Part shown: one piece after another, positions 1-39,173 of the stretch | Layout: each line of letters opens with the position of its first letter | Position numbering within the stretch: the stretch's first letter is position 1 | Virus record (IMG/VR): IMGVR_UViG_2563366802_000014 | From: a virus | Lineage: Duplodnaviria; Heunggongvirae; Uroviricota; Caudoviricetes | Direction: 5' to 3' (one strand) | Length of the DNA stretch: 39,173 nucleotides | The notes under the pieces: model-generated | The model's input: only the letters and a program-made list of their open reading frames with translations | The model's database searches: none | Told to the model about the DNA's origin: nothing | Program-made: the position numbers and the translations under genes

Positions 1-516
1 ATGAAATTTAAAAAATGTCTTCTGCCTGTAGCAATGTTAGCGTCATTCACTCTGGCAGGATGCCAGTCAAATGCTGACGATCATGCCGCCGATGTTTATC
101 AAACCGATCAACTGAATACCAAACAAGAAACTAAAACCGTTAATATTATTTCCATTCTTCCCGCAAAAGTTGCCGTAGACAACTCCCAAAATAAACGGAA
201 CGCACAAGCCTTCGGCGCGCTTATTGGCGCAGTCGCTGGCGGTGTTATCGGCCACAACGTCGGGTCTGGCAGCAATTCCGGAACGACGGCAGGTGCAGTT
301 GGCGGCGGAGCTGTAGGCGCGGCAGCGGGTTCTATGGTGAATGATAAAACCTTAGTGGAAGGTGTTTCTTTAACCTATAAGGAAGGCACCAAAGTGTATA
401 CCTCTACCCAGGTGGGTAAAGAGTGCCAGTTTACGACAGGTTTAGCCGTTGTTATTACCACGACGTATAACGAAACGCGTATTCAGCCAAATACCAAATG
501 TCCTGAAAAGAGCTAA
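1..516 (+). CDS. Host outer-membrane lipoprotein, glycine-zipper type (possibly YfgH-like)
   Basis: ORF from track; N-terminal signal peptide with lipobox LAGC; Gly/Ala-rich GxxxG-type segment (GALIGAVAGGVIGHNVG); resemblance to E. coli YfgH is from memory and unverified. Confidence 0.7.
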   Translation: MKFKKCLLPVAMLASFTLAGCQSNADDHAADVYQTDQLNTKQETKTVNIISILPAKVAVDNSQNKRNAQAFGALIGAVAGGVIGHNVGSGSNSGTTAGAVGGGAVGAAAGSMVNDKTLVEGVSLTYKEGTKVYTSTQVGKECQFTTGLAVVITTTYNETRIQPNTKCPEKS

Positions 517-531
517 TAATCAGGAGGAGTC

Positions 532-1071
532 ATGAAGAAAGTTTTTCTTTGCGCCATCTTAGCCTCCTTAAGCTATCCGGCTATCGCCTCATCATTGCAG
601 GATCAACTCTCTGCTGTCGCAGAAGCGGAACAGCAAGGTAAAAATGAAGAGCAAAGGCAGCATGACGAATGGGTCGCGGAGCGCAACAGGGAAATCCAGC
701 AAGAGAAGCAACGTCGCGCAAATGCCCAGGCCGCCGCTAACAAAAGAGCGGCAACGGCAGCGGCAAATAAGAAAGCTCGTCAGGATAAACTGGACGCCGA
801 AGCCTCTGCGGACAAAAAACGCGATCAAAGTTATGAAGATGAGCTACGCAGCTTAGAGATTCAGAAACAAAAACTGGCGCTGGCGAAAGAAGAAGCCCGC
901 GTTAAGCGAGAAAACGAATTTATCGATCAGGAACTGAAGCACAAAGCTGCGCAAACCGATGTGGTGCAATCTGAAGCTGACGCCAACAGAAATATGACTG
1001 AAGGCGGTCGCGATCTGATGAAAAGCGTGGGCAAAGCAGAAGAGAACAAATCGGACAGCTGGTTTAATTAA
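532..1071 (+). CDS. Host secreted coiled-coil protein (possibly YfgI-like)
   Basis: ORF from track; signal peptide (AIASS); highly charged Q/E/K/R-rich coiled-coil-like body; RBS AGGAGG about 8 nt upstream; identity with YfgI is from memory and unverified. Confidence 0.65.
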   Translation: MKKVFLCAILASLSYPAIASSLQDQLSAVAEAEQQGKNEEQRQHDEWVAERNREIQQEKQRRANAQAAANKRAATAAANKKARQDKLDAEASADKKRDQSYEDELRSLEIQKQKLALAKEEARVKRENEFIDQELKHKAAQTDVVQSEADANRNMTEGGRDLMKSVGKAEENKSDSWFN

Positions 1072-1110
1072 TCGATGTTAGTAACTTCAATCCTATAATT
1101 CTTGAAGATA

Positions 1111-1143
1111 AAAAACCCTCTGTAGTAACAGAGGGTTTTGTTC
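1111..1143. terminator. Rho-independent terminator, apparently bidirectional, at host-prophage boundary
   Basis: Stem CCCTCTG / CAGAGGG (1116-1122 / 1129-1135) with 6-nt loop, A-run upstream and T-run downstream. Confidence 0.6.
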
Positions 1144-1288
1144 ATTCATAGTGCAGGGTCAAATCATTCCCACTCAATTATTTACGGATACCATAACCAA
1201 TTGAGTGATAACACTTTTCCAAATCTCAATTTTCCTCGTACCGTTTTATATACCGTCACAGGAAATCAGTACCATGAAAAATGCTATG

Positions 1289-1771
1289 CTATCTGGTCAG
1301 GGTGTCATACTGTTTTTCGCAGACTCTTCCGGCTGCGGCTGCCCGGTCAGCATACTCTGCCAGTTGTCTGTTTCTCTCGAGAGATTTGCTGAGCACGTCG
1401 GCAAGCAAAACTCCGGTGTCTGCGGCTGACGTCCCAGCGCCGACAATGGCGTTATACTGCCTGAGCTGCTCACGGATGGCAAAGAGTTGTTGCTGCAACC
1501 TGCCAGCGCGAGCGGCAGCATCAAGAGCATCATTGCGCGCCTGGTCGATCCTCTGCTGAGCTTCACGTTCATTGGTCGCTTTCTCCTGTTCGTAGTGCTG
1601 ACGAACTCTCTCATCTTCAGCTTTGCGGTCTTCCTTCGCCTGCGCATACCCGGCATCGTACTGGCGACTGCCGTGTATATTCCAGGCAACCACTCCGACG
1701 ATGAACAGAGCAGCAAGCATCAACACAATAAGCATCTGTTTCCAATATGCTTTTACGAATGCCCAGATCAT
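1289..1771 (-). CDS. Spanin inner-membrane subunit (Rz-like i-spanin)
   Basis: N-terminal transmembrane helix (LIVLMLAALFIVGVVAW) then charged coiled-coil body; directly follows endolysin with ATGA start/stop overlap; contains a nested lipoprotein ORF. Confidence 0.75.
   Translation of the reverse strand: MIWAFVKAYWKQMLIVLMLAALFIVGVVAWNIHGSRQYDAGYAQAKEDRKAEDERVRQHYEQEKATNEREAQQRIDQARNDALDAAARAGRLQQQLFAIREQLRQYNAIVGAGTSAADTGVLLADVLSKSLERNRQLAEYADRAAAAGRVCEKQYDTLTR
1297..1533 (-). CDS. Spanin outer-membrane subunit (Rz1-like o-spanin), nested in the i-spanin gene in another frame
   Basis: Internal Met start in the 1297..1716 ORF gives MMLLMLPLALAGC with lipobox LAGC followed by a Pro-rich short body; nested architecture typical of Rz/Rz1. 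Confidence 0.6.
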   Translation of the reverse strand: MMLLMLPLALAGCSNNSLPSVSSSGSITPLSALGRQPQTPEFCLPTCSANLSRETDNWQSMLTGQPQPEESAKNSMTP

Positions 1772-2397
1772 ATAGCCAGCACCTTACTGGCAGTGACGTA
1801 CCGCGCGCGCCGGTCGTCGATGCCGTTCCGGCCACCATTGATAATCAGAGTTACACGTGCAATATCGCCGGTATACTTCATGCATCCTTTGCTGGCAAAG
1901 AACCACGCCGCGCTACGAGCCGCGTATTCGTCCTGCGCCAGCAGTTCAGGACTCTCCAGCAGGTCAACCTTAAGACCGTTTCCACAGTCACGATAGTTAT
2001 TCAAACCGGTAATCTGGATAAGTCCGCGACCACGGTAATTCCAGCCATCACCAGAGGCATTGTTACCCATGCGTTTGCTGTACACCAGATTTGCGATCGC
2101 GCGCTGGCGCTCAAGTGGCAATGGTGGCTCACCAGCACGGCGGCCCAGTGCGTTAGCCTGTCCCTGGGTGAGACGCCCAGCCCGAACGAAGTTAGCCAGT
2201 CCGGTGACGCTGTAGTTGAAATTTTCCTGCAACCGGTTGAAGCCACCAGACTCATGCCCGACCTGAGCAATAAACATTGCCTGATCTTCGGGTTTGCTGA
2301 TACCAAACTCTTTCATCGCAGAAGTTATATGCGAGAACCAGCGAGCGGCCAGCGCCTCGCTAATACCAGCAGCTCGCTGGAATTGTTTAATCTCCAT
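1768..2397 (-). CDS. Endolysin, glycoside hydrolase family 19 (chitinase-like lysozyme)
   Basis: Motifs QVGHESGGF and NYRGRGLIQITG typical of GH19 phage endolysins; start reassigned to internal ATG at 2397 (MEIKQF) with RBS GAGGT upstream; the track ORF extends to 2628. Confidence 0.85.
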   Translation of the reverse strand: MEIKQFQRAAGISEALAARWFSHITSAMKEFGISKPEDQAMFIAQVGHESGGFNRLQENFNYSVTGLANFVRAGRLTQGQANALGRRAGEPPLPLERQRAIANLVYSKRMGNNASGDGWNYRGRGLIQITGLNNYRDCGNGLKVDLLESPELLAQDEYAARSAAWFFASKGCMKYTGDIARVTLIINGGRNGIDDRRARYVTASKVLAI

Positions 2398-2695
2398 GTT
2401 TAGACCTCGATATTTTGAAAATATGAACAACGTTACCGCGTGTTTTAATAACCGCGGCAAGCATGACAGCGTTGATAATGACCTCAGATAAATCCACAGC
2501 CATTGGCGTGCGTAACCAGATTGCATAGACGACACGAACAGGAATACTTGCCGCAGCAACAATAAGGAAATAAGCAAGCCACCCTCCCCATCTTCGATGT
2601 TGAGAGCCGTTACGCCGGAATGTGACAACGCGAATTGCTATGCCAGTACAAATAACTGCATTGGTGATAAGCAAAAAAAACTCATGCGTTACCAT
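2387..2695 (-). CDS. Small membrane protein, holin or antiholin candidate
   Basis: 102 aa with 2-3 predicted hydrophobic helices; immediately upstream of and overlapping the endolysin start. Confidence 0.5.
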   Translation of the reverse strand: MVTHEFFLLITNAVICTGIAIRVVTFRRNGSQHRRWGGWLAYFLIVAAASIPVRVVYAIWLRTPMAVDLSEVIINAVMLAAVIKTRGNVVHIFKISRSKHGD

Positions 2696-3086
2696 CGTCT
2701 TTTCTCCCCGGAATTAACTCGCGTGGATTATCGGAACGGTGATAGAGCCAGATGCCAATACGCACGGCGACAATTGCTGACACGAATGCGCCTGCAGAAA
2801 AAACAATCCCTTTTTCAAAAGAGTCCTGCGTGATGGTAGGGATCAGGCTGGCTATGCCGATAAGAATTGATGCTGCTGGTTTGTAAAAGAGAAGGCCGCA
2901 AAGAAAGCTGATCATCGACAGGAGCACCCGGCGACGGATGGGGTACTCTACTGCAGAGGTAACAAAAATTACCGCCCCAGCCAAAGCCCCTAAAGCAACC
3001 TCCGGAGGGACACCTGCAATAACCGCAGCAAGAGAACTAACACTAAGCCACTGATTTGAAGTTTCATTGGTTAGTTGGAATGACAT
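2682..3086 (-). CDS. Membrane protein, putative holin
   Basis: 134 aa with about 4 hydrophobic segments and charged C-terminus; first gene of the lysis cassette by position. Confidence 0.5.
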   Translation of the reverse strand: MSFQLTNETSNQWLSVSSLAAVIAGVPPEVALGALAGAVIFVTSAVEYPIRRRVLLSMISFLCGLLFYKPAASILIGIASLIPTITQDSFEKGIVFSAGAFVSAIVAVRIGIWLYHRSDNPRELIPGRKDDGNA

Positions 3087-3158
3087 AACGAAACCCGTTT
3101 ATTTGCAAACACCCTGCTTCAGGAAAAGTATACCGCGCAACAACACACCATTTACGGT

Positions 3159-5621
3159 TCAATTCCCTGTTAATTGCAAAACTTGCTCTTCCAGCTTTTT
3201 AACCCTGCGTCTCATCATCGCAGATTCCAGAATCAGAGCCTCTTCATAACGGATACCGTAACATTCACCAGCCTCGACGGCTTCGCGTACCAGAACCTTT
3301 GTCTGTATAAGTGGGTAAACTCCTGCAGAATGCTCTTCTTCCGTCACATCCCTGTATTCTGCCGGGGTCTCATTCCACTTGTCATAACAGATAAATGCCA
3401 GTCGTGACACATCTATGCCTTCATTCTGAAATACACTGATAACATGCTGCGCAACTGCACCAAAGTGCCATCTTGCTCCGTCTTTACCTTTCACTTCGAT
3501 CCTGTCAAGGTACTGGTATGAAACCCATTCCACTCTTTCCCATGCGTCCAGTATTTTCTCATCAATAACCTCTGGAGCAGTCTTGAAACGCGCATCGGAC
3601 AGCACCGTAAACGCTGACTGGGTAAATCCCCCCGACCATGCACGACCAGCCAACCCAAGAGAATAAGTATTCGTTGTCGATGGTGTCATGGCTGAATCAG
3701 AAAACTGTATATATTCTGAATTTCCAGTAGATATTCGAATATTTCCATTTATTAGCGACATAGTGCCTTTAGTATTATCACTATTGAATAATTTCAATTG
3801 CGAACTTATACCGCCTCCCACAGCCAGAGATACATCGCCTTCAGCAAGCATTCTGAATTTATCTGCAGAAACAAGCGTCTGGTTAGCAAGGTTAAAATAT
3901 TTAACCCACCATTCAAAACGCCCTGACATAGTCCCAACGTACTGACCAAGCGCAGGGACGTGAACAACATTGCTATTTGTAGTGCCGTCTATACTGGAAA
4001 TACCAGTCACCGCTGATGCAGAACTCAGAATATTATTTCTGTCACCCGGATGTTTAATTTCAACAAAGTTCCTGATACACCCTTCCTCGAAGGTAACCAC
4101 GCCGGAAGAACTATACATGGGGAATATTGACGCATAATTACTGCGTGCAGCATCTAAGAAACGAATGGTTGTAGATGTCTGCAGATCTCCTGATTCATTT
4201 TTCCCATCACACCCAGTCATTAGAATATTACTGGCAATATTATTATTTCCCTGAACGGTGACGCCGTGCGCCTGCTTTGCGTCCGATTCAGAGTAATCAA
4301 CCAGCACATCCGAAATCAGGTTACCAGTCCCCTTGCCAACAACTACTGCGGCGTATTTTGGGTTGTTAGCCATTACACTGCTAATGATATTATTCGTTGG
4401 GGCAGTTTCCGTCTCAGTTCCATTGTAAACAACGTGCTGACACTCTTCACCAATAACATTGCTGACAATGTTATATTTTGCTGCTGTTTTAAGTTCCACT
4501 GCACCAAACTGAGGATAATTTCTGGCTATCACACCATCAATTAGCGTATTTTGCGATGAATCAAAAAGCACACAACCTGCTTTTTTATTATTTGCGAACC
4601 CTAAATACTCTCCTCTTATATCTCTAACAATGTAACCTGACGGAATACCATTATTCGGATAAGCGATCAAGCTAAATCCTGTTCCTCGCGTATTTGTAAA
4701 TCTGATATTTTTAACCGATACATCATGGCCACCTGAAAATGACACCTGGTGTCCCTGCACACTATCATCTGATTTATTTCCCATAATTGTTAGCGTACTA
4801 AGCATGCCACCATCGGGCATGTTAAAAACCAGATGATTACCATCTCTGTCATACTGTTTTATCGTTCCCCCACCTGTTCCGTACAAGCCACAACGTGAAA
4901 GAGAAACTAAAGATGTATTGAATACCCCTTCCGGAACAAAAACACTGCTAAACGAATGTAATGATTTTGTAAAAGCATCCTTGTTATCATTTAAGATTCC
5001 ATTTTGAGCTCCAAAATCCTTAATGCTGACACCATCACGCATCTTATCCTGGAACGTTCTGTATACCGCTCCAGAACCATACTGAATAAACCAACCAAAA
5101 CCACCAATAACTCCGGCGATTGCAGCATCGACATAATTACGCATTGAGCGATTATTTACAGCGTCCTGCTCAAGTGATGGATCGGCAAGGTTAGATATTC
5201 TGTTTTGCTTTGCATCGTAATATTTTGCAAGCAAAGATGGTTTCATCAATGCACGTCTGAACCACCCAAAACATCGCTGGATCAGCATCGTCAGGTAGTC
5301 AAATGCATCCTCATGAACTTCGGGGAAAAATTTTCCCTGATTGCGAAGATCAGTCTCCTGCACCACATCAAGCACACGCTCTATCGTGATTCGCCAGCCA
5401 GCAGCAAGCGGCGACGGAAGAACCACTGCACCGCCACTATAAGTTCCCGCCCCTGTTACCGTATAACCAGCATCCAGCACTAGTTTTGTAACGTTACCGT
5501 TAAGGTCAGACACCTGAACAACCAGGTCGGATTTTTTGAAAATACGGAAGGTATACGGAAATGATGTCGTAACGCCGTTACCTGTGTATTCGTTGTGGTC
5601 AACTTCGGTTGAGACCGTCAT
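3159..5621 (-). CDS. Tailspike / tail fiber, probable polysaccharide depolymerase with C-terminal S74-type intramolecular chaperone domain
   Basis: 820 aa; N-terminal particle-binding-like segment; central Gly/Asn-rich repeats suggestive of beta-helix; C-terminal motif LSDARFKTAPE matching the S-D-x-R-x-K autoproteolytic chaperone signature; RBS GGAG upstream. Confidence 0.75.
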   Translation of the reverse strand: MTVSTEVDHNEYTGNGVTTSFPYTFRIFKKSDLVVQVSDLNGNVTKLVLDAGYTVTGAGTYSGGAVVLPSPLAAGWRITIERVLDVVQETDLRNQGKFFPEVHEDAFDYLTMLIQRCFGWFRRALMKPSLLAKYYDAKQNRISNLADPSLEQDAVNNRSMRNYVDAAIAGVIGGFGWFIQYGSGAVYRTFQDKMRDGVSIKDFGAQNGILNDNKDAFTKSLHSFSSVFVPEGVFNTSLVSLSRCGLYGTGGGTIKQYDRDGNHLVFNMPDGGMLSTLTIMGNKSDDSVQGHQVSFSGGHDVSVKNIRFTNTRGTGFSLIAYPNNGIPSGYIVRDIRGEYLGFANNKKAGCVLFDSSQNTLIDGVIARNYPQFGAVELKTAAKYNIVSNVIGEECQHVVYNGTETETAPTNNIISSVMANNPKYAAVVVGKGTGNLISDVLVDYSESDAKQAHGVTVQGNNNIASNILMTGCDGKNESGDLQTSTTIRFLDAARSNYASIFPMYSSSGVVTFEEGCIRNFVEIKHPGDRNNILSSASAVTGISSIDGTTNSNVVHVPALGQYVGTMSGRFEWWVKYFNLANQTLVSADKFRMLAEGDVSLAVGGGISSQLKLFNSDNTKGTMSLINGNIRISTGNSEYIQFSDSAMTPSTTNTYSLGLAGRAWSGGFTQSAFTVLSDARFKTAPEVIDEKILDAWERVEWVSYQYLDRIEVKGKDGARWHFGAVAQHVISVFQNEGIDVSRLAFICYDKWNETPAEYRDVTEEEHSAGVYPLIQTKVLVREAVEAGECYGIRYEEALILESAMMRRRVKKLEEQVLQLTGN

Positions 5622-5725
5622 GTTAAATCTCCAGATAGTCGCAGCACCCGTTGCGCCGCATATCTGGTTATTCTATTACCCAAAAAACCATATATGGATA
5701 GAAAGACTGTGAATATGAATAGATA

Positions 5726-5740
5726 TTACCTTTCAGGTAA
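5726..5740. promoter_or_regulatory. Operator-like palindrome TTACCtttcaGGTAA
   Basis: Perfect TTACC-N5-GGTAA inverted repeat about 40 bp upstream of the LexA box. Confidence 0.6.
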
Positions 5741-5777
5741 TTTTCAAAACGTGCTGGATAGCAAACAAATTATTTGC

Positions 5778-5797
5778 TACTGTATAAATATACAGTT
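5778..5797. promoter_or_regulatory. LexA (SOS) box TACTGTATAAATATACAGTT
   Basis: CTGT-N8-ACAG core at 5780-5795 with AT-rich spacer, close match to the enterobacterial LexA consensus, about 20 bp upstream of the 5818 start codon. Confidence 0.8.
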
Positions 5798-5817
5798 ATT
5801 GCATGGAGAAGATTAAG

Positions 5818-6075
5818 ATGCAGCAGTATCACTATCCACTGGAAGAGGGATTTACCGAAAGGATTCACACGCCGGGAGGCGTCAGGTCACTGGTGGAGGG
5901 ATCGCACTTGATGAAATTACTCCGGGATCTCGATAAGGATGGATTTAATGTCGATGGCCCACTTGCCGAACTGACTGCACTGATTAACTACGTCACCAGC
6001 TCACAGATGTCTATGCGGGATCTGCAAACACATCTCGACTATTGTGCCGAACAATTACGAAAACAAACCAGATAA
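5818..6075 (+). CDS. Small antirepressor-domain protein, SOS-controlled candidate antirepressor
   Basis: 85 aa from ATG 5818 (RBS GGAG 9 nt upstream; alternative start 5803); clearly similar to the C-terminal part of the adjacent 231-aa Bro-N protein (shared pattern LLxxL..DG..V.G..AELT ... RD.QTH..Y); preceded by LexA box. Confidence 0.6.
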   Translation: MQQYHYPLEEGFTERIHTPGGVRSLVEGSHLMKLLRDLDKDGFNVDGPLAELTALINYVTSSQMSMRDLQTHLDYCAEQLRKQTR

Positions 6076-6106
6076 GGTTTGTAATTACCAAGTGGAGTGC
6101 TTATAT

Positions 6107-6121
6107 TTACCTTTGCGGTAA
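6107..6121. promoter_or_regulatory. Operator-like palindrome TTACCtttgcGGTAA
   Basis: Perfect copy of the motif, lying in the loop between 7-bp inverted repeats GGAGTGC / GCACTCC. Confidence 0.55.
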
Positions 6122-6212
6122 ATTTACATCGCACTCCTCTTGTGCCATAGTAATCGGGCACTGGCAAAATCCAGTGCCGGGATTGGCGTCCCGGATTACT
6201 AAAAGGCGCATT

Positions 6213-6233
6213 CACCGCGCAAGCGGTTTTTTT
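6213..6233 (+). terminator. Rho-independent terminator after the small antirepressor-domain gene
   Basis: CCGC-GCAA-GCGG hairpin followed by seven T; preceded by a compact multi-hairpin element at 6150-6199. Confidence 0.5.
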
Positions 6234-6390
6234 ATGCGTATAGCACGGCCACATTCGTATTATGGTGGGCTGTGTGGGGGCACCGAAAGGTGCGCCGGGT
6301 CCTTTTAGCCGGTTACGCCAACCCTGCACAGTTCACCACCAACCGATTGGCGTCGGTAGTGGTGATTAACCAGACTAAAAGGTAACCACT

Positions 6391-7086
6391 ATGACAGCTA
6401 CAAAAAGCACGTCCATTTTTTCTTTCGAATCTCAAGCCGATATACGGGTAATCGTCATTAATGGTGAGCCATGGTTTATCGCTTCAGATGTTTGTCGGGC
6501 TATAGGCATAGCAAACCATCGAGATGCTGTTCGAAAACTTGATGATGATGAGAAGGGCGTCGCTTCAACCGACACCCCTGGCGGTGAGCAAGAATCGATC
6601 ATTATCTCCGAGTCAGGCCTCTACACACTGATCCTCCGCTGCCGCGATGCGGTGACACCAGGCACTATCCCCTACCGCTTTCGCAAATGGGTTACAGGTG
6701 AGGTTCTTCCTCAGATCCGCCGCACCGGAAGTTACATTAAAAACTCGCTCCCGCAGGAAGAACGCATAAAGATGGTTGCCGACCAGGTAGCCAACGCCAC
6801 GGCGTCAGCAGTAATGCAGGCGATGAAGATAGAGAACAAAACCTACAGCGCCCCGCTGAAGCCCGGCTACCGCAGCCTGATTCACTCGCCGTCTGGTGTT
6901 CTCGGCCTGACGGAAAACTCACTGCTGATGAATCTGCTGAACCAGTTACAGGAAGACGGGCACGACGTATCGGGCGCGGCGGCGGAGCTGACCACCATGT
7001 TTTGCTACATCGTTGGTGTGAGCAAGTGCCTGCGTGATATCCAGACGCACGCGGAGTACATCAACGACAAGGCTGGGTTCTTCTGA
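6391..7086 (+). CDS. Antirepressor, Bro-N domain protein
   Basis: N-terminal segment FSFESQADIRVIVINGEPWFIASDVCRAIG matches the Bro-N / antirepressor domain; C-terminal domain paralogous to the 85-aa protein. Confidence 0.75.
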   Translation: MTATKSTSIFSFESQADIRVIVINGEPWFIASDVCRAIGIANHRDAVRKLDDDEKGVASTDTPGGEQESIIISESGLYTLILRCRDAVTPGTIPYRFRKWVTGEVLPQIRRTGSYIKNSLPQEERIKMVADQVANATASAVMQAMKIENKTYSAPLKPGYRSLIHSPSGVLGLTENSLLMNLLNQLQEDGHDVSGAAAELTTMFCYIVGVSKCLRDIQTHAEYINDKAGFF

Positions 7087-7153
7087 CGGGCGGCGGCACA
7101 GGGACGTGCCTTTAAAATAATCATTGGCGATGTGATGTAGATTCGCGTAATAT

Positions 7154-7168
7154 TACCTTACGGGTAAA
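7154..7168. promoter_or_regulatory. Operator-like palindrome TTACCttacgGGTAA
   Basis: Perfect copy about 20 bp upstream of a -10-like TATATT and the RBS GAGGTG of the 7206 gene. Confidence 0.6.
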
Positions 7169-7205
7169 CCCCGTTTAATGGCGTTTCTATATTATGAGGT
7201 GATGT

Positions 7206-7841
7206 ATGCCACAACAACTGCTGAATCCGGCAAAGGTTACTGAAGTTTTCGCTCATCTGAACGAAACTCCAGACAACCGCGCCCTGTATTCAGAGTTAGT
7301 GAACGGCAACGATGTCACATCTGATGTCAAAGGCGTTTCTCTGGCTCCTGGATACCGCGTTGTCCGTGTAGACGATCGTAAGAAAGGCGAGATTCCACAG
7401 GCGCACTTCGAACTGGCATTGATAAATGACCTCACCGAAGAGGTAGTGTATTACAATCGTGTCATTATCCAACCTGACAGCTATCTTAACTGCCGACCTG
7501 TCACGCAGATATTGGTATGGAGAACCCAGAAGCCTAAGCATCGTGCTGTGCTTCATGATTTCGCCGGCATCATCTTCATGAACTACCTCTTGGAACGGTA
7601 CGATATCATCGTGTCAGATCGCAACCAGACTCATGAAGGCATGTCGTTCTGGCAGGCTCGCATGTATGACGCACTGGAACTTGGCCTCCACCTCTATGGT
7701 TACGACATGATGACATGCGAGCTGATAGAGATGAATAACGAGGAAGAGCTTGAGAAAGGTGAAACCTGGTTGTGGGGTGATGCGGAAAACTTCCAAAACA
7801 GATTGGCCATAATTTCAAAGCATAAGCTGCCAATAAAATAG
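7206..7841 (+). CDS. Hypothetical protein (211 aa), accessory gene with own operator and terminator
   Basis: ORF from track; strong RBS GAGGTG; acidic soluble protein with no motif I recognise. Confidence 0.6.
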   Translation: MPQQLLNPAKVTEVFAHLNETPDNRALYSELVNGNDVTSDVKGVSLAPGYRVVRVDDRKKGEIPQAHFELALINDLTEEVVYYNRVIIQPDSYLNCRPVTQILVWRTQKPKHRAVLHDFAGIIFMNYLLERYDIIVSDRNQTHEGMSFWQARMYDALELGLHLYGYDMMTCELIEMNNEEELEKGETWLWGDAENFQNRLAIISKHKLPIK

Positions 7842-7847
7842 TTCTTT

Positions 7848-7872
7848 AAGCCCGCGCCGCGGGCTTTTTTGT
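7848..7872 (+). terminator. Rho-independent terminator
   Basis: GC-rich hairpin GCCCGCG..CGCGGGC followed by six T, just after the stop codon of the 7206..7841 gene. Confidence 0.7.
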
Positions 7873-7908
7873 GTCTGCGGATTCCCGCCCTGGCGGCGGT
7901 GGCATTCG

Positions 7909-7934
7909 TTAAAAACAAGGCCGCGAAAGCGGCC
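7909..7934 (-). terminator. Rho-independent terminator (minus strand)
   Basis: Hairpin GGCCGC-GAAA-GCGGCC with GNRA-type loop, followed on the minus strand by TTGTTTTTAA; convergent with the plus-strand terminator. Confidence 0.65.
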
Positions 7935-7935
7935 T

Positions 7936-7947
7936 GTGACATGTCAC
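7936..7947. repeat. 12-bp perfect palindrome GTGACATGTCAC (copy 1 of 3)
   Basis: Overlaps the TGA stop codon of the 98-aa membrane protein gene and abuts the terminator. Confidence 0.8.
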
Positions 7948-8240
7948 GTTCCTTTTCTGAATGATAGCCATTCGAAAAATGATGACATTCCACCGCAGAC
8001 AATAGCAAAGATGATCCCACCAAAGAAGAGAAGGCCAGCCTGCCACCACTCCCACCGCCATACATCCACAGCGCCAACCATACCAACAATCGCTCCAACA
8101 AATGGAATATAGCTCACGATGAAAGCAATGGGGGCTGCAATTATCCAGTGCAATCCCCACCATGATTCAAGCCCAGCCATAATTGCTGCCAACTGAAAAA
8201 GACCAACGACGATATAAACAATGAATCCTATAGCTTGCAT
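7944..8240 (-). CDS. Small integral membrane protein (98 aa)
   Basis: ORF from track; 3-4 hydrophobic helices rich in G/A/I/W; RBS AGGTGA upstream; follows the internal virion protein genes. Confidence 0.6.
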   Translation of the reverse strand: MQAIGFIVYIVVGLFQLAAIMAGLESWWGLHWIIAAPIAFIVSYIPFVGAIVGMVGAVDVWRWEWWQAGLLFFGGIIFAIVCGGMSSFFEWLSFRKGT

Positions 8241-8252
8241 GTAGTCACCTAT

Positions 8253-8426
8253 TTACCCAGTAAAAATCAGAGGCCTCCCCTCAATAAGGCTTGCAACAAG
8301 AACTACTCCCTGCACAACAAAGATGAACCAGCAAATAGCTTGAGTCTGAGGGTTAAGAAAATATTTGTAGCGGTCAATAAATAACAGCCCACCAGAAATT
8401 ATCACACTCAAAATAATTAAAAACAC
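8253..8426 (-). CDS. Very small hydrophobic protein (57 aa, GTG start), tentative
   Basis: Hand-translated minus-strand ORF below the 60-aa track cutoff; RBS AAGGAAG 4 nt upstream of GTG; stop 12 nt before the next start. Confidence 0.35.
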   Translation of the reverse strand: MFLIILSVIISGGLLFIDRYKYFLNPQTQAICWFIFVVQGVVLVASLIEGRPLIFTG

Positions 8427-8435
8427 AACACTTCC

Positions 8436-10910
8436 TTATTGCGGAGTGACATCCTGAGGTCGCCACCAGTATGTCTGGTTAAACTCTTTCTTCGAACGTT
8501 GCTCCATTTTACGCAAATAGCCTGGTGAAAAATACTCCTGCATCTGGTTAAAGATCATGTGATCAAGAGCTGCCTTCAAGTACCAGAGATTCGCACCTGG
8601 CATCAGCCCTTTCCCAAGTTTCACCAGATCACCACCAGTCTGCTCGTTCTTCCCTTCCACAGCATTTAATGGTATGCCCTGAGCTATCTTCACTACGTCA
8701 TCAATCAGGCCAGCTACCGGGCCAAGCATCGACGCCAGCGCGCCGCTTCCGTACCTAGTGTGATCTGACAATAAAAAGTCACCGTAAAGGCCAAGACCAC
8801 CACCTTTCAGTAGAGCACCAAGCCAAAATTTAGCAGCATCTTCTCCTGTCATCTCGCGAGGATTACGACCAGACGCAAGGTCGTTAAGTTGCTGCGACAA
8901 AGCGCCAAGAATGGTCGTACTGGCAATAAACGTCGCAATATATGCCGCACGCCCACCAGCAGACGGCATACCCATAGCGCGTGACCAGTGACGCATAACC
9001 ACCGAGATAGGGAACGATTTAAACAGGAAAACACTTCTCGTTAATTCACCTTTCCATGTTCCACGCTGAATACCAGAACCGGTTATCAGTTGCTCACGTG
9101 CTCCCGGTGTAATAACAGCCATATCAACTTCTTCAGTTACGGCACCGAGCAGTTTACGCATTGCCTCAAATTTCACGCGTTCAGGCTCACCAAGATGTTT
9201 AACTGCTGAATCAGGGATACGCATAATGCTTTCCGGTGTCAGCATCGTATTATTACCGTTCCCCCAGTCCTCCTGTTGCGCCAGCTTCCATACGCTCCAG
9301 TCTGTGTCAGTAATCCCTTTGCTTTTCAGGATACGAAAATCAGAGTCATCGAGGCTACGAAGGTCTGGTGTCCGTGACACTACTTCTCCCAGGCTTCCCA
9401 TCATGGTTACGCCATAGGCGCGCTTGTGCGCATCTGACCATGCTGTAAGCCCACTGGCACGCATTACCGCCGTTGCTGCCCAACGAGACACTGACGGCCC
9501 CATATTATCCATCGCCCAGCGGTTAACGCTGCCAAGTAGAGATTCCATTGCCAGACCAGCGCGGCGCGCCCGCGCAAGTTCTGTACGGTTCGTTGGGTCC
9601 ATAGCTTCAAGCTGGTTGCGGAATAACTGGTTCATTGGAAGGTTGGTCACCTTCGCAGACAGATACATGGTTCCAAGATCAGAGAACGATGATAGCAACG
9701 CGGATCCGAGTCTGCTGGCAACCAGCCAGTTGCGGATATTGTCAGACCATCGCGCGATGTGCGGATTCGCTACAGGCTGTGTCTTTCCGGAAATAAAGTT
9801 GTACAGATTCTCTGTGTTGTTCGCCAGCCGCTCGACTTTACCGGTTTTACTCGGGTTAGCTGTTGCCGTTTCTGCCTTAACCTGATCAAGAAGGGAGCGG
9901 AAAACATGATCGGGGTTTGGACCATATGTTTCCACCAGAGCAATATCTTTACTGATACCTTCCAGGTGACCGACCATGATTTCCCATAGAGAGCGATCGC
10001 CATAAAGTTGTTGATATTGGAGATAGGAATCAGCATCTTTGAAATGTATCTGTCGTGATGCATTACCACGGTTAGCACGTGCGCCGGAAATTCGCATTCC
10101 GGTATCAGTAAGCTTATTCAGCCCACCAGTAGCGATCGTGTTATAAGCCTCTCCAAGAAATGCAGACAACTCGGCACCGTTCATCAGTTGTCCATCGGCT
10201 CGGGTATAATATTTGCGATCCAGCTTACCTATAACATCGTTAACCCACTTATCCTTTGATACCGCCCCAACCTTTTCCATAGAATGATGTTGAGGGATCC
10301 CCCAGTTTTCGAGATAGCCAATGTCCCCACCAGCATCATTAAACCGGCGGCGCAGCAGCTCTGTAACTTCTCTCCACGCCTTAGCACCTTTTCTTGCTTT
10401 AGCATTGCCAGTATTTTGCCCCCGCATTTCATATACCAGGTCACGTACGCCCGCTTCATCTTCAAACAGACCAAAAAAGCGAGGATCAACTGCTTCGAAT
10501 GCCTCCTGCAATTGACTCAATGCATAATCACGGGTGGCTTTTGTTCTGGATTCAACAGAGAGGAAATTAGATTTACCGTCTGCATTAAAAGCTATAGTAC
10601 GGTTAAGAGCGCCAAGTTTCCCATCAGCCCCTTGATAGCTATTGATAAATTTATCCAATCTCTGACGCGCGGCTATAGTGAGAGCCACACGACGTTTCTT
10701 TAATGCCGCTTCTCGCTGTAATTCTTCAGATGCCAATTGTGCTGCTCGATATAGCCGCTCTGATTCGGAAAGTTGTCGCCACGACATCGGGTCATCACGA
10801 GCAATGGAGCGCATATTTCGATAAATGCGGTCTTCAATGTTCTGTATTTCTCGCGCCGTTAACATGCGCTGCGCCGCCTGCTGAACCGCCTGTATACATT
10901 CCTGTCTCAT
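8436..10910 (-). CDS. Large internal virion / ejection protein (824 aa)
   Basis: Large ORF in the run of virion genes between the tail-tube-like genes and the tailspike; role inferred from size and position only. Confidence 0.55.
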   Translation of the reverse strand: MRQECIQAVQQAAQRMLTAREIQNIEDRIYRNMRSIARDDPMSWRQLSESERLYRAAQLASEELQREAALKKRRVALTIAARQRLDKFINSYQGADGKLGALNRTIAFNADGKSNFLSVESRTKATRDYALSQLQEAFEAVDPRFFGLFEDEAGVRDLVYEMRGQNTGNAKARKGAKAWREVTELLRRRFNDAGGDIGYLENWGIPQHHSMEKVGAVSKDKWVNDVIGKLDRKYYTRADGQLMNGAELSAFLGEAYNTIATGGLNKLTDTGMRISGARANRGNASRQIHFKDADSYLQYQQLYGDRSLWEIMVGHLEGISKDIALVETYGPNPDHVFRSLLDQVKAETATANPSKTGKVERLANNTENLYNFISGKTQPVANPHIARWSDNIRNWLVASRLGSALLSSFSDLGTMYLSAKVTNLPMNQLFRNQLEAMDPTNRTELARARRAGLAMESLLGSVNRWAMDNMGPSVSRWAATAVMRASGLTAWSDAHKRAYGVTMMGSLGEVVSRTPDLRSLDDSDFRILKSKGITDTDWSVWKLAQQEDWGNGNNTMLTPESIMRIPDSAVKHLGEPERVKFEAMRKLLGAVTEEVDMAVITPGAREQLITGSGIQRGTWKGELTRSVFLFKSFPISVVMRHWSRAMGMPSAGGRAAYIATFIASTTILGALSQQLNDLASGRNPREMTGEDAAKFWLGALLKGGGLGLYGDFLLSDHTRYGSGALASMLGPVAGLIDDVVKIAQGIPLNAVEGKNEQTGGDLVKLGKGLMPGANLWYLKAALDHMIFNQMQEYFSPGYLRKMEQRSKKEFNQTYWWRPQDVTPQ

Positions 10911-10915
10911 TTAAT

Positions 10916-12718
10916 TTAACCTCTCAAGAAACACGCCACAGCGACATCAAACAGGCTGGAATCCTGTATTGCCTGCTCACTTTCCCTGTTCGCTTCATCC
11001 AGTACTTCACGCGCACTGCGCGATTGTGGATTACCATCATCATCCAGCACGGTGATTATCATGTCAGGTGATTCAAGCAGCGAGTCTTCAGCTATACGCA
11101 GATCAATATCTCCTGCCGGATCTGCCATCATTTTTTGTTCTGTCTGTTGCAATATCTTACCGGGCTCAAAAGGAGCTACTTCGTCTGGCGTCCTGACCTC
11201 TGCTGTTTTATAGAATGAAACAGCCTGAGCATTAAGTTCACTTTCTGCCTGCTGTCGTCGTGCCAGTTCTGCTCGAGCTTCAAAAAACTGACCGCCAGGC
11301 TCATGCGGTGCCAACGCGTTACGGGAAAATTCCAGGCGCTCTTGTGCCTGCCGGATTCGTTGGTCAATATCGCGAAGTCTGACCTGTTTATCTGATCGAG
11401 CACGAGACAAAGCTTTACCGCTACCGGTTGGCTCTTCTGCAAGAATTTGTGCGCGCTGTTCAGTGAGATTTTCAATAATTCGTTGGCTATTAGCGATTTC
11501 AGACTGGTAAACCTGTCTATCGCCACGCGGCAAAAGCTGCGCGGCCTGTTCTTCAAGCAACCGATTTTCTATAGCGCGCGCCGTTACTCCATCATCTACA
11601 GATGACAGAGCCTCATTAACTGCCTGAGACAGCAGACTCTTGCGCCCAGGAATTTCACTGAAAGATGCAGACTCAACAATGCTGGCAACGTCTACAGGTC
11701 TCCCCTGGCTAACATCAGACATAGCTTTTCGCAGAGCCTGAATGTGAGAATTGCGCGAAAGCACGTTGATCGGCACGCCGGGCGCAATATCAATTTCAGC
11801 ATGATGAGCGGCATTCGCCGCCAGTGCAGCATCAACATCAACTGGTGAAAAATTTGGTGCGCTTGTAGACTCGCCGCGAGAGTTCATAAATCTGCCGACA
11901 CCACCAAACGCCACCCCAAGAACAGCATCAATAGCAATTGCCTGTCGATCCAACACATCATACTGGTTAGCCATTTCGCTATAGCCACCATCACGAAGCG
12001 TTTTTGCAGTAAGCCCACGCTGTGCCATACCGAACGCAATATTTGTACCTGCGGCATAGGCAATATCTGGCGTTGCACGCACTGCTGTTGCTGCGGCGCG
12101 TCGCACTGAACTTTCACCCGTCCGCGCAAGCTGGGCCGCCACACCTTCCGCCAGCGCACCACCAGCACGTAACCCGAGGCTCATAGGGATCAGTGTTCCG
12201 GCACCAGCAGTAATACCCTGCACTAATCCCGCTTCCTGCGCCGTCCTGAAATCAACACCCTGTGCTGTCAGCCGTTCAAACTCAGAAAAACCCTGTAGAG
12301 AAGTTACCGCCGCAGCACCTCCGACCGGACCACCGAGCGTTGTACCGACAACAGCCTGCCCTCCCATATCGAACAACCCATAAAGGACCTGCCCGGCGGT
12401 TCCGGTTGTCGCGGCATCAGGCGTCAGCCGCTTAACCTGCTGCTCTGCTAGTTTTCTCTGCTCAGCAATGTATGAAACTGAAGTGTCATTAAGCGAGGTG
12501 TTTTCGTTAACAAACTGAGCAATCGGGGATACGATTTTATCCATCCCTGCCCATAGCAACTGATCTGGCTTTGCCACCAGCCCGGAGTACAAACCAGACA
12601 ATGCCGCTCCTACAGCATTGTCGAAAAAACCAACATTGCTGTTAAAGCCAGCTGGATTTGATGCTGCTTCGTCAAGCTGCTGATTCTGGCTTACTGGATT
12701 AAGGCCAAAGTAACTCAT
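10916..12718 (-). CDS. Internal virion / ejection protein (600 aa)
   Basis: Gly/Ala-rich large ORF translationally coupled to its neighbours; role inferred from position. Confidence 0.5.
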   Translation of the reverse strand: MSYFGLNPVSQNQQLDEAASNPAGFNSNVGFFDNAVGAALSGLYSGLVAKPDQLLWAGMDKIVSPIAQFVNENTSLNDTSVSYIAEQRKLAEQQVKRLTPDAATTGTAGQVLYGLFDMGGQAVVGTTLGGPVGGAAAVTSLQGFSEFERLTAQGVDFRTAQEAGLVQGITAGAGTLIPMSLGLRAGGALAEGVAAQLARTGESSVRRAAATAVRATPDIAYAAGTNIAFGMAQRGLTAKTLRDGGYSEMANQYDVLDRQAIAIDAVLGVAFGGVGRFMNSRGESTSAPNFSPVDVDAALAANAAHHAEIDIAPGVPINVLSRNSHIQALRKAMSDVSQGRPVDVASIVESASFSEIPGRKSLLSQAVNEALSSVDDGVTARAIENRLLEEQAAQLLPRGDRQVYQSEIANSQRIIENLTEQRAQILAEEPTGSGKALSRARSDKQVRLRDIDQRIRQAQERLEFSRNALAPHEPGGQFFEARAELARRQQAESELNAQAVSFYKTAEVRTPDEVAPFEPGKILQQTEQKMMADPAGDIDLRIAEDSLLESPDMIITVLDDDGNPQSRSAREVLDEANRESEQAIQDSSLFDVAVACFLRG

Positions 12719-15228
12719 TGCGGAATATCTCCGGAGAATCTCTGACGTTTCTGTGTCAGATTAAGAACAACGGGAGAACCATCATCTTTCAGCAGATAAC
12801 CAGTACCAAGTTTCACCAGGTACTGACTATCGCCGTAACTTTGCAAACCATACTGACCAGGCGGTGTTTTTATCCCGGAGCCGACAACTTGTTCATTCCA
12901 AGCCTGATTAACCTGCTTATCGAATTGCTCTGCAGACATTCCCCACGGCAAAAGGACATTCCCCATTCCGTTATAGTCATGCACGCCACCTGTAGCTACG
13001 TTAACAGCCTGTTTCCAGACATCATTGTCAATTTCGCCTGATACCACGCCTTTTTTCGCCATCACACCAGCGTAATAGTCCTTTGCGATCTCGTATGCCA
13101 TTGATGCCCCCTGAGCATCACCAGCAAATGCATCCTTCACCATGTCAGAAAACTCAAGGCGAAGATCAGCATCTTTAGGCATCGGAATACCTTTCGCATC
13201 ATCAGTACCTTTACGAGCCGCCGCGCCAGCAAGAATTGTCTGCGCAGCGGTTTCAGGAGACACGGAAACATCCGGATTAAACCAGTTTTTTTCTGCCAAA
13301 ATACCACCAGGCTTGTCCATCAGTATCCCGGCAACGGCAGCAGATGGAGCGTTGGCACTGATCTGCTGTAGTGCTGACATATACACCTGCCCACCACCAG
13401 TGCTCTGCCTGATGGTATCGAGATATGCTGCCTGTTGGGAAACTGGAGCATCACGAAAGAAAACACCGATCTGATTGGCCTCGTCTTTGGAAAAGAACGT
13501 CAGTGGAGTGCCATATGACTTAGCAAGGTCACTGACCTGAGCAGCACGCAAGGCAACGCTCTGTCCAAAGTTATCCTTATTGCTCATGTCGATAGGCTTT
13601 GCCTGTCCGGCGGCAAGAGAGAACTGTACAGGATCAGCCTGTCTCTGCTTTATCACCTGACTTGCAGCCGACACAACGTTGTCATAAAGAGCGGCTCGTG
13701 CCGCATAACCCTCCCCTGTCTCACCAGTATCCGGGCGTAATTGCTCAACATATGCTGTAATGCTGCTTGTCGGCATGTTGCGGAAAGAGCCTATATACTG
13801 TCCGGCGATTTGCGTATTTCTGAACTCGGTATATCGCAGGTTTCCTTCTCTGACTCCATAAGCTGCAATAAAATCAGCCTCACCAGGTGGGTTAGGAAAT
13901 TCAACGCCACGCATATACGCAGCTGTCGCATCGCGAACTTGGCTGTCAATCATCGTTTTATATTCAGCCTGCTGCTGCCGACGCAGTTGATCCGCCTGTC
14001 GCATAAAACTTGCCTGCGCCTCAGGAGATGCCGCATCGAATGCTGCATTACCGGTATAGCGTTTGGTGTTGGTTGGAATTGTTGATAAACCAAGTGCTGC
14101 ACTGACACCAGCAGTTAACTGCTGATCACTGTATGGCTGGCTACCGTTCTCATGATGGATAATGGCTGCACAAAGCGCCTTCAGGGTATCAGGATTAGAT
14201 GCATCGAGAGGCTCATCAGCAGAAACGCCAAGTTGTTCGCACACTGCTTTGATATACGACATAGTGTCATTTTTATCAGTAGGCGGTGCCCAGCGATTAA
14301 TTATCTCGCTGACGGTATCAATACCCTGTCTCTGATACGACATCAGGTTCCGCCCTAATGCACGAATCCCGTGTTCAGGTGTTTCGAATTTAGCAAATCG
14401 ACCATCATCACCGGTCTGGCCTACCCACGGATTGGTTTTGCTGTATTCGAGATTTCCTGGGTTATTGTTGCGTATGCCACGGGCACGCTCGGAAGAATCA
14501 CTATCTGCTACAGCACGGCGAGCTCCAGCAGCAGTATCACTTAACTCGCCATTACTTTGGATGAATGCGGTCGCATTGTTTGCCGACCACTGGGACAATG
14601 CTGCATCAGCAACCTTCTCTTTAAACTCGATTTTCTTGGCCTGGATTTGCTCGTCGCTCCAGCCATGCGCAATGCCGTAATCCTCAATTTGCTGGAAAGT
14701 TTGCTTATTAGCCAATACGTATGCGGCGTTGTCGCCATACAATGCTGCGGCATTTTTACCATTGTTCAGCAGCGTAGCCTGAAACTGGCCTTCTTCGTAG
14801 GCATTTATTTGCCCTATCTCGTGCCGCCCGGCCTGCGTAGTGAACTGAATGCGCTGCTGCTGCGCCTGCTGCATGAAAGCATTACGAGCCTGTTCATCCG
14901 GCAGCGACATAGCCAGTTGCTCGACCTTGGCATCAAACTGCTGCGTATACTCCTGACCTTTTCCAATAGCATTTTTCCCTTTCAGGTTAAGCAAACCTGT
15001 TTCAGGGTTATTCAGCAGATCGCTGCTTATCTGGCTTAAGCTAAGAGAAGCATCCTGAGCCATAGCAACATTCGCACGCTGTTTTGCCTGCGCAATAATA
15101 CCTGCATATTGCTCTGCAACATCGCCAAGTACATCACCGACATTTGGTGTCTGAAACGATGAGAATCCCTGCGTCGAAATCCCTCTGCTCTGAACCTGAC
15201 GGCCCGATGTTGTTGGTACAACTGGCAT
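12715..15228 (-). CDS. Large internal virion / ejection protein (837 aa)
   Basis: Large ORF in the virion gene run; contains the segment GIRNNNPGNLEYSKTNPWVGQ of unknown significance. Confidence 0.5.
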   Translation of the reverse strand: MPVVPTTSGRQVQSRGISTQGFSSFQTPNVGDVLGDVAEQYAGIIAQAKQRANVAMAQDASLSLSQISSDLLNNPETGLLNLKGKNAIGKGQEYTQQFDAKVEQLAMSLPDEQARNAFMQQAQQQRIQFTTQAGRHEIGQINAYEEGQFQATLLNNGKNAAALYGDNAAYVLANKQTFQQIEDYGIAHGWSDEQIQAKKIEFKEKVADAALSQWSANNATAFIQSNGELSDTAAGARRAVADSDSSERARGIRNNNPGNLEYSKTNPWVGQTGDDGRFAKFETPEHGIRALGRNLMSYQRQGIDTVSEIINRWAPPTDKNDTMSYIKAVCEQLGVSADEPLDASNPDTLKALCAAIIHHENGSQPYSDQQLTAGVSAALGLSTIPTNTKRYTGNAAFDAASPEAQASFMRQADQLRRQQQAEYKTMIDSQVRDATAAYMRGVEFPNPPGEADFIAAYGVREGNLRYTEFRNTQIAGQYIGSFRNMPTSSITAYVEQLRPDTGETGEGYAARAALYDNVVSAASQVIKQRQADPVQFSLAAGQAKPIDMSNKDNFGQSVALRAAQVSDLAKSYGTPLTFFSKDEANQIGVFFRDAPVSQQAAYLDTIRQSTGGGQVYMSALQQISANAPSAAVAGILMDKPGGILAEKNWFNPDVSVSPETAAQTILAGAAARKGTDDAKGIPMPKDADLRLEFSDMVKDAFAGDAQGASMAYEIAKDYYAGVMAKKGVVSGEIDNDVWKQAVNVATGGVHDYNGMGNVLLPWGMSAEQFDKQVNQAWNEQVVGSGIKTPPGQYGLQSYGDSQYLVKLGTGYLLKDDGSPVVLNLTQKRQRFSGDIPQ

Positions 15229-15240
15229 CTTATTATCCCC

Positions 15241-15780
15241 TTATCGACCGGTTGGAGTGCCAACAGCAGCAGAAATCGGCGCAGCCTTCTGAGAGAATGG
15301 GCTCCACGTTCCTCCGCCCATCTGGTATGCACCGTATGCTTTTAGTGGTGCCGTTAACAAAGTGCTGGTCATCGATGATTTAGCAGCCGACTGAGCAGCA
15401 GCCCCCTGTGCCTGAGCATTCATTCCCTGAACCTGATACCCATATGCCTCACGCTGAGCATTATTCACTGTCGTTAACGCATCAAGAGTGCCGAACTGAG
15501 CATTATCCGCAAAAACGTCAAGAGCTGTTCCGCTACTTAATTCCGCACCGGTAGCCCCCATAGTGGCCGCCGCAGTGCCTGAGCGTTGACGCATTTCACG
15601 ACGACGCTGATCCGCTTCAATATTCCCACGATTGATTGAATCCTGTGCCTGAGCTTCAGCAATTTCAGCATTCCGATCAGCTATGGCTGACTGGTATTTT
15701 GCCTGCTTGCTCTGGCTGTACATTGACGCGGCTGTGGATGCCACTGTGACGGCAACCAAAGCGATGGCTGGGTTACACAT
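15241..15780 (-). CDS. Internal virion protein, membrane-associated (179 aa)
   Basis: N-terminal hydrophobic segment then Ala/Gln/Gly-rich body; position comparable to small internal core proteins of podoviruses. Confidence 0.45.
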   Translation of the reverse strand: MCNPAIALVAVTVASTAASMYSQSKQAKYQSAIADRNAEIAEAQAQDSINRGNIEADQRRREMRQRSGTAAATMGATGAELSSGTALDVFADNAQFGTLDALTTVNNAQREAYGYQVQGMNAQAQGAAAQSAAKSSMTSTLLTAPLKAYGAYQMGGGTWSPFSQKAAPISAAVGTPTGR

Positions 15781-16244
15781 TATTTTCTCTCCATGTGAAA
15801 TCTGTGGAAATAAAGACCAAGAGCTCCATAAGGCGCGGCTTCTTCAAGCCTGAATCCAAGCCAGTGCAGCCATGCTTTGGCAACATGGTTTCGCTCGTCG
15901 ACGTAGTTTTCCAGGCGCGGATAAACTGCCAGCATCTGCTGCAATACAGGGCGGCAGTGGCGCAGAAATGTCTTCTGATATTTTTCAATACGGCTGGTTC
16001 CTACCAGCCAGGGCGTACCATTGCCACCGATCATTGACGCCGGAGATACACCAAACATGGTTACCAGTTCTCCGTTCGCGAACCCTGACCAGGCCATAGT
16101 CGCAGTGCGAAGACCAACAAGCAGCGCATCTTCGGTAGTCATCAGCGATACCGCATACAGTTCGTCAATATCAGCCTGACGAACATCCGGCAAAATCATC
16201 TGAAGATGCTCTTCGGTGGCGGGAATAATTCGAACATCGATCAT
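15780..16244 (-). CDS. Virion-associated protein (154 aa)
   Basis: ORF coupled between the tail-tube-B-like and internal protein genes; role from position only. Confidence 0.4.
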   Translation of the reverse strand: MIDVRIIPATEEHLQMILPDVRQADIDELYAVSLMTTEDALLVGLRTATMAWSGFANGELVTMFGVSPASMIGGNGTPWLVGTSRIEKYQKTFLRHCRPVLQQMLAVYPRLENYVDERNHVAKAWLHWLGFRLEEAAPYGALGLYFHRFHMERK

Positions 16245-18715
16245 CAGAACCCCCCAACAGTAAGGCGAGGAATAACGGCAAGAACAGACAGCGGCAACGG
16301 GTCAAGCTGACGGATTCTTACACGTCCGTTTTTGCCCCAGTTACTGTCCAGTTTCACTTCTACTTTTCCGGTAGCGTCATCAACAGGATCATCGTAGAAC
16401 TCGAATTCACGCTGTGGATATTCGTACCATTTACCGCCGGGCGTAGTCGCCCAGATGCCGCGACTGGCATTCACAACCAGAGTAACTGACGGGATCGCCT
16501 GTTTTTTGTCCAGCAGCGTTTCCTGTCCGTTAATGTTGATATCCAGTGTTTCGAATTCAGCAGTTATTGGCAGGCCGATGTGCACAACAGCCCCCGGTGA
16601 TTCCAGCGTGACGGCACCTCCGGAAACCACTTTTTGTGGTTCCACGTTCGCATCAGAGAGGATGTTTACGGTCTGGCCTTCAAGATGAGACAAGCCGCCA
16701 AATGTCCGGCGCGCCATCTGCCAGTTCGTGGTGGCCGCATTCCTGAGGGATGGCGGGACGTTCCTGTTGGCACGAACAACTACAGCGGTATTGCTTGTTA
16801 CAGAAATAATGTCGCAACGTAATTCTTTTGACACTTCATCGCCAGTACCAGGATCAGTTACGGTATAAGGGAACTGTAGTTGCGCACCGACATCACTACT
16901 GGTGAAGTACGCACCACCAGAAACACTGATTGTATATTCCGCGCTGTAATCCCATTCACCAGAACCACCAGTGATGGTCATCGTTCTGTCAGACGTATTT
17001 CTTCCATCATAGCTAAGGCCAGAATCAACAAAGAAAGCATCTTCATCGCTGGTAAATAAACGGCTGGACAGTCTCTCGATGTATCTCACTGTTTGCCCGT
17101 TAACGATTCGGTTAACGACGAAATACACCGCATCTTCATTTCCTTCGCTGATACTGCATGTGCTTTCATATTTTCCGGTACTGGACTGTGGTGCCCATGC
17201 AAAAACCTGTTGATCACGCAAATAGGTCATCACCAGTAATTTACCGTCATCACGAATGCAGAAGGCGCTGGAGTAAGGGACAATAGAGAAGCACCAGTCA
17301 ACAATGCTGTGCTTCTGAAAAAGATGATTAGCAAGGATGGTCAGGTCGTTCCCCTGATAGCCGTCAACATCGAATGAGTAGGCCAGATCACGGACAACGC
17401 TGCCTTTCTCCTGGACGAACAGAGCAATATTCGCCACAGCAATTGGTGGGACGTTGCTTGAGCCATTTGATCCCTGAGAGCTGAATGCAAATGATGATGG
17501 GGTTAACACTTTGTTCTGGTCGCCGGTGATGACGTACTCACCTCCGGAAGTCAGTGCCACCAGCGAACCGACATCAATCAGGTGGCGGATCTCATTAACC
17601 TGACGCCCGGCATAGGTGTAGATAATTCTGTCGTCATCCTGCGTAGGATTGCTTTTGCCAAAATCCTTATAATCCCCGGTACGGCTGGCCCAGATAGTCT
17701 GAGGGAACGCAGTCGATGCGGCGAAGTAAAGACGTTGTTGATAATAAACAACAGTGCCAGGATAACCATTAACACTGTTCCAGGCATATTTAGCCCATTT
17801 ATAGCTGGCATTATCCTCGCCAACGACCTGCGAAGGGATATAGGAAATCACCTCGGCAGTTGCAGTAGTGCCATTTACAGCAGTTATACGGGCAATGCCA
17901 AAACCACTGTGCAGATACTCCCACTCAATGCCAGTATCATCATCACCGGAGCCGCCCCAGCCATCCCATGATGTGCCTTCTGTATGCGAAGGGCGCAAAG
18001 TGCCTGTTTTGCCTGCTGTAACGGCGCGATAGTAGTTACTGTCTGCACGGCGAATATCGCCAATCGACGTACTCTTACTGGTTTCCCATACCGGTACTGA
18101 ATCCACTGCTGGCTGTTCCAGATAGAACAATTTGCCTACCTGCTCCGCGCCAAAAATAGAGGCGCTTGCCGTTAACGTAATTGTCCCGGTGCTGGCGCTG
18201 GCATAAACCGTCACTGACTCGTCAATATTGATATCTTCAAATGGCCCGTTCTTCGTTACCACATCAACCAGTTGCCAGTTGTCATGCGCATAGCGGCGCA
18301 ACTCTTTCGGCGGGTATGCCGGATGAACCAGCGTAAGCACGTCTGCGCTTTGCGTGAATTTAATTCTGAACAGATCGGCTTCAGTATATGGCGTGGCAAT
18401 TTCATAAATAACATTGCTGCTGTTCAGCACCAACGCACCATCTTTGATAACGCGCATGTACTGGTGTCCGAACTCCAGAGCATAGGTCTGAACCGTCGAG
18501 AACTGGAACGGGATCAGGCGGCATTTCCGATTTGGGTATTTGGCGGCACCAACAAAACGCGTACCAGGTCGATTCTCAACGCCGCCATACTGCCGCACGA
18601 TAAAGTTATCGCACTTGCGCAATGCCACCTGGTACTTCGCCATGTCGATACGACCATACAACGATGGTCCAATCTCACCACCGGCAAAGCTGGGCTGGAT
18701 CCAACTGATAGCCAT
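16244..18715 (-). CDS. Tail tubular protein B-like (nozzle) protein (823 aa)
   Basis: Size and position after a roughly 200-aa adaptor-like gene, as in T7-type gp11/gp12 pairs; weak N-terminal resemblance; function inferred. Confidence 0.5.
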   Translation of the reverse strand: MAISWIQPSFAGGEIGPSLYGRIDMAKYQVALRKCDNFIVRQYGGVENRPGTRFVGAAKYPNRKCRLIPFQFSTVQTYALEFGHQYMRVIKDGALVLNSSNVIYEIATPYTEADLFRIKFTQSADVLTLVHPAYPPKELRRYAHDNWQLVDVVTKNGPFEDINIDESVTVYASASTGTITLTASASIFGAEQVGKLFYLEQPAVDSVPVWETSKSTSIGDIRRADSNYYRAVTAGKTGTLRPSHTEGTSWDGWGGSGDDDTGIEWEYLHSGFGIARITAVNGTTATAEVISYIPSQVVGEDNASYKWAKYAWNSVNGYPGTVVYYQQRLYFAASTAFPQTIWASRTGDYKDFGKSNPTQDDDRIIYTYAGRQVNEIRHLIDVGSLVALTSGGEYVITGDQNKVLTPSSFAFSSQGSNGSSNVPPIAVANIALFVQEKGSVVRDLAYSFDVDGYQGNDLTILANHLFQKHSIVDWCFSIVPYSSAFCIRDDGKLLVMTYLRDQQVFAWAPQSSTGKYESTCSISEGNEDAVYFVVNRIVNGQTVRYIERLSSRLFTSDEDAFFVDSGLSYDGRNTSDRTMTITGGSGEWDYSAEYTISVSGGAYFTSSDVGAQLQFPYTVTDPGTGDEVSKELRCDIISVTSNTAVVVRANRNVPPSLRNAATTNWQMARRTFGGLSHLEGQTVNILSDANVEPQKVVSGGAVTLESPGAVVHIGLPITAEFETLDININGQETLLDKKQAIPSVTLVVNASRGIWATTPGGKWYEYPQREFEFYDDPVDDATGKVEVKLDSNWGKNGRVRIRQLDPLPLSVLAVIPRLTVGGF

Positions 18716-19320
18716 CAGGACAACCTCGCAATGGTAAACTCGTCAACCGGTGGCTGTGGTTCCTGTGATTCATTCTGGCTATGCGAACCAGCACTAAGAA
18801 TCACGCGATTGTACATATTGAGAGCAAATGTACCGAGATCCGCATTCCCAGTCAGCGCCATGTTAATAGCTGCCGCAAGACGCCAGGCCAACGCCTCCAT
18901 AAAAATGGCATCAAACATGTTCACATCTGAAACGCGAGAGACATACTTGAGCCATGCCTGAGGCTGGTCTGTGTAGATCAACTTTCCTGTTCCGTTGGTG
19001 TCTGCACCAACTTCGTACTGAACGCGCATTGCTGCTGTTGGATTGCGTACACCAGGAAGCATAATTTCACTAATGCGCAGACAATCGGACGGGTACTGAT
19101 ACGCATATTCCCAGTCAGGCGGTGGATTGCTCGTATCTGCAAGCGCCACGCGTTTGGTAGCAAAGTTCCAGTCAAAATCAGAAAGCACAGCATCACGGCA
19201 GGCCTCAAAGTGCAGCGAACATTCCCCCGCTTCCTTGCTGGCTTCCGTCAGGCTGTTAATGCTGCGGCTATTGCCAATATTGGACAGCGCACGATTGCAG
19301 ATCTCTACTACAGAGGCCAT
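18715..19320 (-). CDS. Tail tubular protein A-like / adaptor protein (201 aa)
   Basis: Size and position upstream of the 823-aa gene; inferred by gene order. Confidence 0.45.
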   Translation of the reverse strand: MASVVEICNRALSNIGNSRSINSLTEASKEAGECSLHFEACRDAVLSDFDWNFATKRVALADTSNPPPDWEYAYQYPSDCLRISEIMLPGVRNPTAAMRVQYEVGADTNGTGKLIYTDQPQAWLKYVSRVSDVNMFDAIFMEALAWRLAAAINMALTGNADLGTFALNMYNRVILSAGSHSQNESQEPQPPVDEFTIARLS

Positions 19321-19643
19321 TACTCACCCCCATTGCCGTACAGGGTTTCAGCCGCTGATTTTTCTACATCCCCGGAAACAGGAGCGATCGCCATATCAGT
19401 GATCTGCAGATCGGCGCTGCGATTAACACCATCGTCAGTTTCTCTGGCAGACAGGCCTCGAATAACAGCCTTTGCAGTTATCATCACTTCTGTTCCGACG
19501 CCCTGAGGTTGCGCCTTCAGCTTATTCAATGTGTCGTTATTAAGAGTGATGCACAGCCCCCACGGGTATTCATCGCGAGTTCTGGTTTCTCCGCTCTCAT
19601 CCTGGTAGCTGTCAGTGCCGGTTTTGAGGTTTACGAGTTCCAT
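19320..19643 (-). CDS. Hypothetical virion protein (107 aa)
   Basis: Start reassigned to ATG 19643 with RBS AGGAG 5 nt upstream; possible small capsid-associated protein by position. Confidence 0.5.
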   Translation of the reverse strand: MELVNLKTGTDSYQDESGETRTRDEYPWGLCITLNNDTLNKLKAQPQGVGTEVMITAKAVIRGLSARETDDGVNRSADLQITDMAIAPVSGDVEKSAAETLYGNGGE

Positions 19644-19693
19644 ATACACTCCTGCAATAAAGGGGCCGAAGCCCCTTGTCTGATCCGCGAGGC

Positions 19694-20038
19694 TTACACG
19701 CCCAGTTCTTTACGCTTATCTGCGATCTTCTCGCGGAGCGTTTCGGCTTTGGCGTTATGGTGTGGCTTCTCGTTAAAGAGCAATTCGTACTCTTCACGGA
19801 GCTTATCCAGTTCACCATCATCTGACACATCGTTGATGATTTTGGTGCTGGTTGCTGCCATTGACACCTTTCCTGCAACTTTTGCTTTTGCCTGTCTGGC
19901 TGCATCGTTCACAGGTTCCAGTGCGCTACCAGGCTCACCTTCGTATTCGATTTCTGCCCCCTCCGGCCACAGAGTGTTATGGATATGAGAGAGGCGCAGA
20001 ACGCGGTATCTTGGTTTCTCACCTGACATCGATATCAC
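19694..20038 (-). CDS. Hypothetical head-module protein (114 aa)
   Basis: ORF from track within the head gene run; followed by a hairpin at 19661-19676. Confidence 0.5.
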   Translation of the reverse strand: MISMSGEKPRYRVLRLSHIHNTLWPEGAEIEYEGEPGSALEPVNDAARQAKAKVAGKVSMAATSTKIINDVSDDGELDKLREEYELLFNEKPHHNAKAETLREKIADKRKELGV

Positions 20039-20039
20039 C

Positions 20040-20477
20040 TTAACCAGTTACTTTTGAGCGGATCGGGTACGGCGTATTGGCATCAACATCCAGACTGATA
20101 CCCGCAGTGAATTTGCCGGCCGTTAGTGGGCCAGTTGCGACGGAGTAGTTAACACGCAGATATCGCTGAACACCGGCAGGCACCTTTGCAGAAACAACTC
20201 GTTTACCTGCTGCCAGGGCGGTCTTTGCCAGTGCGCCACTATCATAAATAGTGGTCCATGAGCTGTTATTCTCACTCGTCTGCAACTGGATGTTTACAGT
20301 TGCCTCACCACTTGCCGTGGCGGCTTCGTTAACCAGCACCCAAAACTCAAGCGGGTAACCCACACCGATATCGCGACGGTTTCCATCAATTGGACCGAGA
20401 TCGATTACGTCAGTAGAAGCCGCGGTATTCGTAACCGCCTGAGCTTCGGAGAACATCAACAGTTTGTCGGTGATCAT
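20040..20477 (-). CDS. Putative capsid decoration / cement protein (145 aa)
   Basis: Small gene directly downstream of the major capsid gene; role inferred from position. Confidence 0.4.
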   Translation of the reverse strand: MITDKLLMFSEAQAVTNTAASTDVIDLGPIDGNRRDIGVGYPLEFWVLVNEAATASGEATVNIQLQTSENNSSWTTIYDSGALAKTALAAGKRVVSAKVPAGVQRYLRVNYSVATGPLTAGKFTAGISLDVDANTPYPIRSKVTG

Positions 20478-20528
20478 CTTCTTTCTCCATTAGTGGGTCT
20501 GTTACGACCCACAGGTTAATAACAGGCG

Positions 20529-21521
20529 TTACACCACGCGGGCTTCTGTTTCCAGAAGCGCATCAGTTTCACGGATTGGTACACCACGGAATGAAGTCCA
20601 CCACTCGCCTTCTGTCTCTTTTACGCTGATCGCCAGAGATGTTTTCTCCAGAGATTGCAGATCAAGAGCCTGGCCTACAGTGCGGTTCATGTAGAACACC
20701 GGGCGACCCATGCCACGATTTGGAATGCGATGCAGTGCTTTAACCATCAACTTCGCAATATTTGCGGCAGAGGAAGGTTCTGAAAGATTGCTGACATCGA
20801 TGTTTGCAATGCGAACAACATAACGCCAGTCACGCAGAGCAAGTCCGTTGTCCCATTTGTAATGGGTACGGTAGCCTTCGTACTTGCCGCCATTCGCATC
20901 TTCCAGTGTCACCTGGCCTTTATCTTCCATCTGGATGCCAGCCTTCTGCCCTTTCGGGAAGATGCCATGCACGGTGTTTTCGCCCCACACCACTAACCAG
21001 ATTGAGGTGTTATCTGTACCCGTGCCACCAGCATCAATGATGTTCTGAGCATTACCCGCAGACAGGCTGGAATAGCGGGAGGACAGTCCCATAAACTGCT
21101 GAGGGTTAACGCTGGAATCACCATAAAACAGTGTCTGCGCCATCTGCTGATTCATCGCTTCAATAAATGCGCGGTCTTCAGACAGGCGGAATTCGGCGGT
21201 ATTACCGTTCAGATCAGCCAGTGACTTATCGACTTCAGCATAGGTTTCCAGCATGCCAACGGAATCGGTTACCTGCACTGTGGTTGATTTGCTTGGCTGT
21301 ACGCCATAGTTCAGCAAACGCCAGGTAGCTGAAGGTAAACCAGAACGAATGGTGGTTCGGTGTCCGGTAGGAAGGTTCCCTTCGACAAAAGGCATATCCT
21401 GAAGGATCGGGTTAGTTTGACCGAGAAGCTCGATAATCTTATCGACTTTCCCGTTTGGATCGACGCGCTTACCCCAGTCAGCCAGCGTTAGCGCAGTTAA
21501 GCCTTTAACAGCCATTGTCAT
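20529..21521 (-). CDS. Major capsid protein
   Basis: 330-aa ORF directly downstream of the scaffold gene in portal-scaffold-capsid order; followed by a stem-loop at 20493-20512. Confidence 0.7.
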   Translation of the reverse strand: MTMAVKGLTALTLADWGKRVDPNGKVDKIIELLGQTNPILQDMPFVEGNLPTGHRTTIRSGLPSATWRLLNYGVQPSKSTTVQVTDSVGMLETYAEVDKSLADLNGNTAEFRLSEDRAFIEAMNQQMAQTLFYGDSSVNPQQFMGLSSRYSSLSAGNAQNIIDAGGTGTDNTSIWLVVWGENTVHGIFPKGQKAGIQMEDKGQVTLEDANGGKYEGYRTHYKWDNGLALRDWRYVVRIANIDVSNLSEPSSAANIAKLMVKALHRIPNRGMGRPVFYMNRTVGQALDLQSLEKTSLAISVKETEGEWWTSFRGVPIRETDALLETEARVV

Positions 21522-21529
21522 TTCCTCTC

Positions 21530-22225
21530 TTATTTGCCATAGAGCACTTCGGCCGCACTACGCTGGCCTTCATTACCACCGGTGACCATGCCATCTTCAG
21601 ACATCGCCTTTCCGATTTTCACGAACGTTTTGACCAGATCAGGGTGATTACCCAGCCCGGTGGTGTTCAGATATTCTTTGAGTTCAGGTGTCCCGAACTG
21701 GTCAAGCGCACGCTGTGCGGCGCTAAGGTTAGAAATCAACTTGTCGCCACCGATTTCTTTGTCAGCTTTTACATCCGCAGCCCACTGCTCGGTTGTTTTC
21801 TGCCAGGCTTCTGCCTGGCGCTGCTGAACACCTGCCAGAATCTTCGGATAAGCATCAACCAGCTTTTGCGCTTGCTCGTTGGTCAGGTTAAGTTCTCGCG
21901 CCACCGGCTCGAATTCCTTCAACGCTTCTGTATCCAGTTCTACGCCTTCGGCAGCCTGAAACTCGTACTTCTCAGGCGCACCCTCTGGTTTATCGCCGTC
22001 CTTTTTTTCATCCTGCTTATCGTTTTCAGGCTTTTTGTCATCAGCAGGTTTATCGCCATCAGCAACAGGTTGTGGCTTATCACCTTCCTGTTGTGATGGA
22101 TCACCAACTGGAGCAGGGTTATCACCTGCAGGCGCTGACGGTTCTGACGCAGCCGGAGCTGCTCCACCATCGACTGGTTGCTCATTGCAAAGACGGCGAT
22201 ACAGCAAACGCTCAAATAAACTCAT
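21530..22225 (-). CDS. Scaffolding protein
   Basis: Acidic, Pro/Asp/Lys-rich low-complexity N-terminus with helical C-terminus, lying between portal and capsid genes; start set at ATG 22225 with RBS AGGAG. Confidence 0.65.
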   Translation of the reverse strand: MSLFERLLYRRLCNEQPVDGGAAPAASEPSAPAGDNPAPVGDPSQQEGDKPQPVADGDKPADDKKPENDKQDEKKDGDKPEGAPEKYEFQAAEGVELDTEALKEFEPVARELNLTNEQAQKLVDAYPKILAGVQQRQAEAWQKTTEQWAADVKADKEIGGDKLISNLSAAQRALDQFGTPELKEYLNTTGLGNHPDLVKTFVKIGKAMSEDGMVTGGNEGQRSAAEVLYGK

Positions 22226-22227
22226 GA

Positions 22228-22524
22228 TCACTCCTGTTCACTGGCCTCTTTGGCCATCTTCAAATACTGTTCAGGGCAATGCGCCATAACGCGCTGAAAC
22301 AGTTCCAGCGCCAGATTGCGTTGCCCCTCATTAAATGCCATTGCCATAGCGTCCATCGGTGAGATAGCGGAAAACACACGGCCTTTCTCCAGCACCGACC
22401 AGACAACGCGACGCCCCTGTTCGCTGCTCATGACAAAGCGAATGTCATCAATTTCACGCTGCGCCATGTCACGTTGCTTACGGGCGTTTTCTTCTTTCAG
22501 TTGATCGTCTTCGTAATCTGTCAT
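22228..22524 (-). CDS. Hypothetical head-module protein (98 aa)
   Basis: ORF from track between portal and scaffold genes, translationally coupled. Confidence 0.5.
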   Translation of the reverse strand: MTDYEDDQLKEENARKQRDMAQREIDDIRFVMSSEQGRRVVWSVLEKGRVFSAISPMDAMAMAFNEGQRNLALELFQRVMAHCPEQYLKMAKEASEQE

Positions 22525-24200
22525 TGTGATTGCCCACCCTGACCACTAACTGCATTCGCCATAGCTGACAAAACACTCGGATCCGAAGTTTTAGCTTCGC
22601 TTAGCGTCTTGGCACCCTGTGCCGCCGCCATCCCCATCGCCATCATTTGTTGCTGCTGTTGCTGCTGTGCCCGTTGCTGGCGAGCATGCTCAACCTGTTC
22701 CTGCGGAACAATGACGGTTGGAGACACTCCGGACATATCAGCGAATGCATCGATCGCCTGATCAACGTTGAGTTTGTCGAGAGCTTCTGGTTTCGCTTGC
22801 GCAAGTTGACCAATGAAGTTAACCGTGGACGCCAGACTGGACAGGCCGATAGACTTCTGCGCCTGAGCCATGACGGAAATGTATTCGACCTTCAGGGGCA
22901 TGCCTTCCATCGCGTCAGGCGGTGGCGGCAGCATGTTTTTACGCACCATCATAGAGAAAGCGCGGTCAATGAGAGGATTAAGACATTCGTCGTTCAGACG
23001 CTCCAGAACCGGCCCCAACATCAGAAGTTTTTCTTCTTTCATTTCGATCACCGCTTCAACAGGCATCGAGCGGGTATTGATGTTCTGCAACATCATGAAC
23101 AGATCGACAAAGTAGGCGCTGTTAATGATTTGGCGAGTGTCCTGAATGTCTGCCACCAGATCTGCTGTACTGGGGTTAACCAGATAAGCAGGCCTGAAAC
23201 CATCCTGACCAGTAATCTGATCGATATACGTGATGTCGCCAGGAAGAAGGGAGGCGCGCTGATTCTTGAGGGAAGTCGGAGCAACCATCGGCGGATTGGT
23301 GGCTTTATCAATCAACTGCGACTTGCGCTTCTGGAGAAGCTGCAATGCCTTAACAGGTCCAAGCGCCAGCATACCCGGGCATGATGATCCATAAACATCT
23401 TCGCCGTTAACTTCCCAGCGCGGAGCCATAATTGGAAACTCATCGAATCCGGACTCACGCAACAACTTGTCGTTATCGCCGCCAACCTCGTAATAAACCG
23501 ATTTGAATGGCTTGTTCTTGCTATCCAGCTTCGATGTATCGCGGTCAATGTTCGGGTAAACCGAATGCATCACTTCGATCCACTTCTCGTAGGTGCCGCT
23601 TTCCCACATGCTTTTTACGGATTCGCTGACGTTATTTAGCCCGAACTCCTGAACAAGCTGACGAACAGTCATAGAGAACTTGCGAAAACAGGTGTCAACA
23701 CTGCCACGAGGTGAGTTAGCCAGGTAGTAACTGCCTATCGGGAATGGCATTGTGCGAATGATGTCCTCGTCATCCTCCAGCACTGCCATTGCACCAGTGC
23801 TGTATGTGCCGAGGCTTCCGTATAACTGCGGAAGAGACTGGTAGAGATTCGACTTATTGAACATATCGTTCATGCGGTTCTGCACCGCCTCAAGCCACAA
23901 CTTAACAGGGCCATAATCCATCATTTCAGGATCTGGCGTAGCCAGGCGAAACCACGGACGCGCGGGGCTTGTGATGCCTGACATCATGCCGCTGGCGAGA
24001 GTGCGCGCCGCCATAGTCCCGGTCGAATCAATAATGCGTGTATTGCGTCGATCGTTACGGTTGACCTCTGAAGTCAGAAAGCGGGAACCACGCGGGTTGA
24101 TGTAATCACTCAACTCGCGCCAGTGCGGCTCGAACGACTGACGCTCGCTTTCAAGTTGTGCGAACTGTTTGTTCAATCGCTCTTTAGTTGTTTCCGCCAT
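22521..24200 (-). CDS. Portal protein
   Basis: 559-aa ORF downstream of the terminase genes; Gln-rich C-terminal tail; function by position and size. Confidence 0.7.
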   Translation of the reverse strand: MAETTKERLNKQFAQLESERQSFEPHWRELSDYINPRGSRFLTSEVNRNDRRNTRIIDSTGTMAARTLASGMMSGITSPARPWFRLATPDPEMMDYGPVKLWLEAVQNRMNDMFNKSNLYQSLPQLYGSLGTYSTGAMAVLEDDEDIIRTMPFPIGSYYLANSPRGSVDTCFRKFSMTVRQLVQEFGLNNVSESVKSMWESGTYEKWIEVMHSVYPNIDRDTSKLDSKNKPFKSVYYEVGGDNDKLLRESGFDEFPIMAPRWEVNGEDVYGSSCPGMLALGPVKALQLLQKRKSQLIDKATNPPMVAPTSLKNQRASLLPGDITYIDQITGQDGFRPAYLVNPSTADLVADIQDTRQIINSAYFVDLFMMLQNINTRSMPVEAVIEMKEEKLLMLGPVLERLNDECLNPLIDRAFSMMVRKNMLPPPPDAMEGMPLKVEYISVMAQAQKSIGLSSLASTVNFIGQLAQAKPEALDKLNVDQAIDAFADMSGVSPTVIVPQEQVEHARQQRAQQQQQQQMMAMGMAAAQGAKTLSEAKTSDPSVLSAMANAVSGQGGQSQ

Positions 24201-24214
24201 TTCAATGACTCCGG

Positions 24215-24421
24215 TTACTGACCAAGCAGCGTTTTACCGCTGGTATTAGCGGTTGATGTGTCGCCCTGAGAACCAGTAAGCAGCGTAGAACTACGACCAG
24301 CAGCAGCGCGACGGCGACGTGTTTCTTCGTCGCGGGCATCAACAACGGCGGCATCCTGCTCCTGTGGTGCTGCCTGAACTTCTGGTGTTGCAGGCACTGA
24401 TGGTGAGCTACCCATGCACAT
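24215..24421 (-). CDS. Small hypothetical protein (68 aa)
   Basis: Ala/Arg/Glu-rich ORF with RBS GGAG 8 nt upstream, ending 15 nt before the portal start. Confidence 0.35.
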   Translation of the reverse strand: MCMGSSPSVPATPEVQAAPQEQDAAVVDARDEETRRRRAAAGRSSTLLTGSQGDTSTANTSGKTLLGQ

Positions 24422-24511
24422 ATCAATGACTCCGTACGCAATTAAATTATTACCAATTTAACCACATATGATTTATTTATCGTAGGTAGTTGACATTTAA
24501 CGCACGAATTA

Positions 24512-24526
24512 TTACCTTTAAGGTAA
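24512..24526. promoter_or_regulatory. Operator-like palindrome TTACCtttaaGGTAA next to a TTGACA -35-like hexamer
   Basis: Perfect copy; TTGACA at 24490-24495 on the plus strand. Confidence 0.55.
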
Positions 24527-24848
24527 CCAAAGAGCTCATTCCGGTTACTAACCTGACTGGCTTGTCGTTAAATTGAACAGGTGGAGTGAGCTTTTATTTT
24601 GAGCAGTACGGCGTATGGCACATGCGACGATAGCGGTCTGGATACGTTTAAGGGGCACCCTCCCTTGCTCGGGCAAACGAACCAGGTAGCCGGAATGTGC
24701 AAGTCGAGCGGTTTTATTCCGCGCACGGGGATACACCATCCCGGCGATTCGGTGTGACGCCTCGGAAGAGGCGAGGGTACAACGATGAGAGCATTTATGG
24801 AGCCGCGACAAAGTGTGGCGCCTTAACAGGCTAAGTGCTCTCAGCGTT

Positions 24849-24925
24849 GTGGCATTAGCTCAGTCGGACAGAGCAACCGCCTTCTAAGCGGTTGGTCGCA
24901 GGTTCGAATCCTGCATGCCACGCCA
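24849..24925 (+). tRNA. tRNA-Arg (anticodon UCU)
   Basis: Hand-folded cloverleaf: 7-bp acceptor stem GTGGCAT/ATGCCAC, D-arm GCTC..GAGC, anticodon stem ACCGC/GCGGT with loop CTTCTAA (anticodon TCT), T-arm GCAGG-TTCGAAT-CCTGC, discriminator G and encoded CCA. Confidence 0.85.
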
Positions 24926-24968
24926 GAATCACGCCTAAGGACCGTGATGCCAGAAGTTCCAGGTGCTT

Positions 24969-25010
24969 GGCGGTGATGGTTTCCCTTGAAGGACTATCAC
25001 CGCCCTTTTT
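24969..25010 (+). terminator. Rho-independent terminator downstream of the tRNA
   Basis: 9-bp stem GGCGGTGAT / ATCACCGCC followed by CTTTTT; the loop is long (18 nt). Confidence 0.5.
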
Positions 25011-25123
25011 ACAGCAGGACGCCATTGCGATGACTTCATGCTGTAAACCCGTACAGCCACGGAAGGCATAACTCATTGCTTCCAGTTCGCCCGGTTCGCC
25101 GGGCATTTTTTTAAGGTGAGATT

Positions 25124-25480
25124 ATGAACGACCAGCAAATCGAAAAAGAAATCGTTGAGAAAGGCAAAACCGCTCCGCGAGTTACGCCTCAATATATCGA
25201 AAGCATCATTCTTGAAGAGCATTTCTTTACTGCTTATGACGGCATTCGTGCTGCCAATATGGGCGTTGGCGATTCATGGACAGCGCATAAATCTACAGAC
25301 CTCCTGACTTTCTGCGTACTGGTGCTGAAGAATGGCTTCACCGTCACCGGAGAAAGCGCCTGTGCAAGCACGGAAAACTTTGATGCAGAAATTGGTCGGA
25401 AGATTGCCCGGCAGAATGCTGTAAACAAAATCTGGATGCTCGAAGGTTACTTGCTGAAGCAGAAGCTAAGCGAGCAATAA
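25124..25480 (+). CDS. Hypothetical phage protein (118 aa), oriented against the flanking packaging genes
   Basis: ORF from track with RBS AAGGTGAG; tentatively resembles a small phage protein family of the Gp49 type, from memory only. Confidence 0.55.
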   Translation: MNDQQIEKEIVEKGKTAPRVTPQYIESIILEEHFFTAYDGIRAANMGVGDSWTAHKSTDLLTFCVLVLKNGFTVTGESACASTENFDAEIGRKIARQNAVNKIWMLEGYLLKQKLSEQ

Positions 25481-25484
25481 CACC

Positions 25485-25496
25485 GTGACATGTCAC
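25485..25496. repeat. 12-bp perfect palindrome GTGACATGTCAC (copy 2 of 3)
   Basis: Begins 5 nt after the TAA stop of the 25124..25480 gene and 4 nt before the terminator. Confidence 0.8.
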
Positions 25497-25500
25497 AAAC

Positions 25501-25528
25501 AGCCAGCCTATGAGCTGGCTTTGTTTTA
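25501..25528 (+). terminator. Rho-independent terminator
   Basis: Stem AGCCAGC / GCTGGCT with 6-nt loop followed by TTGTTTTA. Confidence 0.7.
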
Positions 25529-25570
25529 TCCTCACCAGAGGATATCAACGACATTATCCCCACCAGCGGA

Positions 25571-27046
25571 TTAAGCATAAGGGTCATAATCCGTTATGGC
25601 CCTTCCCTGCTGGCTTTGCTGTCCTGGTATATTTATGCGTTTCGAGACCGGGAAAGCAAACGTCAGCAATAGCGCATCGCCTTTCCCCGGCGAACGCCCA
25701 AGTCGCTCCTTGATATCTTCCTTCGGTTCGATAACGATTTTACCGTCCACGCGAACTTTGTACTCTGCCGTCGACAGGTCGTCCGCTGTTTCCTGGTCAT
25801 CCAGCATGCCGCCGAGCCTCAGCCATGTCTTGCATGAGTTGAACATCTCCCCACGCTTGTTGAGCATCTGCGGGTCAGTAGACGCGCCACCGAACGGAAC
25901 AAGTTGCCATGTACGACCCCAGCCGTCACCGATTGACTTCAGACCAGTTCCGTAACCGAAGTCGATGAACACTGCGTCAGCCTGGTACTGGTCTTCAAAG
26001 TCAGCGATACGCTTCGCCATAATCAGATCGTCAGTGGTCTTGTTGCCGGTCCACAGCACCTTACTATGCAGCCCCTGCCGCAGGTATATCACAGCATCAT
26101 CAACACCGGAGTATGCCGGGTCAACGCCGATTATCACCGGAGCATGTGCCACCTGCGCAGCGGTTATCACCCGTTTCATTGCCTCGTCAGTAAGTCCGGT
26201 AGGGATAAACTGCAATTCAGATGCATCAGGGAATATGCCGCGCACACGGATTTTAACGAAGTCACTGTCTTCCCCGTAGTCATCAACCCATTTCTGCAAC
26301 TGCTGTTTGTTGGTGCCTTCCACCGTCCGGCTGTCAATCTGCGCAGTTTTCCAGCGGTGTTTATACTTGCGGAAACATTCACGGAATCGCCCGGTATTAC
26401 GCGTCGGGTTTCCGAACGCCACCCAAATAATCTCAGTGTCTTCGTCCGTAAGCGCACCCTCGGCAACTTCCCACACCAGATCCGCAATGTTCGACGCTTC
26501 ATCGAATACCACGATAATGCGTTTGCGCTCGTTGTGTAGTCCTGCGAATGCCTCAGTGTTGTGCTCAGACCAGGGGATTGCGTCAGCTCGCCACCGCTTG
26601 TCGTGTCCAGGATCATTGCTGTACATCGCGGTAGCGGTGCAGGTGAACCAGTCTTTCGTGATAGCAAGGTTCGACCACTTGATAATTTCAGGCCAGGTCT
26701 TCGTTCGTAGTTGGTTGTCGGTGTTGGCGGTCACCACGACCTTACAATCCTCGCAAGTGGACATGCCCCAGTTGATCAGCATTGAGATGAATGCGGATTT
26801 ACCAATACCGTGACCAGAAGCACGTGCCAGCATAAGCGGCTGATATCGCGTCTCTGGATTCTGCAGGTGATCACGTATCTCTCGGAACGCATCGGCCTGC
26901 CACTGACGTGGACCGGTGGCATGTGCCAGTTCAGTACCCTCTTCCCCCCACGGGAACGCATAGAGGGCATAGCCAAGCGGATCGTGAGTGAACCCTGCAA
27001 TATCCTCGATTAACTGCTCTTCAGGAGATAACGCTGTATCTGTCAC
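25571..27046 (-). CDS. Terminase large subunit
   Basis: 491 aa; N-terminal ATPase-like region with a candidate Walker A (GHGIGKS); overlaps the small subunit gene end; precedes portal. Confidence 0.85.
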   Translation of the reverse strand: MTDTALSPEEQLIEDIAGFTHDPLGYALYAFPWGEEGTELAHATGPRQWQADAFREIRDHLQNPETRYQPLMLARASGHGIGKSAFISMLINWGMSTCEDCKVVVTANTDNQLRTKTWPEIIKWSNLAITKDWFTCTATAMYSNDPGHDKRWRADAIPWSEHNTEAFAGLHNERKRIIVVFDEASNIADLVWEVAEGALTDEDTEIIWVAFGNPTRNTGRFRECFRKYKHRWKTAQIDSRTVEGTNKQQLQKWVDDYGEDSDFVKIRVRGIFPDASELQFIPTGLTDEAMKRVITAAQVAHAPVIIGVDPAYSGVDDAVIYLRQGLHSKVLWTGNKTTDDLIMAKRIADFEDQYQADAVFIDFGYGTGLKSIGDGWGRTWQLVPFGGASTDPQMLNKRGEMFNSCKTWLRLGGMLDDQETADDLSTAEYKVRVDGKIVIEPKEDIKERLGRSPGKGDALLLTFAFPVSKRINIPGQQSQQGRAITDYDPYA

Positions 27047-27639
27047 TGATTGCCATCCTGACGTTCTTTCAGTCTCTTCCTGGCTGCCGCTATGCGATCA
27101 GCAATTGTCACATTCACATTAACATCCAGGCGTTCTTTGAATGCGTTGACGTCGACGTGCTTACCAATCAGTTCGAGGTTCTTCACCTTGTCAGGCCATT
27201 TAATTTTTTTGAGGATTGTCTCTATCGAATCCTCGTTCATGTTCATGATGGTCGATGACAGATCAAAGCCGCTAAGCGTAGTGCGCCAGATTTTCGGCCA
27301 CTCTCGGATTGGCTTAAGGCTCCCATCGTCGTTGAGGATGTCGATCACGTCCATCTGGTCGATCTCCACCAGACGCATGAGAACGTAATCAGCACTGACG
27401 CGCATTCGTTTGTTGCGCTCCTCCATCAGCTCGGCAATCCGTTTTTGAATGCGTTCATCGCGCATCATGACACTGGCTTTAACTGCTGCTGTATTTGGGG
27501 AGAATCCTGCGTTAATCGCTGCCTGAGTCTGGTTTTCAGGCGTTTTGATGTATGACTGGCAATAAGCCTCCTGCATTGCTGTTAGTGGCTTAAATTGCGT
27601 TGATTTGCGTTTATAGGTTTTAGGTTCAGCAGGCATCAT
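27043..27639 (-). CDS. Terminase small subunit
   Basis: Resembles small terminase proteins and is translationally coupled to the large subunit; start reassigned to ATG 27639 (MMPAEPKTYKRK) rather than the track start 27717. Confidence 0.75.
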   Translation of the reverse strand: MMPAEPKTYKRKSTQFKPLTAMQEAYCQSYIKTPENQTQAAINAGFSPNTAAVKASVMMRDERIQKRIAELMEERNKRMRVSADYVLMRLVEIDQMDVIDILNDDGSLKPIREWPKIWRTTLSGFDLSSTIMNMNEDSIETILKKIKWPDKVKNLELIGKHVDVNAFKERLDVNVNVTIADRIAAARKRLKERQDGNQ

Positions 27640-27671
27640 AACCACCGTGGTAATAGTTACCGTTGTGGTAA
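27639..27671. promoter_or_regulatory. Two adjacent operator-like sites at the terminase small subunit start
   Basis: TaACCaccgtGGTAA (27639-27653, one mismatch) and perfect TTACCgttgtGGTAA (27657-27671), overlapping the start codon and 5' leader. Confidence 0.55.
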
Positions 27672-27681
27672 TAGTACCATG

Positions 27682-27708
27682 CAAAATAAAGCCGCCATAG
27701 TTGGCGGC
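27682..27708 (-). terminator. Rho-independent terminator between the 113-aa gene and the packaging genes
   Basis: Minus-strand hairpin GCCGCC-aactat-GGCGGC followed by TTTATTTTG. Confidence 0.65.
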
Positions 27709-27749
27709 AGTATTCAAAACACATCAAATTCATCATGCATAATCTACTC

Positions 27750-27761
27750 GTGACATGTCAC
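27750..27761. repeat. 12-bp perfect palindrome GTGACATGTCAC (copy 3 of 3)
   Basis: Overlaps the TGA stop codon of the 113-aa gene, about 40 nt upstream of the terminator. Confidence 0.8.
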
Positions 27762-28099
27762 ACTATTAATTTCGTTTCATGCCAGCCTTTAGTCACCCAG
27801 CATTGCGAGTCACCATTACACGGGCATGAATTCACAGGAACTCTCTCGCCGCACTTACCGCAACGTTTTCTGCTGATCGATTTTATACGCCCGCGCACGC
27901 GTGCATCATCCTGGCGGATCAGTAACGCTATATACTCACCAAATTCGTAAGGCGCACGCCCGGGGCGACGCGTGGCACAGTTACGCTCCAGCATTTCAAT
28001 TTCCTGAGCATCAAGCACAATCTCCAGCTTACGTACACCGGATTCAGCTTGTCTGGCTCTCTGAGCGGCTTTGCGCTCTGCTGCTGATTTAGCCATCAA
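27758..28099 (-). CDS. Small basic protein with C-terminal Cys-rich zinc-ribbon-like motif (113 aa), candidate late-gene regulator
   Basis: ORF from track; C-terminus CGKCG...CPCNGDSQC; last gene before the terminator and packaging genes; role is speculative. Confidence 0.45.
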   Translation of the reverse strand: MMAKSAAERKAAQRARQAESGVRKLEIVLDAQEIEMLERNCATRRPGRAPYEFGEYIALLIRQDDARVRGRIKSISRKRCGKCGERVPVNSCPCNGDSQCWVTKGWHETKLIV

Positions 28100-28123
28100 T
28101 ATTCACCTTTATTGCGAACATAC

Positions 28124-28345
28124 TTAGCTGTGTGTTGCCGATGTGCGGAGATTCTCTTCTATCAATTCCACGCATTCTGACCGACGAACAAATAATTCGT
28201 CTCCGTTATGAATTACGACATAGCCGTAAGCGGTTTTACGCATCACATCGAACTCATCCCATACGGAAATACCGCACTCTGCTAACGAGCAATCCAAATA
28301 ATCTTCCGGATGCTTGTCGGTGTTATTAATGATGCGAATCCTCAA
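28124..28345 (-). CDS. Hypothetical protein (73 aa)
   Basis: ORF from track in the nin-like early-right region. Confidence 0.45.
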   Translation of the reverse strand: MRIRIINNTDKHPEDYLDCSLAECGISVWDEFDVMRKTAYGYVVIHNGDELFVRRSECVELIEENLRTSATHS

Positions 28346-28375
28346 ATCTTTTCACCTTTAAGGATAAGTTGCAGG

Positions 28376-29116
28376 TTAGCCACGGTTAACCTCCTGCGGC
28401 GGTTCCGGTAGCGGCATCCAGTGAGTTGCTTGCTCAATACCATTACCCGGCTTAATCGTTGCATCTCCTCTCCGAAAGGTGCTTCCGGTATAGCGTGCGG
28501 AGCATATTAGCGGTTCAACCAGAGAGCTATCGAAATTCACCGAAATAAGCACGTTCTGGCCCTTTTCAGGCATTCGATCACTACAGCTTATCCAACTATC
28601 CGGAGTTCCCGGAGAGTTGCCATTTACATCGAAGTTTGGCTCTGCGTCCTGAACCAAGAGGATGTAACCATTCTTGGCTGTATCAAGTTCTAACGCCTCG
28701 GTGACGGTGCCGAAATAGCGATTACCTAAATCAGCATCACAAGTGCTTATATCAATGGAAACTTCCATGCCTTCGATTAATTCTGGCAAGTTGTAAGTTT
28801 GGCTTACAGGTTGGCTACCCTGAAGCATGGCGGCGCGGTGACACCAGATAATCCAGCCAAGCGCCATATCCCATGCCATGTATTCTCTATCGCCATTTTT
28901 TGCCCTACGGCGATCTACAGATTCCCCGAAACGCTTCTCCATAAATAATTCATAGGCTGCTCGTTCATCCGATACTGCTGCCAGTGATGCCTGTGCAATT
29001 TTTAATGCGGTAAGCATGTTGTTTTGATCTTCATCGAGTCCGAACGGTATTTCATCCCGTGCTGACTCAATGCTGGTAATCGTGTTCTGTAACCATTCTT
29101 TGGTAAGAGTATTCAT
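28376..29116 (-). CDS. Phage protein with C-terminal DUF551-like domain (246 aa)
   Basis: C-terminal motif THWMPLPEPP typical of DUF551 proteins of lambdoid nin regions (from memory). Confidence 0.55.
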   Translation of the reverse strand: MNTLTKEWLQNTITSIESARDEIPFGLDEDQNNMLTALKIAQASLAAVSDERAAYELFMEKRFGESVDRRRAKNGDREYMAWDMALGWIIWCHRAAMLQGSQPVSQTYNLPELIEGMEVSIDISTCDADLGNRYFGTVTEALELDTAKNGYILLVQDAEPNFDVNGNSPGTPDSWISCSDRMPEKGQNVLISVNFDSSLVEPLICSARYTGSTFRRGDATIKPGNGIEQATHWMPLPEPPQEVNRG

Positions 29117-29118
29117 AA

Positions 29119-29331
29119 CTATTTCACCTTAATCTCAACATTTCGCAGCTTTAGCTCTACTGGCAAGTCTGACTTTCCTGTTAATGCTAATGCGAGATTT
29201 TCAGGAGTAATGAGAGCAGTTATTGTTTTCCCCATCGCCAGACGAATAATCATTCGTATCTCGCGATCGTCACATGCTCCCGGTCGAACAATTGATATTT
29301 GTCCGTTCATCTCACTCTCCTTTGATGCCAA
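29119..29331 (-). CDS. Hypothetical protein (70 aa)
   Basis: ORF from track, overlapping its upstream neighbour by 20 nt. Confidence 0.4.
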   Translation of the reverse strand: MASKESEMNGQISIVRPGACDDREIRMIIRLAMGKTITALITPENLALALTGKSDLPVELKLRNVEIKVK

Positions 29332-29977
29332 TGTTTACAGCCTGACAAGCCTCTTTGAGCACCCAGTCAACAGCGTCTTTCCATGCTCCGGTTTCGACTG
29401 GCGGATTCTCACGTTTTACCTGCTCATAGAAGCGCACAGCTTTAACCAGTCCTTCCGGCACTACTGGCGATGGCTGTTTAGCTTCTAAATCAGCAATTCT
29501 GTCAACCACGGCATCGACAGCATCTGAAAAGCCGAACCAGTTGCTCCACTCCGGCCTGTTACCGGTTGCTGCAAAGTACATATCAGCTAAAGCAGACTCA
29601 GCATGGTCACGCTCGTTAATGAGTTGCTCTTCGCTTTTCTCCAGTTCAGCAATACGCTTACTCCCATCAGAGATAACGCCTTCGTAATACTCACGCTGCT
29701 CGTTGAGTTTTGATTTTGCTGCCTCCAGTTCGTCCAGTAGTGCAATCACATCAGGGTCACTGTCATCAACTACTGTTACGCGTGATTTTTCATAATGCTC
29801 GTCGGCAAGTGTGCGACCAATTTTGAAATCTCCATCACCACCATAACCGGAGCAGGCATAAGTGACATGTGCTCCAGATATACGCTGTATTGACATTTCC
29901 TCGCCACAAACAGAGCATTCAGGTACTGGCTTAGGTGAATAACGTTCCCGTAGCGCCTGATAATCAATCTCGCTCAC
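29312..29977 (-). CDS. Hypothetical early protein, possibly Ead/Ea22-like (221 aa)
   Basis: ORF from track; acidic, coiled-coil-rich; family assignment is tentative. Confidence 0.45.
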   Translation of the reverse strand: MSEIDYQALRERYSPKPVPECSVCGEEMSIQRISGAHVTYACSGYGGDGDFKIGRTLADEHYEKSRVTVVDDSDPDVIALLDELEAAKSKLNEQREYYEGVISDGSKRIAELEKSEEQLINERDHAESALADMYFAATGNRPEWSNWFGFSDAVDAVVDRIADLEAKQPSPVVPEGLVKAVRFYEQVKRENPPVETGAWKDAVDWVLKEACQAVNIGIKGE

Positions 29978-30414
29978 TGGTTGCCTCCTTTGCGAAGCTG
30001 TTCAGCAATACTTACGCATATCTCTGCGCCTCTAATCAGCCCCGGAACGTTCTTGTTTGGCCCAACTTCACCATCGACAAAATCAATCATCGCGTTACGA
30101 GCCATATCCACACCCTGCGCCCGCACTTCAGCAAGGGAGGCGTCGGTGGCTGGGGTTTCTGGCATACAGTCAGCAGCGTCGAAATACTCTTCACTTTTGT
30201 CATCCCAAATCCAGCAATCATCTTTGATGAACTTGTTCAGCCCCGCATTCTCCGCTGCCAGCGCATTAGCACGCACCAGTTGCACTTCCAGTTGCGTTGC
30301 CAAATCGCTGATCAGCTTTGCCACACTGCGCATATCAACGGCACCACATTCTGCTTTCAGTTCCGAAGCCATCTCATGCCCGGCGGCAACTAACCCTTTG
30401 ATATTACTTTCCAT
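29974..30414 (-). CDS. Hypothetical early protein (146 aa)
   Basis: ORF from track, translationally coupled to its downstream neighbour. Confidence 0.45.
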   Translation of the reverse strand: MESNIKGLVAAGHEMASELKAECGAVDMRSVAKLISDLATQLEVQLVRANALAAENAGLNKFIKDDCWIWDDKSEEYFDAADCMPETPATDASLAEVRAQGVDMARNAMIDFVDGEVGPNKNVPGLIRGAEICVSIAEQLRKGGNQ

Positions 30415-30475
30415 CTTTACCCTCGCTTATCCACATAACTTATTGATTACACTGATAACTAAAAAGATCGTCGAT

Positions 30476-30820
30476 TCAGAACTCTTCGATGTTCCAGCCA
30501 CCACCTGCTTTCTTTGGTTTAACCGTTACCCCGATGATTCGGAACGGATACTGATCTGCGGCGACTTTGGTTTTCACCCTGGCGTCGTCGGTCCAGAAAC
30601 CTTTCACTTCGTGCAGTTCCATCTCGCCGGTGGCGAGCATCACAGCAAAATCGGGCGTATAGAACGTGTTGTCAGCTAACCGTAGCTTGATACCCTCGAA
30701 TCGATACCAGGCGATTTCCCCTGCACGTTTACGAAGCTCAAGGTGCTGGCAATACGCAGATTCTGTTTTGTTCATCTGGCCTGTTTTGAGTCGACCAAGA
30801 GCCTGTATCTGTTTTCTCAT
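30476..30820 (-). CDS. Small PD-(D/E)XK-like nuclease-fold protein (114 aa), possible junction-resolving or replication-associated nuclease
   Basis: Motif TPDF...GEMELHEVKG consistent with a D...E.K nuclease core; own promoter region flanked by two operator sites. Confidence 0.45.
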   Translation of the reverse strand: MRKQIQALGRLKTGQMNKTESAYCQHLELRKRAGEIAWYRFEGIKLRLADNTFYTPDFAVMLATGEMELHEVKGFWTDDARVKTKVAADQYPFRIIGVTVKPKKAGGGWNIEEF

Positions 30821-30823
30821 GAT

Positions 30824-30900
30824 TTACCCCTGAGGTAATTAAAAACCACATAAGACACGAAATCAATAGATCTTAGAACATTTTATTACCTAGCAGGTAA
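30824..30900. promoter_or_regulatory. Promoter region flanked by two perfect operator-like sites
   Basis: TTACCcctgaGGTAA (30824-30838) overlapping the RBS of the 30820 gene and TTACCtagcaGGTAA (30886-30900); minus-strand TTGATT, 17 bp, TTTAAT promoter-like hexamers between them. Confidence 0.55.
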
Positions 30901-30937
30901 TTATCAAGACGTAAAAAAATGCGCTATCGCGCTGGTA

Positions 30938-31738
30938 TTACTTGATAAATCCTGCCGCCTTTCCCCGCCTGTATTCCTCCATCAGCCACTGCGCCGGTGT
31001 TATTCCCCCCAGGGTAGCGGCGTTAGGCATACACCCGAAACTTCGCCCTGGTGGATGGTAAACGTCTCTCCCTGTGTCCGGAGGCGTACTCATGGGTTCT
31101 GGCTTTGCCTGTATGCTGATCACCGGATCGGGTATCTGCTGTCCGGAAGCCACCTTTTTCGCCCAATCATCGAGCAGCCTGCGCGCGTGTTTCTCAACCT
31201 CAATCTCGCTAAGCTGGCGCTGATACATTGCACGGCGGGTATCACATACGACCCAGTACATAACCGGATGTCGCCACGGGAATCTTTCGGGACCACCAGG
31301 ATATAAACTTTTTTCCTTGCTGTACCGGTGAAACTCCGCCATCACATCGTCAATGGTGACGCCAAGAACCATCTTGCTGTCTTTACACCACTTGATGAAT
31401 TGCCCTGGCGACGGCCAGAACGGAGACTCACTGGCGCGGGCGTGGCGCATACCAGCAGAAACCTGTTCACGGGTTCGGATCCCCCCTTCGGCAAACGCAG
31501 CAATCCACTGCTGTTTTGCAGCGACTTCCTGCTCTGGCGTCTTCAGGTTGGTTACCACTGCCGCCGGAAACAGTTGTTTCAGCTGTTTGAAAAGGGCATC
31601 AACAAGCCTCTCTGCTGACATGTTCACCACGTTGTCATTGTTGGTGTACTGATGCTCATAACCTGACATGCGAGAAAGGGCTTCTCCGTCACGGTTTTGT
31701 ATCGCGGTAAAAACGTTGTTCACAAGAAATCCTCCCAT
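30938..31738 (-). CDS. Replication protein P-like (helicase loader)
   Basis: Segment LFPAAVVTNLKTPEQEVAAKQQWIAAFAEGGIRTREQVSAGMRHARASESPFWPSPGQFIKWC aligns by eye with phage lambda P. Confidence 0.75.
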   Translation of the reverse strand: MGGFLVNNVFTAIQNRDGEALSRMSGYEHQYTNNDNVVNMSAERLVDALFKQLKQLFPAAVVTNLKTPEQEVAAKQQWIAAFAEGGIRTREQVSAGMRHARASESPFWPSPGQFIKWCKDSKMVLGVTIDDVMAEFHRYSKEKSLYPGGPERFPWRHPVMYWVVCDTRRAMYQRQLSEIEVEKHARRLLDDWAKKVASGQQIPDPVISIQAKPEPMSTPPDTGRDVYHPPGRSFGCMPNAATLGGITPAQWLMEEYRRGKAAGFIK

Positions 31739-32535
31739 GCTTCAGGGCTGTTCCAGTGCGGAACGTTGTTATCAGGTAATGTTGATTGCTTCTGTCTGCT
31801 AATCTGCAGCCGCCTTGCCAGCTTCTGCTCCCACTGTGCCTGATGGTATGCCTTACCCTCAGCCATCCAGTAAATTCTGAACTCTGCAAGTTCCTGTGCC
31901 GTTGGCAGACTGTCCAGGTAGATCCCCTGCAATGAGCTTTTCCGAAGAAAGTCATCTGATGGCTGCCATTGTTCATGCATGACAAATTTGCCTAATTGCC
32001 CTGGCCCACCAGGAGGAACAAAGTTATTCATCACGGCGTTGTTTGCGCCGGGGTCATGAGGCACAGAATCCCCGCTTTTTGTCCTGCTCTCCCTCTCTTG
32101 GTTAAATGACTGGTTATATGACTGGTTCTGGATCCCGTTTTTGGGATCATTCAACATCCCGTTTTTGGGATCATTCAACATCCCGTTTTTGGGTATATTC
32201 CCGTTTTCGGTAACATTACCGTTTTCGGGTTCATAACCCCCTTCCCGGTTGCCTTTAATGTTCCCGTTTTTGGTTATATTAAGAGAGAAAACCCGCACTC
32301 TTTTCGTCGCTCCCTTTCTCTCTCCGGTATCTGAAATAAGCCCCATTTTCATGAGCGATATAAGCCCGGCCTGCACGGTTTTTTTATTCAGGCAAGTGTC
32401 TTTAACGAGGCGTTCTATGCTGGGGTAGCAGAGGTTATATTCATCGGCTCTGTCAGCCATCGAGAGCAGTATGAGCTTTAATGACGAGCTACCTGGATCT
32501 GTCTCCCAGGCCCAATCTGTTGCATGTCTGCTCAT
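31720..32535 (-). CDS. Replication initiator, O-like, with embedded origin iterons
   Basis: Position between Cro-like and P-like genes; internal direct DNA repeats encoding PKNGMLNDPKNG; N-terminal DNA-binding-like region. Confidence 0.65.
   Translation of the reverse strand: MSRHATDWAWETDPGSSSLKLILLSMADRADEYNLCYPSIERLVKDTCLNKKTVQAGLISLMKMGLISDTGERKGATKRVRVFSLNITKNGNIKGNREGGYEPENGNVTENGNIPKNGMLNDPKNGMLNDPKNGIQNQSYNQSFNQERESRTKSGDSVPHDPGANNAVMNNFVPPGGPGQLGKFVMHEQWQPSDDFLRKSSLQGIYLDSLPTAQELAEFRIYWMAEGKAYHQAQWEQKLARRLQISRQKQSTLPDNNVPHWNSPEAWEDFL
32095..32290. repeat. Origin-like iteron array inside the O-like gene
   Basis: Tandem repeats ATCCCGTTTTTGGGATCATTCAAC (two to three full copies), further CCCGTTTT(C/T)GG variants, and TGACTGGTT duplicated upstream. 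Confidence 0.7.
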
Positions 32536-32550
32536 GATTAATCTCCGCTA

Positions 32551-32751
32551 TCAGCTTGAATGTTGTGGGGAGGAATTAATCATGATCTGCTTAATCTCTG
32601 CCCTGATACGACGGTTTGATTCCATGGTGCACTCAACACAGTGTCCGTTGTAAACCCAGCGTTCACTGTCATGTCCGTGCTTACATGTTTTTCCGGTGTA
32701 GTAGCGTTTAAGTCCGCGCTTTGCGGCATCAATACGTGTAATGATTTCCAT
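32551..32751 (-). CDS. Small Cys/His-rich protein (66 aa), possible zinc-binding regulator
   Basis: Start reassigned to ATG 32751 (MEIITRID); motif CKHGHDSERWVYNGHCVEC; sits where cII-like genes occur in lambdoid maps. Confidence 0.45.
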   Translation of the reverse strand: MEIITRIDAAKRGLKRYYTGKTCKHGHDSERWVYNGHCVECTMESNRRIRAEIKQIMINSSPQHSS

Positions 32752-32831
32752 GGTAAGCCCTGTTATTAGTATTGGGATTACGGTCATTTTGTGCTGACAC
32801 AAAAAAAAGATCAACCAGATTTGGTTTTTTA

Positions 32832-32846
32832 TTACCTTTGAGGTAC
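32832..32846. promoter_or_regulatory. Operator-like site TTACCtttgaGGTAc downstream of the Cro-like gene
   Basis: One mismatch to the motif; adjacent hairpin AGACCGCC..GGCGGTCT. Confidence 0.4.
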
Positions 32847-32901
32847 GAATAGATATGAAAAGACCGCCGGATGGCGGTCTACAGAGGGTTGTAGCTGGAT
32901 A

Positions 32902-33132
32902 TCATGAGTAGAAGAAGTATGCCAGTTCTGCTTTTGAGCGCAGCCATTGTCTTGTTTTACAGGCTTTAAAAAGCCCATTCATCAATACTTTACCTGGCAT
33001 TTTGCGCTTACCTGTTAAGTGAGTCTGGATATAGTGACTCGTCGTTCCGGCTTCCTGTGCGAAGGCTTCACGCTCATCCGGAGTAAGTGCAAGCCAGTGC
33101 TTTTTGAAATCGAAATGTCCGTTATCGCTCAT
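32902..33132 (-). CDS. Cro-like small HTH regulator
   Basis: 76 aa, divergent from the repressor gene across an operator-bearing intergenic region; HTH-like segment AFAQEAGTTSHYIQTHLTGKRK. Confidence 0.55.
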   Translation of the reverse strand: MSDNGHFDFKKHWLALTPDEREAFAQEAGTTSHYIQTHLTGKRKMPGKVLMNGLFKACKTRQWLRSKAELAYFFYS

Positions 33133-33168
33133 AGCTATTGCCTGATATTTATTTCAGATAATAAATAT

Positions 33169-33231
33169 TCACCCATAAGGTAACAAAAATCAAGGATAGT
33201 TACCTATGAGGTGCATTTACCTGTTGGGTAA
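33169..33231. promoter_or_regulatory. Divergent promoter region with three operator-like sites (OR-like)
   Basis: TcACCcataaGGTAA (33169-33183), TTACCtatgaGGTgc (33200-33214) and perfect TTACCtgttgGGTAA (33217-33231) between the Cro-like and repressor genes. Confidence 0.65.
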
Positions 33232-33286
33232 TATTGCTTTAAATTGAATCATCTACTGATTCATATATGAGGCGATTTTTCAGAAA

Positions 33287-33871
33287 ATGAAAAGTATCCA
33301 GGACGTCCGCAGGCAAAATCTCAACGACTTGATCGACCGTGAATTCAATGGTGTTCAGACGCGGATGGCAGAAAAACTTGGAACTCAGGCAAATCTGGTA
33401 AACCGCTGGGCTCTTGGCAAGAAGGTTATCGGCGACCAGGTTGCGCGAAAAATTGAAGCTGCCGCCAATAAACCCCGTAACTGGCTTGATATCGATCGCT
33501 CGCTTTCTCAGGAAGGTTTTCAGCCTGTCGGCCCAAGCGATATTGGTCAGCTGGCAGCTCACAACCTGGAACGCTGGATGAGTGAAAGCCGCGACCTTTC
33601 AACTCAGGGAAAACTTCACCGCGCATCCGGCGTCGCCCAGGTGACAATAAGCCGCCTGTTAAACAATGAGGTCAGCGTTTCCATTTCCACCCTGGAGAAT
33701 GTTGCATCTGCATTCGGGCGTCACGGATATGAACTACTGATTCATCCGCATGACCCTGCAACTATCAACTATGACCGCTCGCGCTACGCATTGTTACCTG
33801 AAACAGAGAAGGCAAAGATCGAAAGTTACATTGAATTTGTCATCAACCAGAACGAAAAAAACAAACAATAA
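33287..33871 (+). CDS. Prophage repressor candidate, tandem-HTH protein without recognisable autocleavage domain
   Basis: N-terminal HTH (QTRMAEKLGTQANLVNRWALGKK) and a second HTH-like segment (ASGVAQVTISRLLNNEVSVSISTLENVASAFG); no Ala-Gly / Ser-Lys peptidase signature seen; divergent from Cro-like gene. Confidence 0.6.
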   Translation: MKSIQDVRRQNLNDLIDREFNGVQTRMAEKLGTQANLVNRWALGKKVIGDQVARKIEAAANKPRNWLDIDRSLSQEGFQPVGPSDIGQLAAHNLERWMSESRDLSTQGKLHRASGVAQVTISRLLNNEVSVSISTLENVASAFGRHGYELLIHPHDPATINYDRSRYALLPETEKAKIESYIEFVINQNEKNKQ

Positions 33872-33891
33872 AATCATATTTTTCAGTAAGT

Positions 33892-33916
33892 AAGCCGCCT
33901 TCTGGCGGCTTTTTTA
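33892..33916 (+). terminator. Rho-independent terminator after the repressor gene
   Basis: Stem AAGCCGCC / GGCGGCTT with loop TTCT followed by a T-run. Confidence 0.7.
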
Positions 33917-33928
33917 TTGCCTATTTGA

Positions 33929-34005
33929 TTACCTAACGGGTAATTTTTTTAACTCATATCTATTGACATCAAACCAGATACGCATAATTATTACCTCAAC
34001 GGTAA
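33929..34005 (+). promoter_or_regulatory. Early-left promoter (PL-like) flanked by two perfect operator-like sites
   Basis: TTACCtaacgGGTAA (33929-33943), TTGACA at 33963-33968, AT-rich -10 region around 33983-33991, TTACCtcaacGGTAA (33991-34005). Confidence 0.6.
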
Positions 34006-34024
34006 CAGACCGAGGTAACAAGTT

Positions 34025-34177
34025 ATGCAGTGGAAAATCATCAACGGTTGGTACTGCGTTACTGCATGCGGATTCATGAGCTGGAAGTTCCGCACCTTAC
34101 AGGAAGGCATTAAGTGGGCTTTCGTCAGCAAAGAAGCTCGCGATGTGGCCAACGATAACGAGATATGGGAGGGCTGA
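34025..34177 (+). CDS. Small ORF (50 aa), first gene of the early-left operon, tentative
   Basis: Hand-translated; RBS GAGGT 9 nt upstream of ATG 34025; below the track cutoff. Confidence 0.3.
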   Translation: MQWKIINGWYCVTACGFMSWKFRTLQEGIKWAFVSKEARDVANDNEIWEG

Positions 34178-34179
34178 TA

Positions 34180-34479
34180 ATGAACGTTAATCAGCAGAAA
34201 AATCTTCAAAAAATCATGCTGGCATTCGACAAGGACTACCGCCTGTCAGAACAGCTATATGACCGACAAGTTGAACTGATTGAGAGTATCCGGCTTCATC
34301 AACTGGCATCAACTTTCGACGTTGTAACAGTTAAAGGCGTTCGCCAGGAAGTACTGGAGGCCGCTAAAGACAGTCCAGAGTTCGAAGAACTGATGGATTC
34401 CTACCGGCGCGAGGCAATGGCAATTATCGCCCGCTGGGATCTGGCTGATCAGCTTGATGGGCAGAGGGACGCGGCATGA
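34180..34479 (+). CDS. Hypothetical early protein (99 aa)
   Basis: ATG 34180 preceded by RBS GGGAGGG; the track ORF starts at 34165. Confidence 0.5.
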   Translation: MNVNQQKNLQKIMLAFDKDYRLSEQLYDRQVELIESIRLHQLASTFDVVTVKGVRQEVLEAAKDSPEFEELMDSYRREAMAIIARWDLADQLDGQRDAA

Positions 34480-34682
34480 AACCAACACTCCTCTCATTGC
34501 TGCGAGGTGGAAAACACAGCATCCGAGATATGGCAAAGATTCTTGGTATCTCAAGATCGAAGGTTTCTTGGTTCATCGCTGAGCTTGAACGTCGCAAATG
34601 GGTAGAGGTAACCAGGAGCGCAATATATTTCCACGATGGAACCAGATCCAACAAGCAGAACGAATACAAGGTTAAGTTATGA
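34476..34682 (+). CDS. Small winged-helix / HTH DNA-binding protein (68 aa)
   Basis: HTH-like segment SIRDMAKILGISRSKVSWFIAELERRKWV; translationally coupled on both sides. Confidence 0.5.
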   Translation: MKPTLLSLLRGGKHSIRDMAKILGISRSKVSWFIAELERRKWVEVTRSAIYFHDGTRSNKQNEYKVKL

Positions 34683-35500
34683 ATACTGGCATCTATTTCG
34701 ACATCAGCAATGAGGACTACCACGCCGGTGACGGCGTGAGTAAGTCGCAACTAGACATGGTTGCCAAGAATCCGGCGCTTCTTAAATGGGTTCAGGCAGC
34801 ACCAGAAGACGAAGAGAAAAAGTCTGCACTGGATATGGGAACCGCATTGCACTGTCTGCTTCTGGAGCCTGGAGAGTTCGACAAACGCTTCATTGTTTCA
34901 CCGAAATTCGATCGTCGGACGAAACAAGGTAAAGCTGACGAAGAGGCATTTCTTCGTGATGTGGCGGATATGGGGATTACGGTACTTGATGCCGAGCAGT
35001 GGCGGAAACTGGAGCTGATGCGTGATAGCGCAATGGCTCACCCGGCGGCACGCTGGATGCTGGAAGCACCTGGTTACTGCGAAGCATCAATGTACTGGAA
35101 CGATGAAGATACTGGTGAGTTGTGCCGCATTCGTCCAGACAAATGGCTGAACGAGCACAACGTGATCGTCGACGTGAAAAAGGTTGCAGATATGGACCGT
35201 TTTGCACGCCACATCGAGGAATTCCGCTACCACGTGCAGGACGCAATGTACCGCGAAGGCGCAATGAGGGTTACTGGTCAGCCGCATGGTTTTTTCTTTC
35301 TTGCCGTGAGCGAAAGCATTGATTGTGGTCGGTATCCGGTACGCGTGTTCGAGCTGGATGCGCCGGATGTCGATGCCGGGCACGCTCTGTTCCGCCGGGA
35401 TCTGAATACCTATCACGAATGCCGCATCAATGATGAATGGGGCGGCGTGGAAATTATTAAACGCCCTGACTGGGCACGTAAACAGGATATGTACGTATGA
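34679..35500 (+). CDS. Recombination exonuclease, RecE C-terminal-domain-like (PD-(D/E)XK)
   Basis: Motifs GIYFDISNEDYHAG, YHVQDAMY and DCGRYPV match my recollection of the RecE nuclease domain. Confidence 0.7.
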   Translation: MNTGIYFDISNEDYHAGDGVSKSQLDMVAKNPALLKWVQAAPEDEEKKSALDMGTALHCLLLEPGEFDKRFIVSPKFDRRTKQGKADEEAFLRDVADMGITVLDAEQWRKLELMRDSAMAHPAARWMLEAPGYCEASMYWNDEDTGELCRIRPDKWLNEHNVIVDVKKVADMDRFARHIEEFRYHVQDAMYREGAMRVTGQPHGFFFLAVSESIDCGRYPVRVFELDAPDVDAGHALFRRDLNTYHECRINDEWGGVEIIKRPDWARKQDMYV

Positions 35501-36378
35501 GCAATGATATCGCAATCACATCACAACCAGGCGCAACTGTAGGTACTGCTGCGGCAATCTTCAGCCCGGAGGGCATGAATCAACTGGTGCGTTTCGCGGA
35601 GTTGATGTCACAAAGCAAAGCGACTGTACCGAAACATCTTGAAGGCAAACCTGCCGATTGTCTGGCGGTGACCATGCAGGCGGCACAGTGGGGAATGAAC
35701 CCTTTCGCCGTGGCGCAGAAAACGCATGTGGTAAACGGAACGTTAGGCTACGAAGCACAGTTGGTAAATGCGGTCGTATCCTCTTCCAGCCTGCTAGCGA
35801 CACGCCTGAATTATCGCTGGAGCGGTGACTGGTCGAATGTTAACGGCAAAACAGATAAATCACCGAATCTGACGGTAACTGTGTCAGCAGTTCTTAAAGG
35901 AGAAGCAGAACCCCGTGAGCTTACCATCAGTATGGCGCAAGCCGGAGTGCGTAACTCTCCATTGTGGGAACAGGATCCGCGCCAGCAACTTGCCTATCTT
36001 TGCACGAAACGATGGGCTCGCCTGCACGCTCCTGATGTACTTCTTGGTGTTTACACCCCTGACGAATTACAGGAAACGGCACCGCGCGTTGAGCGAGACA
36101 TTACTCCGCAAACAACTACTGCTGCGGGAATGAACAGTCTGATCAACGCTAAACCAGTGAAAAAGCCTGATGAGCAAACGCGTAAAGCGGATAGCCGTGA
36201 TCCAGAAGAAATGCTGATGGCCTTTACCAGCGCAGCGATGAATTACAGCACTGTCTCCGAACTGGATAAGGCTTACAAATACATTGCACAAAAACTTTCA
36301 GATGATGACGAACTGCTGGCAAAAGCCACCGACGTTTACAGCGTTCGTCGGGAAGAATTAAACGAAACATCTATGTAA
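35497..36378 (+). CDS. Single-strand annealing protein, Red-beta (Bet)-like
   Basis: By-eye similarity to lambda Bet (GMNPF, PLWEQDPRQQLAYLCTKRWARL, ERDITP); coupled to the exonuclease gene. Confidence 0.65.
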   Translation: MSNDIAITSQPGATVGTAAAIFSPEGMNQLVRFAELMSQSKATVPKHLEGKPADCLAVTMQAAQWGMNPFAVAQKTHVVNGTLGYEAQLVNAVVSSSSLLATRLNYRWSGDWSNVNGKTDKSPNLTVTVSAVLKGEAEPRELTISMAQAGVRNSPLWEQDPRQQLAYLCTKRWARLHAPDVLLGVYTPDELQETAPRVERDITPQTTTAAGMNSLINAKPVKKPDEQTRKADSRDPEEMLMAFTSAAMNYSTVSELDKAYKYIAQKLSDDDELLAKATDVYSVRREELNETSM

Positions 36379-36427
36379 CCACCACCGCGGCGCCACGCGC
36401 GCCGCACTGCAACCAAGAGAGGTATTT

Positions 36428-36676
36428 ATGAAAGGTGCATTAGGTAAGAAGGAACTCCTGGCGGTGGTGCCACTGTCATGGAGCACTATCGACCGTATGG
36501 AGCGCGCAGGTGAATTTCCTAAACGCTGGTATATCACTGACAAACGCTGCGCATGGAACCGTGACGAAGTTGAGCGTTGGCTTGATGAACGTCAGGCAGC
36601 AAGCCCGGCAGAGTTCCAGGGTAAAAAACCTCCTGTTCAGCAACGTGTATATCGTCCCGTGAGCAACGCTGCATGA
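36428..36676 (+). CDS. AlpA-like DNA-binding protein, possible excisionase or regulator
   Basis: Segment LSWSTIDRMERAGEFPKRWYITDKRCAWNRDEVERWL resembles the AlpA/Xis-type HTH family. Confidence 0.6.
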   Translation: MKGALGKKELLAVVPLSWSTIDRMERAGEFPKRWYITDKRCAWNRDEVERWLDERQAASPAEFQGKKPPVQQRVYRPVSNAA

Positions 36677-36833
36677 GTGCGCTGCTAAGGCACTGGATCA
36701 AATGGTCAGGATGGTACTTATTCCTGGCCTCTGTTTCAGCATGGCTTTATCTGCTGGCATTAATTTTCAGAGAGGGTTGGATTAAGTGAGAAAGTTAAGC
36801 CGACTTGAAAAATATCACATGAATAAGGTTTCA

Positions 36834-37085
36834 ATGCGCAGTCCGTCAAAGATTGTCGCCGTTACTCCTGCGGCGATAGAGATCGAAAAACGCGCGATTG
36901 AAAGAGAGAAAAAAGGGCAGTTCCGCATTGCCGCTCACCTTTGGCTTCAGTGTATGGATGTTGCTTCTGGTGATGTTGAGCGTGCAAGGATCGCGGTTCG
37001 CAGGGACCAATGTATCACAAAAGGTAACGGCCTTCGCCGTGGAGACTATAGCGGTATAGGATGTTGCGGGGTGGTTTGTGACTAA
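36834..37085 (+). CDS. PerC-like small transcriptional regulator, tentative
   Basis: Start set at ATG 36834 with RBS AAGGT (track start is GTG 36786); segment FRIAAHLWLQCMDVASGDVERARIAVRRDQC resembles PerC-type proteins from memory. Confidence 0.4.
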   Translation: MRSPSKIVAVTPAAIEIEKRAIEREKKGQFRIAAHLWLQCMDVASGDVERARIAVRRDQCITKGNGLRRGDYSGIGCCGVVCD

Positions 37086-37728
37086 GAAATACACACTAAT
37101 CTATGCAGATCCACCCTGGGTATACCGGGACAAAGCCGCAGATGGTAATCGCGGTGCCAGTTTTAAATATCCGGTTATGAGTGTGATGGATATCTGCCGC
37201 CTTCCTGTGTGGGATTTGGCCGATGAAAACTGTCTGTTGGCCATGTGGTGGGTGCCAACACAACCACTCGAAGCGCTAAAAGTTGTTGAAGCCTGGGGAT
37301 TCCGTCTGATGACCATGAAGGGCTTCACGTGGATAAAATGTGGTAGTCGACAACCAGATAAACTGGTTATGGGTATGGGGCACATGACTCGCGCCAATAG
37401 TGAAGATTGCCTGTTTGCGGTAAAGGGAAAACTACCTACGCGCATTAATGCAGGGATCGTTCAGTCATTTACCGCACCGCGGCTTGAGCATTCAAGAAAA
37501 CCAGATATCGTTCGTGAAAAACTTGTGCAATTGTTAGGCGATGTTTCTCGCATTGAACTGTTCGCCAGACAGACGTCTCATGGCTTCGATGTTTGGGGTA
37601 ATCAGTGCGAAGACCCGGCAGTGCAACTACACCCTGGATACGCGTTGGATATTGCCGGATTAACAAATGCATTCAGCAATGCTCCGCTGTCACCAACAGA
37701 CAACCAGGGGCGGGAGCGTGCAGCATGA
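37078..37728 (+). CDS. MT-A70 family DNA N6-adenine methyltransferase
   Basis: Hallmark DPPW motif in IYADPPWVY near the N-terminus; GTG start overlapping the previous stop. Confidence 0.8.
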   Translation: MTKKYTLIYADPPWVYRDKAADGNRGASFKYPVMSVMDICRLPVWDLADENCLLAMWWVPTQPLEALKVVEAWGFRLMTMKGFTWIKCGSRQPDKLVMGMGHMTRANSEDCLFAVKGKLPTRINAGIVQSFTAPRLEHSRKPDIVREKLVQLLGDVSRIELFARQTSHGFDVWGNQCEDPAVQLHPGYALDIAGLTNAFSNAPLSPTDNQGRERAA

Positions 37729-37919
37729 ACAGGGCATCACCAGCAGATTTAAGGAAATGCCTTGAAACTGCAAACATGCTTGCACACAGCGGGATCAGGT
37801 TTGTTCCAATTCCCGCTGTCACTGATGCTGAATTTGCAACGCTGTCAGCAATATTCGCAGACAAAATTGAATCACTGGCAGCAGAAGCCGAGATGGAAGA
37901 AAATCAGCAGAACTATTAA
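37725..37919 (+). CDS. Small hypothetical protein (64 aa)
   Basis: ATG 37725 overlaps the methyltransferase stop (ATGA); the longer track ORF from 37605 is probably not the real start. Confidence 0.45.
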   Translation: MNRASPADLRKCLETANMLAHSGIRFVPIPAVTDAEFATLSAIFADKIESLAAEAEMEENQQNY

Positions 37920-37922
37920 ACG

Positions 37923-39173
37923 TTATTCTCCCGCCATCCACTTCTCAAACTTCGACGGGGAGAACGGAATCAGATCCGTATGCTCCCCGTCAATCCAGGA
38001 ATCAATCATATCTGCCCACTGCTGCAACATGTAGGCGCGCTGTCTGGCGTATTCCGCTTTGTTATATACGGCGCGCACACCTTTCTGCTCATGTGCCAGA
38101 GCCTTTTCAATCCAGTCTGAAGGATAACCAGCCTCATGCAACAACGTACTGGCTGTACGGCGCATATCGTGTACGGTGAAGTCCTGAATATGCTCACCAT
38201 CTTCATTTATTATTTTCACCGTTCTGTCGATCAGTGAGTTCAACGCGGCATTAGATAATGGCTTCCGGAAATTGTAACGACCAGGAACCAGGTATTCACT
38301 TCCACCAGCGCACATCTGCAACCCAACCAATATATCCTGTGCTTGTTTAGGCAGGTAAATAACGTGCGCCCGGCTTCCCTTCATGCGGTCTGAAGGAATT
38401 GTCCATGTCCATTTTTTAAAATCTATTTCATCCCACGTTGCATTGGTGAATTCGCCTTTACGAACCATAGTGATAAGCACCAGCTTTAAAGCCATTTTCA
38501 TAGTGCCCATAGCACCAATGGCATCCAGCGTGCGGAAGAACAGACCAATTTCTTCTGGTGTCAGTGTTCGCTCTCGTGGTTTAAATATGGCGATAGACGA
38601 AGGTTTAATGTCAGCCGCAGGATTAAACAAACCATGACCACGGTCATTGGCATGACGGTATACGCTGCTGATGATCTCCCTGGCCTGCACTGCTGTTGCC
38701 AGGCCGCCGCGTTCGACAATCCGGTCACACAAATCACGAACCATCGATGTGGTAATTTCAGTCATCATTTTGTTGCCAAGAACCGGAAGTATGTCACGGT
38801 CGATCACCGCCTGCTTCATTGCGCGGGTACTGTCAGCCAGGATGACATGTTTCATATAACTGTCGGTATGTACCGCAAACGTCTCGGCACCACGAATCTT
38901 TTTGATACCGTCACGTTTAGCCGCAGCCGGTGACTGGCCTGCTTTAAGCAGCTTCTTTGCAGCAATCAGTTCTTCTCGCGCTTCTGCCAGGCTGATACCG
39001 TCACGCCCATACTGCCCGATTACCAGTGTTTCGCGGCGACCGTTGATACGGTAGTCATAGCGAAACGAGACCGTGCCTGACGTAAGCACAGCTACATACA
39101 GCCCGTCACGATCGGAGACCTTGTACAGTTTGTCCTGCGGCTTGAGGTTTTTTAATTTTGTATCGGTAAGCAC
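37923..39173 (-). CDS. int: Tyrosine integrase (P4-type); N-terminus at or just beyond the window edge
   Basis: C-terminal catalytic region HDMRRTASTLLHEAGYPSDWIEKALAH and a downstream Tyr in VYNKAEY; N-terminal arm-binding-like segment; ORF runs to the window end with GTG at the edge, so the true start may lie outside. Confidence 0.85.
   Translation of the reverse strand: MLTDTKLKNLKPQDKLYKVSDRDGLYVAVLTSGTVSFRYDYRINGRRETLVIGQYGRDGISLAEAREELIAAKKLLKAGQSPAAAKRDGIKKIRGAETFAVHTDSYMKHVILADSTRAMKQAVIDRDILPVLGNKMMTEITTSMVRDLCDRIVERGGLATAVQAREIISSVYRHANDRGHGLFNPAADIKPSSIAIFKPRERTLTPEEIGLFFRTLDAIGAMGTMKMALKLVLITMVRKGEFTNATWDEIDFKKWTWTIPSDRMKGSRAHVIYLPKQAQDILVGLQMCAGGSEYLVPGRYNFRKPLSNAALNSLIDRTVKIINEDGEHIQDFTVHDMRRTASTLLHEAGYPSDWIEKALAHEQKGVRAVYNKAEYARQRAYMLQQWADMIDSWIDGEHTDLIPFSPSKFEKWMAGE

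Follow-up and report, generated by a model that had tools for sequence, protein, structure and literature searches.

At the left end of the stretch of DNA analysed here (39,173 nucleotides, called the window throughout) host genes give way to a prophage, and the locus raises the questions of where exactly the one ends and the other begins, and of what an inverted repeat close to that boundary may do. A first-pass annotation made from the sequence alone had placed a candidate host-prophage junction in the 217 bp between the stop of the last host gene and that of the spanin gene (positions 1072–1288), together with a bidirectional terminator and a 9-bp inverted repeat. The features needed to locate the junction are the following.

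1–516, plus strand: yfgH, glycine-zipper outer membrane lipoprotein (RefSeq annotation of matching genomes; Pfam Rick_17kDa_Anti).
532–1071, plus strand: yfgI, DUF5384 (RefSeq annotation of matching genomes; Pfam DUF5384, E = 7.5e-62).
1111–1143, both strands: predicted host bidirectional intrinsic terminator, AAAAACCCTCTGTAGTAACAGAGGGTTTTGTTC (terminator scan and folding).
1162–1178: att core, attL copy, AATCATTCCCACTCAAT (overlap of host and phage matches; 17-bp direct repeat in XH992; published core).
1168–1178: host-independent part of the core, TCCCACTCAAT (kept in attL sites of other host backgrounds).
1289–1771, minus strand: i-spanin, DUF2514, Rz-like, the last gene of the lysis cassette (Pfam E = 4e-45; epsilon15/phiV10 annotation).
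37923–39173, minus strand: tyrosine integrase of 416 aa (Pfam Arm-DNA-bind_3, E = 3.8e-20; Phage_int_M; Phage_integrase).

The interval 1072–1288 is, with a probability of about 0.9, the attL junction of an integrated Uetakevirus (a podovirus of the epsilon15/phiV10/ZX5 type) at the 3' end of guaA. Its limits were as claimed: the stop of yfgI ends at 1071, and the spanin stop codon occupies 1289–1291 on the minus strand. In a megablast search with positions 1–1400, the locus was present in 5,422 of 5,426 complete E. coli genomes, and in most of these the match ended at 1178, with guaA annotated under the match end. The unoccupied strain 5FA carries yfgH, yfgI, the terminator and then the convergent guaA; leftwards from the core it is identical to the window over 1,074 bases, and it diverges from the first base after 1178, inside the flagged interval. 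Free Uetakevirus phages matched from 1162 rightwards (megablast of 1000–3200 against phage records), with an identity to the window of 94.6% for ZX5 (vB_EcoP_ZX5), 89.7% for phiV10 and 82.4% for epsilon15. Since the host match runs to 1178 and the phage match starts at 1162, the overlap of 17 bases is the core. An alignment of six sequences (attB of 5FA, attL of the window, attP of ZX5, phiV10 and epsilon15, and attR of XH992) gave the classic pattern of a recombinant.

In the proposed mechanism, the tyrosine integrase of the phage would have recombined attP, which has the integrase gene on one side and the spanin gene on the other, with an identical 17-bp site at the 3' end of guaA. Positions 1072–1161 are accordingly host DNA, namely the spacer between yfgI and guaA, which includes the bidirectional terminator; 1162–1178 are the core common to host and phage, and 1179–1288 the spanin-side arm of attP. 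That the boundary lies elsewhere, for instance within yfgH or yfgI, or that the prophage is a degraded remnant without a defined att site, is extremely improbable in view of an unoccupied genome that is identical up to 1178, of the other sampled genomes that mostly reach the same position, and of phage matches that begin at 1162; a sister prophage is moreover bounded by exact direct repeats (see below). The direct repeat is thus the core at 1162–1178 and does not fall inside the first two genes, a location that the first-pass annotation had considered.

The junction is a further instance of a known attachment site, of which the core and the target have already been published for ZX5, phiV10 and epsilon15. 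For ZX5, attB, attL and attR were determined by PCR and Sanger sequencing, and the same core is stated as proved for phiV10 and epsilon15 (PMC9782041). On the guaA strand the published core reads attgagtgggaatgatt (PMC9782041), of which 1162–1178 of the window is the exact reverse complement. In all three phages the identical 17-bp core, directed at the same guaA target, occupies the same place, with the Rz-like spanin gene on one side of it and the start of the integrase gene, 190 bp away, on the other. TL-2011b, a phiV10-like phage of a Norwegian O103:H25 strain, was likewise reported to be inserted in guaA (PMC3293862). The TL-2011b records (JQ011317.1 / NC_019445.1) match the window from base 1000 and annotate the DUF5384 (yfgI) protein, so these records include host flank.

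The gene content of the prophage is that of the genus, with a lysis cassette beside attP, a P4-type integrase and a podovirus structural module, as judged from megablast to ZX5, phiV10 and epsilon15, from Pfam domains of the integrase, spanin, endolysin, holins and tailspike, and from synteny with XH992. In the lysis cassette a GH19 endolysin and two holins precede the spanin gene, in which an Rz1-like frame ending at 1297 is embedded (list of open reading frames). The tailspike (820 aa, 3159–5621, minus strand) combines a beta-helix with a C-terminal Peptidase_S74 domain (endosialidase chaperone); its counterpart in XH992 is a different tail fibre of 991 aa, as is usual for a mosaic receptor-binding module. 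Positions 6391–7086 encode a BRO-N protein, and a tRNA-Arg (anticodon TCT) lies at 24849–24925, between the terminase and portal regions; the latter is also annotated in the XH992 sister prophage.

Only a single copy of AATCATTCCCACTCAAT is present in the window, and the first-pass annotation was right that the core cannot be named from the window alone and that the other junction lies outside it. The last bases of the window are the start codon of the integrase gene, whose product consists of an arm-binding, a central and a catalytic domain (Pfam). In the free phages this gene is found 190 bp from the core, on the side of attP opposite to the spanin gene. In XH992, where the integrase region has 99.9% identity, 190 bp of phage DNA separate it from a copy of the same 17-mer, and the body of guaA, annotated as intact, adjoins that copy; the complete sister prophage (40 kb, from guaA to yfgI) has exact 17-bp direct repeats at its two ends, which do not extend to either side. 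By inference from these relatives, the second copy of the core of the window's prophage should be located 191–207 bases past 39173, and the body of guaA, starting with GGTAGCTGGCGG, is expected beyond it.

The core AATCATTCCCACTCAAT equals the reverse complement of the last four codons of guaA, its stop codon and two further bases; on the minus strand 1164–1178 reads ATT GAG TGG GAA TGA, which translates into the tail of GuaA (I-E-W-E-stop). Not all of the core is constant, as positions 1162–1167 vary and TCCCACTCAAT is retained in most of the 37 distinct upstream regions without the exact core. Examples of the first six core bases in other backgrounds (loci L129–L174) are AATCAC, AATTAT, GATTAC, TTTTAT and GCTTAT. 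The variants of the left part of the core reflect synonymous and stop codon changes in guaA (stop TGA or TAA, Glu GAA or GAG). Because TCCCACTCAAT is constant in most backgrounds, recombination may require identity over no more than about 11 bp. The strands are probably exchanged within 1168–1178, and CCCACTC (1170–1176) is the likely overlap region, judged from the flanking sequences. In attP it is framed by an inverted repeat with 7 matches out of 9, TTAATCATT [CCCACTC] AATTATTTA, and in attB, ATCATT [CCCACTC] AATGGT, by one with 5 out of 6; both were found by eye. The 9-bp inverted repeat of the first-pass annotation was also considered as a pair of C/C' core-type sites around the crossover, and was rejected as such: since the identity with the host stops at 1178, the 19 bp between its arms cannot serve as the overlap.

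On the host side of the core, the stem-loop at 1111–1143 was called by the terminator scan on the minus strand (12 pairs with a T-rich tail). Folding gave −20.1 and −21.1 kcal/mol for the two strands, with z-values of about −5.5; an A-run precedes the stem-loop and a T-run trails it. Given the near-equal folding of both strands and these flanking runs, the description as a bidirectional terminator is fair. The unoccupied locus carries the same element without any change between yfgI and guaA, two genes that converge on it, and in genomes with no prophage at this site it is the predicted terminator of both. After integration its two sides are turned towards yfgI and towards the lysis cassette of the phage. 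The guaA gene is not disrupted at attR, because the core supplies its last four codons and stop codon; it is, however, parted from its own terminator, which remains at attL, now downstream of the lysis cassette.

The phage brings a terminator of its own, CCCTCTGTAAAAACAGAGGG, which is near-identical to the host copy, CCCTCTGTAGTAACAGAGGG. The 8-bp stem and the A-run are the same in both, with CCCTCTGT-AAAA-ACAGAGGG in the phage and CCCTCTGT-AGTA-ACAGAGGG in the host. It is found about 45 bp from the core, on the phage side of attR in XH992 (L003, 4194–4220) and at about 2432–2458 in epsilon15 (L001). After integration, this predicted terminator would replace the host one behind guaA, between guaA and the integrase gene. 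The presence of a phage copy of the guaA/yfgI terminator suggests that the attP region descends from a captured 3' flank of guaA.

For the phage side of the core, 125 core occurrences were collected (120 IMG/VR stretches, the window and loci fetched earlier), and a conservation profile was made from the 73 distinct spanin-side arms among them. By orientation, 73 of the 125 occurrences are of the attL type, with host DNA to the left and phage DNA to the right; host DNA is thus part of many 'viral contigs' in IMG/VR. The anatomy of the arm, including the inverted repeat, is as follows.

1171–1179: left arm of the inverted repeat, CACTCAATT, consisting of the last 8 nt of the core and the first phage-specific base.
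1179–1186: phage block adjoining the core, TATTTACG, at least 90% conserved in the 73 distinct arms.
1187–1191: variable centre of the extended palindrome (45–65% column identity), the loop of the predicted hairpin.
1192–1213: conserved phage box, CATAACCAATTGAsTGATAACA, at least 80–90% conserved except for 1205.
1199–1207: right arm of the inverted repeat, AATTGAGTG, inside the conserved box 1192–1213.
1214–1237: spacer, mostly variable with short conserved runs.
1238–1275: arm-type boxes and a further conserved block, almost invariant.
1239–1259, plus strand: two direct arm-type boxes, putative sites for the arm-binding domain of the integrase, with TACCGT at 1239 and 1251, 12 bp apart.
1260–1275: conserved non-coding block between the arm-type boxes and the spanin stop, AGGAAATCAGTACCAT (conservation profile).

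Position 1205 is about half G and half C among the relatives. The TATTTACG block, the CAATTGA box and the arm boxes ATACCGTCAC recur in the arms of ZX5, phiV10 and epsilon15; the window differs from ZX5 and phiV10 in the centre (1187–1191) and in the stretch 1214–1235, and from epsilon15 in that the right arm of the repeat is degenerate there (ATTGAATTG). The full arm-type box ATACCGTCAC is situated at 1250–1259. Seen from the core, ATACCGTCAC/TACCGT occurs at +77 and +88 (1239 and 1250), and the integrase-side arm of XH992 has the 10-mer once inverted, at −163, and once direct, at −134. In the whole 39-kb window the 10-mer occurs only 3 times, and its equivalent is annotated as an integrase binding site in the GenBank record of epsilon15. 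The arm-type boxes, taken together with the arm-binding domain of the integrase, make a lambda-like heterobivalent design likely, as far as can be read from sequence.

Copies of ATACCGTCAC are also present inside the integrase gene, at 38905–38914 and 38995–39004, 90 bp apart in the N-terminal coding region. With their flanks both are identical over 13 nt (TGATACCGTCACG), and each encodes R-D-G-I (residues 57–60 and 87–90). The equivalent sites are marked as integrase-binding in the epsilon15 record; the intragenic copies may be DNA sites or a repeat of the protein.

Some further repeats were noted in the arm. The AGGAAATCAGTACCAT block resembles the left part of the core (AAATCAGTACCA versus AAATCATTCCCA, a direct repeat with 10 matches out of 12) and is one mismatch away from the IHF consensus. 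A third copy of CTCAATT at 1225–1231, evenly spaced at 26 bp from the other two, was dismissed as it falls in poorly conserved columns. The direct repeat CACTTTTCC/CAATTTTCC (1212–1235) lies in a variable stretch and is probably due to chance.

The 9-bp inverted repeat itself exists as described, with CACTCAATT at 1171–1179, AATTGAGTG at 1199–1207 and 19 nt in between. It is distinct from the core, but its left arm reaches into the core's right end. In simulations with a first-order Markov model and loops of 3–30 nt, a perfect 9-bp inverted repeat arose in 3.0% of the cases for 1072–1288 and in 1.5% for 1144–1288, and the whole window contains 13 such pairs of 9-mers, several of which overlap within the same terminator stems. 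By itself the repeat is thus only mildly unexpected. It is non-trivial because it is positioned on the att core and because its right arm is conserved, lying in a block with at least 80–90% conservation and variable stretches around it (73 distinct arms).

The repeat could lack a function of its own: the core, which derives from guaA, and a conserved phage box that works independently of its complementarity to the core might resemble each other by chance or for historical reasons. The low but not extreme simulated frequencies fit this explanation, the more so as the reader had scanned 39 kb. The repeat is perfect in only 21 of 52 distinct relatives (about 40%), its right arm is degenerate in epsilon15, and covariation is absent. 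Against chance, the palindrome goes well beyond 9 bp: arms of 17 nt (1171–1187 and 1191–1207) are 82% complementary, an imperfect extended palindrome spans 1170–1208, and 93% of the cells of the extended hairpin are paired across the 52 distinct spanin-side arms. The integrase-side arm moreover holds a mirror feature about 22 bp from the core, a symmetry that is hard to ascribe to chance. We regard it as unlikely that the repeat has no function of its own.

The extended repeat might alternatively act as RNA. Transcribed from the minus strand, 1170–1208 would form a hairpin in the untranslated 3' region of the lysis mRNA, ahead of the terminator, where it would stabilise the 3' end or be processed by an RNase III-type enzyme; it would not be a binding site for protein on the DNA. 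The minus-strand RNA folds with −18 kcal/mol (z = −4.35, 0 of 200 shuffles as good) and the plus strand with −11.6 kcal/mol, a difference due to three G-U pairs that are possible only in the transcribed strand. Several properties of the relatives agree with a hairpin: the stems are conserved around a variable 5-nt centre, the frequent one-sided changes preserve pairing (U to C in column 8 and G to A in column 18, each in 9 sequences), and the columns predicted to be unpaired (7, 19 and 26–28) vary freely. Several RNase III sites are predicted in this spacer in the epsilon15 record. The central pair (1173/1205), however, is a G-G mismatch in 30 of the 52 distinct relatives, the hairpin has no T-tail of its own, and Rfam gave no matching family; for 900–1500 only PyrR was returned, with 24.8 bits against a threshold of 54 bits (E = 0.36), a chance match.

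Covariation was of no help to the hairpin either. Every measure in the 52 distinct arms equalled that of shuffled controls, and the one pair with changes on both sides was no more than these controls yield. The equality follows from the core-side arm, which is frozen by guaA coding and cannot vary, and this makes the conservation of pairing uninformative; covariation was accordingly discarded as evidence for structure. Relatives with a divergent core were sought via the arm-type box, and most of the variation found was in the host-derived left part of the core. Three divergent elements with the core CACTCGAT showed no matching change in the distal arm, which is a weak test as their distal arms are unrelated. 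From the shuffled controls and the unchanged distal arms of the CACTCGAT elements it follows that selection for complementarity of the arms is not demonstrated, and we consider the RNA hairpin doubtful.

A protein-binding role is the most likely reading of the repeat on the basis of its sequence and placement. More specifically, the arms may be inverted IHF-type bending sites comparable to H' in the P' arm of lambda, a tentative assignment that we place somewhat below even odds. An IHF-like motif, ACTCAATTNNTTA, is present on both arms, at 1172–1184 on the plus strand and at 1194–1206 on the minus strand. On the latter strand two matches overlap, ACTCAATTGGTTA at 1194–1206 and TATCACTCAATTG at 1198–1210, and all three matches are one mismatch away from the consensus WATCAANNNNTTR. 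With at most 1 mismatch allowed, 3 matches were found in 145 bp versus 0.38 expected (P = 0.01), all of them on the two arms; they are not independent, the arms being copies of each other. In the whole window the exact consensus occurred 5 times versus 3.2 expected, each time outside the att region, where only matches with at most 1 mismatch are enriched. The commonest variant among the relatives, G to C at 1205, turns TATCACTCAATTG into the exact match WATCARNNNNTTR, and the GenBank record of epsilon15 has predicted IHF sites at the equivalent two places.

Some observations speak against IHF. Each match in the window deviates from the consensus at one position; the relatives, in one register, differ in the 'AT' of WATCAR (AT, GT, GC, AC, TT) and agree throughout in the supposedly free NNNN (TCAA). 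Two inverted IHF sites 22 bp apart could, furthermore, hardly be occupied jointly. The right arm sits 20 bp further into the attP arm, between the core and the arm-type integrase boxes; if the arms are nevertheless bending sites, bending would fold the spanin-side arm such that integrase bound at 1239–1259 reaches the core. Of the three readings, the IHF-type site ranks first, the RNA hairpin second and the absence of a function of its own third.

The mirror feature on the integrase-side arm is an inverted copy of the left end of the core, about 20–22 bp from the core. It reads GGAATGA, or ATGATT in other relatives; in XH992 (L003) it is found at 4238–4244, with the core at 4265–4281, and in epsilon15 (L001) at about 2476–2484. 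The attP of the genus might thus consist of two palindromes placed back to back, with the core supplying the inner arm of each: the right half of the core may pair with AATTGAGTG, 19 bp off, and the left half with GGAATGA/ATGATT, about 22 bp off. The resulting hairpins may be functional in the lysis and guaA transcripts or as extruded DNA, and not simply be sites for IHF or integrase. We deem this improbable, more so than any of the three readings above; if true, the hairpins would couple the fate of the transcripts or the action of the integrase to the integration state.

The attachment site can be compared with two known systems. In lambda attP, the P' arm has the order C' - H' - P'1 P'2 P'3, and a heterobivalent tyrosine integrase acts on DNA that is bent by IHF. 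The arm described here similarly has a core, an IHF-like box about 30 bp from the centre of the core and tandem direct boxes at about 75–90 bp; the integrase has a separate N-terminal arm-binding domain, and both arms carry repeated arm-type sites. The sequences of the two systems are not similar, however, and the arm is the one distal to the integrase gene. The integrase gene has its 5' end next to attP and points away from it, the target is the end of a protein-coding gene, and the binding of IHF and integrase in this phage is predicted.

Integrases of the P4 family target the 3' ends of genes, mostly tRNA genes, and the target is restored by a phage-borne copy. The present integrase resembles them in its Arm-DNA-bind_3 N-terminal domain, and the GenBank record of phiV10 assigns it to the INT_P4 family. 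As in that family, the core duplicates the 3' end of the target, which survives, and attP adjoins the 5' end of int. Unlike the usual case, the target guaA is protein-coding and only 15 coding and stop bases are duplicated.

Overall, the left boundary of the prophage is fixed at 1162–1178. The fine structure of the attP arms (the IHF-like palindrome, the arm boxes and the copy of the terminator) is present in the accessible records and papers as prediction only. About 10% of the complete E. coli genomes (554 of 5,426) contain the integrase region (37600–39173), and hardly any of them has more than one copy; integration at the 3' end of guaA is therefore frequent, and the site is a common hotspot. 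The locus would provide a minor but tidy system for a P4-type integrase aimed at a protein-coding gene.

Follow-up and report, generated by a model that had tools for sequence, protein, structure and literature searches.

The closest described relatives of the lysis region analyzed here are those of phages epsilon15 (gp23 to gp26 plus Rz1), phiV10 (p27 to p30a), and SPN1S and of the unclassified phage TL-2011b. In each of these, the cassette lies between the tailspike region and attP-int, and the o-spanin (Rz1-like) gene has already been annotated in phiV10 and epsilon15. The window examined here, a 39,173-nucleotide stretch of viral DNA assigned to the Caudoviricetes (IMG/VR record IMGVR_UViG_2563366802_000014), holds a whole prophage of about 38 kb that runs from host yfgH/yfgI to the integrase gene. 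On its minus strand, positions 1289 to 3086 carry the lysis cassette that the original prediction had placed there, with two membrane proteins, a GH19 endolysin, and nested spanins. The five genes, their order, their overlaps, and the embedded Rz1 are the same as in epsilon15, phiV10, SPN1S, and TL-2011b, and the encoded proteins share 80 to 97% identity with their counterparts. At the DNA level, the cassette is 82 to 95% identical over 91 to 94% of the region to those of phiV10, epsilon15, SPN1S, TL-2011b, and ZX5, the annotations of which list these five genes. The gene order of tailspike, lysis cassette, att, and int is likewise that of the genus members. Judged by cassette identity and synteny, the cassette is assigned to an epsilon15/phiV10-like (Uetakevirus-type) prophage beside E. 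coli yfgI. About 10% of the complete genomes of E. coli carry it, and it is an ordinary, already annotated lysis module from a type of prophage common in this species; the predicted gene calls, gene order, and functions agree with the annotated cassettes of phiV10, epsilon15, SPN1S, and TL-2011b and with the family assignments given below. We put the probability that the region is a complete lysis cassette of an epsilon15/phiV10-like prophage, which would operate by the pathway set out at the end, at roughly 0.9.

The window prophage differs from its relatives in lacking O-antigen-modifying genes between the tailspike gene and the cassette. Elsewhere, this gap is occupied by oac (phiV10 and TL-2011b), gp21/22 (epsilon15), or gtrABC (BUCT554). 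In the window, a 72-nucleotide spacer with a weak fold (positions 3087 to 3158, minus strand; -13.5 kcal/mol) separates the tailspike stop codon from the first lysis gene. The spacer contains neither a promoter-like nor a terminator-like site, so the cassette is probably cotranscribed with the late (tail) genes. At the other end, the phage attachment site is situated between Rz and int, just downstream of Rz, so that integration puts the cassette at the prophage terminus; this accounts for the distal position that had been proposed for it. At positions 1112 to 1139 is a GC-rich hairpin that has a 12-bp stem on the minus strand and precedes a T run. It lies 150 nucleotides downstream of the Rz stop codon in host-derived DNA, and homology to phiV10 begins only at position 1162. 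The hairpin is the yfgI terminator read from the other strand. In the integrated prophage, this host terminator takes the place of the one that the phage has downstream of Rz, and transcription of the lysis genes in that state probably stops at it.

All five cassette open reading frames (ORFs) are intact, overlapping, and full length, and their start codons are conserved in the relatives compared. Each of the five proteins matched a PHROG "lysis" family (PHROG 198, 217, 181, 312, and 11621, at E values between 1e-35 and 1e-91), and the four that are detectable by Pfam scored above the curated cutoffs of PF16931 (E value, 2.9e-12), PF05449 (2.8e-27), PF00182 (7.4e-09), and PF10721 (4e-45). NCBIfam returned a match for none of the five. 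Since each ORF matches a curated family above threshold and the block as a whole closely resembles annotated cassettes, chance ORFs are excluded. The genes of the two membrane proteins overlap by 14 nucleotides, and the endolysin and Rz genes overlap by 4 nucleotides (ATGA). The end of the 102-amino-acid (aa) membrane protein gene and the start of the endolysin gene, for which an overlap had been predicted, share 11 nucleotides (CATGGAGATTAA), with the endolysin ATG at position 2397. Overlaps of these lengths suggest translational coupling.

A cassette of this kind could also be the decayed, nonfunctional remnant of a cryptic prophage, as many E. coli prophages are defective and a frameshift has joined the two membrane genes into one in a single database cluster (P0088). 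Such decay is very unlikely here, given five full-length ORFs with conserved starts, their high identity to proteins of plaque-forming phages, and a full-length prophage that extends between the att junction and the integrase gene. A programmed frameshift that fuses the two membrane genes was also considered and rejected, as a single lost G accounts for the P0088 fusion, in which the topology would be inverted.

The endolysin gene (positions 1768 to 2397, minus strand) encodes a 209-aa protein that aligns with the SPN1S endolysin (PDB 4OK7; E value, 4.6e-115) over residues 1 to 208, i.e., 208 of 209. It also matched PF00182 (36.2 bits; cutoff, 25.5), PHROG 181 (5.9e-91), and the Pseudomonas aeruginosa endolysin PaGH19Lys (PDB 9EOI; 4.5e-33). 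The window protein is identical to neither 4OK7 nor 9EOI, and many substitutions are seen in the 4OK7 alignment. Its His48-Glu49 and Glu58 are conserved in that alignment and are spaced as are H50-E51 and E60 of PaGH19Lys, which has been demonstrated to be a muramidase (PMC12329726). The SPN1S endolysin and PaGH19Lys are both GH19 lysozyme-like proteins, and the His-Glu ... Glu catalytic pair is common to them and the window endolysin. By these comparisons, the window protein is a soluble GH19 endolysin of the predicted muramidase type and an ortholog of the SPN1S endolysin. No 15- or 19-residue segment reached a mean hydropathy of 1.6, and neither a signal-anchor-release (SAR) sequence nor a signal sequence was found in the protein, as expected of a holin-dependent endolysin. 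A system of SAR endolysin and pinholin was rejected because the endolysin lacks a hydrophobic segment.

Downstream of the endolysin gene, the i-spanin (Rz-like) gene (positions 1289 to 1771, minus strand, with the stop codon at 1289 to 1291) encodes a 160-aa protein. Its sole hydrophobic segment, at approximately residues 9 to 34, forms an N-terminal transmembrane (TM) helix by hydropathy, and the remaining residues (35 to 160) make up a periplasmic domain in which 33% of the residues are charged and a single Cys is found at position 151. The protein matched PF10721 (DUF2514) and PHROG 312, "Rz-like spanin" (1.2e-59). The 91-aa o-spanin ORF (positions 1297 to 1572, minus strand, with the stop codon at 1297 to 1299) is read in the +1 frame. 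It had been described as lying in another frame almost entirely inside the i-spanin gene; the different frame holds, and the nesting is in fact complete.

The o-spanin carries the lipobox LLMLPLALAG-C26, which fits a PROSITE-type rule, and its n-region has a charge of +4. Its signal peptide is MNVKLSRGSTRRAMMLLMLPLALAG, directly followed by the lipidated Cys, and the mature protein is 66 aa long. The residue at position +2 is Ser and not Asp, pointing to outer-membrane sorting. A strong Shine-Dalgarno (SD) sequence, AGGAGA, is found 9 nucleotides before the ATG, and the protein matched PHROG 11621 (8.6e-40). The ORF, its ATG at nucleotide 200 of Rz, and the LAGC motif are kept in six of six relatives. 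Thus, the LAGC lipobox that had been read in the nested ORF is a valid lipoprotein signal, which was the feature on which the earlier proposal of an o-spanin had been made to depend. The description of the protein as Pro-rich applies only moderately, with 8 Pro among the 66 mature residues (12%); the mature protein contains two Cys beyond the lipidated one. In the Rz genes of the six relatives, the +1 frame stays open, while 8 or 9 stop codons interrupt the +2 frame. Variable sites are about half as dense in the Rz/Rz1 overlap (0.197 versus 0.389), a reduction that may simply mirror a conserved C-terminal domain of Rz.

By its helix, lipobox, nesting, and ribosome-binding site, the Rz/Rz1 pair is a two-component embedded spanin. 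Like lambda Rz/Rz1, the window spanins have periplasmic Cys that might form disulfide bonds; in its mature form, the window Rz1 exceeds lambda Rz1 in length and has a lower share of Pro. The pair falls into DUF2514/PHROG 312 and PHROG 11621, and other Rz-like families appeared only as weaker secondary matches. Orthologs of the i-spanin have been assigned to the embedded "Bcep176" i-spanin family, from which the Lambda spanin family is listed apart (Kongari 2018, PMC6139136).

The 102-aa membrane protein gene (positions 2387 to 2695, minus strand) is preceded by the SD sequence GGGGAG, 8 nucleotides upstream of the start codon. Its product is an ortholog of epsilon15 gp24 and phiV10 p28 and belongs to PF05449 (Phage_holin_3_7; 95.0 bits; gathering cutoff, 25.4) and PHROG 217. 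Hydrophobic segments were found at residues 5 to 26, 38 to 62, and 64 to 84, and an AlphaFold2 (AF2) model placed helices at residues 2 to 24, 35 to 61, and 69 to 84, albeit with low confidence (pLDDT, about 60). A basic loop follows the first TM helix, and the C-terminal tail is also basic (KTRGNVVHIFKISRSKHGD), both of which point to an N-out/C-in orientation. Hence, when the topology was checked as the original prediction had proposed, hydropathy, charge, and the AF2 model all led to three predicted TM helices in the N-out/C-in layout of a class I holin such as lambda S105. The protein has no dual-start motif of the lambda S type, with one Met at the N terminus and none after it until residue 65. 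This motif is a feature of lambda S and is not obligatory for class I holins. With a single start, any regulation must come from a different gene. We consider the 102-aa protein the most likely hole-former. The Xanthomonas X2 holin was set aside as a different protein with two helices.

The remaining gene (positions 2682 to 3086, minus strand) has only a weak SD sequence and encodes a 134-aa inner-membrane protein of PF16931 (Phage_holin_8; 47.2 bits; gathering cutoff, 26.4) and PHROG 198. This protein is the ortholog of epsilon15 gp23 and phiV10 p27, being 90% identical to both. Three hydrophobic blocks were seen by hydropathy, with the charge profile taken family-wide, and a low-confidence AF2 model (pLDDT, 60) contained helices at residues 7 to 23, 28 to 44, 50 to 79, and 90 to 117. 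Three TM helices in an N-out/C-in orientation are most likely, with a four-helix topology as the alternative; the expected membrane protein is therefore present, and its helix count is ambiguous between three and four. At E values of up to 0.1, neither membrane protein matched a Pfam family other than its own PF16931 or PF05449, and the 134-aa protein matched no characterized antiholin family and no NCBIfam model. An origin of the antiholin by gene duplication was unsupported, as an hhalign comparison of the two membrane families gave a probability of 2%. The "holin" label attached to both window proteins is an annotation derived only from position and topology. In the searchable literature, we found annotation-level statements only and no experiments on the holins of epsilon15, SPN1S, phiV10, or HK639 or on PF16931 and PF05449. 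The 134-aa protein is a candidate antiholin or co-holin.

The genomic context of the two families links them closely. Related loci were found through PF05449 proteins (single proteins from four lineages), and among the 249 with sufficient upstream DNA, which fall into 14 clusters at 50% identity, all 249 had a PF16931 gene as the direct upstream neighbor of the PF05449 gene, a one-directional count from PF05449-selected loci that says nothing on PF16931 occurring alone. Searches for homologous proteins, one of them with the PF16931 profile, brought up nothing beyond close enterobacterial relatives and thus no distant context. In tblastn searches, PF16931 and PF05449 queries gave 44 versus 229 and 42 versus 202 records, respectively, counts that reflect sensitivity and not absence, as the PF16931 matches were confined to residues 58 to 112, apparently by the low-complexity filter. 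Podovirus, myovirus, and siphovirus types all show this linkage, and the pair is combined with endolysins of four families (GH19, GH24, PF11860, and GH108). An N-terminal hydrophobic segment was absent from all 11 partner endolysins checked, which fits a canonical large-hole holin. In most lineages, the stop and start codons of the pair overlap or stand a few bases apart. Identity matrices for PF16931 and PF05449 covary (Mantel r, 0.69; not reached in any of 5,000 permutations), and their mean divergence is alike (0.356 for PF16931 and 0.357 for PF05449). Strict linkage of this kind indicates that, as judged from the sequences, the PF16931 and PF05449 genes are inherited together as a holin module, a result that extends the existing annotation. 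It also bears on the two membrane proteins having been described as either a holin-antiholin pair or a holin plus an accessory protein, a choice of wording that was appropriately cautious.

The same order of PF16931 followed by PF05449, directly ahead of a soluble endolysin gene and an Rz/Rz1 pair, is also seen in the Burkholderia P2-like phages KS5, KS14, KL3, and Mana and in Ralstonia phage RSA1, and the N4-like phages Pylas and Pollock and the lambdoid phages HK639 and Rac-SA53 have the same module layout. These modules have been annotated by their authors as "putative antiholin + holin" or as "two holins resembling epsilon15". Their proteins are only 22 to 40% identical to those of the window, and their endolysins differ, being of the GH24, PF11860 with PG_binding_1, or GH108 type. 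Characterized systems in which two separately encoded membrane proteins jointly time lysis are known from P2 (Y/LysA), P1 (LydA/LydB), T4 (T/RI), and N4 (pinholin gp63 and regulator gp62). The N4 pair is an analogy to the window pair and not a homolog; N4 combines its pinholin with a SAR endolysin, whereas the window endolysin is soluble.

These observations bear on three alternatives to a PF05449 holin accompanied by a regulatory PF16931 partner. In the first, the 134-aa and 102-aa proteins would form a heteromeric hole as an obligate two-component holin, with neither sufficient by itself and the 134-aa protein not acting as a negative regulator. Linkage in every one of the divergent clusters irrespective of virion type or endolysin family, the equal divergence and codivergence of the families, the close packing of their stop and start codons, and the "holin" labels that both carry in Pfam and PHROG are all consistent with such an arrangement, and some Gram-positive phages are reported to have two-component holins. 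Lineages also conserve their dedicated antiholins, however, so linkage fails to tell a co-holin from an antiholin, and the labels "antiholin/holin" (Pylas record) and "putative antiholin" are annotators' guesses. We regard an obligate two-component holin as possible but somewhat doubtful. The broader suggestion that PF16931 and PF05449 constitute a widespread heteromeric holin of Gram-negative phages, as a module that moves between lineages independently of the endolysin, is equally tentative.

In the second alternative, the roles would be swapped: the holes would be made by the 134-aa PF16931 protein as the holin, and the 102-aa PF05449 protein would serve as antiholin or regulator. PF16931 and PHROG 198 are themselves labeled "holin," the 134-aa gene is the first of the cassette, and its product has a conserved Gly/Ala-rich helix (G33, G37, and A38) of a type able to mediate helix packing; moreover, gene order in phage N4 is no predictor of which membrane protein is the holin. 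Nonetheless, the textbook class I layout, including a basic cytoplasmic tail, is that of the 102-aa protein, the translation of which also seems to be coupled to that of the endolysin, and wherever annotators have picked one of the two as the holin, it has been the PF05449 protein. Swapped roles are therefore unlikely. In the third, the 134-aa protein would be unrelated to lysis, for example, a superinfection-exclusion protein or another membrane "moron" protein, as serotype-conversion membrane proteins are encoded just upstream of the cassette in epsilon15 and phiV10. We consider this extremely improbable for a gene that shares the strand of the holin gene, overlaps it, and keeps its position upstream of PF05449 amid unrelated surroundings in P2-like, N4-like, lambdoid, D3-like, and Casjensviridae phages.

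Taking the 102-aa protein as the holin, lysis may proceed as follows. When induction is well advanced, one late transcript would serve for the translation of all five overlapping genes. The 102-aa PF05449 protein would build up in the inner membrane until, at a set time, it opened large nonspecific holes, with the 134-aa PF16931 protein as an obligate partner that could act either in timing (antiholin) or as a component of the hole (co-holin). The soluble GH19 muramidase would be released through the holes and degrade the peptidoglycan. Rz, predicted to be a type II protein of the inner membrane, and Rz1, the putative outer-membrane lipoprotein encoded within the Rz gene, would then form a periplasm-spanning complex, the putative role of which is to disrupt the outer membrane by fusion with the inner membrane.

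For the window itself, little of this is new, as the endolysin ortholog has already been crystallized and the spanins have already been catalogued. The embedded o-spanin gene is nevertheless overlooked by automated annotation of E. coli genomes. The biological interest lies in the role of the 134-aa protein, which in at least 14 divergent lineages of phages is found alongside a PF05449 holin. Assigning the roles of the pair would provide both of these Pfam "putative holin" families with a function and would bear on whether Gram-negative phages use obligate two-component holins.

Five intact genes, all on the minus strand, were identified at 1289-3086 by ORF listing and direct reading of the window. 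The first encodes a 134-aa membrane protein (2682-3086; PF16931 Phage_holin_8; PHROG 198, holin) and is followed by genes for a 102-aa membrane protein (2387-2695; PF05449 Phage_holin_3_7; PHROG 217, holin), a 209-aa endolysin (1768-2397; PF00182 GH19; PHROG 181, endolysin), and a 160-aa i-spanin, Rz (1289-1771; PF10721 DUF2514; PHROG 312, Rz-like spanin). The fifth, a 91-aa ORF termed Rz1 (PHROG 11621, Rz-like spanin), is nested in the +1 frame of the i-spanin gene and gave no Pfam match in a search of all five proteins. Overlaps of 14, 11, and 4 nt join successive genes, the 11-nt one confirming the original observation that the endolysin start (ATG at 2397) lies within the 102-aa gene. Shine-Dalgarno sequences precede the 102-aa (GGGGAG), endolysin (GAGG), Rz (AAGGTG), and Rz1 (AGGAGA) genes, and the first gene of the cassette has a weak one only. 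The same five genes were found in identical order, between the tailspike region and attP-int, in annotated phage records, supporting the reading of this region as a lysis cassette. In megablast searches against phage records, the block was 82-95% identical in TL-2011b, vB_EcoP_ZX5, phiV10, epsilon15, SPN1S, and others, and the cassette is present in 514-560 of 5,426 complete E. coli genomes. It is a common prophage lysis cassette that was already annotated and already known.

The E. coli host genes yfgH and yfgI occupy positions 1-1071, phage homology starts at 1162, and a P4-type integrase gene is located at the end of the window (37923-39173). The predicted distal position of the cassette is real and is the expected outcome of integration, because attP sits between Rz and int. 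Downstream of Rz, the stretch separating yfgI from the prophage end contains a GC-rich hairpin of 12 bp (1112-1139) with a T run on either side. It can terminate transcription of host yfgI on one strand and of the prophage lysis genes on the opposite one, and we infer that the phage's own terminator moved to the other prophage end upon integration. No promoter-like or terminator-like site was found between the tailspike gene and the first lysis gene, which are separated by a spacer of only 72 nt (3087-3158). The tailspike gene (3159-5621, 820 aa) encodes a beta-helix and a C-terminal Peptidase_S74 chaperone domain. In relatives, the tailspike-cassette junction carries O-antigen-modifying genes (oac in phiV10 and TL-2011b, gp21/22 in epsilon15, and gtrABC in BUCT554), whereas this prophage has none there. 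Two plus-strand ORFs, encoding a Bro-N domain protein (6391-7086) and a 211-aa protein without a Pfam match (7206-7841), are oriented antisense to the minus-strand structural genes around them and may be a moron-like insertion. The TL-2011b RefSeq record (NC_019445) also contains yfgH and yfgI (1402-1917 and 1933-2472; 100% identical to window 1-516 and 532-1071), with yfgH, a glycine-zipper lipoprotein, wrongly named "DNA methyltransferase"; this record is prophage derived and includes host flank.

Assignment of the third gene as a GH19 endolysin was borne out by both family matches and by its similarity, over the whole length, to the solved SPN1S endolysin 4OK7 (E value, 4.6e-115). The protein retains the His-Glu ... 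Glu motif, the counterpart of E51/E60 in PaGH19Lys, a biochemically characterized GH19 muramidase (PMC12329726). Direct reading of the 209-aa sequence revealed no hydrophobic segment, and a holin is therefore needed for exit from the cytoplasm.

The o-spanin candidate had been described as lying almost entirely inside the i-spanin gene in another frame; the frame was correct, but the ORF is wholly inside (1297-1572 within 1289-1771). Its lipoprotein signal is valid and of the textbook type, with four basic residues, a hydrophobic core, and L-A-G-C26, and the Ser at +2 implies outer-membrane sorting. Mature Rz1 comprises 66 aa with 8 prolines and two cysteines beyond C26, and Rz has one cysteine, close to its C terminus. 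The ORF, with its ATG at nucleotide 200 of Rz and its LAGC box, recurs in phiV10, epsilon15, TL-2011b, a Klebsiella prophage-derived phage, and Enterobacter phage BUCT554, and the frame is closed upstream of the Rz1 ATG in TL-2011b, which supports the predicted 91-aa start. Within the Rz/Rz1 overlap, the +1 frame was open in 6/6 sequences, the remaining frame contained 8-9 stops, and variable-site density was half that of nonoverlapping Rz (0.197 versus 0.389), a reduction consistent with, though short of proof of, dual coding. In Kongari et al. (2018), epsilon15, phiV10, TL-2011b, and SPN1S already appear among the phages with embedded spanins of the "Bcep176" family. The Rz1 gene is unannotated in TL-2011b, Klebsiella phage ST11-OXA245phi3.2, BUCT554, and the PGAP-annotated E. 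coli genomes, in which the four nonnested genes are labeled.

Topology prediction, proposed originally as a check on the two membrane proteins, gave one layout for the 102-aa protein and two for the 134-aa protein. The former has three hydrophobic segments, and because the first is followed by a strongly basic loop and the C-terminal tail is basic, its predicted layout is that of a class I holin, N-out/C-in. Three long helices appear in an AF2 model of low confidence, and the dual-start motif is absent from the gene. The 134-aa protein has three hydrophobic blocks, the first interrupted by a conserved Gly-Val-Pro-Pro turn; its AF2 model (pLDDT 60) has four helices, the positive-inside rule fits either three helices N-out/C-in or four helices N-in/C-in, and published homologs show the same ambiguity. 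The PF16931 and PF05449 families have no detectable relationship to each other. In a database protein cluster, P0088 (232 aa; 21 members, Logan assemblies), the 134-aa and 102-aa proteins are fused in frame. The fusion would be accounted for if a single G were lost from the GGGG run of CCGGGGAGAAAAGACGATG (about 2696-2706, minus strand), which doubles as the Shine-Dalgarno sequence for the 102-aa protein. Because its second half would then have an inverted topology, the fusion probably reflects either a sequencing error or a dead prophage.

In a first sample of widely differing phages (N4-like Pylas and Pollock, Hafnia yong2, P2-like Mana and RSA1, D3-like phi_D3, and lambdoid HK639), a PF16931 member was directly upstream of the PF05449 gene in 7/7. 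A wider sample comprised 235 IMG/VR loci gathered with four PF05449 queries, and six lineages were added (Casjensviridae MA12 and N133, Shewanella M16-3, Aeromonas LPM4, Citrobacter Chris1, and Rac-SA53); all stop-to-stop ORFs were searched with HMMs from our own two alignments. Upstream sequence of 400 nt or more was available for 249 loci, and in every one of them a same-strand PF16931-like ORF was immediately upstream of the PF05449 gene. These loci were picked via PF05449, are heavily redundant within three clades, and form 14 clusters of PF05449 protein at 50% identity. The PF05449 gene is unannotated in Pectobacterium phage MA12 (L248, 1501-1785). For 18 representatives (70% identity), the two proteins have correlated matrices of pairwise identity (Mantel r, 0.69; reached by 0/5,000 permutations) and equal mean divergence. 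Endolysins encoded downstream in these representatives fall into four or more families (GH19, GH24, PF11860 with or without PG_binding_1, and GH108 with PG_binding_3), and two lineages have no adjacent endolysin. In phi_D3 (L011, 1377-2058) and N133 (L249, 1037-1797), the pair is followed by no recognizable endolysin gene; their endolysin must be encoded elsewhere in the genome. An N-terminal hydrophobic segment was found in 0/11 annotated partner endolysins. Judged from these sequence comparisons, the pair appears to behave as a coinherited module, indifferent to endolysin type and serving soluble endolysins, the behavior that a canonical large-hole holin system should show.

The best-supported model for the cassette is the standard three-step lysis pathway, in which the holin would permeabilize the inner membrane, its action would release the GH19 muramidase, and the embedded Rz/Rz1 spanin would disrupt the outer membrane. 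Within this model, the 102-aa protein is the candidate hole-former (probability of about 0.6), given its layout and the coupling of its gene to that of the endolysin. The 134-aa protein is assigned as its putative partner, an antiholin or co-holin. The same guess was made by the authors describing KS5, KS14, and KL3, with a "putative antiholin" upstream of a DUF754 holin (PMC3091744), by the annotators of Pylas ("antiholin paired with adjacent holin"), and by the authors describing Mana, with "two predicted holin genes resembling epsilon15" (PMC8188340). No experiments on PF16931 or PF05449 family members were found in the literature searched. The recent dissection of N4 gp62/gp63 illustrates how the roles within such a pair can be worked out and how little gene order can be relied on; those proteins are unrelated to the membrane proteins of this cassette and serve a SAR endolysin. 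The role of the PF16931 partner alongside PF05449 holins concerns a large family and is not peculiar to this window.

Follow-up and report, generated by a model that had tools for sequence, protein, structure and literature searches.

Dispersed operators of a probable single repressor in a phiV10/epsilon15-like prophage

The prophage, its repressor and its antirepressors

The window, meaning here the whole analysed stretch of 39,173 nucleotides, is a phiV10/epsilon15-like (Uetakevirus) prophage. Its repressor gene rep (33287..33871, plus strand) encodes a protein of 194 residues with a DNA-binding N-terminal domain, an HTH-like middle domain for dimerisation, and a C-terminal domain for tetramerisation and Ant binding. 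Rep is a full-length homologue of the Rep of phage SPC32H (PDB 5D50_A), which it matches over residues 1-190 with an E-value of 4e-42, and it displays a YdaS-like match at residues 21-61 and a Pfam HTH_3 domain at 106-147. The hexapeptide NLVNRW (residues 36-41), a putative recognition-helix segment, is invariant among six Reps that are 42-78% identical. A dimeric regulator had been assumed in the preliminary description. Literature summaries on SPC32H (PMC9638917, PMC9986798) describe a tetramer instead, in which a pair of N-terminal domains takes each palindrome, the second HTH-like domain serves dimerisation, the tetramerisation domain is p53-like and of the looping type, and the two DNA-binding ends are ~100 Å apart. 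Of the two Phe residues reported at the SPC32H tetramer interface, however, the second reads as Ile in the window Rep by alignment. On the opposite strand, a Cro-like gene encoding 76 residues (32902..33132, minus strand) opens the leftward early operon and belongs to phrog_35, annotated as "transcriptional repressor".

The small antirepressor gene ant (5803..6075, plus strand) is a homologue of SPC32H Ant (PDB 5D50_E, E-value 6e-47). It is preceded by a candidate -35 element, TGGATA (5755-5760, plus strand), and by CTGTATAAATATACAG (5780..5795, plus strand), a CTGT-N8-ACAG element that we take, from the known consensus, to be a LexA box. Similar CTGT-N8-ACAG elements occur in the other seven genomes compared, in the form ATGT-N8-ACAG in BUCT711. 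A second antirepressor gene (6391..7086, plus strand) fuses a Bro-N domain to an Ant-like C-terminal domain (phrog_450 at residues 148-229), this part being 44% identical to Ant over 78 residues (E-value 1e-17). Of the two, it is the small, LexA-controlled ant that acts on Rep; the Bro-N gene represents a further copy in fused form. An isrK/C4 module precedes this second antirepressor: an isrK-like sRNA (6158-6233, plus strand; Rfam RF01394, 77.9 bits) is followed by a C4 antisense RNA (6258-6343, plus strand; RF01695, 77.7 bits), both scoring above the gathering threshold. Further downstream lies a cargo gene of phrog_1349 (7206-7841, plus strand).

A conserved palindrome

A motif scan of the whole window returns ten perfect copies of TTACC-N5-GGTAA, at 5726, 6107, 7153, 24512, 27657, 30824, 30886, 33217, 33929 and 33991. 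This is the number given in the preliminary description, which also rightly placed all of them between genes and needs only its 7154 moved to 7153. Dinucleotide-preserving shuffles yield a mean of 0.02 perfect copies and a maximum of one. TTACC is the sole half-site found more than twice among the 5-N5-5 palindromes of the window, where the same half-sites separated by any other spacer from 0 to 11 bases gave no match. The copies at 5494, 27639, 32832 and 33169 deviate by one mismatch, the one at 33200 by two. Intergenic sequence makes up 7.5% of the window, yet it wholly contains the ten perfect copies and four of the five one-mismatch copies. Four of the five one-mismatch copies are conserved as operators, together with the copy at 33200. 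The near-copies reported earlier were thus found again, with one exception in their reading: the copy in a coding region (5494, earlier given as 5495) is not conserved in relatives and is rejected as an operator, since chance alone should produce a single-mismatch match about once per window. Unrelated phages are almost devoid of the perfect motif, with none in lambda, none in Pseudomonas phage PseuP_224, and one in P22, located among the replication-origin iterons.

Seven related Uetakevirus genomes from Escherichia coli, Salmonella, Enterobacter, and Klebsiella each carry 8 to 11 perfect copies at the same positions, while their surroundings have diverged. Across five lineages, half-sites are 100% identical, spacers 51%, and flanks (positions 3-11) 52.5%. 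The GenBank record of epsilon15 (AY150271.2) holds seven features labelled "protein_bind, repressor, lysogeny", with the 17-bp sequence ATTACC-N5-GGTAAT, dispersed and syntenic with those of the window; this is also the extended form of the operator here. The record marks 7 of the 11 perfect sites of epsilon15, leaving out all that lie between rep and the Cro-like gene. As this public record already assigns the same sites to a repressor, the present observation confirms earlier knowledge rather than adding a discovery, and the operator element is neither new nor surprising for this phage group.

The palindrome network is real and almost certainly functional. It is highly improbable that its copies are non-functional repeats, whether due to chance, to the common origin of duplicated promoter modules, or to a structural or packaging signal. 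Two modules of 62 bp (see below) are indeed alike and could be duplicates, and two copies lie at the start of terS, near a possible pac site. Against this, the half-sites are invariant over four host genera with spacers and flanks only about half identical, the sites occupy eight separate control regions, all intergenic, and a stem of 5 bp with a loop of 5 bases is too weak a hairpin to matter. Moreover, the operator is kept before different cargo genes, as in phiv142-3, where it stands at the cargo-gene position ahead of a different gene.

Operators at early, accessory and late control regions

Three sites separate rep from the Cro-like gene, as had been described. OR1 (TCACCCATAAGGTAA, one mismatch, 33169..33183) lies within the spacer/-35 of the leftward promoter TTGTTA-17-TATTAT (33186-33158, minus strand), and its orthologues in phiv142-3, BUCT554, epsilon15, and SPC32H likewise have one mismatch and share the left half TCACC. 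OR2 (TTACCTATGAGGTGC, two mismatches, 33200..33214) has perfect counterparts at the orthologous position of epsilon15, SPC32H, and BUCT711. The left half of the perfect OR3 (33217..33231) supplies the -35 of TTTACC-18-TAAATT (33216-33245), a candidate promoter for rep. On the other side of rep, two operators flank the rightward early promoter TTGACA-17-AATTAT (10/12; 33963..33991, plus strand), which drives the genes from 34025 onwards, including recE/recT. The distal one (33929..33943) lies 19 bases upstream of the -35, and the proximal one (33991..34005) shares its first T with the final position of the -10.

A similar arrangement surrounds the promoter of a DUF1064/Holliday-junction-resolvase-like gene (30476-30820, minus strand), with a -35, TTGATT, at 30861-30866 (minus strand), a distal operator at 30886..30900, and a proximal one at 30824..30838, 3 bases before the ATG and 62 bp from the distal site. 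Both flanking pairs had been noticed in the preliminary description, here at what it called a small nuclease gene. The 62-bp spacing is found in 8/8 genomes for this pair and in 7/8 for the pair at the rightward early promoter (63 bp in BUCT711), that is, in 15 of 16 cases over the eight genomes. In these pairs, the -10 and the proximal operator have one base in common, at the end of the former and the start of the latter. Such spacing suits a tetramer bridging both sites, with the caveat that a 62-bp loop is tight.

In the accessory region, one operator stands before each of the three plus-strand genes at 5803-7841, again as first reported. The operator at 5726..5740 is located where the tailspike gene (minus strand) and ant (plus strand) diverge; it precedes the candidate -35 of ant by 14 bases, and epsilon15 annotates its counterpart at 19895-19911. 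That at 6107..6121 sits between two promoter-like sites of the plus strand, TTGTAA-17-TATATT (6079-6107) and TTTACA-17-CATAGT (6123-6151); transcription from the latter would begin at the isrK 5' end. The operator before the cargo gene (7153..7167) has its first T at the end of a weak promoter, TTGGCG-18-TAATAT (7124-7153, plus strand). At 33991, 6107 and 7153 alike, the first base of the operator is also the final one of a -10.

A further operator (24512..24526) separates the gp3-like/portal late operon (minus strand) from a tRNA-Arg island (plus strand). Its sequence runs into TACCTT, the -10 of a plus-strand promoter, the perfect -35 of which, TTGACA at 24490-24495, is conserved in 8/8 genomes (TTGACC in BUCT711). 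It is the site earlier placed before the tRNA cassette, and it lies 337 bases upstream of tRNA-Arg (UCU; 24849..24925, plus strand), and its epsilon15 counterpart is annotated at 2931-2947. Candidate late-promoter elements of the minus strand are seen upstream of the tailspike gene (CATATATGGTT-N5-GGTAATAGAAT, 5670..5696) and of the gp3-like/portal operon (CATATGTGGTT-N5-GGTAATAATTT, 24444..24470). The proposal that one regulator spreads over early, accessory, antirepressor and late control gains comparative support for the network as a whole. Its late part, direct repression of the late promoters, is suggested by position only, because the operator centres lie ~70-80 bases upstream of the likely gp3-like/portal and tailspike starts and the 24512 site overlaps a -10 that faces the tRNA on the opposite strand.

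Two sites abut the start of terS, in line with the preliminary description. The perfect one (27657..27671), whose epsilon15 orthologue (12-27) is annotated as repressor-binding, follows an intrinsic terminator (27708-27691, minus strand) at a distance of 19 bases, and the one-mismatch copy (27639..27653) adjoins the start codon (27636, minus strand). Likewise, the one-mismatch copy at 32832..32846 is found just downstream of the terminator behind the Cro-like gene (32880-32861, minus strand); phiv142-3, phiV10, Tyrion, and BUCT711 possess an orthologous one-mismatch copy, and the position is degenerate in BUCT554. At neither place is there a convincing sigma-70 promoter (none of at least 9/12 nearby), which excludes promoter occlusion there. 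These sites might accordingly act as stoperator-like roadblocks to terminator read-through and not as promoter operators, a possible but somewhat doubtful reading. Their location directly behind intrinsic terminators, within a long series of same-strand genes, agrees with it, and cluster A mycobacteriophages are an established case of a repressor blocking elongation at numerous scattered sites (PMC9283540). Stoperators, however, are asymmetric and oriented with transcription, whereas the window sites are palindromes, and an activator-dependent late promoter might sit there unseen.

Rep as the regulator of a dispersed network

Taken together, the epsilon15 record, the conservation of the half-sites against diverged surroundings, and the homology of Rep to SPC32H Rep indicate that the palindrome is almost certainly the binding site of the main repressor Rep. 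In unrelated phages, repressors with a related N-terminal domain adjoin TTACC-N4-GGTAA, ATACC-N5-GGTAT or TTACC-N5-GATAA operators. The Cro-like protein could instead be the main user of the sites in lytic growth, or share them with Rep, which is rather unlikely. Cro and repressor do use common operators in classical switches, the Cro-like family is annotated as transcriptional repressors, and in phages CharmingMan and pOW20-A its members are found alongside both Rep-like repressors and operators of the TACC type; co-occurrence cannot separate the two proteins, since both travel together in other phages. Yet the epsilon15 record credits the sites to the repressor, NLVNRW is invariant in Rep while the operator is unchanged, and exclusive use by Cro would leave Rep without any operator. 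In addition, overexpression of an identical repressor in phage ZX5, alone, shuts off lytic genes, with lysis-gene transcripts lowered by >99.9% (PMC9782041).

The network is of an already known kind. The closest systems are those of epsilon15 and SPC32H (PDB 5D50/5D4Z), which share the ATTACC-N5-GGTAAT operator, homologous Rep and Ant, a LexA box before ant, and syntenic operators at terS, gp3, tailspike/ant, the early promoter by rep, and the resolvase-type gene. The window Rep is only 42% identical to these Salmonella proteins, and the E. coli lineage differs by its extra operators before the isrK/C4/Bro-N-Ant module and the cargo gene. It also has no separate lysis-cassette site, because its lysis genes directly follow the tailspike gene. 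The lambda-type CI repressors of PseuP_224, CharmingMan, pOW20-A and H-19B are related to Rep in their N-terminal domain and use the same TACC/GGTA half-site, the spacer being 4 bases long in two cases. For their C-terminal part, which is probably a LexA-type self-cleaving domain, alignments are restricted to sequence outside the Rep-like domain. A reading of the whole PseuP_224 genome places its sites solely in the two clusters on either side of the repressor gene, unlike in the window.

The novelty implied by contrasting the network with lambda-type repressors acting only at OL and OR does not hold, as dispersed operator sets are known in phage P1, with 22 C1 operators (PMC8546580), and in mycobacteriophages, with stoperators (PMC9283540). 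In P1, as in the window, one immunity repressor directly holds many separate operons, and the C1-controlled immI region (c4 antisense RNA, icd, ant) likewise sets a C4 antisense RNA before an antirepressor. P1 is, however, a myovirus with a plasmid prophage, and its operator is an asymmetric 17-mer, whereas that of the window is a palindrome predicted to suit domain pairs of a tetramer. Cluster A phages (L5, Bxb1, TipsytheTRex) also have many sites in short intergenic gaps, including the structural-gene region. Their ~20-30 stoperators are asymmetric and transcription-oriented, take up a monomer, and affect elongation; the window has ~14 palindromes, most of them at promoters.

Very probably, then, the sites are Rep operators that bracket or overlap promoters and are released by Ant. 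Each Rep tetramer would carry two pairs of N-terminal HTH domains, one pair per palindrome. In the lysogen, Rep would occupy the ~14 operators of the eight control regions and directly silence separate transcription units: the leftward early promoter together with rep (three operators), its rightward counterpart, the DUF1064-gene promoter, the entry to terS, the gp3-like/portal-tRNA-Arg and tailspike-ant divergent regions, the isrK-C4-Bro-N/Ant operon, and the cargo gene at 7206-7841. At the two promoters whose -35 and -10 are bracketed by operators 62 bp apart, one tetramer may hold both sites on one helix face, thereby trapping the promoter. Upon induction, LexA cleavage would allow the small Ant to be made, which would dismantle the Rep tetramers and free all operators together. 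The freed operator before the Bro-N-fused Ant would then reinforce the switch, in a putative feed-forward loop.

Distribution and conservation of the probable operator palindrome

The window is 96-98% identical to the Escherichia phages phiv142-3 and phiV10, of the genus Uetakevirus, and its gene order matches that of phages epsilon15 and phiV10. The attP core ATTGAGTGGGAATGATT, reported for the phiV10-type group, is found at 1162-1178 in reverse complement. This places the left end of the prophage near 1162; at the right end, the integrase gene is cut off by the end of the window. The flanking DNA, bases 1 to about 1161, has two ORFs on the + strand, one of them showing a weak YiaD-like glycine-zipper match. 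The lysis genes and the tailspike gene occupy the - strand, and a small island (5803-7841) the + strand. A long - strand series starts with the cro-like gene (32902-33132, 76 residues) and continues with replication, accessory, terminase, and virion genes. The + strand carries the repressor gene rep (33287-33871, 194 residues) and a rightward early operon including recE/recT. At 32142-32185 (+), within the primosomal/replication-initiation gene (31720-32535), a 20-base hairpin-like unit (TGGGATCATTCAACATCCCG) occurs twice in tandem without variation, with TTTTTGGG after each copy; these copies may be origin iterons.

Ten perfect copies of the palindrome TTACC-N5-GGTAA are counted in the window (5726, 6107, 7153, 24512, 27657, 30824, 30886, 33217, 33929, and 33991), against 0.02 predicted by shuffles. 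The network announced in the preliminary description is thus confirmed, with most of its coordinates; two are displaced by one base, 7154 becoming 7153 and 5495 becoming 5494. Imperfect copies have one mismatch (5494, 27639, 32832, and 33169) or two (33200). TTACC is the sole half-site occurring more than twice in the window among 5-N5-5 palindromes, and the TTACC and GGTAA halves are paired at the 5-base spacer only. Non-coding DNA makes up 7.5% of the window and contains every perfect copy, together with four of five one-mismatch copies. The extended consensus adds an A at -1 and a T at +16, and the sites are spread across 28 kb at eight control regions. Copy 5494, within the tailspike gene, is rejected as an operator and attributed to chance, since about one single-mismatch match is expected randomly and this copy has at least three mismatches in relatives. 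No perfect copy occurs in lambda or in an unrelated Pseudomonas phage, and the single match in P22 was discarded as an unrelated sequence located among the origin iterons of that phage. The possibility that the motif is equally frequent in unrelated DNA, which the preliminary description held to be fatal to its proposal, is not borne out in the ~130 kb sampled.

Seven complete relatives were compared: phiv142-3, phiV10, Tyrion, BUCT554, Klebsiella phage BUCT711, epsilon15, and SPC32H. The motif scan of related phages, suggested earlier as a check, returns 8-11 perfect copies in each of the seven, at syntenic positions. The GenBank record of epsilon15 (AY150271.2) already holds seven features labelled "protein_bind, repressor, lysogeny" with the sequence ATTACC-N5-GGTAAT. 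They lie before terS, before gp3, in the gp19/tailspike gap, at the early promoter beside the repressor gene (three sites), and before a resolvase-type gene, which are the same control regions as in the window. Over eight orthologous sites and five lineages, pairwise identity reaches 51% in the spacer, 52.5% in the flanks (positions 3-11), and 100% in the half-sites, the last figure being partly built in because perfect sites were selected. Judged from these alignments, the real evidence for conservation is the presence of a perfect site at each orthologous place amid drifted surroundings. The orthologues of site 33200 in epsilon15, SPC32H, and BUCT711 are perfect, and 33200 is therefore a real yet weakened operator. 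A literature search on Uetakevirus repressor binding sites found no relevant report. In the relatives, a conserved one-mismatch operator-like palindrome, GTATTACCTTAAAGGTATAC, is observed about 40-60 bases upstream of the integrase gene (phiV10 26870, epsilon15 26882, SPC32H 26960, Tyrion 28568, and phiv142-3 39129); the equivalent place falls just past the right end of the window.

The Rep repressor and its candidate target promoters

Rep is homologous over its full length to the Rep of SPC32H (PDB ID: 5D50_A, E 4e-42, residues 1-190 against 2-197) and also matches HTH_3/XRE-type families. Papers summarising the SPC32H work divide Rep into an N-terminal domain for DNA binding, a middle one for dimerisation, and a C-terminal one for tetramerisation, the last also being contacted by the antirepressor Ant (PMC9638917; PMC9986798). 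They further state that palindromic DNA is bound by a Rep tetramer, each DNA-binding pair being drawn from different dimers, and that the fold of the tetramerisation domain is p53-like, a type linked to DNA looping, with the tetramer ends ~100 Angstrom apart (PMC9638917; PMC9986798). One of them states that the repression mechanism "has not been extensively characterized" (PMC9986798). The regulator had been presented as a dimeric, tandem-HTH protein: the latter term fits the Rep sequence, the former does not, as SPC32H Rep acts as a tetramer. The NLVNRW stretch of the N-terminal domain is invariant among six Reps 42-78% identical to that of the window, which fits an unchanged operator. The repressor of phage ZX5 has the same sequence as that of phiV10 (PMC9782041), and our sequence comparison finds it 100% identical to the window's Rep. 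Its overexpression abolished free phage and lowered endolysin/holin transcripts by more than 99.9%; no operators were defined in that work (PMC9782041). A viral-contig scan with a Rep alignment yielded 80 loci, in which every Rep was 100% identical, so that no co-variation signal could emerge.

The rightward early promoter, TTGACA-17-AATTAT (33963-33991, + strand), is bracketed by two operators, one located 19 bases upstream of the -35, the other overlapping the end of the -10 by a single base. The DUF1064 gene promoter, on the - strand with its -35 (TTGATT) at 30861-30866, displays the same plan and register. An alternative promoter, TTGATA-16-TAAAAT around 30886, is not conserved in phiv142-3, and the promoter between the two DUF1064 operators is therefore preferred. 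At both loci the paired operators stand 62 bp apart in all eight genomes, with one exception of 63 bp, and the sequence between them has diverged. As 62 bp corresponds to about six helical turns, the paired sites lie on the same side of the DNA, and both sites of a pair could be bridged by one Rep tetramer.

Other operators are positioned differently. At 6107 and 7153, a -10-like hexamer ends on the first T of the operator. Three operators separate rep from the cro-like gene: OR1 (33169) falls within the leftward promoter TTGTTA-17-TATTAT, OR2 is the weakened site 33200, and a candidate rep promoter takes its -35 from OR3 (33217), which suggests that rep is negatively autoregulated through OR3. 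At 24512, the operator and the -10 (TACCTT) of a + strand promoter overlap; the -35 of the latter is kept in 8/8 genomes (TTGACA, with TTGACC in BUCT711). This promoter faces tRNA-Arg (24849-24925, +), in line with the operator claimed to precede the tRNA cassette. The terS pair (27657 and 27639) and site 32832 directly follow intrinsic terminators and have no good promoter in their vicinity; their role may be to stop read-through or to cover activator-requiring promoters.

A tblastn search with the N-terminal 73 residues of Rep retrieves CI-type repressors in unrelated phages. In PseuP_224, four copies of TTACC-N4-GGTAA form two clusters flanking cI only (10907-11822). Two clusters also flank the repressor gene in CharmingMan (TTACC-N4-GGTAA, 1409-1463 and 2278-2319) and in pOW20-A (ATACC-N5-GGTAT, 1378-1446 and 2285-2326), and the H-19B operator reads TTACC-N5-GATAA. 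The half-site travels with the Rep-like immunity cassette, the Uetakevirus lineage being apparently the only one to spread the operator genome-wide. An unannotated Cro-like ORF is apparent in PseuP_224 at about 11852-12083. Homologues of the window's Cro-like protein occur in two of the phages with Rep-like CI repressors; co-occurrence does not, therefore, tell Rep from the Cro-like protein as the reader of the sites, and both probably read the operator.

Antirepressor-type genes and candidate late promoters

The gene at 5803-6075 (+) encodes a close homologue of the SPC32H protein Ant (5D50_E, E 6e-47). A perfect LexA box, CTGT-N8-ACAG, stands immediately 5' of ant at 5780-5795, and a comparable box is found 5' of ant in relatives (ATGT-N8-ACAG in BUCT711). 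The Bro-N gene (6391-7086, +), previously taken for the antirepressor gene, does encode an Ant-like C-terminal domain (80 residues, 44% identical to Ant). It is, however, a fusion, distinct from the small Ant, and the prophage consequently has two Ant-type proteins. The first of these genes lies behind the LexA box, and the second behind a Rep operator and two RNAs. These are an isrK-like sRNA (6158-6233, +), between operator 6107 and the Bro-N gene, and in tandem with it a C4 antisense RNA (6258-6343, +), both well over the Rfam threshold. A promoter-like sequence, TTTACA-17-CATAGT, starts 2 bases past operator 6107 and ends 7 bases before the 5' end of isrK. If Rep directly controls the Bro-N/Ant fusion, induction would reinforce itself after the LexA-controlled Ant has appeared. 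Further along the island, a cargo gene (7206-7841, 211 residues, phrog_1349, no Pfam/NCBIfam match) is found behind its own Rep operator; at the equivalent junction, phiv142-3 harbors a different small gene behind an operator.

Upstream alignment of the gp3-like/portal and tailspike genes reveals a second conserved element, CATATRTGGTT-N5-(-10-like hexamer). Both copies are on the - strand, at 5670-5696 for the tailspike (exact CATATRTGGTT at 5686-5696) and at 24444-24470 for the gp3-like/portal operon (exact at 24460-24470). The element is located near 24738 in phiV10, 26454 in Tyrion, and 24750 in epsilon15. Relatives also carry it upstream of the lysis cassette, and in phiV10 the hexamer at that place is TATAAT. 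The palindrome CCATATATGG forms the core of the element, some 27 bases before the likely start; a -35 is lacking, and the element represents a candidate site for a late activator. Candidate regulators encoded by the phage are a PerC-like gene (36786-37085), a winged-helix gene (34476-34682), and 27758-28099. With two mismatches allowed, CATATRTGGTT is not enriched in the window (25 matches against 18.7 expected), and only exact and positionally conserved copies carry meaning. Weaker copies occur past the cro terminator (32813) and within both bracketed early promoters, in the spacer (33972 and 30844). Relative to the element, the Rep operators are located 29-41 bases further upstream. The earlier claim that the regulator touches late-gene promoters is accordingly one of position only. 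Single operators placed upstream of putatively activator-dependent late promoters could guard the late genes against activation in trans.

Relation to known repressor systems

The window shares with the epsilon15/SPC32H Rep operator set every trait examined, namely Rep homology, operator sequence, synteny, and Ant with a LexA box, and by sequence its palindromes belong to that set. Their operator function, as first guessed, is very probable. As such sites were already recorded for the genus, the finding is a known one that confirms existing annotation. It departs from lambda-type immunity, in which two clusters flank the repressor gene, by its sites at eight regions. In the immI operon of phage P1, c4, icd, and ant are transcribed from a promoter under C1 control, a layout paralleled by isrK, C4, and Bro-N in the window. 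P1 C1, with 22 operators (PMC8546580), similarly holds many separate operons under one repressor, including a C4-RNA/antirepressor operon. In contrast, the P1 operator is an asymmetric 17-bp sequence, whereas that of the window is a perfect hyphenated palindrome, presumably read by a tetramer. Mycobacteriophage stoperators are likewise dispersed (PMC9283540), but they are asymmetric, occur in one orientation relative to transcription, and block elongation, whereas the palindromic sites of the window are without orientation.

A wider reading, which we hold to be possible though rather unlikely, is that tetrameric Rep is a whole-genome silencer, combining bridged 62-bp promoter-bracketing pairs, control of the Bro-N/Ant fusion, and operators guarding late promoters. 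These three features are neither annotated nor described in the records and papers examined. Novelty might be confined to the 62-bp brackets, Rep control of Bro-N/Ant behind isrK/C4, and the late-promoter element.

PhiV10-like phages serve as O157 reporter phages and affect virulence in avian pathogenic E. coli. The present analysis provides a map of about 14 Rep operators for a common E. coli prophage type, according to which immunity in this genus would act on many promoters at once, and not by a cascade from two operators. The 62-bp pairs and the second antirepressor, putatively under Rep control, offer concrete hypotheses on how the structurally unusual Rep tetramer may repress.

Follow-up and report, generated by a model that had tools for sequence, protein, structure and literature searches.

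The window, a stretch of 39,173 nucleotides of viral DNA, carries on its minus strand a gene that in all likelihood encodes a receptor-destroying K5-lyase tailspike of a phiV10/epsilon15-like prophage, equipped with a chaperone domain that removes itself. The protein consists of three modules: a virion anchor (residues 1 to about 190), a lyase β-helix continued by a trimeric stalk (residues 199–674) and a chaperone (residues 675–820).

Gene and modular architecture

Positions 3159–5621 of the minus strand form a single open reading frame with an ATG start codon and a GGAG motif about 8 nt upstream; the earlier note had left the strand unstated. In strain E5, a RefSeq CDS (WP_016245481.1) occupies the same coordinates and the gene is 100% identical to that of the window; the coordinates of the E5 prophage part from those of the window after about 7 kb. 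The 820-residue protein is matched by PHROG 14895, ‘tail spike protein’ (E = 2e-224), and no NCBIfam model or family was found for it. Its RefSeq name is the generic ‘tail fiber domain-containing protein’ for each of the 68 complete genomes that carry the gene. The modules and sites discussed below are located as follows.

3159–5621, minus strand: complete tailspike gene, 820 residues, 89.7 kDa precursor, stop codon at 3159–3161 (from the ORF list, the RefSeq CDS, PHROG and the computed mass)
5052–5621, minus strand: N-terminal virion-anchor module of the epsilon15/phiV10 type, residues 1 to about 190, with a mosaic junction at about residues 185–212
4092–5027, minus strand: predicted right-handed parallel β-helix lyase domain, residues 199–510 (from the alignment with KflA 2x3h, AF2, Foldseek and GC content)
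4425–4508, minus strand: putative catalytic-site stretch F372...E376-L-K378...H396...Y399, within YPQFGAVELK...CQHVVYNG
3600–4091, minus strand: putative C-terminal trimerisation stalk (interdigitated or triple β-helix region), residues 511–674, from the C-terminal part of 2x3h
3162–3599, minus strand: C-terminal intramolecular chaperone (Peptidase_S74) domain, residues 675–820, predicted to be released as a 16.9 kDa fragment
3597–3599 and 3582–3584, minus strand: codons of Ser675 and Lys680, respectively, in the chaperone domain

Plus-strand open reading frames of 77–92 residues also lie within the tailspike gene; they were dismissed as unsupported and antisense to a strongly conserved CDS. 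A scan of positions 2600–6500 for promoters and terminators gave counts that are not above those of shuffled sequence (8 versus 7.7 and 5 versus 3.3, respectively).

The central region resembles the K5 lyase KflA

Homology and structure prediction agree in making the central region a right-handed β-helix. Residues 199–675 align with the crystal structure of KflA, the lyase of coliphage K5A (PDB entry 2x3h; E = 1e-185), and residues 192–814 match the 843-residue tailspike chain 9vvr (E = 2e-226). The sequence of KflA (phage K5A, Y10025) is 57% identical over tailspike residues 201–817, and the identity to all of the lytic-phage K5 lyases is 54–57%. The AF2 model has a pLDDT mostly above 90 over residues 200–500, with regular short strands, and its top Foldseek match is again 2x3h (E = 9e-48, TM 0.74). 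The Gly/Asn richness that the earlier note had taken as consistent with a central β-helix is borne out by the composition, with 11% Gly, 9% Asn and 10% Ser in residues 199–510 compared with 5.5% Gly and 2% Asn in the chaperone. The GC content of the lyase domain is 0.36–0.40, compared with a mean of 0.49 for the window. Two Pfam profiles, Beta_helix (19.3 bits versus 25.9) and Phage_T7_tail, score below threshold on the tailspike and provide weak hints only.

Phe372, Glu376, Lys378, His396 and Tyr399 align with Phe202, Glu206, Lys208, His226 and Tyr229 of KflA, the Phe, Glu, Lys and Tyr all being identical. Phe202, Glu206, Lys208 and Tyr229 of KflA were reportedly proposed as active-site residues by Thompson and coworkers in 2010, and these residue types agree with the KflA sequence at the four positions. 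Long blocks near the presumed active site are identical to KflA (NYPQFGAVELK, YNIVSNVIG and NNPKYAAVV.GKG..NLISDVLVDYS). From this homology, the enzyme is very probably a β-eliminating lyase of the Escherichia coli K5 capsule (heparosan) rather than an O-antigen hydrolase. A depolymerase setting either O-antigen or capsule specificity had been suggested before; the homology with KflA favours a surface-polysaccharide depolymerase directed against the K5 capsule, and O-antigen specificity was rejected in favour of it.

Residues 511–674 correspond to the C-terminal part of 2x3h, the deposited chain of which stops at the residue aligned to Ser675. The confidence of the monomeric AF2 model is low at residues 569–595 and 656–672, as expected for a segment that folds only in the trimer.

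The C-terminal chaperone and its predicted self-cleavage

The motif LSDARFKTAPE, which the earlier note had placed in the C-terminal 150 or so residues, spans residues 674–684 (window positions 3570–3602), with SDARFK starting at residue 675, 146 residues from the C-terminus. The S74-type chaperone domain suggested from this motif was recovered by Pfam: Peptidase_S74 (PF13884) matches residues 675–735 with profile positions 1–57 of 58 (E = 1.4e-13, 51.3 bits for a gathering cutoff of 22), and Ser675 and Lys680 stand at the catalytic positions. The match lies well outside what chance would give, and the absence of an S74 match that the earlier note had listed as refuting its reading did not occur. 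Chaperone chains in the PDB match as well, namely those of endoNF (PDB entry 3gw6; E = 8e-21) and of the GA-1 neck appendage (PDB entry 3gud; E = 2e-20). The AF2 model of residues 681–820 has a pLDDT of 72–87 per ten-residue block, and the chaperone model superimposes on 3gud_B with a TM of 0.85 and an r.m.s.d. of 2.5 Å over 135 columns.

In endoNF, the aligned counterparts of Ser675 and Lys680 are the catalytic Ser (the position of S911A) and Lys916; in the GA-1 domain they are the first residue (a Ser) and the Lys, and in the T5 chaperone they are again the catalytic Ser and Lys. Among 44 homologues, Lys680, Arg717, His719 and Gly721 are invariant and Ser675 and Asp676 are at least 90% conserved. 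The residue preceding the cleavage Ser differs among the homologues (Val, Thr, Leu or Ile), so that Leu674 is normal at this place. The homologous chaperones of endoNF (phage K1F), T5 pb1 (PDB entry 4uw8) and the GA-1 neck appendage likewise follow a trimeric β-stalk and have in common with that of the window the Ser, the Lys at +5, an ARxHFG core and a terminal coiled-coil helix, whereas the catalytic or receptor-binding parts of endoNF and T5 are unrelated (a sialidase β-propeller and the T5 fibre tip, respectively). The local motif also differs: the Ser-Asp-x-Arg-x-Lys signature invoked by the earlier note is present in the window's tailspike (SDARFK) but is not universal, the Ser of endoNF being followed by NGERK in the alignment. 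What is conserved for catalysis is the Ser together with a Lys five residues on.

In T5 and endoNF, an upstream Arg of the neighbouring subunit (Arg1250 and Arg897, respectively) senses the correct folding of the trimer. The window's tailspike has an Arg at position 660, 15 residues before Ser675, which is identical in KflA and is one position off Arg897 of endoNF in the HMMER alignment. T5 pb1 is cleaved between Thr1263 and Ser1264, i.e. N-terminally of the Ser. By analogy, self-cleavage of the chaperone is predicted between Leu674 and Ser675; for this cut, the computed masses are 72.8 kDa for the mature protein ending at Leu674 and 16.9 kDa for the fragment, from the precursor of 89.7 kDa. 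The Ser–Lys mechanism of chaperone autocleavage has been described (PMC4690869).

The N-terminal anchor and the prophage

The anchor module recurs, at 90–96% identity, in the first 203–225 or so residues of numerous tailspikes of E. coli prophages, the catalytic modules of which are unrelated. Its identity is 70% to the tailspike N-terminus of Salmonella epsilon15 and 68% to that of O157 typing phage 10 (phiV10-type). It is also matched by PDB entry 28lx (Dpo31 residues 1–183; E = 6e-30), and the AF2 confidence is low across it. Phage-record tailspikes that have only this N-terminal module in common with the window's protein are annotated ‘eliminase’, a label that implies the same N-terminus for ElmA.

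The tailspike gene is the last structural gene; it follows the tail genes and precedes the lysis cassette, which was delineated with Pfam and RefSeq.

1289–3086, minus strand: lysis cassette directly downstream of the tailspike gene, with two holins (Phage_holin_8 and Phage_holin_3_7), a GH19 endolysin (Glyco_hydro_19) and a spanin-like protein (DUF2514)

The prophage is phiV10-like and is inserted between yfgI and guaA. Its genome of about 38 kb is apparently complete, from the integrase to the lysis cassette, with intact portal, capsid, terminase and tail genes. Window positions 8400–30000 (21.6 kb, mostly virion and packaging genes) show 97–98% identity over 85–91% of their length to phiV10, ZX5 and PAS61 (97.7% over 85% for phiV10). 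The sequence assigns the gene to a temperate phiV10/epsilon15-like podovirus as its tailspike. Tailspikes of epsilon15/phiV10-like phages (Uetakevirus) have an anchor that is 65–70% identical and the same gene position before the lysis cassette, yet they carry O-antigen-specific modules (O157 in the case of phiV10), in place of which the window's tailspike has the putative K5 lyase module of lower GC content.

Relation to KflA and ElmA

KflA has the same β-helix lyase domain and C-terminal stalk, and a chaperone with an S-D-A-R-x-K site. It is, however, only 632 residues long, and its short N-terminus attaches to an adapter protein in an SP6-like lytic phage (PMC6872550), whereas the tailspike of the window belongs to a temperate phage, begins with the epsilon15-type anchor of about 190 residues and has a chaperone into which 17 residues are inserted (at 750–777 or so).

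The protein is very probably ElmA or an allele of it. ElmA, the length of which we take to be 820 residues as in the window's protein, is in industrial use for sizing heparosan in heparin manufacture. The name ElmA was absent from the source names of the 40 cluster members and from those returned by a search of 5.8 billion proteins; the relatives are named ‘tail fiber domain-containing protein’, ‘phage tail protein’ or, for lytic phages, ‘K5 lyase’. Like the window's gene, that of ElmA, an N-acetylheparosan lyase, is chromosomal and prophage-borne, and a published list includes ElmA as a K5 lyase that a prophage contributes to E. coli K5 (PMC3594737). ElmA has a C-terminal chaperone/autocleavage domain, as does the window's tailspike; the K5 lyases, ‘e.g. 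ElmA’, count among the four original families of this domain (PMC8326128). ElmA has been employed to cut heparosan into oligosaccharides (PMC12834895, PMC9595387). The K5 lyase tailspike family (KflA/ElmA), with its β-helix and self-cleaving chaperone, is already known, and its description and use go back decades. The earlier note had not recognised this long-known family.

Distribution among E. coli genomes

We surveyed 5426 complete E. coli genomes for the lyase module at megablast sensitivity. It is present in 68 of them, none of which shows less than 99% conservation of the gene, and no second chromosomal variant of the module was found in the 5426 genomes at this sensitivity. An 820-residue variant with 89% identity (P0016) also exists. 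The kfiC gene occurs in 36 of the 68 lysogens (53%) compared with 233 of the 5358 other genomes (4.3%), which corresponds to an odds ratio of 24.7 (p = 7e-30, clonality not being accounted for). The lysogenic strain 4/0, for example, has kfiD, kfiC and kfiA, and a gene without a name that separates the latter two is taken to be kfiB. The association of the lysogens with the K5 locus fits K5-encapsulated hosts. The other 32 lysogens (47%) are without kfiC and include a listed ST131 strain, AR_0055 and K1 strains of ST1193. The kfiC-negative lysogens that we examined are K1 strains of ST1193, a lineage with a K5 ancestor in which the capsule switched from K5 to K1 (PMC11488385); for these checked strains, the lack of kfiC is explained by this switch.

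Proposed mechanism and alternative explanations

In the mechanism that we propose, the 89.7 kDa precursor would trimerise and the chaperone domain (residues 675–820) would template the folding of the interdigitated C-terminal stalk. Once the trimer is correct, Ser675, activated by Lys680, would cleave the Leu674–Ser675 bond and the 16.9 kDa chaperone would depart, leaving a stable trimer of 72.8 kDa per subunit. The N-terminal module (residues 1 to about 190) would dock this trimer on the phage tail, and the β-helix (residues 199–510) would bind the K5 capsule (heparosan, -4GlcA-β1,4-GlcNAc-α1-) and cut it by β-elimination, allowing the virion to tunnel to the outer membrane.

An identity of only 54–57% to the lytic-phage K5 lyases leaves some room for the same fold and chaperone to serve a different capsular or O-antigen polysaccharide: at 57%, the value for KflA as the only relative with a characterised structure, the substrate could in principle differ, modest sequence changes are known to alter tailspike specificity, and 47% of the lysogens are without kfiC. 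We nevertheless consider such a drift in specificity to be very unlikely, as the similarity is collinear across the entire β-helix, with the long identical blocks near the presumed active site, and the K5 locus is 25-fold enriched among the lysogens. Moreover, the kfiC-negative lysogens that were checked belong to a lineage with a K5 ancestor (PMC11488385), and the literature records for E. coli K5 a chromosomal K5 lyase that is carried by a prophage (PMC3594737). It is even harder to believe that the tailspike is a glycoside hydrolase of the P22, HK620 or GH28 type and not a lyase. Hydrolase tailspikes do have the β-helix fold in common with it; the weaker Foldseek matches include HK620, CBA120 and polygalacturonase structures (E of about 1e-6, 12–14% identity); and PF12708 modules (‘glycosyl hydrolase family 28-related’ at NCBI) occur in sister prophage tailspikes whose N-terminus is the same. 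The match to the K5 lyases, at 57–59% identity, is however 40 orders of magnitude better than that to any hydrolase, and PF12708 was not detected by the Pfam search in the 820-residue tailspike.

We may also wonder whether the prophage is a defective remnant in which the gene survives as a host ‘eliminase’, used by the cell to trim or shed its K5 capsule, and not as part of a working virion. ElmA, the ‘eliminase’ of Legoux and colleagues (1996), is said to have come to light as a cellular enzyme of an E. coli K5 strain. The conservation of the gene in all 68 genomes could be read in the same way, as could its persistence in K1 strains, where it is useless for re-infecting kin. On the other hand, the phiV10-like genome is apparently complete, its 21.6 kb stretch is nearly identical to isolated plaque-forming phages, and the virion anchor is intact and closely resembles those of other prophage tailspikes, which makes a defective remnant highly improbable; virion and host roles are in any case not mutually exclusive. 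The reading that we prefer is that of a virion tailspike acting on the K5 capsule.

Implications

In ST1193, the prophage appears to have outlived the change from a K5 to a K1 capsule, and it may have survived further switches. One could imagine that K1 lysogens release virions or free lyase that are harmless to their kin and hit K5 competitors, so that the ‘stranded’ prophage would be a weapon or a colonisation factor and not a mere fossil; unsulfated heparan sulfate domains in the host mucosa might be a further substrate of the lyase. This idea, for which the mismatch between the tailspike and the host capsule is the sole support, is speculative and rather unlikely. For annotation, a domain-aware procedure would mend both the ‘eliminase’ label wrongly given to unrelated tailspikes and the generic RefSeq name. 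More broadly, the specificity of a tailspike can record the former capsule type of a lineage, as in ST1193, which may help to reconstruct capsule switches and to pick capsule-targeting phages or depolymerases.

A tailspike gene in a phiV10/epsilon15-like prophage

1-1071: chromosomal genes yfgH and yfgI, at the start of the window
1289-3086, minus strand: lysis cassette (DUF2514 spanin-like protein, GH19 endolysin and two holins), followed by the tailspike gene
3159-5621, minus strand: tailspike gene, a single long ORF (820 aa) that starts with ATG and is preceded by GGAG at about 8 nt
3570-3602, minus strand: motif LSDARFKTAPE, 146 residues from the C-terminus of the tailspike
After the tailspike gene: 2.8 kb accessory block of oppositely oriented genes, including one for a BRO-N/Ant protein
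6391-7086, plus strand: BRO-N/antirepressor-like gene
Past the accessory block: tail, core, capsid, portal and terminase genes, then replication and recombination genes
37923-39173: integrase gene

The integrase gene adjoins guaA in complete genomes. Positions 8400-30000 (21.6 kb, mostly virion and packaging genes) are 97-98% identical over 85-91% of their length to phages phiV10, vB_EcoP_ZX5, PAS61 and phiv142-3. Together with the gene content, this identity indicates that the window is essentially one complete phiV10/epsilon15-like prophage, and the gene at 3159-5621 is its tailspike gene (PHROGs tail spike protein, phrog_14895, E=2e-224). A RefSeq CDS of strain E5 has the same coordinates as this ORF and the genes are 100% identical. 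Despite this, a shift of about 284 nt separates the two prophages downstream of the accessory block (window 7000-8700; tail gene at 8436 versus 8720 in E5, L003), and the window thus comes from a different lysogen or prophage variant.

Within the 2.8 kb block that separates the tailspike gene from the tail genes, a 90-aa ORF (5803-6075, plus strand) and the BRO-N/antirepressor-like gene both lie antisense to the structural operon. The ORF product is a duplicated C-terminal module of its BRO-N/antirepressor-like neighbour, with 44% identity (E=1e-17) to the last 78 residues of that protein. The portal/small ORF region is separated from the terminase genes by a tRNA-Arg gene (anticodon TCT; 24849-24925, plus strand), which is also annotated in related O157 typing phages. 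The GC content in 1 kb windows is 0.41-0.44 across 3001-5000, compared with about 0.49-0.52 elsewhere in the prophage.

An anchor module joined to a K5 lyase module

BLAST comparison of the tailspike with 134 retrieved homologues shows a clean mosaic of an N-terminal anchor module and a K5 lyase module. Up to about residue 203-225, the sequence is shared at 90-96% identity with many tailspikes of E. coli prophages whose sequences are otherwise unrelated, with PF12708, peptidase G2, GDSL-type and other modules following the shared N-terminus. Over residues 193-818 the identity is 54-57% to lytic-phage K5 lyases, in which the N-terminal part comes in at least eight lengths (632, 635, 640, 755, 778, 784, 843 and 1012 aa); the junction falls at about residues 185-212. 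The N-terminal module is the anchor by which epsilon15-like podoviruses attach their tailspike to the virion: identity is 70% to the N-terminus of the epsilon15 tailspike and 68% to that of a phiV10-type phage, and BPP-1-like and many other podoviruses match more weakly. By codon, the GC content is 0.49 in the first 100 and 0.36-0.40 in codons 201-400 (0.49 for the window), and this low GC fits horizontal acquisition of the receptor-binding module, joined at about residues 185-212.

The earlier note had proposed a polysaccharide depolymerase with a Gly/Asn-rich central β-helix, without giving the strand. Gly, Asn and Ser are indeed enriched in the central part, and an AlphaFold2 model built from a 44-sequence alignment has pLDDT values mostly above 90 over residues 200-500, with short regular strands as in a β-helix. 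The activity can be narrowed. In a PDB sequence search, residues 199-675 match KflA, the K5 lyase tailspike of coliphage K5A (PDB entry 2x3h; E=1e-185), and a tailspike chain of 843 aa (PDB entry 9vvr) aligns with residues 192-814 (E=2e-226). The alignment with the phage K5 KflA product (GenBank Y10025) is collinear over residues 201-817 (57% identity) apart from a single insertion of 17 residues, which lies in the chaperone domain. Foldseek also places 2x3h first in the PDB (E=9e-48, TM-score 0.74 on the target). The hydrolase tailspikes HK620 and CBA120 match only at E of about 1e-6, with 12-14% identity. The KflA sequence match and the Foldseek ranking together argue strongly for a K5-type polysaccharide lyase module, rather than a generic depolymerase or a hydrolase.

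KflA is a trimeric β-helical tailspike that cuts heparosan, [-4GlcA-β1,4-GlcNAc-α1-]n, by β-elimination (PMC3594737, PMC5380687, PMC8822698). The KflA sequence has F, E, K and Y at positions 202, 206, 208 and 229. The active site proposed by Thompson and coworkers in 2010 reportedly includes Phe202, Glu206, Lys208 and Tyr229. All four are conserved in the tailspike as F372, E376, K378 and Y399, in the block where the alignment is most conserved, and are candidate catalytic residues.

The chaperone domain and predicted self-cleavage

An S74-type chaperone motif had been placed in the C-terminal 150 or so residues, and the profile search bears this out: Peptidase_S74 (PF13884, 'chaperone of endosialidase') matches residues 675-735, almost the entire profile, with E=1.4e-13 and 51.3 bits, above the gathering cutoff of 22. 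At the sequence level, chance can be ruled out for this match. LSDARFKTAPE spans residues 674-684, as SDARFK starts at residue 675. The proposed Ser-Asp-x-Arg-x-Lys signature is thus present, but it is a common variant and not a rule, endosialidase endoNF having Ser followed by NGERK.

The PDB sequence search also pairs the C-terminus with the chaperone domains of endoNF (PDB entry 3gw6), the GA-1 neck appendage (3gud) and the T5 L-shaped fibre (4uw8). AlphaFold2 models this domain with reasonable confidence, and the model superposes on 3gud with a TM-score of 0.85 and an r.m.s.d. of 2.5 Å. In the alignment, Ser675 and Lys680 fall on the catalytic Ser and Lys of endoNF, of which the Ser is mutated to Ala in 3gw6. 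They also fall on the first residue and the Lys of the GA-1 domain, whose crystal structure is that of the released fragment with the N-terminus SDERHK. Across 44 homologues Lys680, Arg717, His719 and Gly721 are invariant, and Ser675 and Asp676 are at least 90% conserved. In T5 pb1 the bond between Thr1263 and Ser1264 is cut, the Ser departing with the chaperone; it is activated by a Lys five residues downstream, and an Arg of a neighbouring chain ties cleavage to correct trimer folding (PMC4690869). By analogy, the tailspike would be cut between Leu674 and Ser675 into fragments of 72.8 and 16.9 kDa. The residue preceding the Ser varies among homologues (Val 28, Thr 19, Leu 15, Ile 4), so Leu674 is unremarkable. 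Arg660, a candidate sensor, is the same in KflA and lies one alignment column from endoNF Arg897.

Relationship to ElmA

Membership of the KflA/ElmA family is secure. In E. coli K5, ElmA is listed as a prophage-encoded K5 lyase (PMC3594737). It is routinely used to cleave heparosan into oligosaccharides (PMC12834895, PMC9595387, PMC9427770) and represents the K5 lyases among the four families in which the autocleaving chaperone domain was first found (PMC8326128). Our tailspike is very probably ElmA or an allele, since it is chromosomal and prophage-borne, since no other lyase variant turned up in 5426 complete E. coli genomes at megablast sensitivity and since phage tailspikes with only its N-terminal module in common have inherited the product name 'eliminase'. 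The lengths agree as well, ElmA being 820 aa.

The name ElmA seems to have spread by way of the anchor module, not the catalytic one. Escherichia phage EC.W1-9 (L007:2501-4375; judged anchor-only from its absence among wide-coverage matches) and Salmonella virus PAT1 carry the 'eliminase' annotation while sharing only the anchor of about 200 residues. The real lyase is named only 'tail fiber domain-containing protein' in RefSeq, and NCBIfam holds no model for the lyase tailspike.

The lyase and the host capsule

To reside in a lineage as a prophage, a temperate phage must have adsorbed to it. Of 5426 complete E. coli genomes, 68 have the lyase module, each time at least 99% identical. In one lysogen, strain 4/0, region 2 of the kps locus (L005:13518-20431) holds the K5 genes kfiD, kfiC, an unnamed gene taken to be kfiB, and kfiA. 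We counted the places matched per genome by a chimeric probe of 1201 nt of lyase (window 3700-4900) and 801 nt of kfiC: 36 genomes have both, 32 the lyase only, 233 kfiC only and 5125 neither. kfiC is thus found in 53% of lysogens versus 4.3% of other genomes (odds ratio 24.7, Fisher p=7e-30, clonal kinship ignored).

Among the lysogens without kfiC are the ST1193 strains MCJCHV-1, MS10858, MS8320, MS8324 and 09-02E. In MCJCHV-1, region 2 is of the K1 (neu) type and occupies the same kps site, with the same flanking island genes (L006:7858-23855). A published ST1193 capsule table gives K1 for these five strains and K5 for MS10711, in strain-by-strain agreement with our kfiC probe, and the same paper documents a K5-to-K1 switch through recombination across which prophages were conserved (PMC11488385). 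The kfiC-negative lysogens that we checked, which are ST1193 strains (a listed ST131 strain, for example, falls outside this set), are therefore descendants of K5 ancestors, and the prophage tailspike preserves the ancestral capsule type. Virions of the K1 lysogens no longer match the capsule of their own host. That this mismatch is functional, the tailspike serving as a weapon against K5 competitors or acting on host heparan sulfate, strikes us as improbable.

The earlier note was right about the gene and its motif, and its interpretation is supported. The tailspike is a protein of an already known kind and very probably an already named one. What is new is small: the database names for this family are generic or misleading, and a K5-specific tailspike persists in K1 descendants.

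Follow-up and report, generated by a model that had tools for sequence, protein, structure and literature searches.

The locus considered here raises the question of how a prophage is induced when two antirepressor genes lie side by side and its repressor shows no sign of self-cleavage, and whether such a circuit is new. The window, that is, the whole stretch of 39,173 nucleotides that was analysed (IMG/VR record IMGVR_UViG_2563366802_000014), carries between positions 5726 and 7866 the rightward anti-immunity region of a phiV10/epsilon15-like (Uetakevirus) E. coli prophage. The segment occurs in 238 of 5426 complete E. coli genomes (~4%), and in the 12 genome records listed, the features under the match were named only "Bro-N domain-containing protein" or "hypothetical protein".

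A first-pass annotation had presented the circuit as new. All the sequence features it relied on (LexA box, ORF, paralogy, Bro-N domain, palindrome, and HTH repressor) were rechecked and are real, but the novelty did not hold, since the Ant/Rep switch has already been characterised in SPC32H and the genes of the window are homologues. As judged from this homology, the switch circuit is a known one, in which the small LexA-controlled gene is the orthologue of the structurally solved SPC32H Ant. The novelty left is modest and lies in a second, RNA-gated Bro-N antirepressor with the same domain as Ant, and in two regulatory RNAs between both antirepressor genes, which the annotation had overlooked. 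The region is a two-tier antirepressor locus, with an SOS/LexA tier and an RNA tier resembling P1 immI and Gifsy-1 IsrK.

The LexA-controlled antirepressor, its repressor, and the operators

The features of the first tier were as follows, with the promoter read from the sequence.
5726 to 5740, no strand: Rep operator TTACCTTTCAGGTAA upstream of ant, centred at about -57 from the predicted start
5755 to 5783, + strand: predicted ant promoter, with -35 TGGATA at 5755-5760, a 17-bp spacer, and -10 TACTGT at 5778-5783
5778 to 5797, no strand: LexA box TACTGTATAAATATACAGTT, which overlaps both the ant -10 and the predicted start site
5818 to 6075, + strand: ant, 85-aa antirepressor, SPC32H Ant orthologue by tblastn, PDB, and PHROG matches
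33287 to 33871, + strand: rep, 194-aa repressor and presumed Ant target, with flanking operators at 33217, 33929, and 33991

The near-consensus LexA box noticed earlier in front of the 85-aa gene proved to be unique in the window. The sequence TACTGTATAAATATACAGTT has two mismatches to TACTGTATATATATACAGTA and is the sole site within three mismatches, where 100 shuffles gave an expectation of 0, and eight phages of four host genera keep it at a constant spacing from ant. Sites of the form CTGT-N8-ACAG at 20499 and 25041 have GC-rich spacers and were not taken as LexA boxes. The -35 and -10 hexamers of the predicted ant promoter are kept in the E. coli, Salmonella, and Enterobacter phages with a diverged spacer, and the Klebsiella phages have near-matches; the promoter scored below the threshold of a consensus promoter scan. 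At the level of sequence, the box would overlap the ant promoter as it does in SPC32H. SPC32N differs from SPC32H at two positions in all, one of them in the core of the homologous LexA box (ACAG to AAAG), and the operator upstream of ant is intact in SPC32N. This base change in the box reportedly leads to constitutive Ant and a lytic phage, which would mean that LexA is the dominant control of ant.

The ORF has a GGAG Shine-Dalgarno sequence at 5805-5808, and 85 aa is its right length because an upstream ATG at 5803 is not kept in the Klebsiella relatives. In tblastn, its product shared 88% identity with that of SPC32H ant (86% when the full alignment is counted); it aligned at residues 2-84 with SPC32H Ant in the PDB (5D50_E, E 5.6e-47) and matched phrog_450, so that it has the size and homology of an SPC32H-type small Ant (~86 aa, homologous to 5D50 chain E); NCBIfam gave no match for it. 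When 50,697 phage records were searched by tblastn with Ant at E<=1e-3, 35 records were matched, exclusively of Escherichia, Salmonella, Klebsiella, or Enterobacter, and each one inspected was an epsilon15-like phage or prophage. The small Ant was found in every relative examined. Rep occurs in essentially the same phage records as Ant (36 and 35, respectively).

The repressor had been described as a tandem-HTH protein without an autocleavage signature, and Pfam agrees with this: its only matches are HTH regions (YdaS-like at residues 21-61 and HTH_3 at 106-147), with no Peptidase_S24 match in the product of 33287-33871. Rep is 42% identical to SPC32H Rep over the full length, and it matches 5D50_A at residues 1-190 (E 4e-42) and the C-terminal domain in 5D4Z_A (E 4e-20). 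The homology to SPC32H-type Rep therefore extends over the whole protein and takes in the C-terminal Ant-binding/tetramerisation domain, with no S24 domain. In published work, Rep is described as a tetramer on palindromic DNA, and the Ant tetramer binds two Rep dimers (PMC9638917, PMC9986798). Between the E. coli and Salmonella phages, Ant is 86-88% identical and Rep only 42%, an imbalance in conservation that would not be expected of two proteins in tight co-evolution.

The idea that induction proceeds through a LexA-derepressed antirepressor and a non-cleavable repressor is thus upheld by orthology to SPC32H Ant and Rep, but not the choice of the Gifsy GfoA and 186 Tum families as the parallel. 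No Pfam or PHROG family common to Ant and the GfoA/Tum antirepressors was found, and none of the 35 records matched by tblastn was a Gifsy, 186, Fels-2, or N15 record.

The palindrome TTACC-N5-GGTAA seen earlier at 5726-5740 is one of ten exact copies in the window, where 0.02 would be expected, and SPC32H likewise has ten copies at corresponding places. The epsilon15 GenBank record already annotates the palindrome as "repressor; lysogeny", including the copy upstream of its ant homologue. Across eight phages, the half-sites of the 5726-5740 operator are invariant, the central 5 bp vary, and the spacing to the ant -35 and the LexA box is constant within 1-2 bp. The operator lies outside the core promoter, with its centre 14 bp upstream of the -35. 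Of the dual control of ant by LexA and the phage repressor that had been proposed, the real and conserved site remains, but the site is at about -57, had been annotated in epsilon15, and is untouched in SPC32N, where one of the two changes hits the LexA box. Control of ant by Rep through the 5726 site, at -57, is putative.

It could also be argued that the palindrome has no role at ant and serves the divergent tailspike/late unit, or anchors Rep-mediated looping. The palindrome lies in the 196 bp from which the tailspike gene (start at 5621) and ant diverge, a block of conserved sequence and an annotated IHF site separate it from the tailspike gene, and tetrameric Rep is able to bridge two palindromes according to the secondary literature. 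In the window, a leftward TTGAAA-16-TATCTA would span the operator, but its hexamers are not conserved in SPC32H, and this tailspike promoter was set aside and kept as a rival only. Given the constant distance of the operator to the ant -35 and the LexA box in the eight phages, and that each of the other two operators of the region sits at a rightward promoter, we consider a role confined to the tailspike side or to looping unlikely.

The Bro-N antirepressor and its predicted RNA gate

Downstream of ant, the second tier consists of the following features.
6107 to 6121, no strand: Rep operator TTACCTTTGCGGTAA, abutting the isrK -35 and overlapping a second predicted promoter (TTGTAA 6079, TATATT 6107)
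6123 to 6151, + strand: predicted isrK promoter from the promoter scan (TTTACA, 17 bp, TG-n-CATAGT; start ~6158)
6158 to 6233, + strand: isrK / c4-a1b1 RNA (Rfam), with decoys a1 TTGGCGT at 6183-6189 and b1 CTAAAAGG at 6199-6206, and a terminator at 6214-6233
6258 to 6343, + strand: C4 antisense RNA (Rfam, predicted fold), with loop b' CCTTTTAG at 6301-6308 and single-stranded a' ACGCCAA at 6315-6321
6347 to 6382, + strand: C4 target sites in the Bro-N leader by complementarity, a2 TTGGCGT at 6347-6353 and b2 CTAAAAGG at 6375-6382 (Shine-Dalgarno region)
6391 to 7086, + strand: second antirepressor of 231 aa, with Bro-N at aa 17-107 and an Ant-like C-terminal domain at aa 150-226 (Pfam, BLASTP)
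7153 to 7167, no strand: Rep operator TTACCTTACGGGTAA, preceding the 211-aa gene and immediately downstream of TAATAT, which resembles a -10
7206 to 7841, + strand: 211-aa gene, phrog_1349, last of the rightward cluster, with a strong terminator at 7848-7866

Both RNAs scored above the Rfam thresholds: isrK with 77.9 bits (RF01394, threshold 50) and C4 with 77.7 bits (RF01695, threshold 45). As in the Gifsy-1 module, isrK with its intrinsic terminator lies upstream of an antirepressor gene; a copy in an Stx phage also scores as RF03163 c4-a1b1. The block of the isrK promoter is kept in four epsilon15-like phages, and its operator is found at the same place in Tyrion and two Klebsiella phages and is absent from the cassette copy of the Stx phage. 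The a' and b' elements of C4 are exactly complementary over 7 and 8 nt to a1/b1 in isrK upstream and to a2/b2 in the leader downstream, with b2 at the ribosome-binding site, which is the arrangement of the P1 type. Across five loci, a'/a1/a2 and b'/b1/b2 change together in a three-way covariation. No icd gene, the P1-type leader ORF coupled to ant, is present here. A 35-aa ORF ends 22 nt before the Bro-N start codon and has only 15 aa in three cassette-bearing epsilon15-like relatives; as its length is not conserved, an orf45-like coupling ORF was dropped. For the 211-aa protein, Pfam, NCBIfam, and PADLOC returned no match.

The profile search that the first-pass annotation had called for assigned residues 17-107 of the 231-aa protein to Pfam Bro-N (PF02498, E 2e-21), and both the 85-aa protein and the C-terminal domain of the 231-aa protein to phrog_450 (E 4e-36 for the latter); NCBIfam and PADLOC gave no match for the 231-aa protein. 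The resemblance of the 85-aa protein to the C-terminal ~70 residues of its neighbour, first seen by eye, was borne out by BLASTP, with 32 of 74 identities (43%) without gaps against residues 150-223 (E 2e-16). Furthermore, the C-terminal 77 residues of the Bro-N protein matched 5D50_E (E 1e-13). The homology of this C-terminus to Ant is confirmed by sequence comparison and apparently undescribed. A single-sequence AlphaFold model of the 231-aa protein reached a mean pLDDT of only 40.6. The search with the Bro-N C-terminal domain returned 25 proteins only, many of them fragments, which is too thin for an architecture census; among them, the Ant-like domain is elsewhere fused to an AntA/AntB domain.

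The paralogy had led to the view that the 85-aa gene is a truncated paralogue of the Bro-N gene. The paralogy stands, but the direction is wrong, because all relatives examined have the small Ant and the Bro-N fusion is accessory. The fusion sits in an isrK-C4 cassette that is missing from SPC32H, epsilon15, BUCT554, and BUCT711, and the small Ants and the Bro-N C-terminal domains form two old, separate clades with a mutual identity of only 32-40%. The pair of small Ant and Bro-N fusion is kept in E. coli, Enterobacter, and Klebsiella phages. phiV10 carries a truncated Bro-N gene, so the second tier is dispensable. In its full form, this rival explanation holds that the 85-aa gene is a recently truncated Bro-N copy and that LexA and the phage repressor, the latter bound at 5726-5740, act together to repress one promoter. 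Besides the paralogy, the conservation of both the operator and the LexA box upstream of ant speaks for it. However, the restriction of the fusion to an accessory cassette and the age of the two clades argue against a recent truncation. Also against this rival are the operator centre at about -57, the LexA-box mutation of SPC32N, which spares the operator and is reported to give constitutive Ant and lytic growth, and the Bro-N gene's own predicted promoter, operator, and RNA control. We regard this rival as quite improbable.

It is also conceivable that the Ant-like domain of the Bro-N protein is a mere oligomerisation scaffold, or is tuned to other repressors, as a weapon against related prophages or another regulator. 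In favour of this, identity between the Bro-N C-terminal domain and small Ants is no more than 33-40%, antirepressor cross-talk between the heteroimmune Gifsy and Fels-1 prophages has been documented (PMC3121763), the phiV10 record names the Bro-N gene "anti-immunity", and the domain is fused to AntA/AntB elsewhere. In Stx phages, isrK-C4 cassettes precede unrelated antirepressors, which fits the same explanation. Common ancestry of the Bro-N antirepressors behind isrK-C4 was rejected, since in the Stx phage the cassette is followed by an antirepressor of unrelated sequence. On the other hand, the 231-aa protein is 100% identical to ORF4 of phage ZX5, and overexpression of ORF4 reduced ZX5's own lysogens from 10^9 to 10^6, about 1000-fold, according to passages of that study (PMC9782041). 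Moreover, the module bears its own phage's operator in every epsilon15-like carrier, and between the E. coli and Klebsiella phages, the C-terminal domain has diverged to about the same extent as Rep (51% and 45%, respectively). A scaffold or a target outside the phage thus has a low probability in our estimation. By homology to Ant, we infer that the Bro-N C-terminal domain would bind Rep. The residues shared by Ant and the Bro-N protein could serve tetramerisation instead of Rep contact.

Proposed order of events

We consider it likely that the locus encodes two antirepressors with one common domain that respond to different inputs, LexA/SOS and the IsrK/C4 RNAs. In the lysogen, LexA would occupy its box across the ant -10 and predicted start site. 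Upon DNA damage, LexA would cleave itself and the 85-aa Ant would be made. By analogy with the SPC32H orthologues, the Ant tetramer would bind the C-terminal domains of Rep and split the DNA-bound Rep tetramer into dimers, so that Rep would leave its TTACC-N5-GGTAA operators with the repressor uncleaved. The operator-flanked promoter, whose position, like that of the ant promoter, is predicted, would then drive isrK, followed by C4 and the Bro-N gene. Read-through into isrK-C4-Bro-N of transcription begun at the ant promoter probably contributes, as ant has no terminator behind it. C4 would pair with a2/b2 and mask the Shine-Dalgarno region of the Bro-N gene, and IsrK, whose a1/b1 offer the same two sites, could titrate C4. 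With the departure of Rep and more transcription, the Bro-N protein would be translated and reinforce the inactivation of Rep; during infection, it may bias the decision towards lysis.

More tentatively, two paralogous Rep-binding modules side by side, one gated by LexA and the other by C4/IsrK, and both within the Rep regulon, might form a self-reinforcing latch in which the first Ant frees the second module; we put this forward with some doubt. If the latch is true, Bro-N antirepressors would owe their repressor specificity to their variable C-terminal domain, a module for which the solved homologue 5D50 is here a template. The shared domain in any case provides a testable, structure-anchored hypothesis for the C-terminal halves of Bro-N antirepressors.

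No finding here overturns current understanding. Recognition of the Ant orthologue under LexA control, and of the isrK/C4 layer, does correct the reading of how these prophages are induced, as the parts of the published E. coli study on ZX5 that bear on this attribute antirepression to the Bro-N protein alone (PMC9782041). phiV10, of the same group, encodes an O-antigen-modifying acetyltransferase according to a passage of the same paper (PMC9782041).

Comparison with known systems

In vB_EcoP_ZX5 (Li et al. 2022, PMC9782041), ORF4 and ORF21 are 100% identical to the 231-aa protein and Rep, respectively. Passages of the paper treat the Bro-N protein as the phage's antirepressor, make no mention of the small Ant, the LexA box, or isrK/C4, and report that ZX5 lysogens are inducible by mitomycin C (PMC9782041); the term "LexA" has zero occurrences in the paper.

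The closest known system is the Rep-Ant switch of SPC32H (Kim & Ryu 2013, J Virol; Kim et al. 2016, PNAS; PDB 5D4Z, 5D50), with an orthologous Ant and a homologous Rep without a cleavage domain. The two loci share the LexA box over the ant promoter, the operator half-sites, and the layout between the tailspike and injection-protein genes. In SPC32H, ant stands alone, whereas the window adds isrK, C4, the Bro-N protein, and the 211-aa gene, with their own operators. The SPC32H work is said to have established LexA control of ant as well as the binding and structure of Ant and Rep.

Like Ant, the Gifsy GfoA/GftA, 186 Tum, and N15 AntC antirepressors are small LexA-repressed proteins that inactivate a non-cleavable repressor by binding (PMC3121763). 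In contrast to this functional likeness, no sequence relation to the Ant of the window was detectable by tblastn. The SPC32H authors reportedly also found Ant to be structurally distinct from the LexA-controlled antirepressors of the Gifsy/186/N15 type.

The RNA tier has a counterpart in the immI region (c4-icd-ant) of P1 and P7, where a' and b' of C4 face upstream a1/b1 and downstream a2/b2, b2 lies on the ribosome-binding site, and an operator of the primary repressor is found in the promoter. The window shares with it the C4 RNA (RF01695), the layout of the a and b elements, and an operator-bearing promoter. Unlike immI, it has no icd, so that the C4 target would be the ribosome-binding site of the antirepressor itself, and neither its antirepressor C-terminal domain nor its repressor is related to P1 Ant and C1.

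The isrK-orf45(STnc1160)-anrP locus of Gifsy-1 (Hershko-Shalev et al. 2016, PMC4825925), where IsrK has been shown to act in trans to activate translation of an antirepressor-like protein, with read-through of the terminator, resembles the window in having isrK with its terminator, a C4-like region, an antirepressor-like gene, and an IsrK complementary to downstream RNA. Gifsy-1 likewise has a separate LexA-controlled small antirepressor, GfoA (PMC3121763). Compared with Gifsy-1, the window has no conserved orf45-type ORF, and its promoter bears the operator of the resident repressor. Its two antirepressor genes lie next to each other and have a domain in common, and its C4 is predicted to pair directly with the Shine-Dalgarno region of the antirepressor gene itself.

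Ant and its Bro-N paralogue

Region 5600-7250 shared 95-98% identity with E. coli phages of the phiV10 type (genus Uetakevirus: ZX5, TL-2011b, phiV10, and the O157 typing phages). The slot between the tailspike and injection-type genes is where Salmonella phage SPC32H holds ant, and the two-antirepressor arrangement is common (238 of 5426 complete E. coli genomes).

Features of the anti-immunity segment and its flanks
3159-5621, minus strand, tailspike gene, one flank of the segment
5818-6075, 85-aa ORF, start at 5818 preceded by GGAG
6158-6233, isrK RNA, between the two protein genes (Rfam, 77.9 bits)
6258-6343, C4 antisense RNA, between the two protein genes (Rfam, 77.7 bits)
6391-7086, gene of the 231-aa Bro-N protein
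8436-10910, minus strand, large injection-type gene, the other flank

The 85-aa protein (Ant) was found by tblastn in 35 phage records; the SPC32H match is the gene annotated ant (88% identity), and in the ZX5 record the protein is annotated as hypothetical. An alternative ATG upstream, at 5803, is not kept in the Klebsiella relatives. A PDB sequence search with Ant retrieved 5D50 chain E, "Anti-repressor protein" (E 5.6e-47). The repressor Rep (33287-33871) carried a pair of HTH regions and lacked an S24 peptidase domain, in line with the first-pass annotation, which had described a tandem-HTH protein without a recognisable autocleavage signature. It matched 5D50 chain A (E 4e-42) and 5D4Z, the Rep C-terminal domain (E 4e-20), and its full-length alignment with SPC32H Rep showed 42% identity. 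When the E. coli and Salmonella phages are compared, Ant reaches 86-88% identity and its presumed target Rep only 42%; Ant is far more conserved than the repressor with which it should co-evolve.

According to passages of PMC9638917, SPC32H Rep is a tetramer on palindromic DNA, and an Ant tetramer, in binding two Rep dimers, breaks up the Rep tetramer. The Rep C-terminal domain is described as serving both tetramerisation and Ant binding (passages of PMC9986798), and a review passage places SPC32H among LexA-controlled antirepressor systems (PMC7380047). The SOS/LexA/Ant/Rep circuit is already known, in mechanism and structure. SPC32H Rep is reportedly not cleaved upon SOS induction.

A Bro-N domain forms the N-terminal part of the 231-aa protein, as first proposed, and the alignment with Ant made by eye was borne out by BLASTP, with 43% identity over 74 ungapped residues (150-223, E 2e-16). 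In profile and structure-sequence searches, residues 150-226 matched phrog_450, the small-Ant family (E 4e-36), and 5D50 chain E (E 1e-13). We infer that this domain would bind Rep. It may instead be a mere tetramerisation scaffold or be tuned to other repressors, for which the cross-talk between the Gifsy and Fels-1 prophages is a precedent (PMC3121763). The order small Ant, isrK-C4, and Bro-N with an Ant-like C-terminal domain recurred in Enterobacter phage Tyrion and in Klebsiella phages ST512-KPC3phi13.3 and Kp4865-1; SPC32H, epsilon15, BUCT554, and BUCT711 carried the small Ant only.

In an identity matrix, the small Ants separated from the C-terminal domains as two clades, with identities of 57-99% inside a clade and 32-40% across clades, which indicates an old duplication or fusion; the small gene is no recent truncation. 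Of the readings weighed, the first one, in which the small gene is a truncated paralogue repressed jointly by LexA and the phage repressor, agrees least with the data: the paralogy is real, but the truncation is not recent. Fusions of the C-terminal-domain clade to an AntA/AntB domain also occur and point to domain shuffling. In phiV10, the type phage, the Bro-N gene (2287-2966 of its genome) carries the annotation of a 194-aa protein with a 29-aa ORF behind it, so that its Ant-like domain appears to be disrupted.

ORF4 of ZX5 and the 231-aa protein have the same sequence (100% identity). As passages of PMC9782041 report, ORF4 overexpression lowered the prophage titre from 10^9 to 10^6, repressor overexpression abolished free phage, and mitomycin C raised the yield of lysogens from 10^7 to 10^9 PFU/mL. 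The small Ant, the LexA box, and the RNAs go unmentioned in those passages of PMC9782041 that match term searches, and the term "LexA" has 0 occurrences. In the searchable literature, we found no description of a link, at the level of domains, from Ant of the SPC32H type to the C-terminal part of a Bro-N antirepressor, or of the adjacency of two differently wired Ant paralogues.

The cargo between ant and the isrK cassette differs among the Klebsiella relatives, with two small ORFs in one (L006, 2846-3304) and a 283-aa ORF in another (L008, 2969-3820, minus strand); the slot therefore behaves as a cargo hotspot. A 211-aa gene (7206-7841, plus strand; phrog_1349), missing in phiV10 and SPC32H, has its own Rep operator (7153-7167) and a strong terminator (7848-7866); its protein had no match in Pfam, NCBIfam, or PADLOC.

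The ant promoter and the Rep operators

The near-consensus LexA box noted upstream of the 85-aa gene, TACTGTATAAATATACAGTT (5778-5797), was the sole site in the window within three mismatches of the consensus, and 100 shuffles yielded 0. Direct comparison of the SPC32H and SPC32N genomes revealed two differing positions, ACAG to AAAG inside the LexA box upstream of ant and C to T early in the tailspike gene (position 20147). LexA is said to repress SPC32H ant, and one base change in the box reportedly makes the variant SPC32N lytic; if this phenotype is right, LexA is the decisive regulator at the ant promoter.

When the tailspike-ant intergenic DNA of eight phages of E. coli, Salmonella, Enterobacter, and Klebsiella was aligned, four elements were kept while the intervening DNA drifted. 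These were the block ATTCTATTACCCAAAAAACCATATATG on the tailspike side (5668-5700, between the tailspike start and the operator, containing one isolated TTACC half-site), the half-sites TTACC and GGTAA around 5 bp that vary, TGGATA (TGGAAA in Klebsiella phages), and the LexA box, with 17 bp separating TGGATA from its left half, TACTGT, downstream. We read TGGATA-17-TACTGT as the predicted ant promoter, where LexA would cover the -10 and the start. The block at 5668-5700 may be a tailspike or late control element. Operator 5726-5740 lies beyond the core promoter, with its centre ~57 bp upstream from the predicted start; it may contribute to ant control, or it may belong to the divergent tailspike unit or function as an anchor for looping. 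In the epsilon15 record, an IHF site is annotated beside the operator.

The palindrome TTACC-N5-GGTAA, reported at 5726-5740, has nine further copies, ten in all versus 0.02 expected. Several overlap good promoters (for example, TTGACA-17 before the copy at 24512), TTGACA precedes the copy at 33991 beside rep, and rep is flanked by copies on both sides. SPC32H also has ten, in corresponding places. The operator is already annotated in a public record: the epsilon15 GenBank entry labels seven of these palindromes "repressor; lysogeny", among them the site in front of gp19, its homologue of ant. For the putative dual control by LexA and repressor, which had been called new, the sequence basis is thus real, though it was already on record. 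These checks of box, ORF, paralogy, Bro-N domain, palindrome, and repressor indicate that all the features first described are real and non-random.

Some operators are paired exactly 62 bp apart, start to start (30824/30886 and 33929/33991 here, 33604/33666 and 35972/36034 in SPC32H), which suggests one Rep tetramer spanning each pair. Single operators lie at ant, isrK, the 211-aa gene, the tRNA, and 27657. This tRNA-Arg (anticodon TCT; 24849-24925, plus strand) is downstream of a consensus TTGACA promoter, the -10 region of which is overlapped by operator 24512-24526.

The isrK-C4 leader

The isrK and C4 RNAs between the two genes had escaped the first-pass annotation; control by them is of a curated, characterised kind. 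The predicted isrK promoter, TTTACA-17-CATAGT, has an upstream TG and stops 7 nt short of the isrK 5' end, and operator 6107-6121 abuts its -35. An inverted repeat, GGAGTGC...GCACTCC (6093-6099/6131-6137), brackets this operator and is not kept in Tyrion.

The C4 loop CCUUUUAG is the exact complement of CUAAAAGG, a word that stands both at the Shine-Dalgarno region of the Bro-N gene (6375-6382) and inside isrK (6199-6206). Likewise, the C4 segment ACGCCAA has its complement, UUGGCGU, at 6347-6353 and, in an isrK loop, at 6183-6189. The pairing elements covary across five loci (the window, Tyrion, two Klebsiella phages, and one Stx phage), with TTGGCGT, TTGGTCT, or TTGAGAC as the a element and CTAAAAGG, CTACAAAGG, or GAAAAAGG as the b element; the isrK copy of b in Tyrion has one mismatch. 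An ATG in the C4 5' stem opens a 35-aa ORF (6262-6369), with 22 nt between its end and the start codon of the Bro-N gene; this ATG lies at +105 from the isrK 5' end, approximately the start position of Gifsy-1 orf45, and the counterpart in Tyrion and the Klebsiella phages is only 15 aa.

The operator upstream of isrK was present in all four epsilon15-like phages with the cassette and not in the Stx phage, whose isrK copy was also scored "c4-a1b1" by Rfam and whose antirepressor downstream of the cassette is unrelated in sequence. The isrK-C4 leader thus resembles a portable control cassette that, here, has been plugged into the Rep regulon.

A proposed switch and its known counterparts

In the lysogen, Rep would occupy its operators and LexA would block the ant promoter; SOS would remove LexA, and the Ant then produced would strip Rep off DNA. 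This course has been shown for the SPC32H orthologues. Rep loss would open the early promoters and those of isrK and the 211-aa gene. Because there is no terminator between ant and isrK, transcripts from the ant promoter probably extend into the cassette as well. C4 would keep the Bro-N gene untranslated until overcome by IsrK and high transcript levels, whereupon the Bro-N protein, as second antirepressor, would reinforce the switch and, in infection, lower lysogenisation.

The immI region of P1 has the layout a1b1/c4/a2b2, which is matched by the isrK/C4 region of the window. Such RNA logic has been demonstrated in P1 and Gifsy-1, and the covariation supports it here. At the Gifsy-1 isrK locus, the mRNA arises by terminator read-through, the short IsrK switches translation on, and the product, antirepressor-like AnrP, induces the prophage (PMC4825925). 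The window differs from Gifsy-1 in that the coupling ORF, orf45, has only a length-variable counterpart.

Follow-up and report, generated by a model that had tools for sequence, protein, structure and literature searches.

The closest described relative of the element analysed here is IsrK of the Gifsy-1 prophage of Salmonella (Hershko-Shalev et al., 2016; PMC4825925). In that prophage a fraction of the IsrK transcripts passes the terminator and gives the antirepressor mRNA (PMC4825925), IsrK supplied in trans raised an anrP translational fusion 139-fold, and the pairs G28:C162 and G31:C159 were mutated and compensated experimentally (PMC4825925, Table 1). Mutations of b1 in cis (G28A and G31A) increased basal translation (PMC4825925, Table 1D), and the authors invoke alternative mRNA structures together with translational coupling through "orf45" (PMC4825925).

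A second line of work concerns the immI operon of P1/P7 (Citron and Schuster, 1990, cited in PMC8198154), which comprises the a1/b1 targets and the C4 antisense RNA (Rfam RF03163 and RF01695), with C4 repressing ant. In P7 a C1 operator and a promoter are followed by a1/b1, which has a terminator-like hairpin and scores 43.7 bits with the Rfam isrK model, and then by c4, icd and ant. A third relative is found in P4, whose seqA was named a structural homologue of IsrK by the Gifsy-1 authors (PMC4825925). Going by its description, the P4 CI system resembles the present locus in having a processed leader RNA that pairs with two complements, one upstream and one downstream, on the same transcript, but it acts through premature transcription termination of the replication genes, whereas translational control of an antirepressor is proposed here. 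The sar RNA of P22 is an opposite-strand transcript across the arc-ant junction and works with the ribbon-helix-helix repressors Arc and Mnt. Like the locus described here, it is a case of small RNA control of antirepressor translation, which it limits through base pairing with ant around the ribosome-binding site (PMC12197685); in contrast, both RNAs of the present locus lie on the ant strand and would be co-transcribed with ant.

In the window, by which we mean the entire 39,173 nt of viral DNA that was analysed, positions 6158-6233 of the + strand match the Rfam model isrK (RF01394) over its full length (77.9 bits against a gathering threshold of 50, E = 3.4e-15, model positions 1-77 of 77), and judged by this match the segment belongs to IsrK, a type of phage small RNA that has already been described; this copy of it had not been annotated. 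According to fold prediction and a terminator scan, it has a pair of neighbouring hairpins at its 5' end, followed by an unpaired linker and then by a Rho-independent terminator. These are the same parts as in Gifsy-1 IsrK, and the predicted terminated form would be about 76 nt long. The earlier note on this DNA had offered a structured 3' UTR, an attenuator or a small RNA as possible identities, and the last of these is borne out by the full-length, above-threshold family match and by a predicted, conserved promoter of its own. The Rfam model c4-a1b1 (RF03163) aligns at 6145-6197 with 45.1 bits, 1.6 below its gathering threshold of 46.7, and the homologues in Stx phages score 50.1 and 50.6 bits with this model, above gathering. 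In Rfam, C4 and c4-a1b1 both belong to clan CL00128, and isrK is assigned to no clan.

The phage is phiV10/epsilon15-like and a podovirus, whereas Gifsy-1 is lambdoid. Related sequence occurs in 941 of 5426 complete E. coli genomes, E. coli APEC O1 carries a 99.4% identical copy (NC_008563, 2745128-2745438), and the IsrK/C4 circuit is annotated neither in the phiV10 record nor in RefSeq. A strict pattern scan of viral contigs returned 8 loci and a looser scan of genome contigs at least 120; among the matches listed from the looser scan, the element is present across distant host groups including Enterobacterales, Pseudomonas, Vibrio and Marinomonas. The best explanation as a whole, to which we give a probability of roughly three in four, is that this IsrK serves as the "a1/b1" leader in a c4-ant immunity module of the P1 type, carried by a phiV10/epsilon15-like prophage of E. 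coli.

A gene for a C4-type antisense RNA lies at 6258-6343 (+) (Rfam RF01695, 77.7 bits, gathering 45), beginning 25 nt downstream of IsrK on the same strand and placed between IsrK and ant, and in all 21 other loci in which both could be located isrK precedes C4 by 21-26 nt. The C4 word a' (CCTTTTAG, 6301-6308, +) forms a hairpin loop and b' (ACGCCAA, 6315-6321, +) is unpaired in the Rfam C4 consensus structure. On the IsrK side, b1 (TTGGCGT, 6183-6189) is displayed in the loop of the second hairpin (6178-6193, +), and a1 (CTAAAAGG, 6199-6206, +) occupies the single-stranded linker. Both words return in the target region of the ant leader (6347-6382, +), as b2 (TTGGCGT, 6347-6353) and as a2 (CTAAAAGG, 6375-6382), the latter containing the Shine-Dalgarno sequence of ant and ending 8 nt before the ATG at 6391. 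The identity extends to a 10-mer for b1 = b2 (GATTGGCGTC, 6181-6190 and 6345-6354) and to a 9-mer for a1 = a2 (ACTAAAAGG, 6198-6206 and 6374-6382). The a1/b1 words are complementary to a'/b' without interruption, b across 7 bp and a across 8 bp; in the entire window the + strand contains CTAAAAGG only twice and CCTTTTAG only once. Since IsrK holds exact copies of both target words, it would bind the same two C4 sites as the leader does and, carrying copies of the ant ribosome-binding region, it could bind the C4 antisense RNA. The C4 gene and the complementarities that explain the element had been overlooked in the earlier note.

These words vary together between phages. Among 134 loci with the hairpin pattern, the 7-mer in the loop of hairpin 2 was followed downstream by its exact reverse complement and then by an exact direct copy in 109, compared with 0 in each of two controls, and 34 different b 7-mers were represented. 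A shared a1/a'/a2 word of at least 6 nt was found in 75 of these 109 loci (64 distinct words) against 1/109 when the linker was shuffled, and in 63 of the 75 loci with such a word a2 ends 8-11 nt upstream of the next ATG. Specificity words differ between phages, as do the b1 loops of the heteroimmune P1 and P7.

The module has its parts in the order known from P1/P7. A repressor operator, here a putative one, and a promoter, here a predicted one, come first; then follow hairpin 1, a second hairpin whose loop presents b1, the linker with a1, a terminator-like hairpin, C4, b2/a2 over a ribosome-binding site, and the antirepressor gene. It differs in that P1/P7 have icd between c4 and ant, with C4 occluding the icd ribosome-binding site, whereas in the window ant follows c4 directly, an icd-like gene between the two is absent, and the ant site itself would be covered. 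The earlier note had called the two flanking genes antirepressor-type, which is a fair description: the 231-aa product of ant (6391-7086, +) has a Bro-N domain and an Ant C-terminal domain (Pfam Bro-N, 2.3e-21; PHROG 130 "anti-repressor Ant", 3.7e-63), and the upstream 90-aa protein matches the family of the Ant C-terminal domain, with zero Pfam families above the cut-off.

Upstream of IsrK lies a predicted sigma-70 promoter (6123-6151, +) consisting of a -35 hexamer TTTACA (6123-6128), a 17-nt spacer and a TG-extended -10 hexamer CATAGT (6146-6151); the promoter scan scored it as a 9/12 match to consensus, and transcription is predicted to start at about 6158. In 99 loci, with promoter positions numbered relative to the base at which hairpin 1 begins, upstream conservation is confined to -35/-34 (T in 91/99; T in 52 and G in 44) and to -12/-11/-7 (T in 71, A in 83 and T in 85), and A8 and T12 of alignment A1 show conservation of 90% or more. 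The operator-like palindrome TTACC-TTTGC-GGTAA at 6107-6121 has extended arms (6102-6126) that abut or overlap the -35 hexamer, and TTACC-N5-GGTAA occurs 10 times in the window, where 0.04 copies would be expected. As the earlier note had reported, this operator sits inside a 7-bp inverted repeat, which we find as an exact GGAGTGC/GCACTCC within a 12-nt, 92% inverted repeat (6089-6100 / 6131-6142). The prophage repressor, for which a 194-aa HTH protein (33287-33871) is a candidate, would presumably bind the palindrome, whose symmetry sets it apart from the asymmetric 17-bp C1 site of P1/P7.

By analogy with Gifsy-1 and P1/P7, we infer that the circuit in this prophage would work as follows. 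The promoter beside the repressor-operator palindrome would start transcription at about 6158; most transcripts would end at 6214-6233 as the small RNA of about 76 nt, and the remainder would read through into the C4 RNA and the ant mRNA, so that C4 would be co-transcribed with its target. C4 a'/b' would pair with a2/b2 of the ant leader and cover the Shine-Dalgarno sequence, leaving the antirepressor untranslated. IsrK would bind both C4 sites, in cis when it is part of the read-through precursor and in trans when it is the free short RNA. It would thereby compete against the ant leader for binding to C4 and allow more Ant translation when the promoter is derepressed, with the ratio of terminated to read-through transcripts setting a threshold.

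Several details invite comparison with Gifsy-1. If +1 is 6158, the pairs G6185:C6319 and G6188:C6316 become +28:+162 and +31:+159, so that these b1:b' pairs correspond to the ones mutated and compensated in Gifsy-1. The order of parts is also alike, with a processed structured RNA next to IsrK (STnc1160/"orf45" in Gifsy-1, C4 here) and the antirepressor gene after it. In contrast, anrP is coupled to orf45 by a stop/start overlap (AUGA), whereas ant has its own Shine-Dalgarno sequence in a2. The candidate counterpart of orf45, the open reading frame 6262-6369, terminates 22 nt ahead of the ATG of ant, had zero Pfam matches and is not conserved as an open frame (79 loci; median 29 codons, against 26 and 27 in the other frames), and we rejected it as a conserved small ORF. 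Because of this distance and of the unconserved frame, the translational-coupling step of Gifsy-1 cannot be transferred to this locus. The direction of regulation given above is tentative, since a simple decoy model fails to predict the effect that G28A and G31A have in cis in Gifsy-1.

The intrinsic terminator of IsrK (6214-6233, +) is formed by an ACCGC-GCAA-GCGGT stem-loop (6214-6227) and a run of seven T to 6233 and is part of the Rfam isrK model. The earlier note had described it as CCGC-GCAA-GCGG with seven T, and it is indeed there; hairpin and T run are kept in 81 of 99 homologous loci. In read-through RNA it is enclosed by a further stem between GCGCAT (6206-6211) and ATGCGT (6234-6239, +), which forms in the minimum-energy fold of 6158-6410 and co-varies, the duplex energy averaging -9.6 kcal/mol for a locus's own flanks and -7.45 kcal/mol for cross-locus flanks (p = 2.5e-10). 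This arrangement gives some weight to a leader attenuator of the P4 CI type, in which C4 binding to nascent a1/b1 would decide whether transcription stops at 6214-6233, so that the element would mainly govern read-through into c4-ant and not serve as a free decoy: a1 ends 8 nt before the terminator stem, and the enclosing stem shares G6206 with a1. The Gifsy-1 authors raised such a device as an idea by analogy with seqA/CI/seqC of P4, and IsrK in trans increased a transcriptional fusion 8-fold (PMC4825925). However, the 8-fold transcriptional effect is far below the translational one, and constitutive STnc1160/orf45, the equivalent of C4, strengthened rather than reduced the IsrK-mediated growth arrest (PMC4825925). 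Moreover, the 18 of 99 loci without a recognisable terminator have nevertheless retained a1/b1. We therefore regard attenuation by C4 as possible, though we would not expect it to be the answer; it is compatible with the a1/b1 target-mimic reading and does not exclude it. The attenuator named in the earlier note is partly right in so far as read-through of this terminator is known to be partial in Gifsy-1 (PMC4825925).

The a1/b1 words could instead serve as an aid to folding or processing in cis, keeping a'/b' of C4 paired and inactive for as long as C4 has not been excised; the upstream copies would then matter in cis alone, and the short RNA would be a by-product. In the read-through RNA 6158-6410, a1/b1 is paired in cis with a'/b' by the minimum-energy fold as well as by the centroid fold, and the C4 RNA of P1 is reportedly processed from a precursor. 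This alternative nonetheless appears doubtful to us, as conservation of the terminator in 81/99 loci argues that the short form of IsrK is under selection, and IsrK in trans suffices for activation of translation in Gifsy-1 by way of the same base pairs (PMC4825925).

All sequence features placed by the earlier note, namely the hairpins, the terminator, the outer arms and the operator, are present where it had put them. Its first hairpin had been drawn with 8 bp, and the arms GGCACTGG (6157-6164) and CCAGTGCC (6171-6178) are indeed 100% complementary over 8 nt. The stem that we retain (6158-6177, +; 7 bp, loop CAAAAU) is 87% paired among 87 distinct homologues, with heavy covariation that is seen at 5/7 pairs and includes one pair found as GC in 32, UA in 27, CG in 11 and AU in 10 sequences. 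G6157-C6178 was rejected as an eighth pair, being kept in only 20/87 sequences, and the Rfam model pairs C6178 with G6193. The core of this hairpin, GCAAAAUC, stands in capitals in the consensus lines of both isrK and c4-a1b1. The 4-bp hairpin 2 of the earlier note (GGGA 6179-6182 / TCCC 6189-6192) is present as well and can be lengthened to CCGGGA/TCCCGG; its GGG/CCC showed zero variation among homologues, which is uninformative either way, these bases having been set by the search pattern. At one pair of hairpin 1, 22/87 sequences have GU, and such G-U pairs point to the + strand. A minus-strand RNA was rejected, as its fold is less extreme (z = -4.8 against -6.7) and the G-U pairs, T tract, promoter and Rfam matches all favour the + strand.

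The loop of hairpin 1 is A-rich, nearly invariant and partnerless within the module; its complement ATTTTG was found nowhere in 6158-6460 and downstream in only 1/99 loci. Such a loop, together with the long U tail at the terminator and the Rfam name "isrK Hfq binding RNA", might suggest a small RNA that depends on Hfq and acts in trans, chiefly on host mRNAs. Hfq binding is in this instance a family label only. We know of no host target of IsrK. The variable parts, b1 and a1, follow the adjacent C4 and not host sequence, and the element recurs, among the matches listed, in host groups as different as Enterobacterales, Pseudomonas, Vibrio and Marinomonas, which makes host mRNAs an unlikely main target.

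Folding and covariance, the checks named in the earlier note, gave a divided answer on its three-way junction. The minimum-energy fold of 6140-6233 is stable (-46 kcal/mol, z = -6.7, with 0 of 200 shuffles as good) and matches the hand-drawn junction, and the outer arms TAATC (6151-6155) and GATTA (6194-6198) sit in a 14-nt, 86% inverted repeat. However, whereas hairpin 1 co-varies, the outer stem is paired in just 40.9% of cells across the 87 homologues, a chance level given that slid controls reach 34-49%, and in close relatives its changes are one-sided or disruptive only. Its 5' arm moreover falls after the conserved -10 hexamer and before the predicted start, and the three-way junction is for these two reasons unsupported and was rejected. 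The extra minimum-energy stem 6141-6146 / 6205-6210 was likewise rejected, as it uses the promoter spacer and would be absent from an RNA starting at 6158, and the evolutionarily supported partner of 6206-6211 is 6234-6239 instead. A structured 3' UTR with terminator of the upstream 90-aa gene (the 85-aa gene of the earlier note), shaped as this junction and having no RNA function of its own, is thus very improbable as the main role even though the junction is the minimum-energy fold and transcripts of that gene would run into the terminator at 6214-6233, since beyond the chance-level outer stem and the position of its 5' arm in the promoter, in other phages the same element and promoter geometry follow upstream genes that are unrelated, namely ninE, KilA-N and methyltransferase genes, and the three-way co-variation with C4 and the ant leader would be left unexplained.

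The analogy with the P22 immunity region that the earlier note had drawn points to the wrong family. No sar-like Rfam match was obtained in 5600-7300 at E up to 10, the 90-aa protein had no Pfam family above the cut-off, and the layout is that of P1/P7 immI; antisense control of the sar type was rejected on the zero matches in 5600-7300 and on the position of the structured RNA on the + strand.

In itself the element is ordinary and would not surprise a specialist in phage P1 immunity. The comparison of sequences would place ant of a phiV10-like prophage under a two-RNA control circuit of IsrK and C4, and joins the work on Gifsy-1 IsrK with that on P1/P7 C4, which are separate in the literature examined: the Gifsy-1 paper carries no citation of P1 (PMC4825925), and a comparative study of APSE and a 2025 review name IsrK and C4 side by side and unlinked. 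We speculate that IsrK-family RNAs may everywhere be the a1/b1 arm of C4 immunity modules, acting as specificity-matched "anti-antisense" target mimics, a wider reading that we consider, taken as a whole, to have about an even chance of holding. If it does hold, a target mimic would share its promoter with the C4 that it binds, so that derepression is converted into antirepressor translation; "orf45"/STnc1160 of Gifsy-1 would be a C4 RNA; and the co-varying a and b words (34 b and 64 a words here) would define heteroimmunity classes among prophages of Proteobacteria. The 109 loci with their 34 b words amount to natural "compensatory mutants", which could guide tests of how the target copies upstream of C4 tune an antisense immunity switch and determine heteroimmunity. 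One heteroimmune homologue, of the APSE type, carries TTTGAGAC and CTAACAAGG as its a and b words.

The Rfam scan covered the whole window and returned three matches above threshold, among them isrK (RF01394) at 6158-6233 on the plus strand, spanning the full model (77.9 bits; gathering score 50), and C4 antisense RNA (RF01695) at 6258-6343 on the same strand (77.7 bits; gathering score 45). In a permissive Rfam scan, c4-a1b1 (RF03163, "a1, b1 targets of C4 antisense RNA") was placed at 6145-6197, below threshold at 45.1 against 46.7 bits. The same scan gave no sar-like match at E up to 10 in 5600-7300, and the module is not P22-like, so that the analogy with regulatory RNAs of the P22 immunity region drawn in the earlier note was not borne out. 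The product of the gene following C4 (6391-7086) is a Bro-N antirepressor (Pfam, 2.3e-21; PHROG "anti-repressor Ant", 3.7e-63), and the upstream 90-aa protein belongs to the family of the Ant C-terminal domain (phrog_450). The element is an Rfam isrK member, equivalent to the a1/b1 leader in immI modules of the P1 type; elements of this kind are already known, and the copy in the window simply lacks annotation. The window itself is an E. coli prophage of the phiV10/epsilon15-like type (Uetakevirus), with 95-98% identity over 5600-7200 to phiV10, vB_EcoP_ZX5 and TL-2011b. The sole annotation at the element in the phiV10 record is "terminator", and in RefSeq E. coli genomes, where related sequence is present in 941 of 5426 complete genomes, the BRO-N gene alone is annotated here. 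A tRNA-Arg (anticodon TCT; 24849-24925, Rfam tRNA match 24849-24922) lies in the middle of this prophage-sized window, approximately 320 nt from an operator palindrome.

Two sets of complementary words link IsrK, C4 and the ant leader. The word b1 (TTGGCGT, 6183-6189) occupies the hairpin-2 loop of IsrK, its counterpart b' (ACGCCAA, 6315-6321) falls in a stretch of C4 that is unpaired in the Rfam consensus structure, and b2 (TTGGCGT, 6347-6353) lies in the ant leader, the identity between b1 and b2 extending to GATTGGCGTC (6181-6190 and 6345-6354). Similarly, a1 (CTAAAAGG, 6199-6206) lies in the single-stranded linker, a' (CCTTTTAG, 6301-6308) is in a hairpin loop of the C4 consensus structure, and a2 (CTAAAAGG, 6375-6382) is the Shine-Dalgarno sequence of ant, 8 nt before the ATG at 6391; here the identity extends to ACTAAAAGG (6198-6206 and 6374-6382). 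On the plus strand of the 39-kb window, CTAAAAGG occurs just twice and CCTTTTAG just once. In the minimum-energy fold of 6158-6410, a1/b1 are paired with a'/b' in cis, in line with the proposed competition of IsrK for C4. By eye, the ant leader may also form a hairpin at 6357-6390 (TAGTGGT 6357-6363 / ACCACTA 6384-6390) with a2 and the Shine-Dalgarno sequence in its loop, and a GGTGGTGA-like motif that is complementary to the C4 3' arm recurs after b2 among homologues.

These words were followed through 18 phage loci obtained by BLAST (phiV10, Stx phages, SfV, APSE, Hafnia yong2, Tyrion and a Klebsiella phage) and, by searching with a hairpin-1/hairpin-2 pattern, 8 IMG/VR contigs and at least 120 genome contigs spanning Enterobacterales, Pseudomonas, Vibrio, Aeromonas, Marinomonas, Xanthomonas, Desulfobacterota and others. 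Wherever both families were located in another locus (21 of 21), isrK lay 21-26 nt upstream of C4. In 109 of the 134 pattern matches listed, the exact reverse complement of the hairpin-2 loop 7-mer occurred downstream of it and, beyond that, the 7-mer itself was repeated exactly, with at least 34 different 7-mers represented; controls using upstream sequence or a shuffled word gave 0 each. In 75 of these 109, again among the matches listed, the linker contained a word of at least 6 nt that recurred as its reverse complement immediately 5' of b' and in direct orientation beyond b2 (shuffled-linker control, 1/109). At least 64 distinct a words were found, and for 63 of the 75 matches listed the distance from the end of a2 to the next ATG was 8-11 nt. 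The words a1/a'/a2 and b1/b'/b2, named after the P1/P7 C4 system, thus show three-way co-variation.

Every feature listed in the earlier note was found in place by inspection of the sequence, including the 8-bp inverted repeat of hairpin 1 (GGCACTGG 6157-6164 / CCAGTGCC 6171-6178), the hairpin-2 arms (GGGA 6179-6182 / TCCC 6189-6192), the outer stem (TAATC 6151-6155 / GATTA 6194-6198) and the terminator (ACCGC-GCAA-GCGGT, 6214-6227, then seven T to 6233). The minimum-energy fold of the plus strand of 6140-6233 (-46 kcal/mol, z = -6.7, equalled by 0 of 200 shuffles) is exactly the three-way junction that had been drawn by hand, and the minus strand folds more weakly (z = -4.8). An alignment of 87 distinct homologues upheld only part of this drawing. 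In hairpin 1, pairing was at 87% and covariation was strong (one pair being GC 32, UA 27, CG 11 and AU 10), and G-U pairs, present in 22 of 87 sequences at one position, indicate that the RNA strand is plus, while its eighth pair, G6157-C6178, was kept in just 20 of the 87. The invariance of GGG/CCC in hairpin 2 is uninformative since the search pattern fixed those bases. For the outer stem, 40.9% of cells were paired, a value inside the 34-49% range of slid controls, and the three-way junction is not a conserved feature. The hairpin-1 loop (6164-6171) reads GCAAAATC, its core being capitalised in the isrK and c4-a1b1 consensus lines of Rfam and swapped for TTATAAAGC in an SfV/Stx subgroup; the complement of this loop was present downstream in just 1 of 99 loci. 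The terminator was found in 81 of 99 loci. It is flanked by GCGCAT (6206-6211) and ATGCGT (6234-6239), which are complementary to each other but would both be present, and so able to pair, only in read-through RNA, and across approximately 80 loci this complementarity was locus-specific (own -9.6 versus cross-locus -7.45 kcal/mol, p = 2.5e-10), indicating that the terminator sits on a longer stem in read-through RNA.

The promoter predicted by a scan comprises TTTACA (6123-6128), a 17-nt spacer and a TG-extended CATAGT (6146-6151). Over the 50 nt that precede hairpin 1, only -35/-34 and -12/-11/-7 were informative across 99 loci; these positions have textbook sigma-70 geometry and place the predicted start where hairpin 1 begins, at approximately 6158, which is also where the Rfam model starts (position 1). 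Between the -10 hexamer and this +1 lies the 5' arm of the reader's outer stem (6151-6155). The -35 hexamer adjoins the putative operator palindrome TTACC-TTTGC-GGTAA (6107-6121), itself inside a longer inverted repeat (6089-6100 / 6131-6142). TTACC-N5-GGTAA occurs 10 times in the prophage against 0.04 expected, as 15-nt sites starting at 5726, 6107, 7153, 24512, 27657, 30824, 30886, 33217, 33929 and 33991, a dispersed operator set that recalls that of P1 C1. The three palindromes near the element precede plus-strand genes (the 90-aa gene, isrK-c4-ant and a 211-aa gene), and three more lie on either side of a 194-aa double-HTH gene (33287-33871), whose product is likely the prophage repressor. 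Another promoter-like site (TTGTAA, 17-nt spacer, TATATT; 6079-6107) has its -10 hexamer adjoining the 6107-6121 palindrome, so that two tandem promoter-like sites flank this putative operator, an arrangement that resembles P51a/P51b of P1 immI. Upstream of the 90-aa gene, a near-consensus LexA/SOS box, CTGTATAAATATACAG (5780-5795; TACTGTATAAATATACAGTT when flanks are included), ends 8 nt before the ATG of that gene at 5803. The encoded protein shares homology with the C-terminal domain of the 231-aa Ant. Together these features suggest a putative SOS-induced small antirepressor beside the RNA-controlled Ant, like those of the Gifsy phages or 186 Tum.

The same order is found in P7, where a C1 operator and a TTGACC-17-TATAGT promoter are followed by hairpin 1, hairpin 2 (b1 TTTAGCAG), a linker (a1 GATTGTG), a terminator-like hairpin, c4 (a' CACAATC, b' CTGCTAA), b2, a2 over the icd ribosome-binding site, icd and ant. 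This likeness, together with a score of 43.7 bits for the P7 leader on the isrK model, indicates that IsrK and "c4-a1b1" are the same object in the module, with and without the terminator. Unlike P1/P7, the window module has no icd, and unlike Gifsy-1, no coupled orf45. The Gifsy-1 "orf45"/STnc1160 is a processed stable RNA conserved in nucleotide but not amino-acid sequence (Gifsy-1 paper, PMC4825925), as one would expect if it were a C4 RNA. That paper likened IsrK to P4 seqA and did not cite P1 (PMC4825925), and the open-access texts of the APSE study and a 2025 review (PMC12197685) name IsrK and C4 separately without linking them. IsrK as the a1/b1 arm of C4 modules may therefore be an under-appreciated link, although we do not claim it as new.

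In P1/P7, according to the summaries in PMC8198154 and PMC12197685, C4 RNA pairs at the ribosome-binding region of its co-transcribed target and blocks antirepressor synthesis (Citron and Schuster, 1990). In Gifsy-1, the IsrK terminator stops some transcripts from the isrK promoter, and others continue into "orf45"-anrP. An anrP translational fusion rose 139-fold when short IsrK was provided in trans, and the pairs G28:C162 and G31:C159 were confirmed by compensatory mutation (PMC4825925). Counted from 6158, the b1:b' pairs of the window are exactly G28:C162 and G31:C159. The best reading, by analogy with these systems, is that C4 would cover a2/b2 and silence ant, that IsrK, carrying the same two words, would compete for C4 both in cis and in trans, and that derepression of the operator-controlled promoter would shift the balance to Ant translation. 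Less probably, the element may serve as an attenuator, with termination at 6233 modulated by C4, or may act in cis in folding or processing. A simple decoy model does not predict that b1 mutations in cis raise basal expression, as they do in Gifsy-1 (PMC4825925). Coupling through an orf45 equivalent was rejected for the window, as the corresponding ORF (6262-6369) ends 22 nt short of the ant ATG and ORFs of this kind lack family-wide conservation.

Among the comparison loci, phage PPyecE_EH1910 (L020) carries a second C4 copy (30-117, 78.8 bits) approximately 570 nt upstream of its own isrK-C4 pair, and type II hammerhead ribozymes (52-69 bits) lie near the isrK-C4 modules of two IMG/VR viral contigs, at 721-790 and 2899-2970 in L006 and at 2177-2269 and 4771-4835 in L008.
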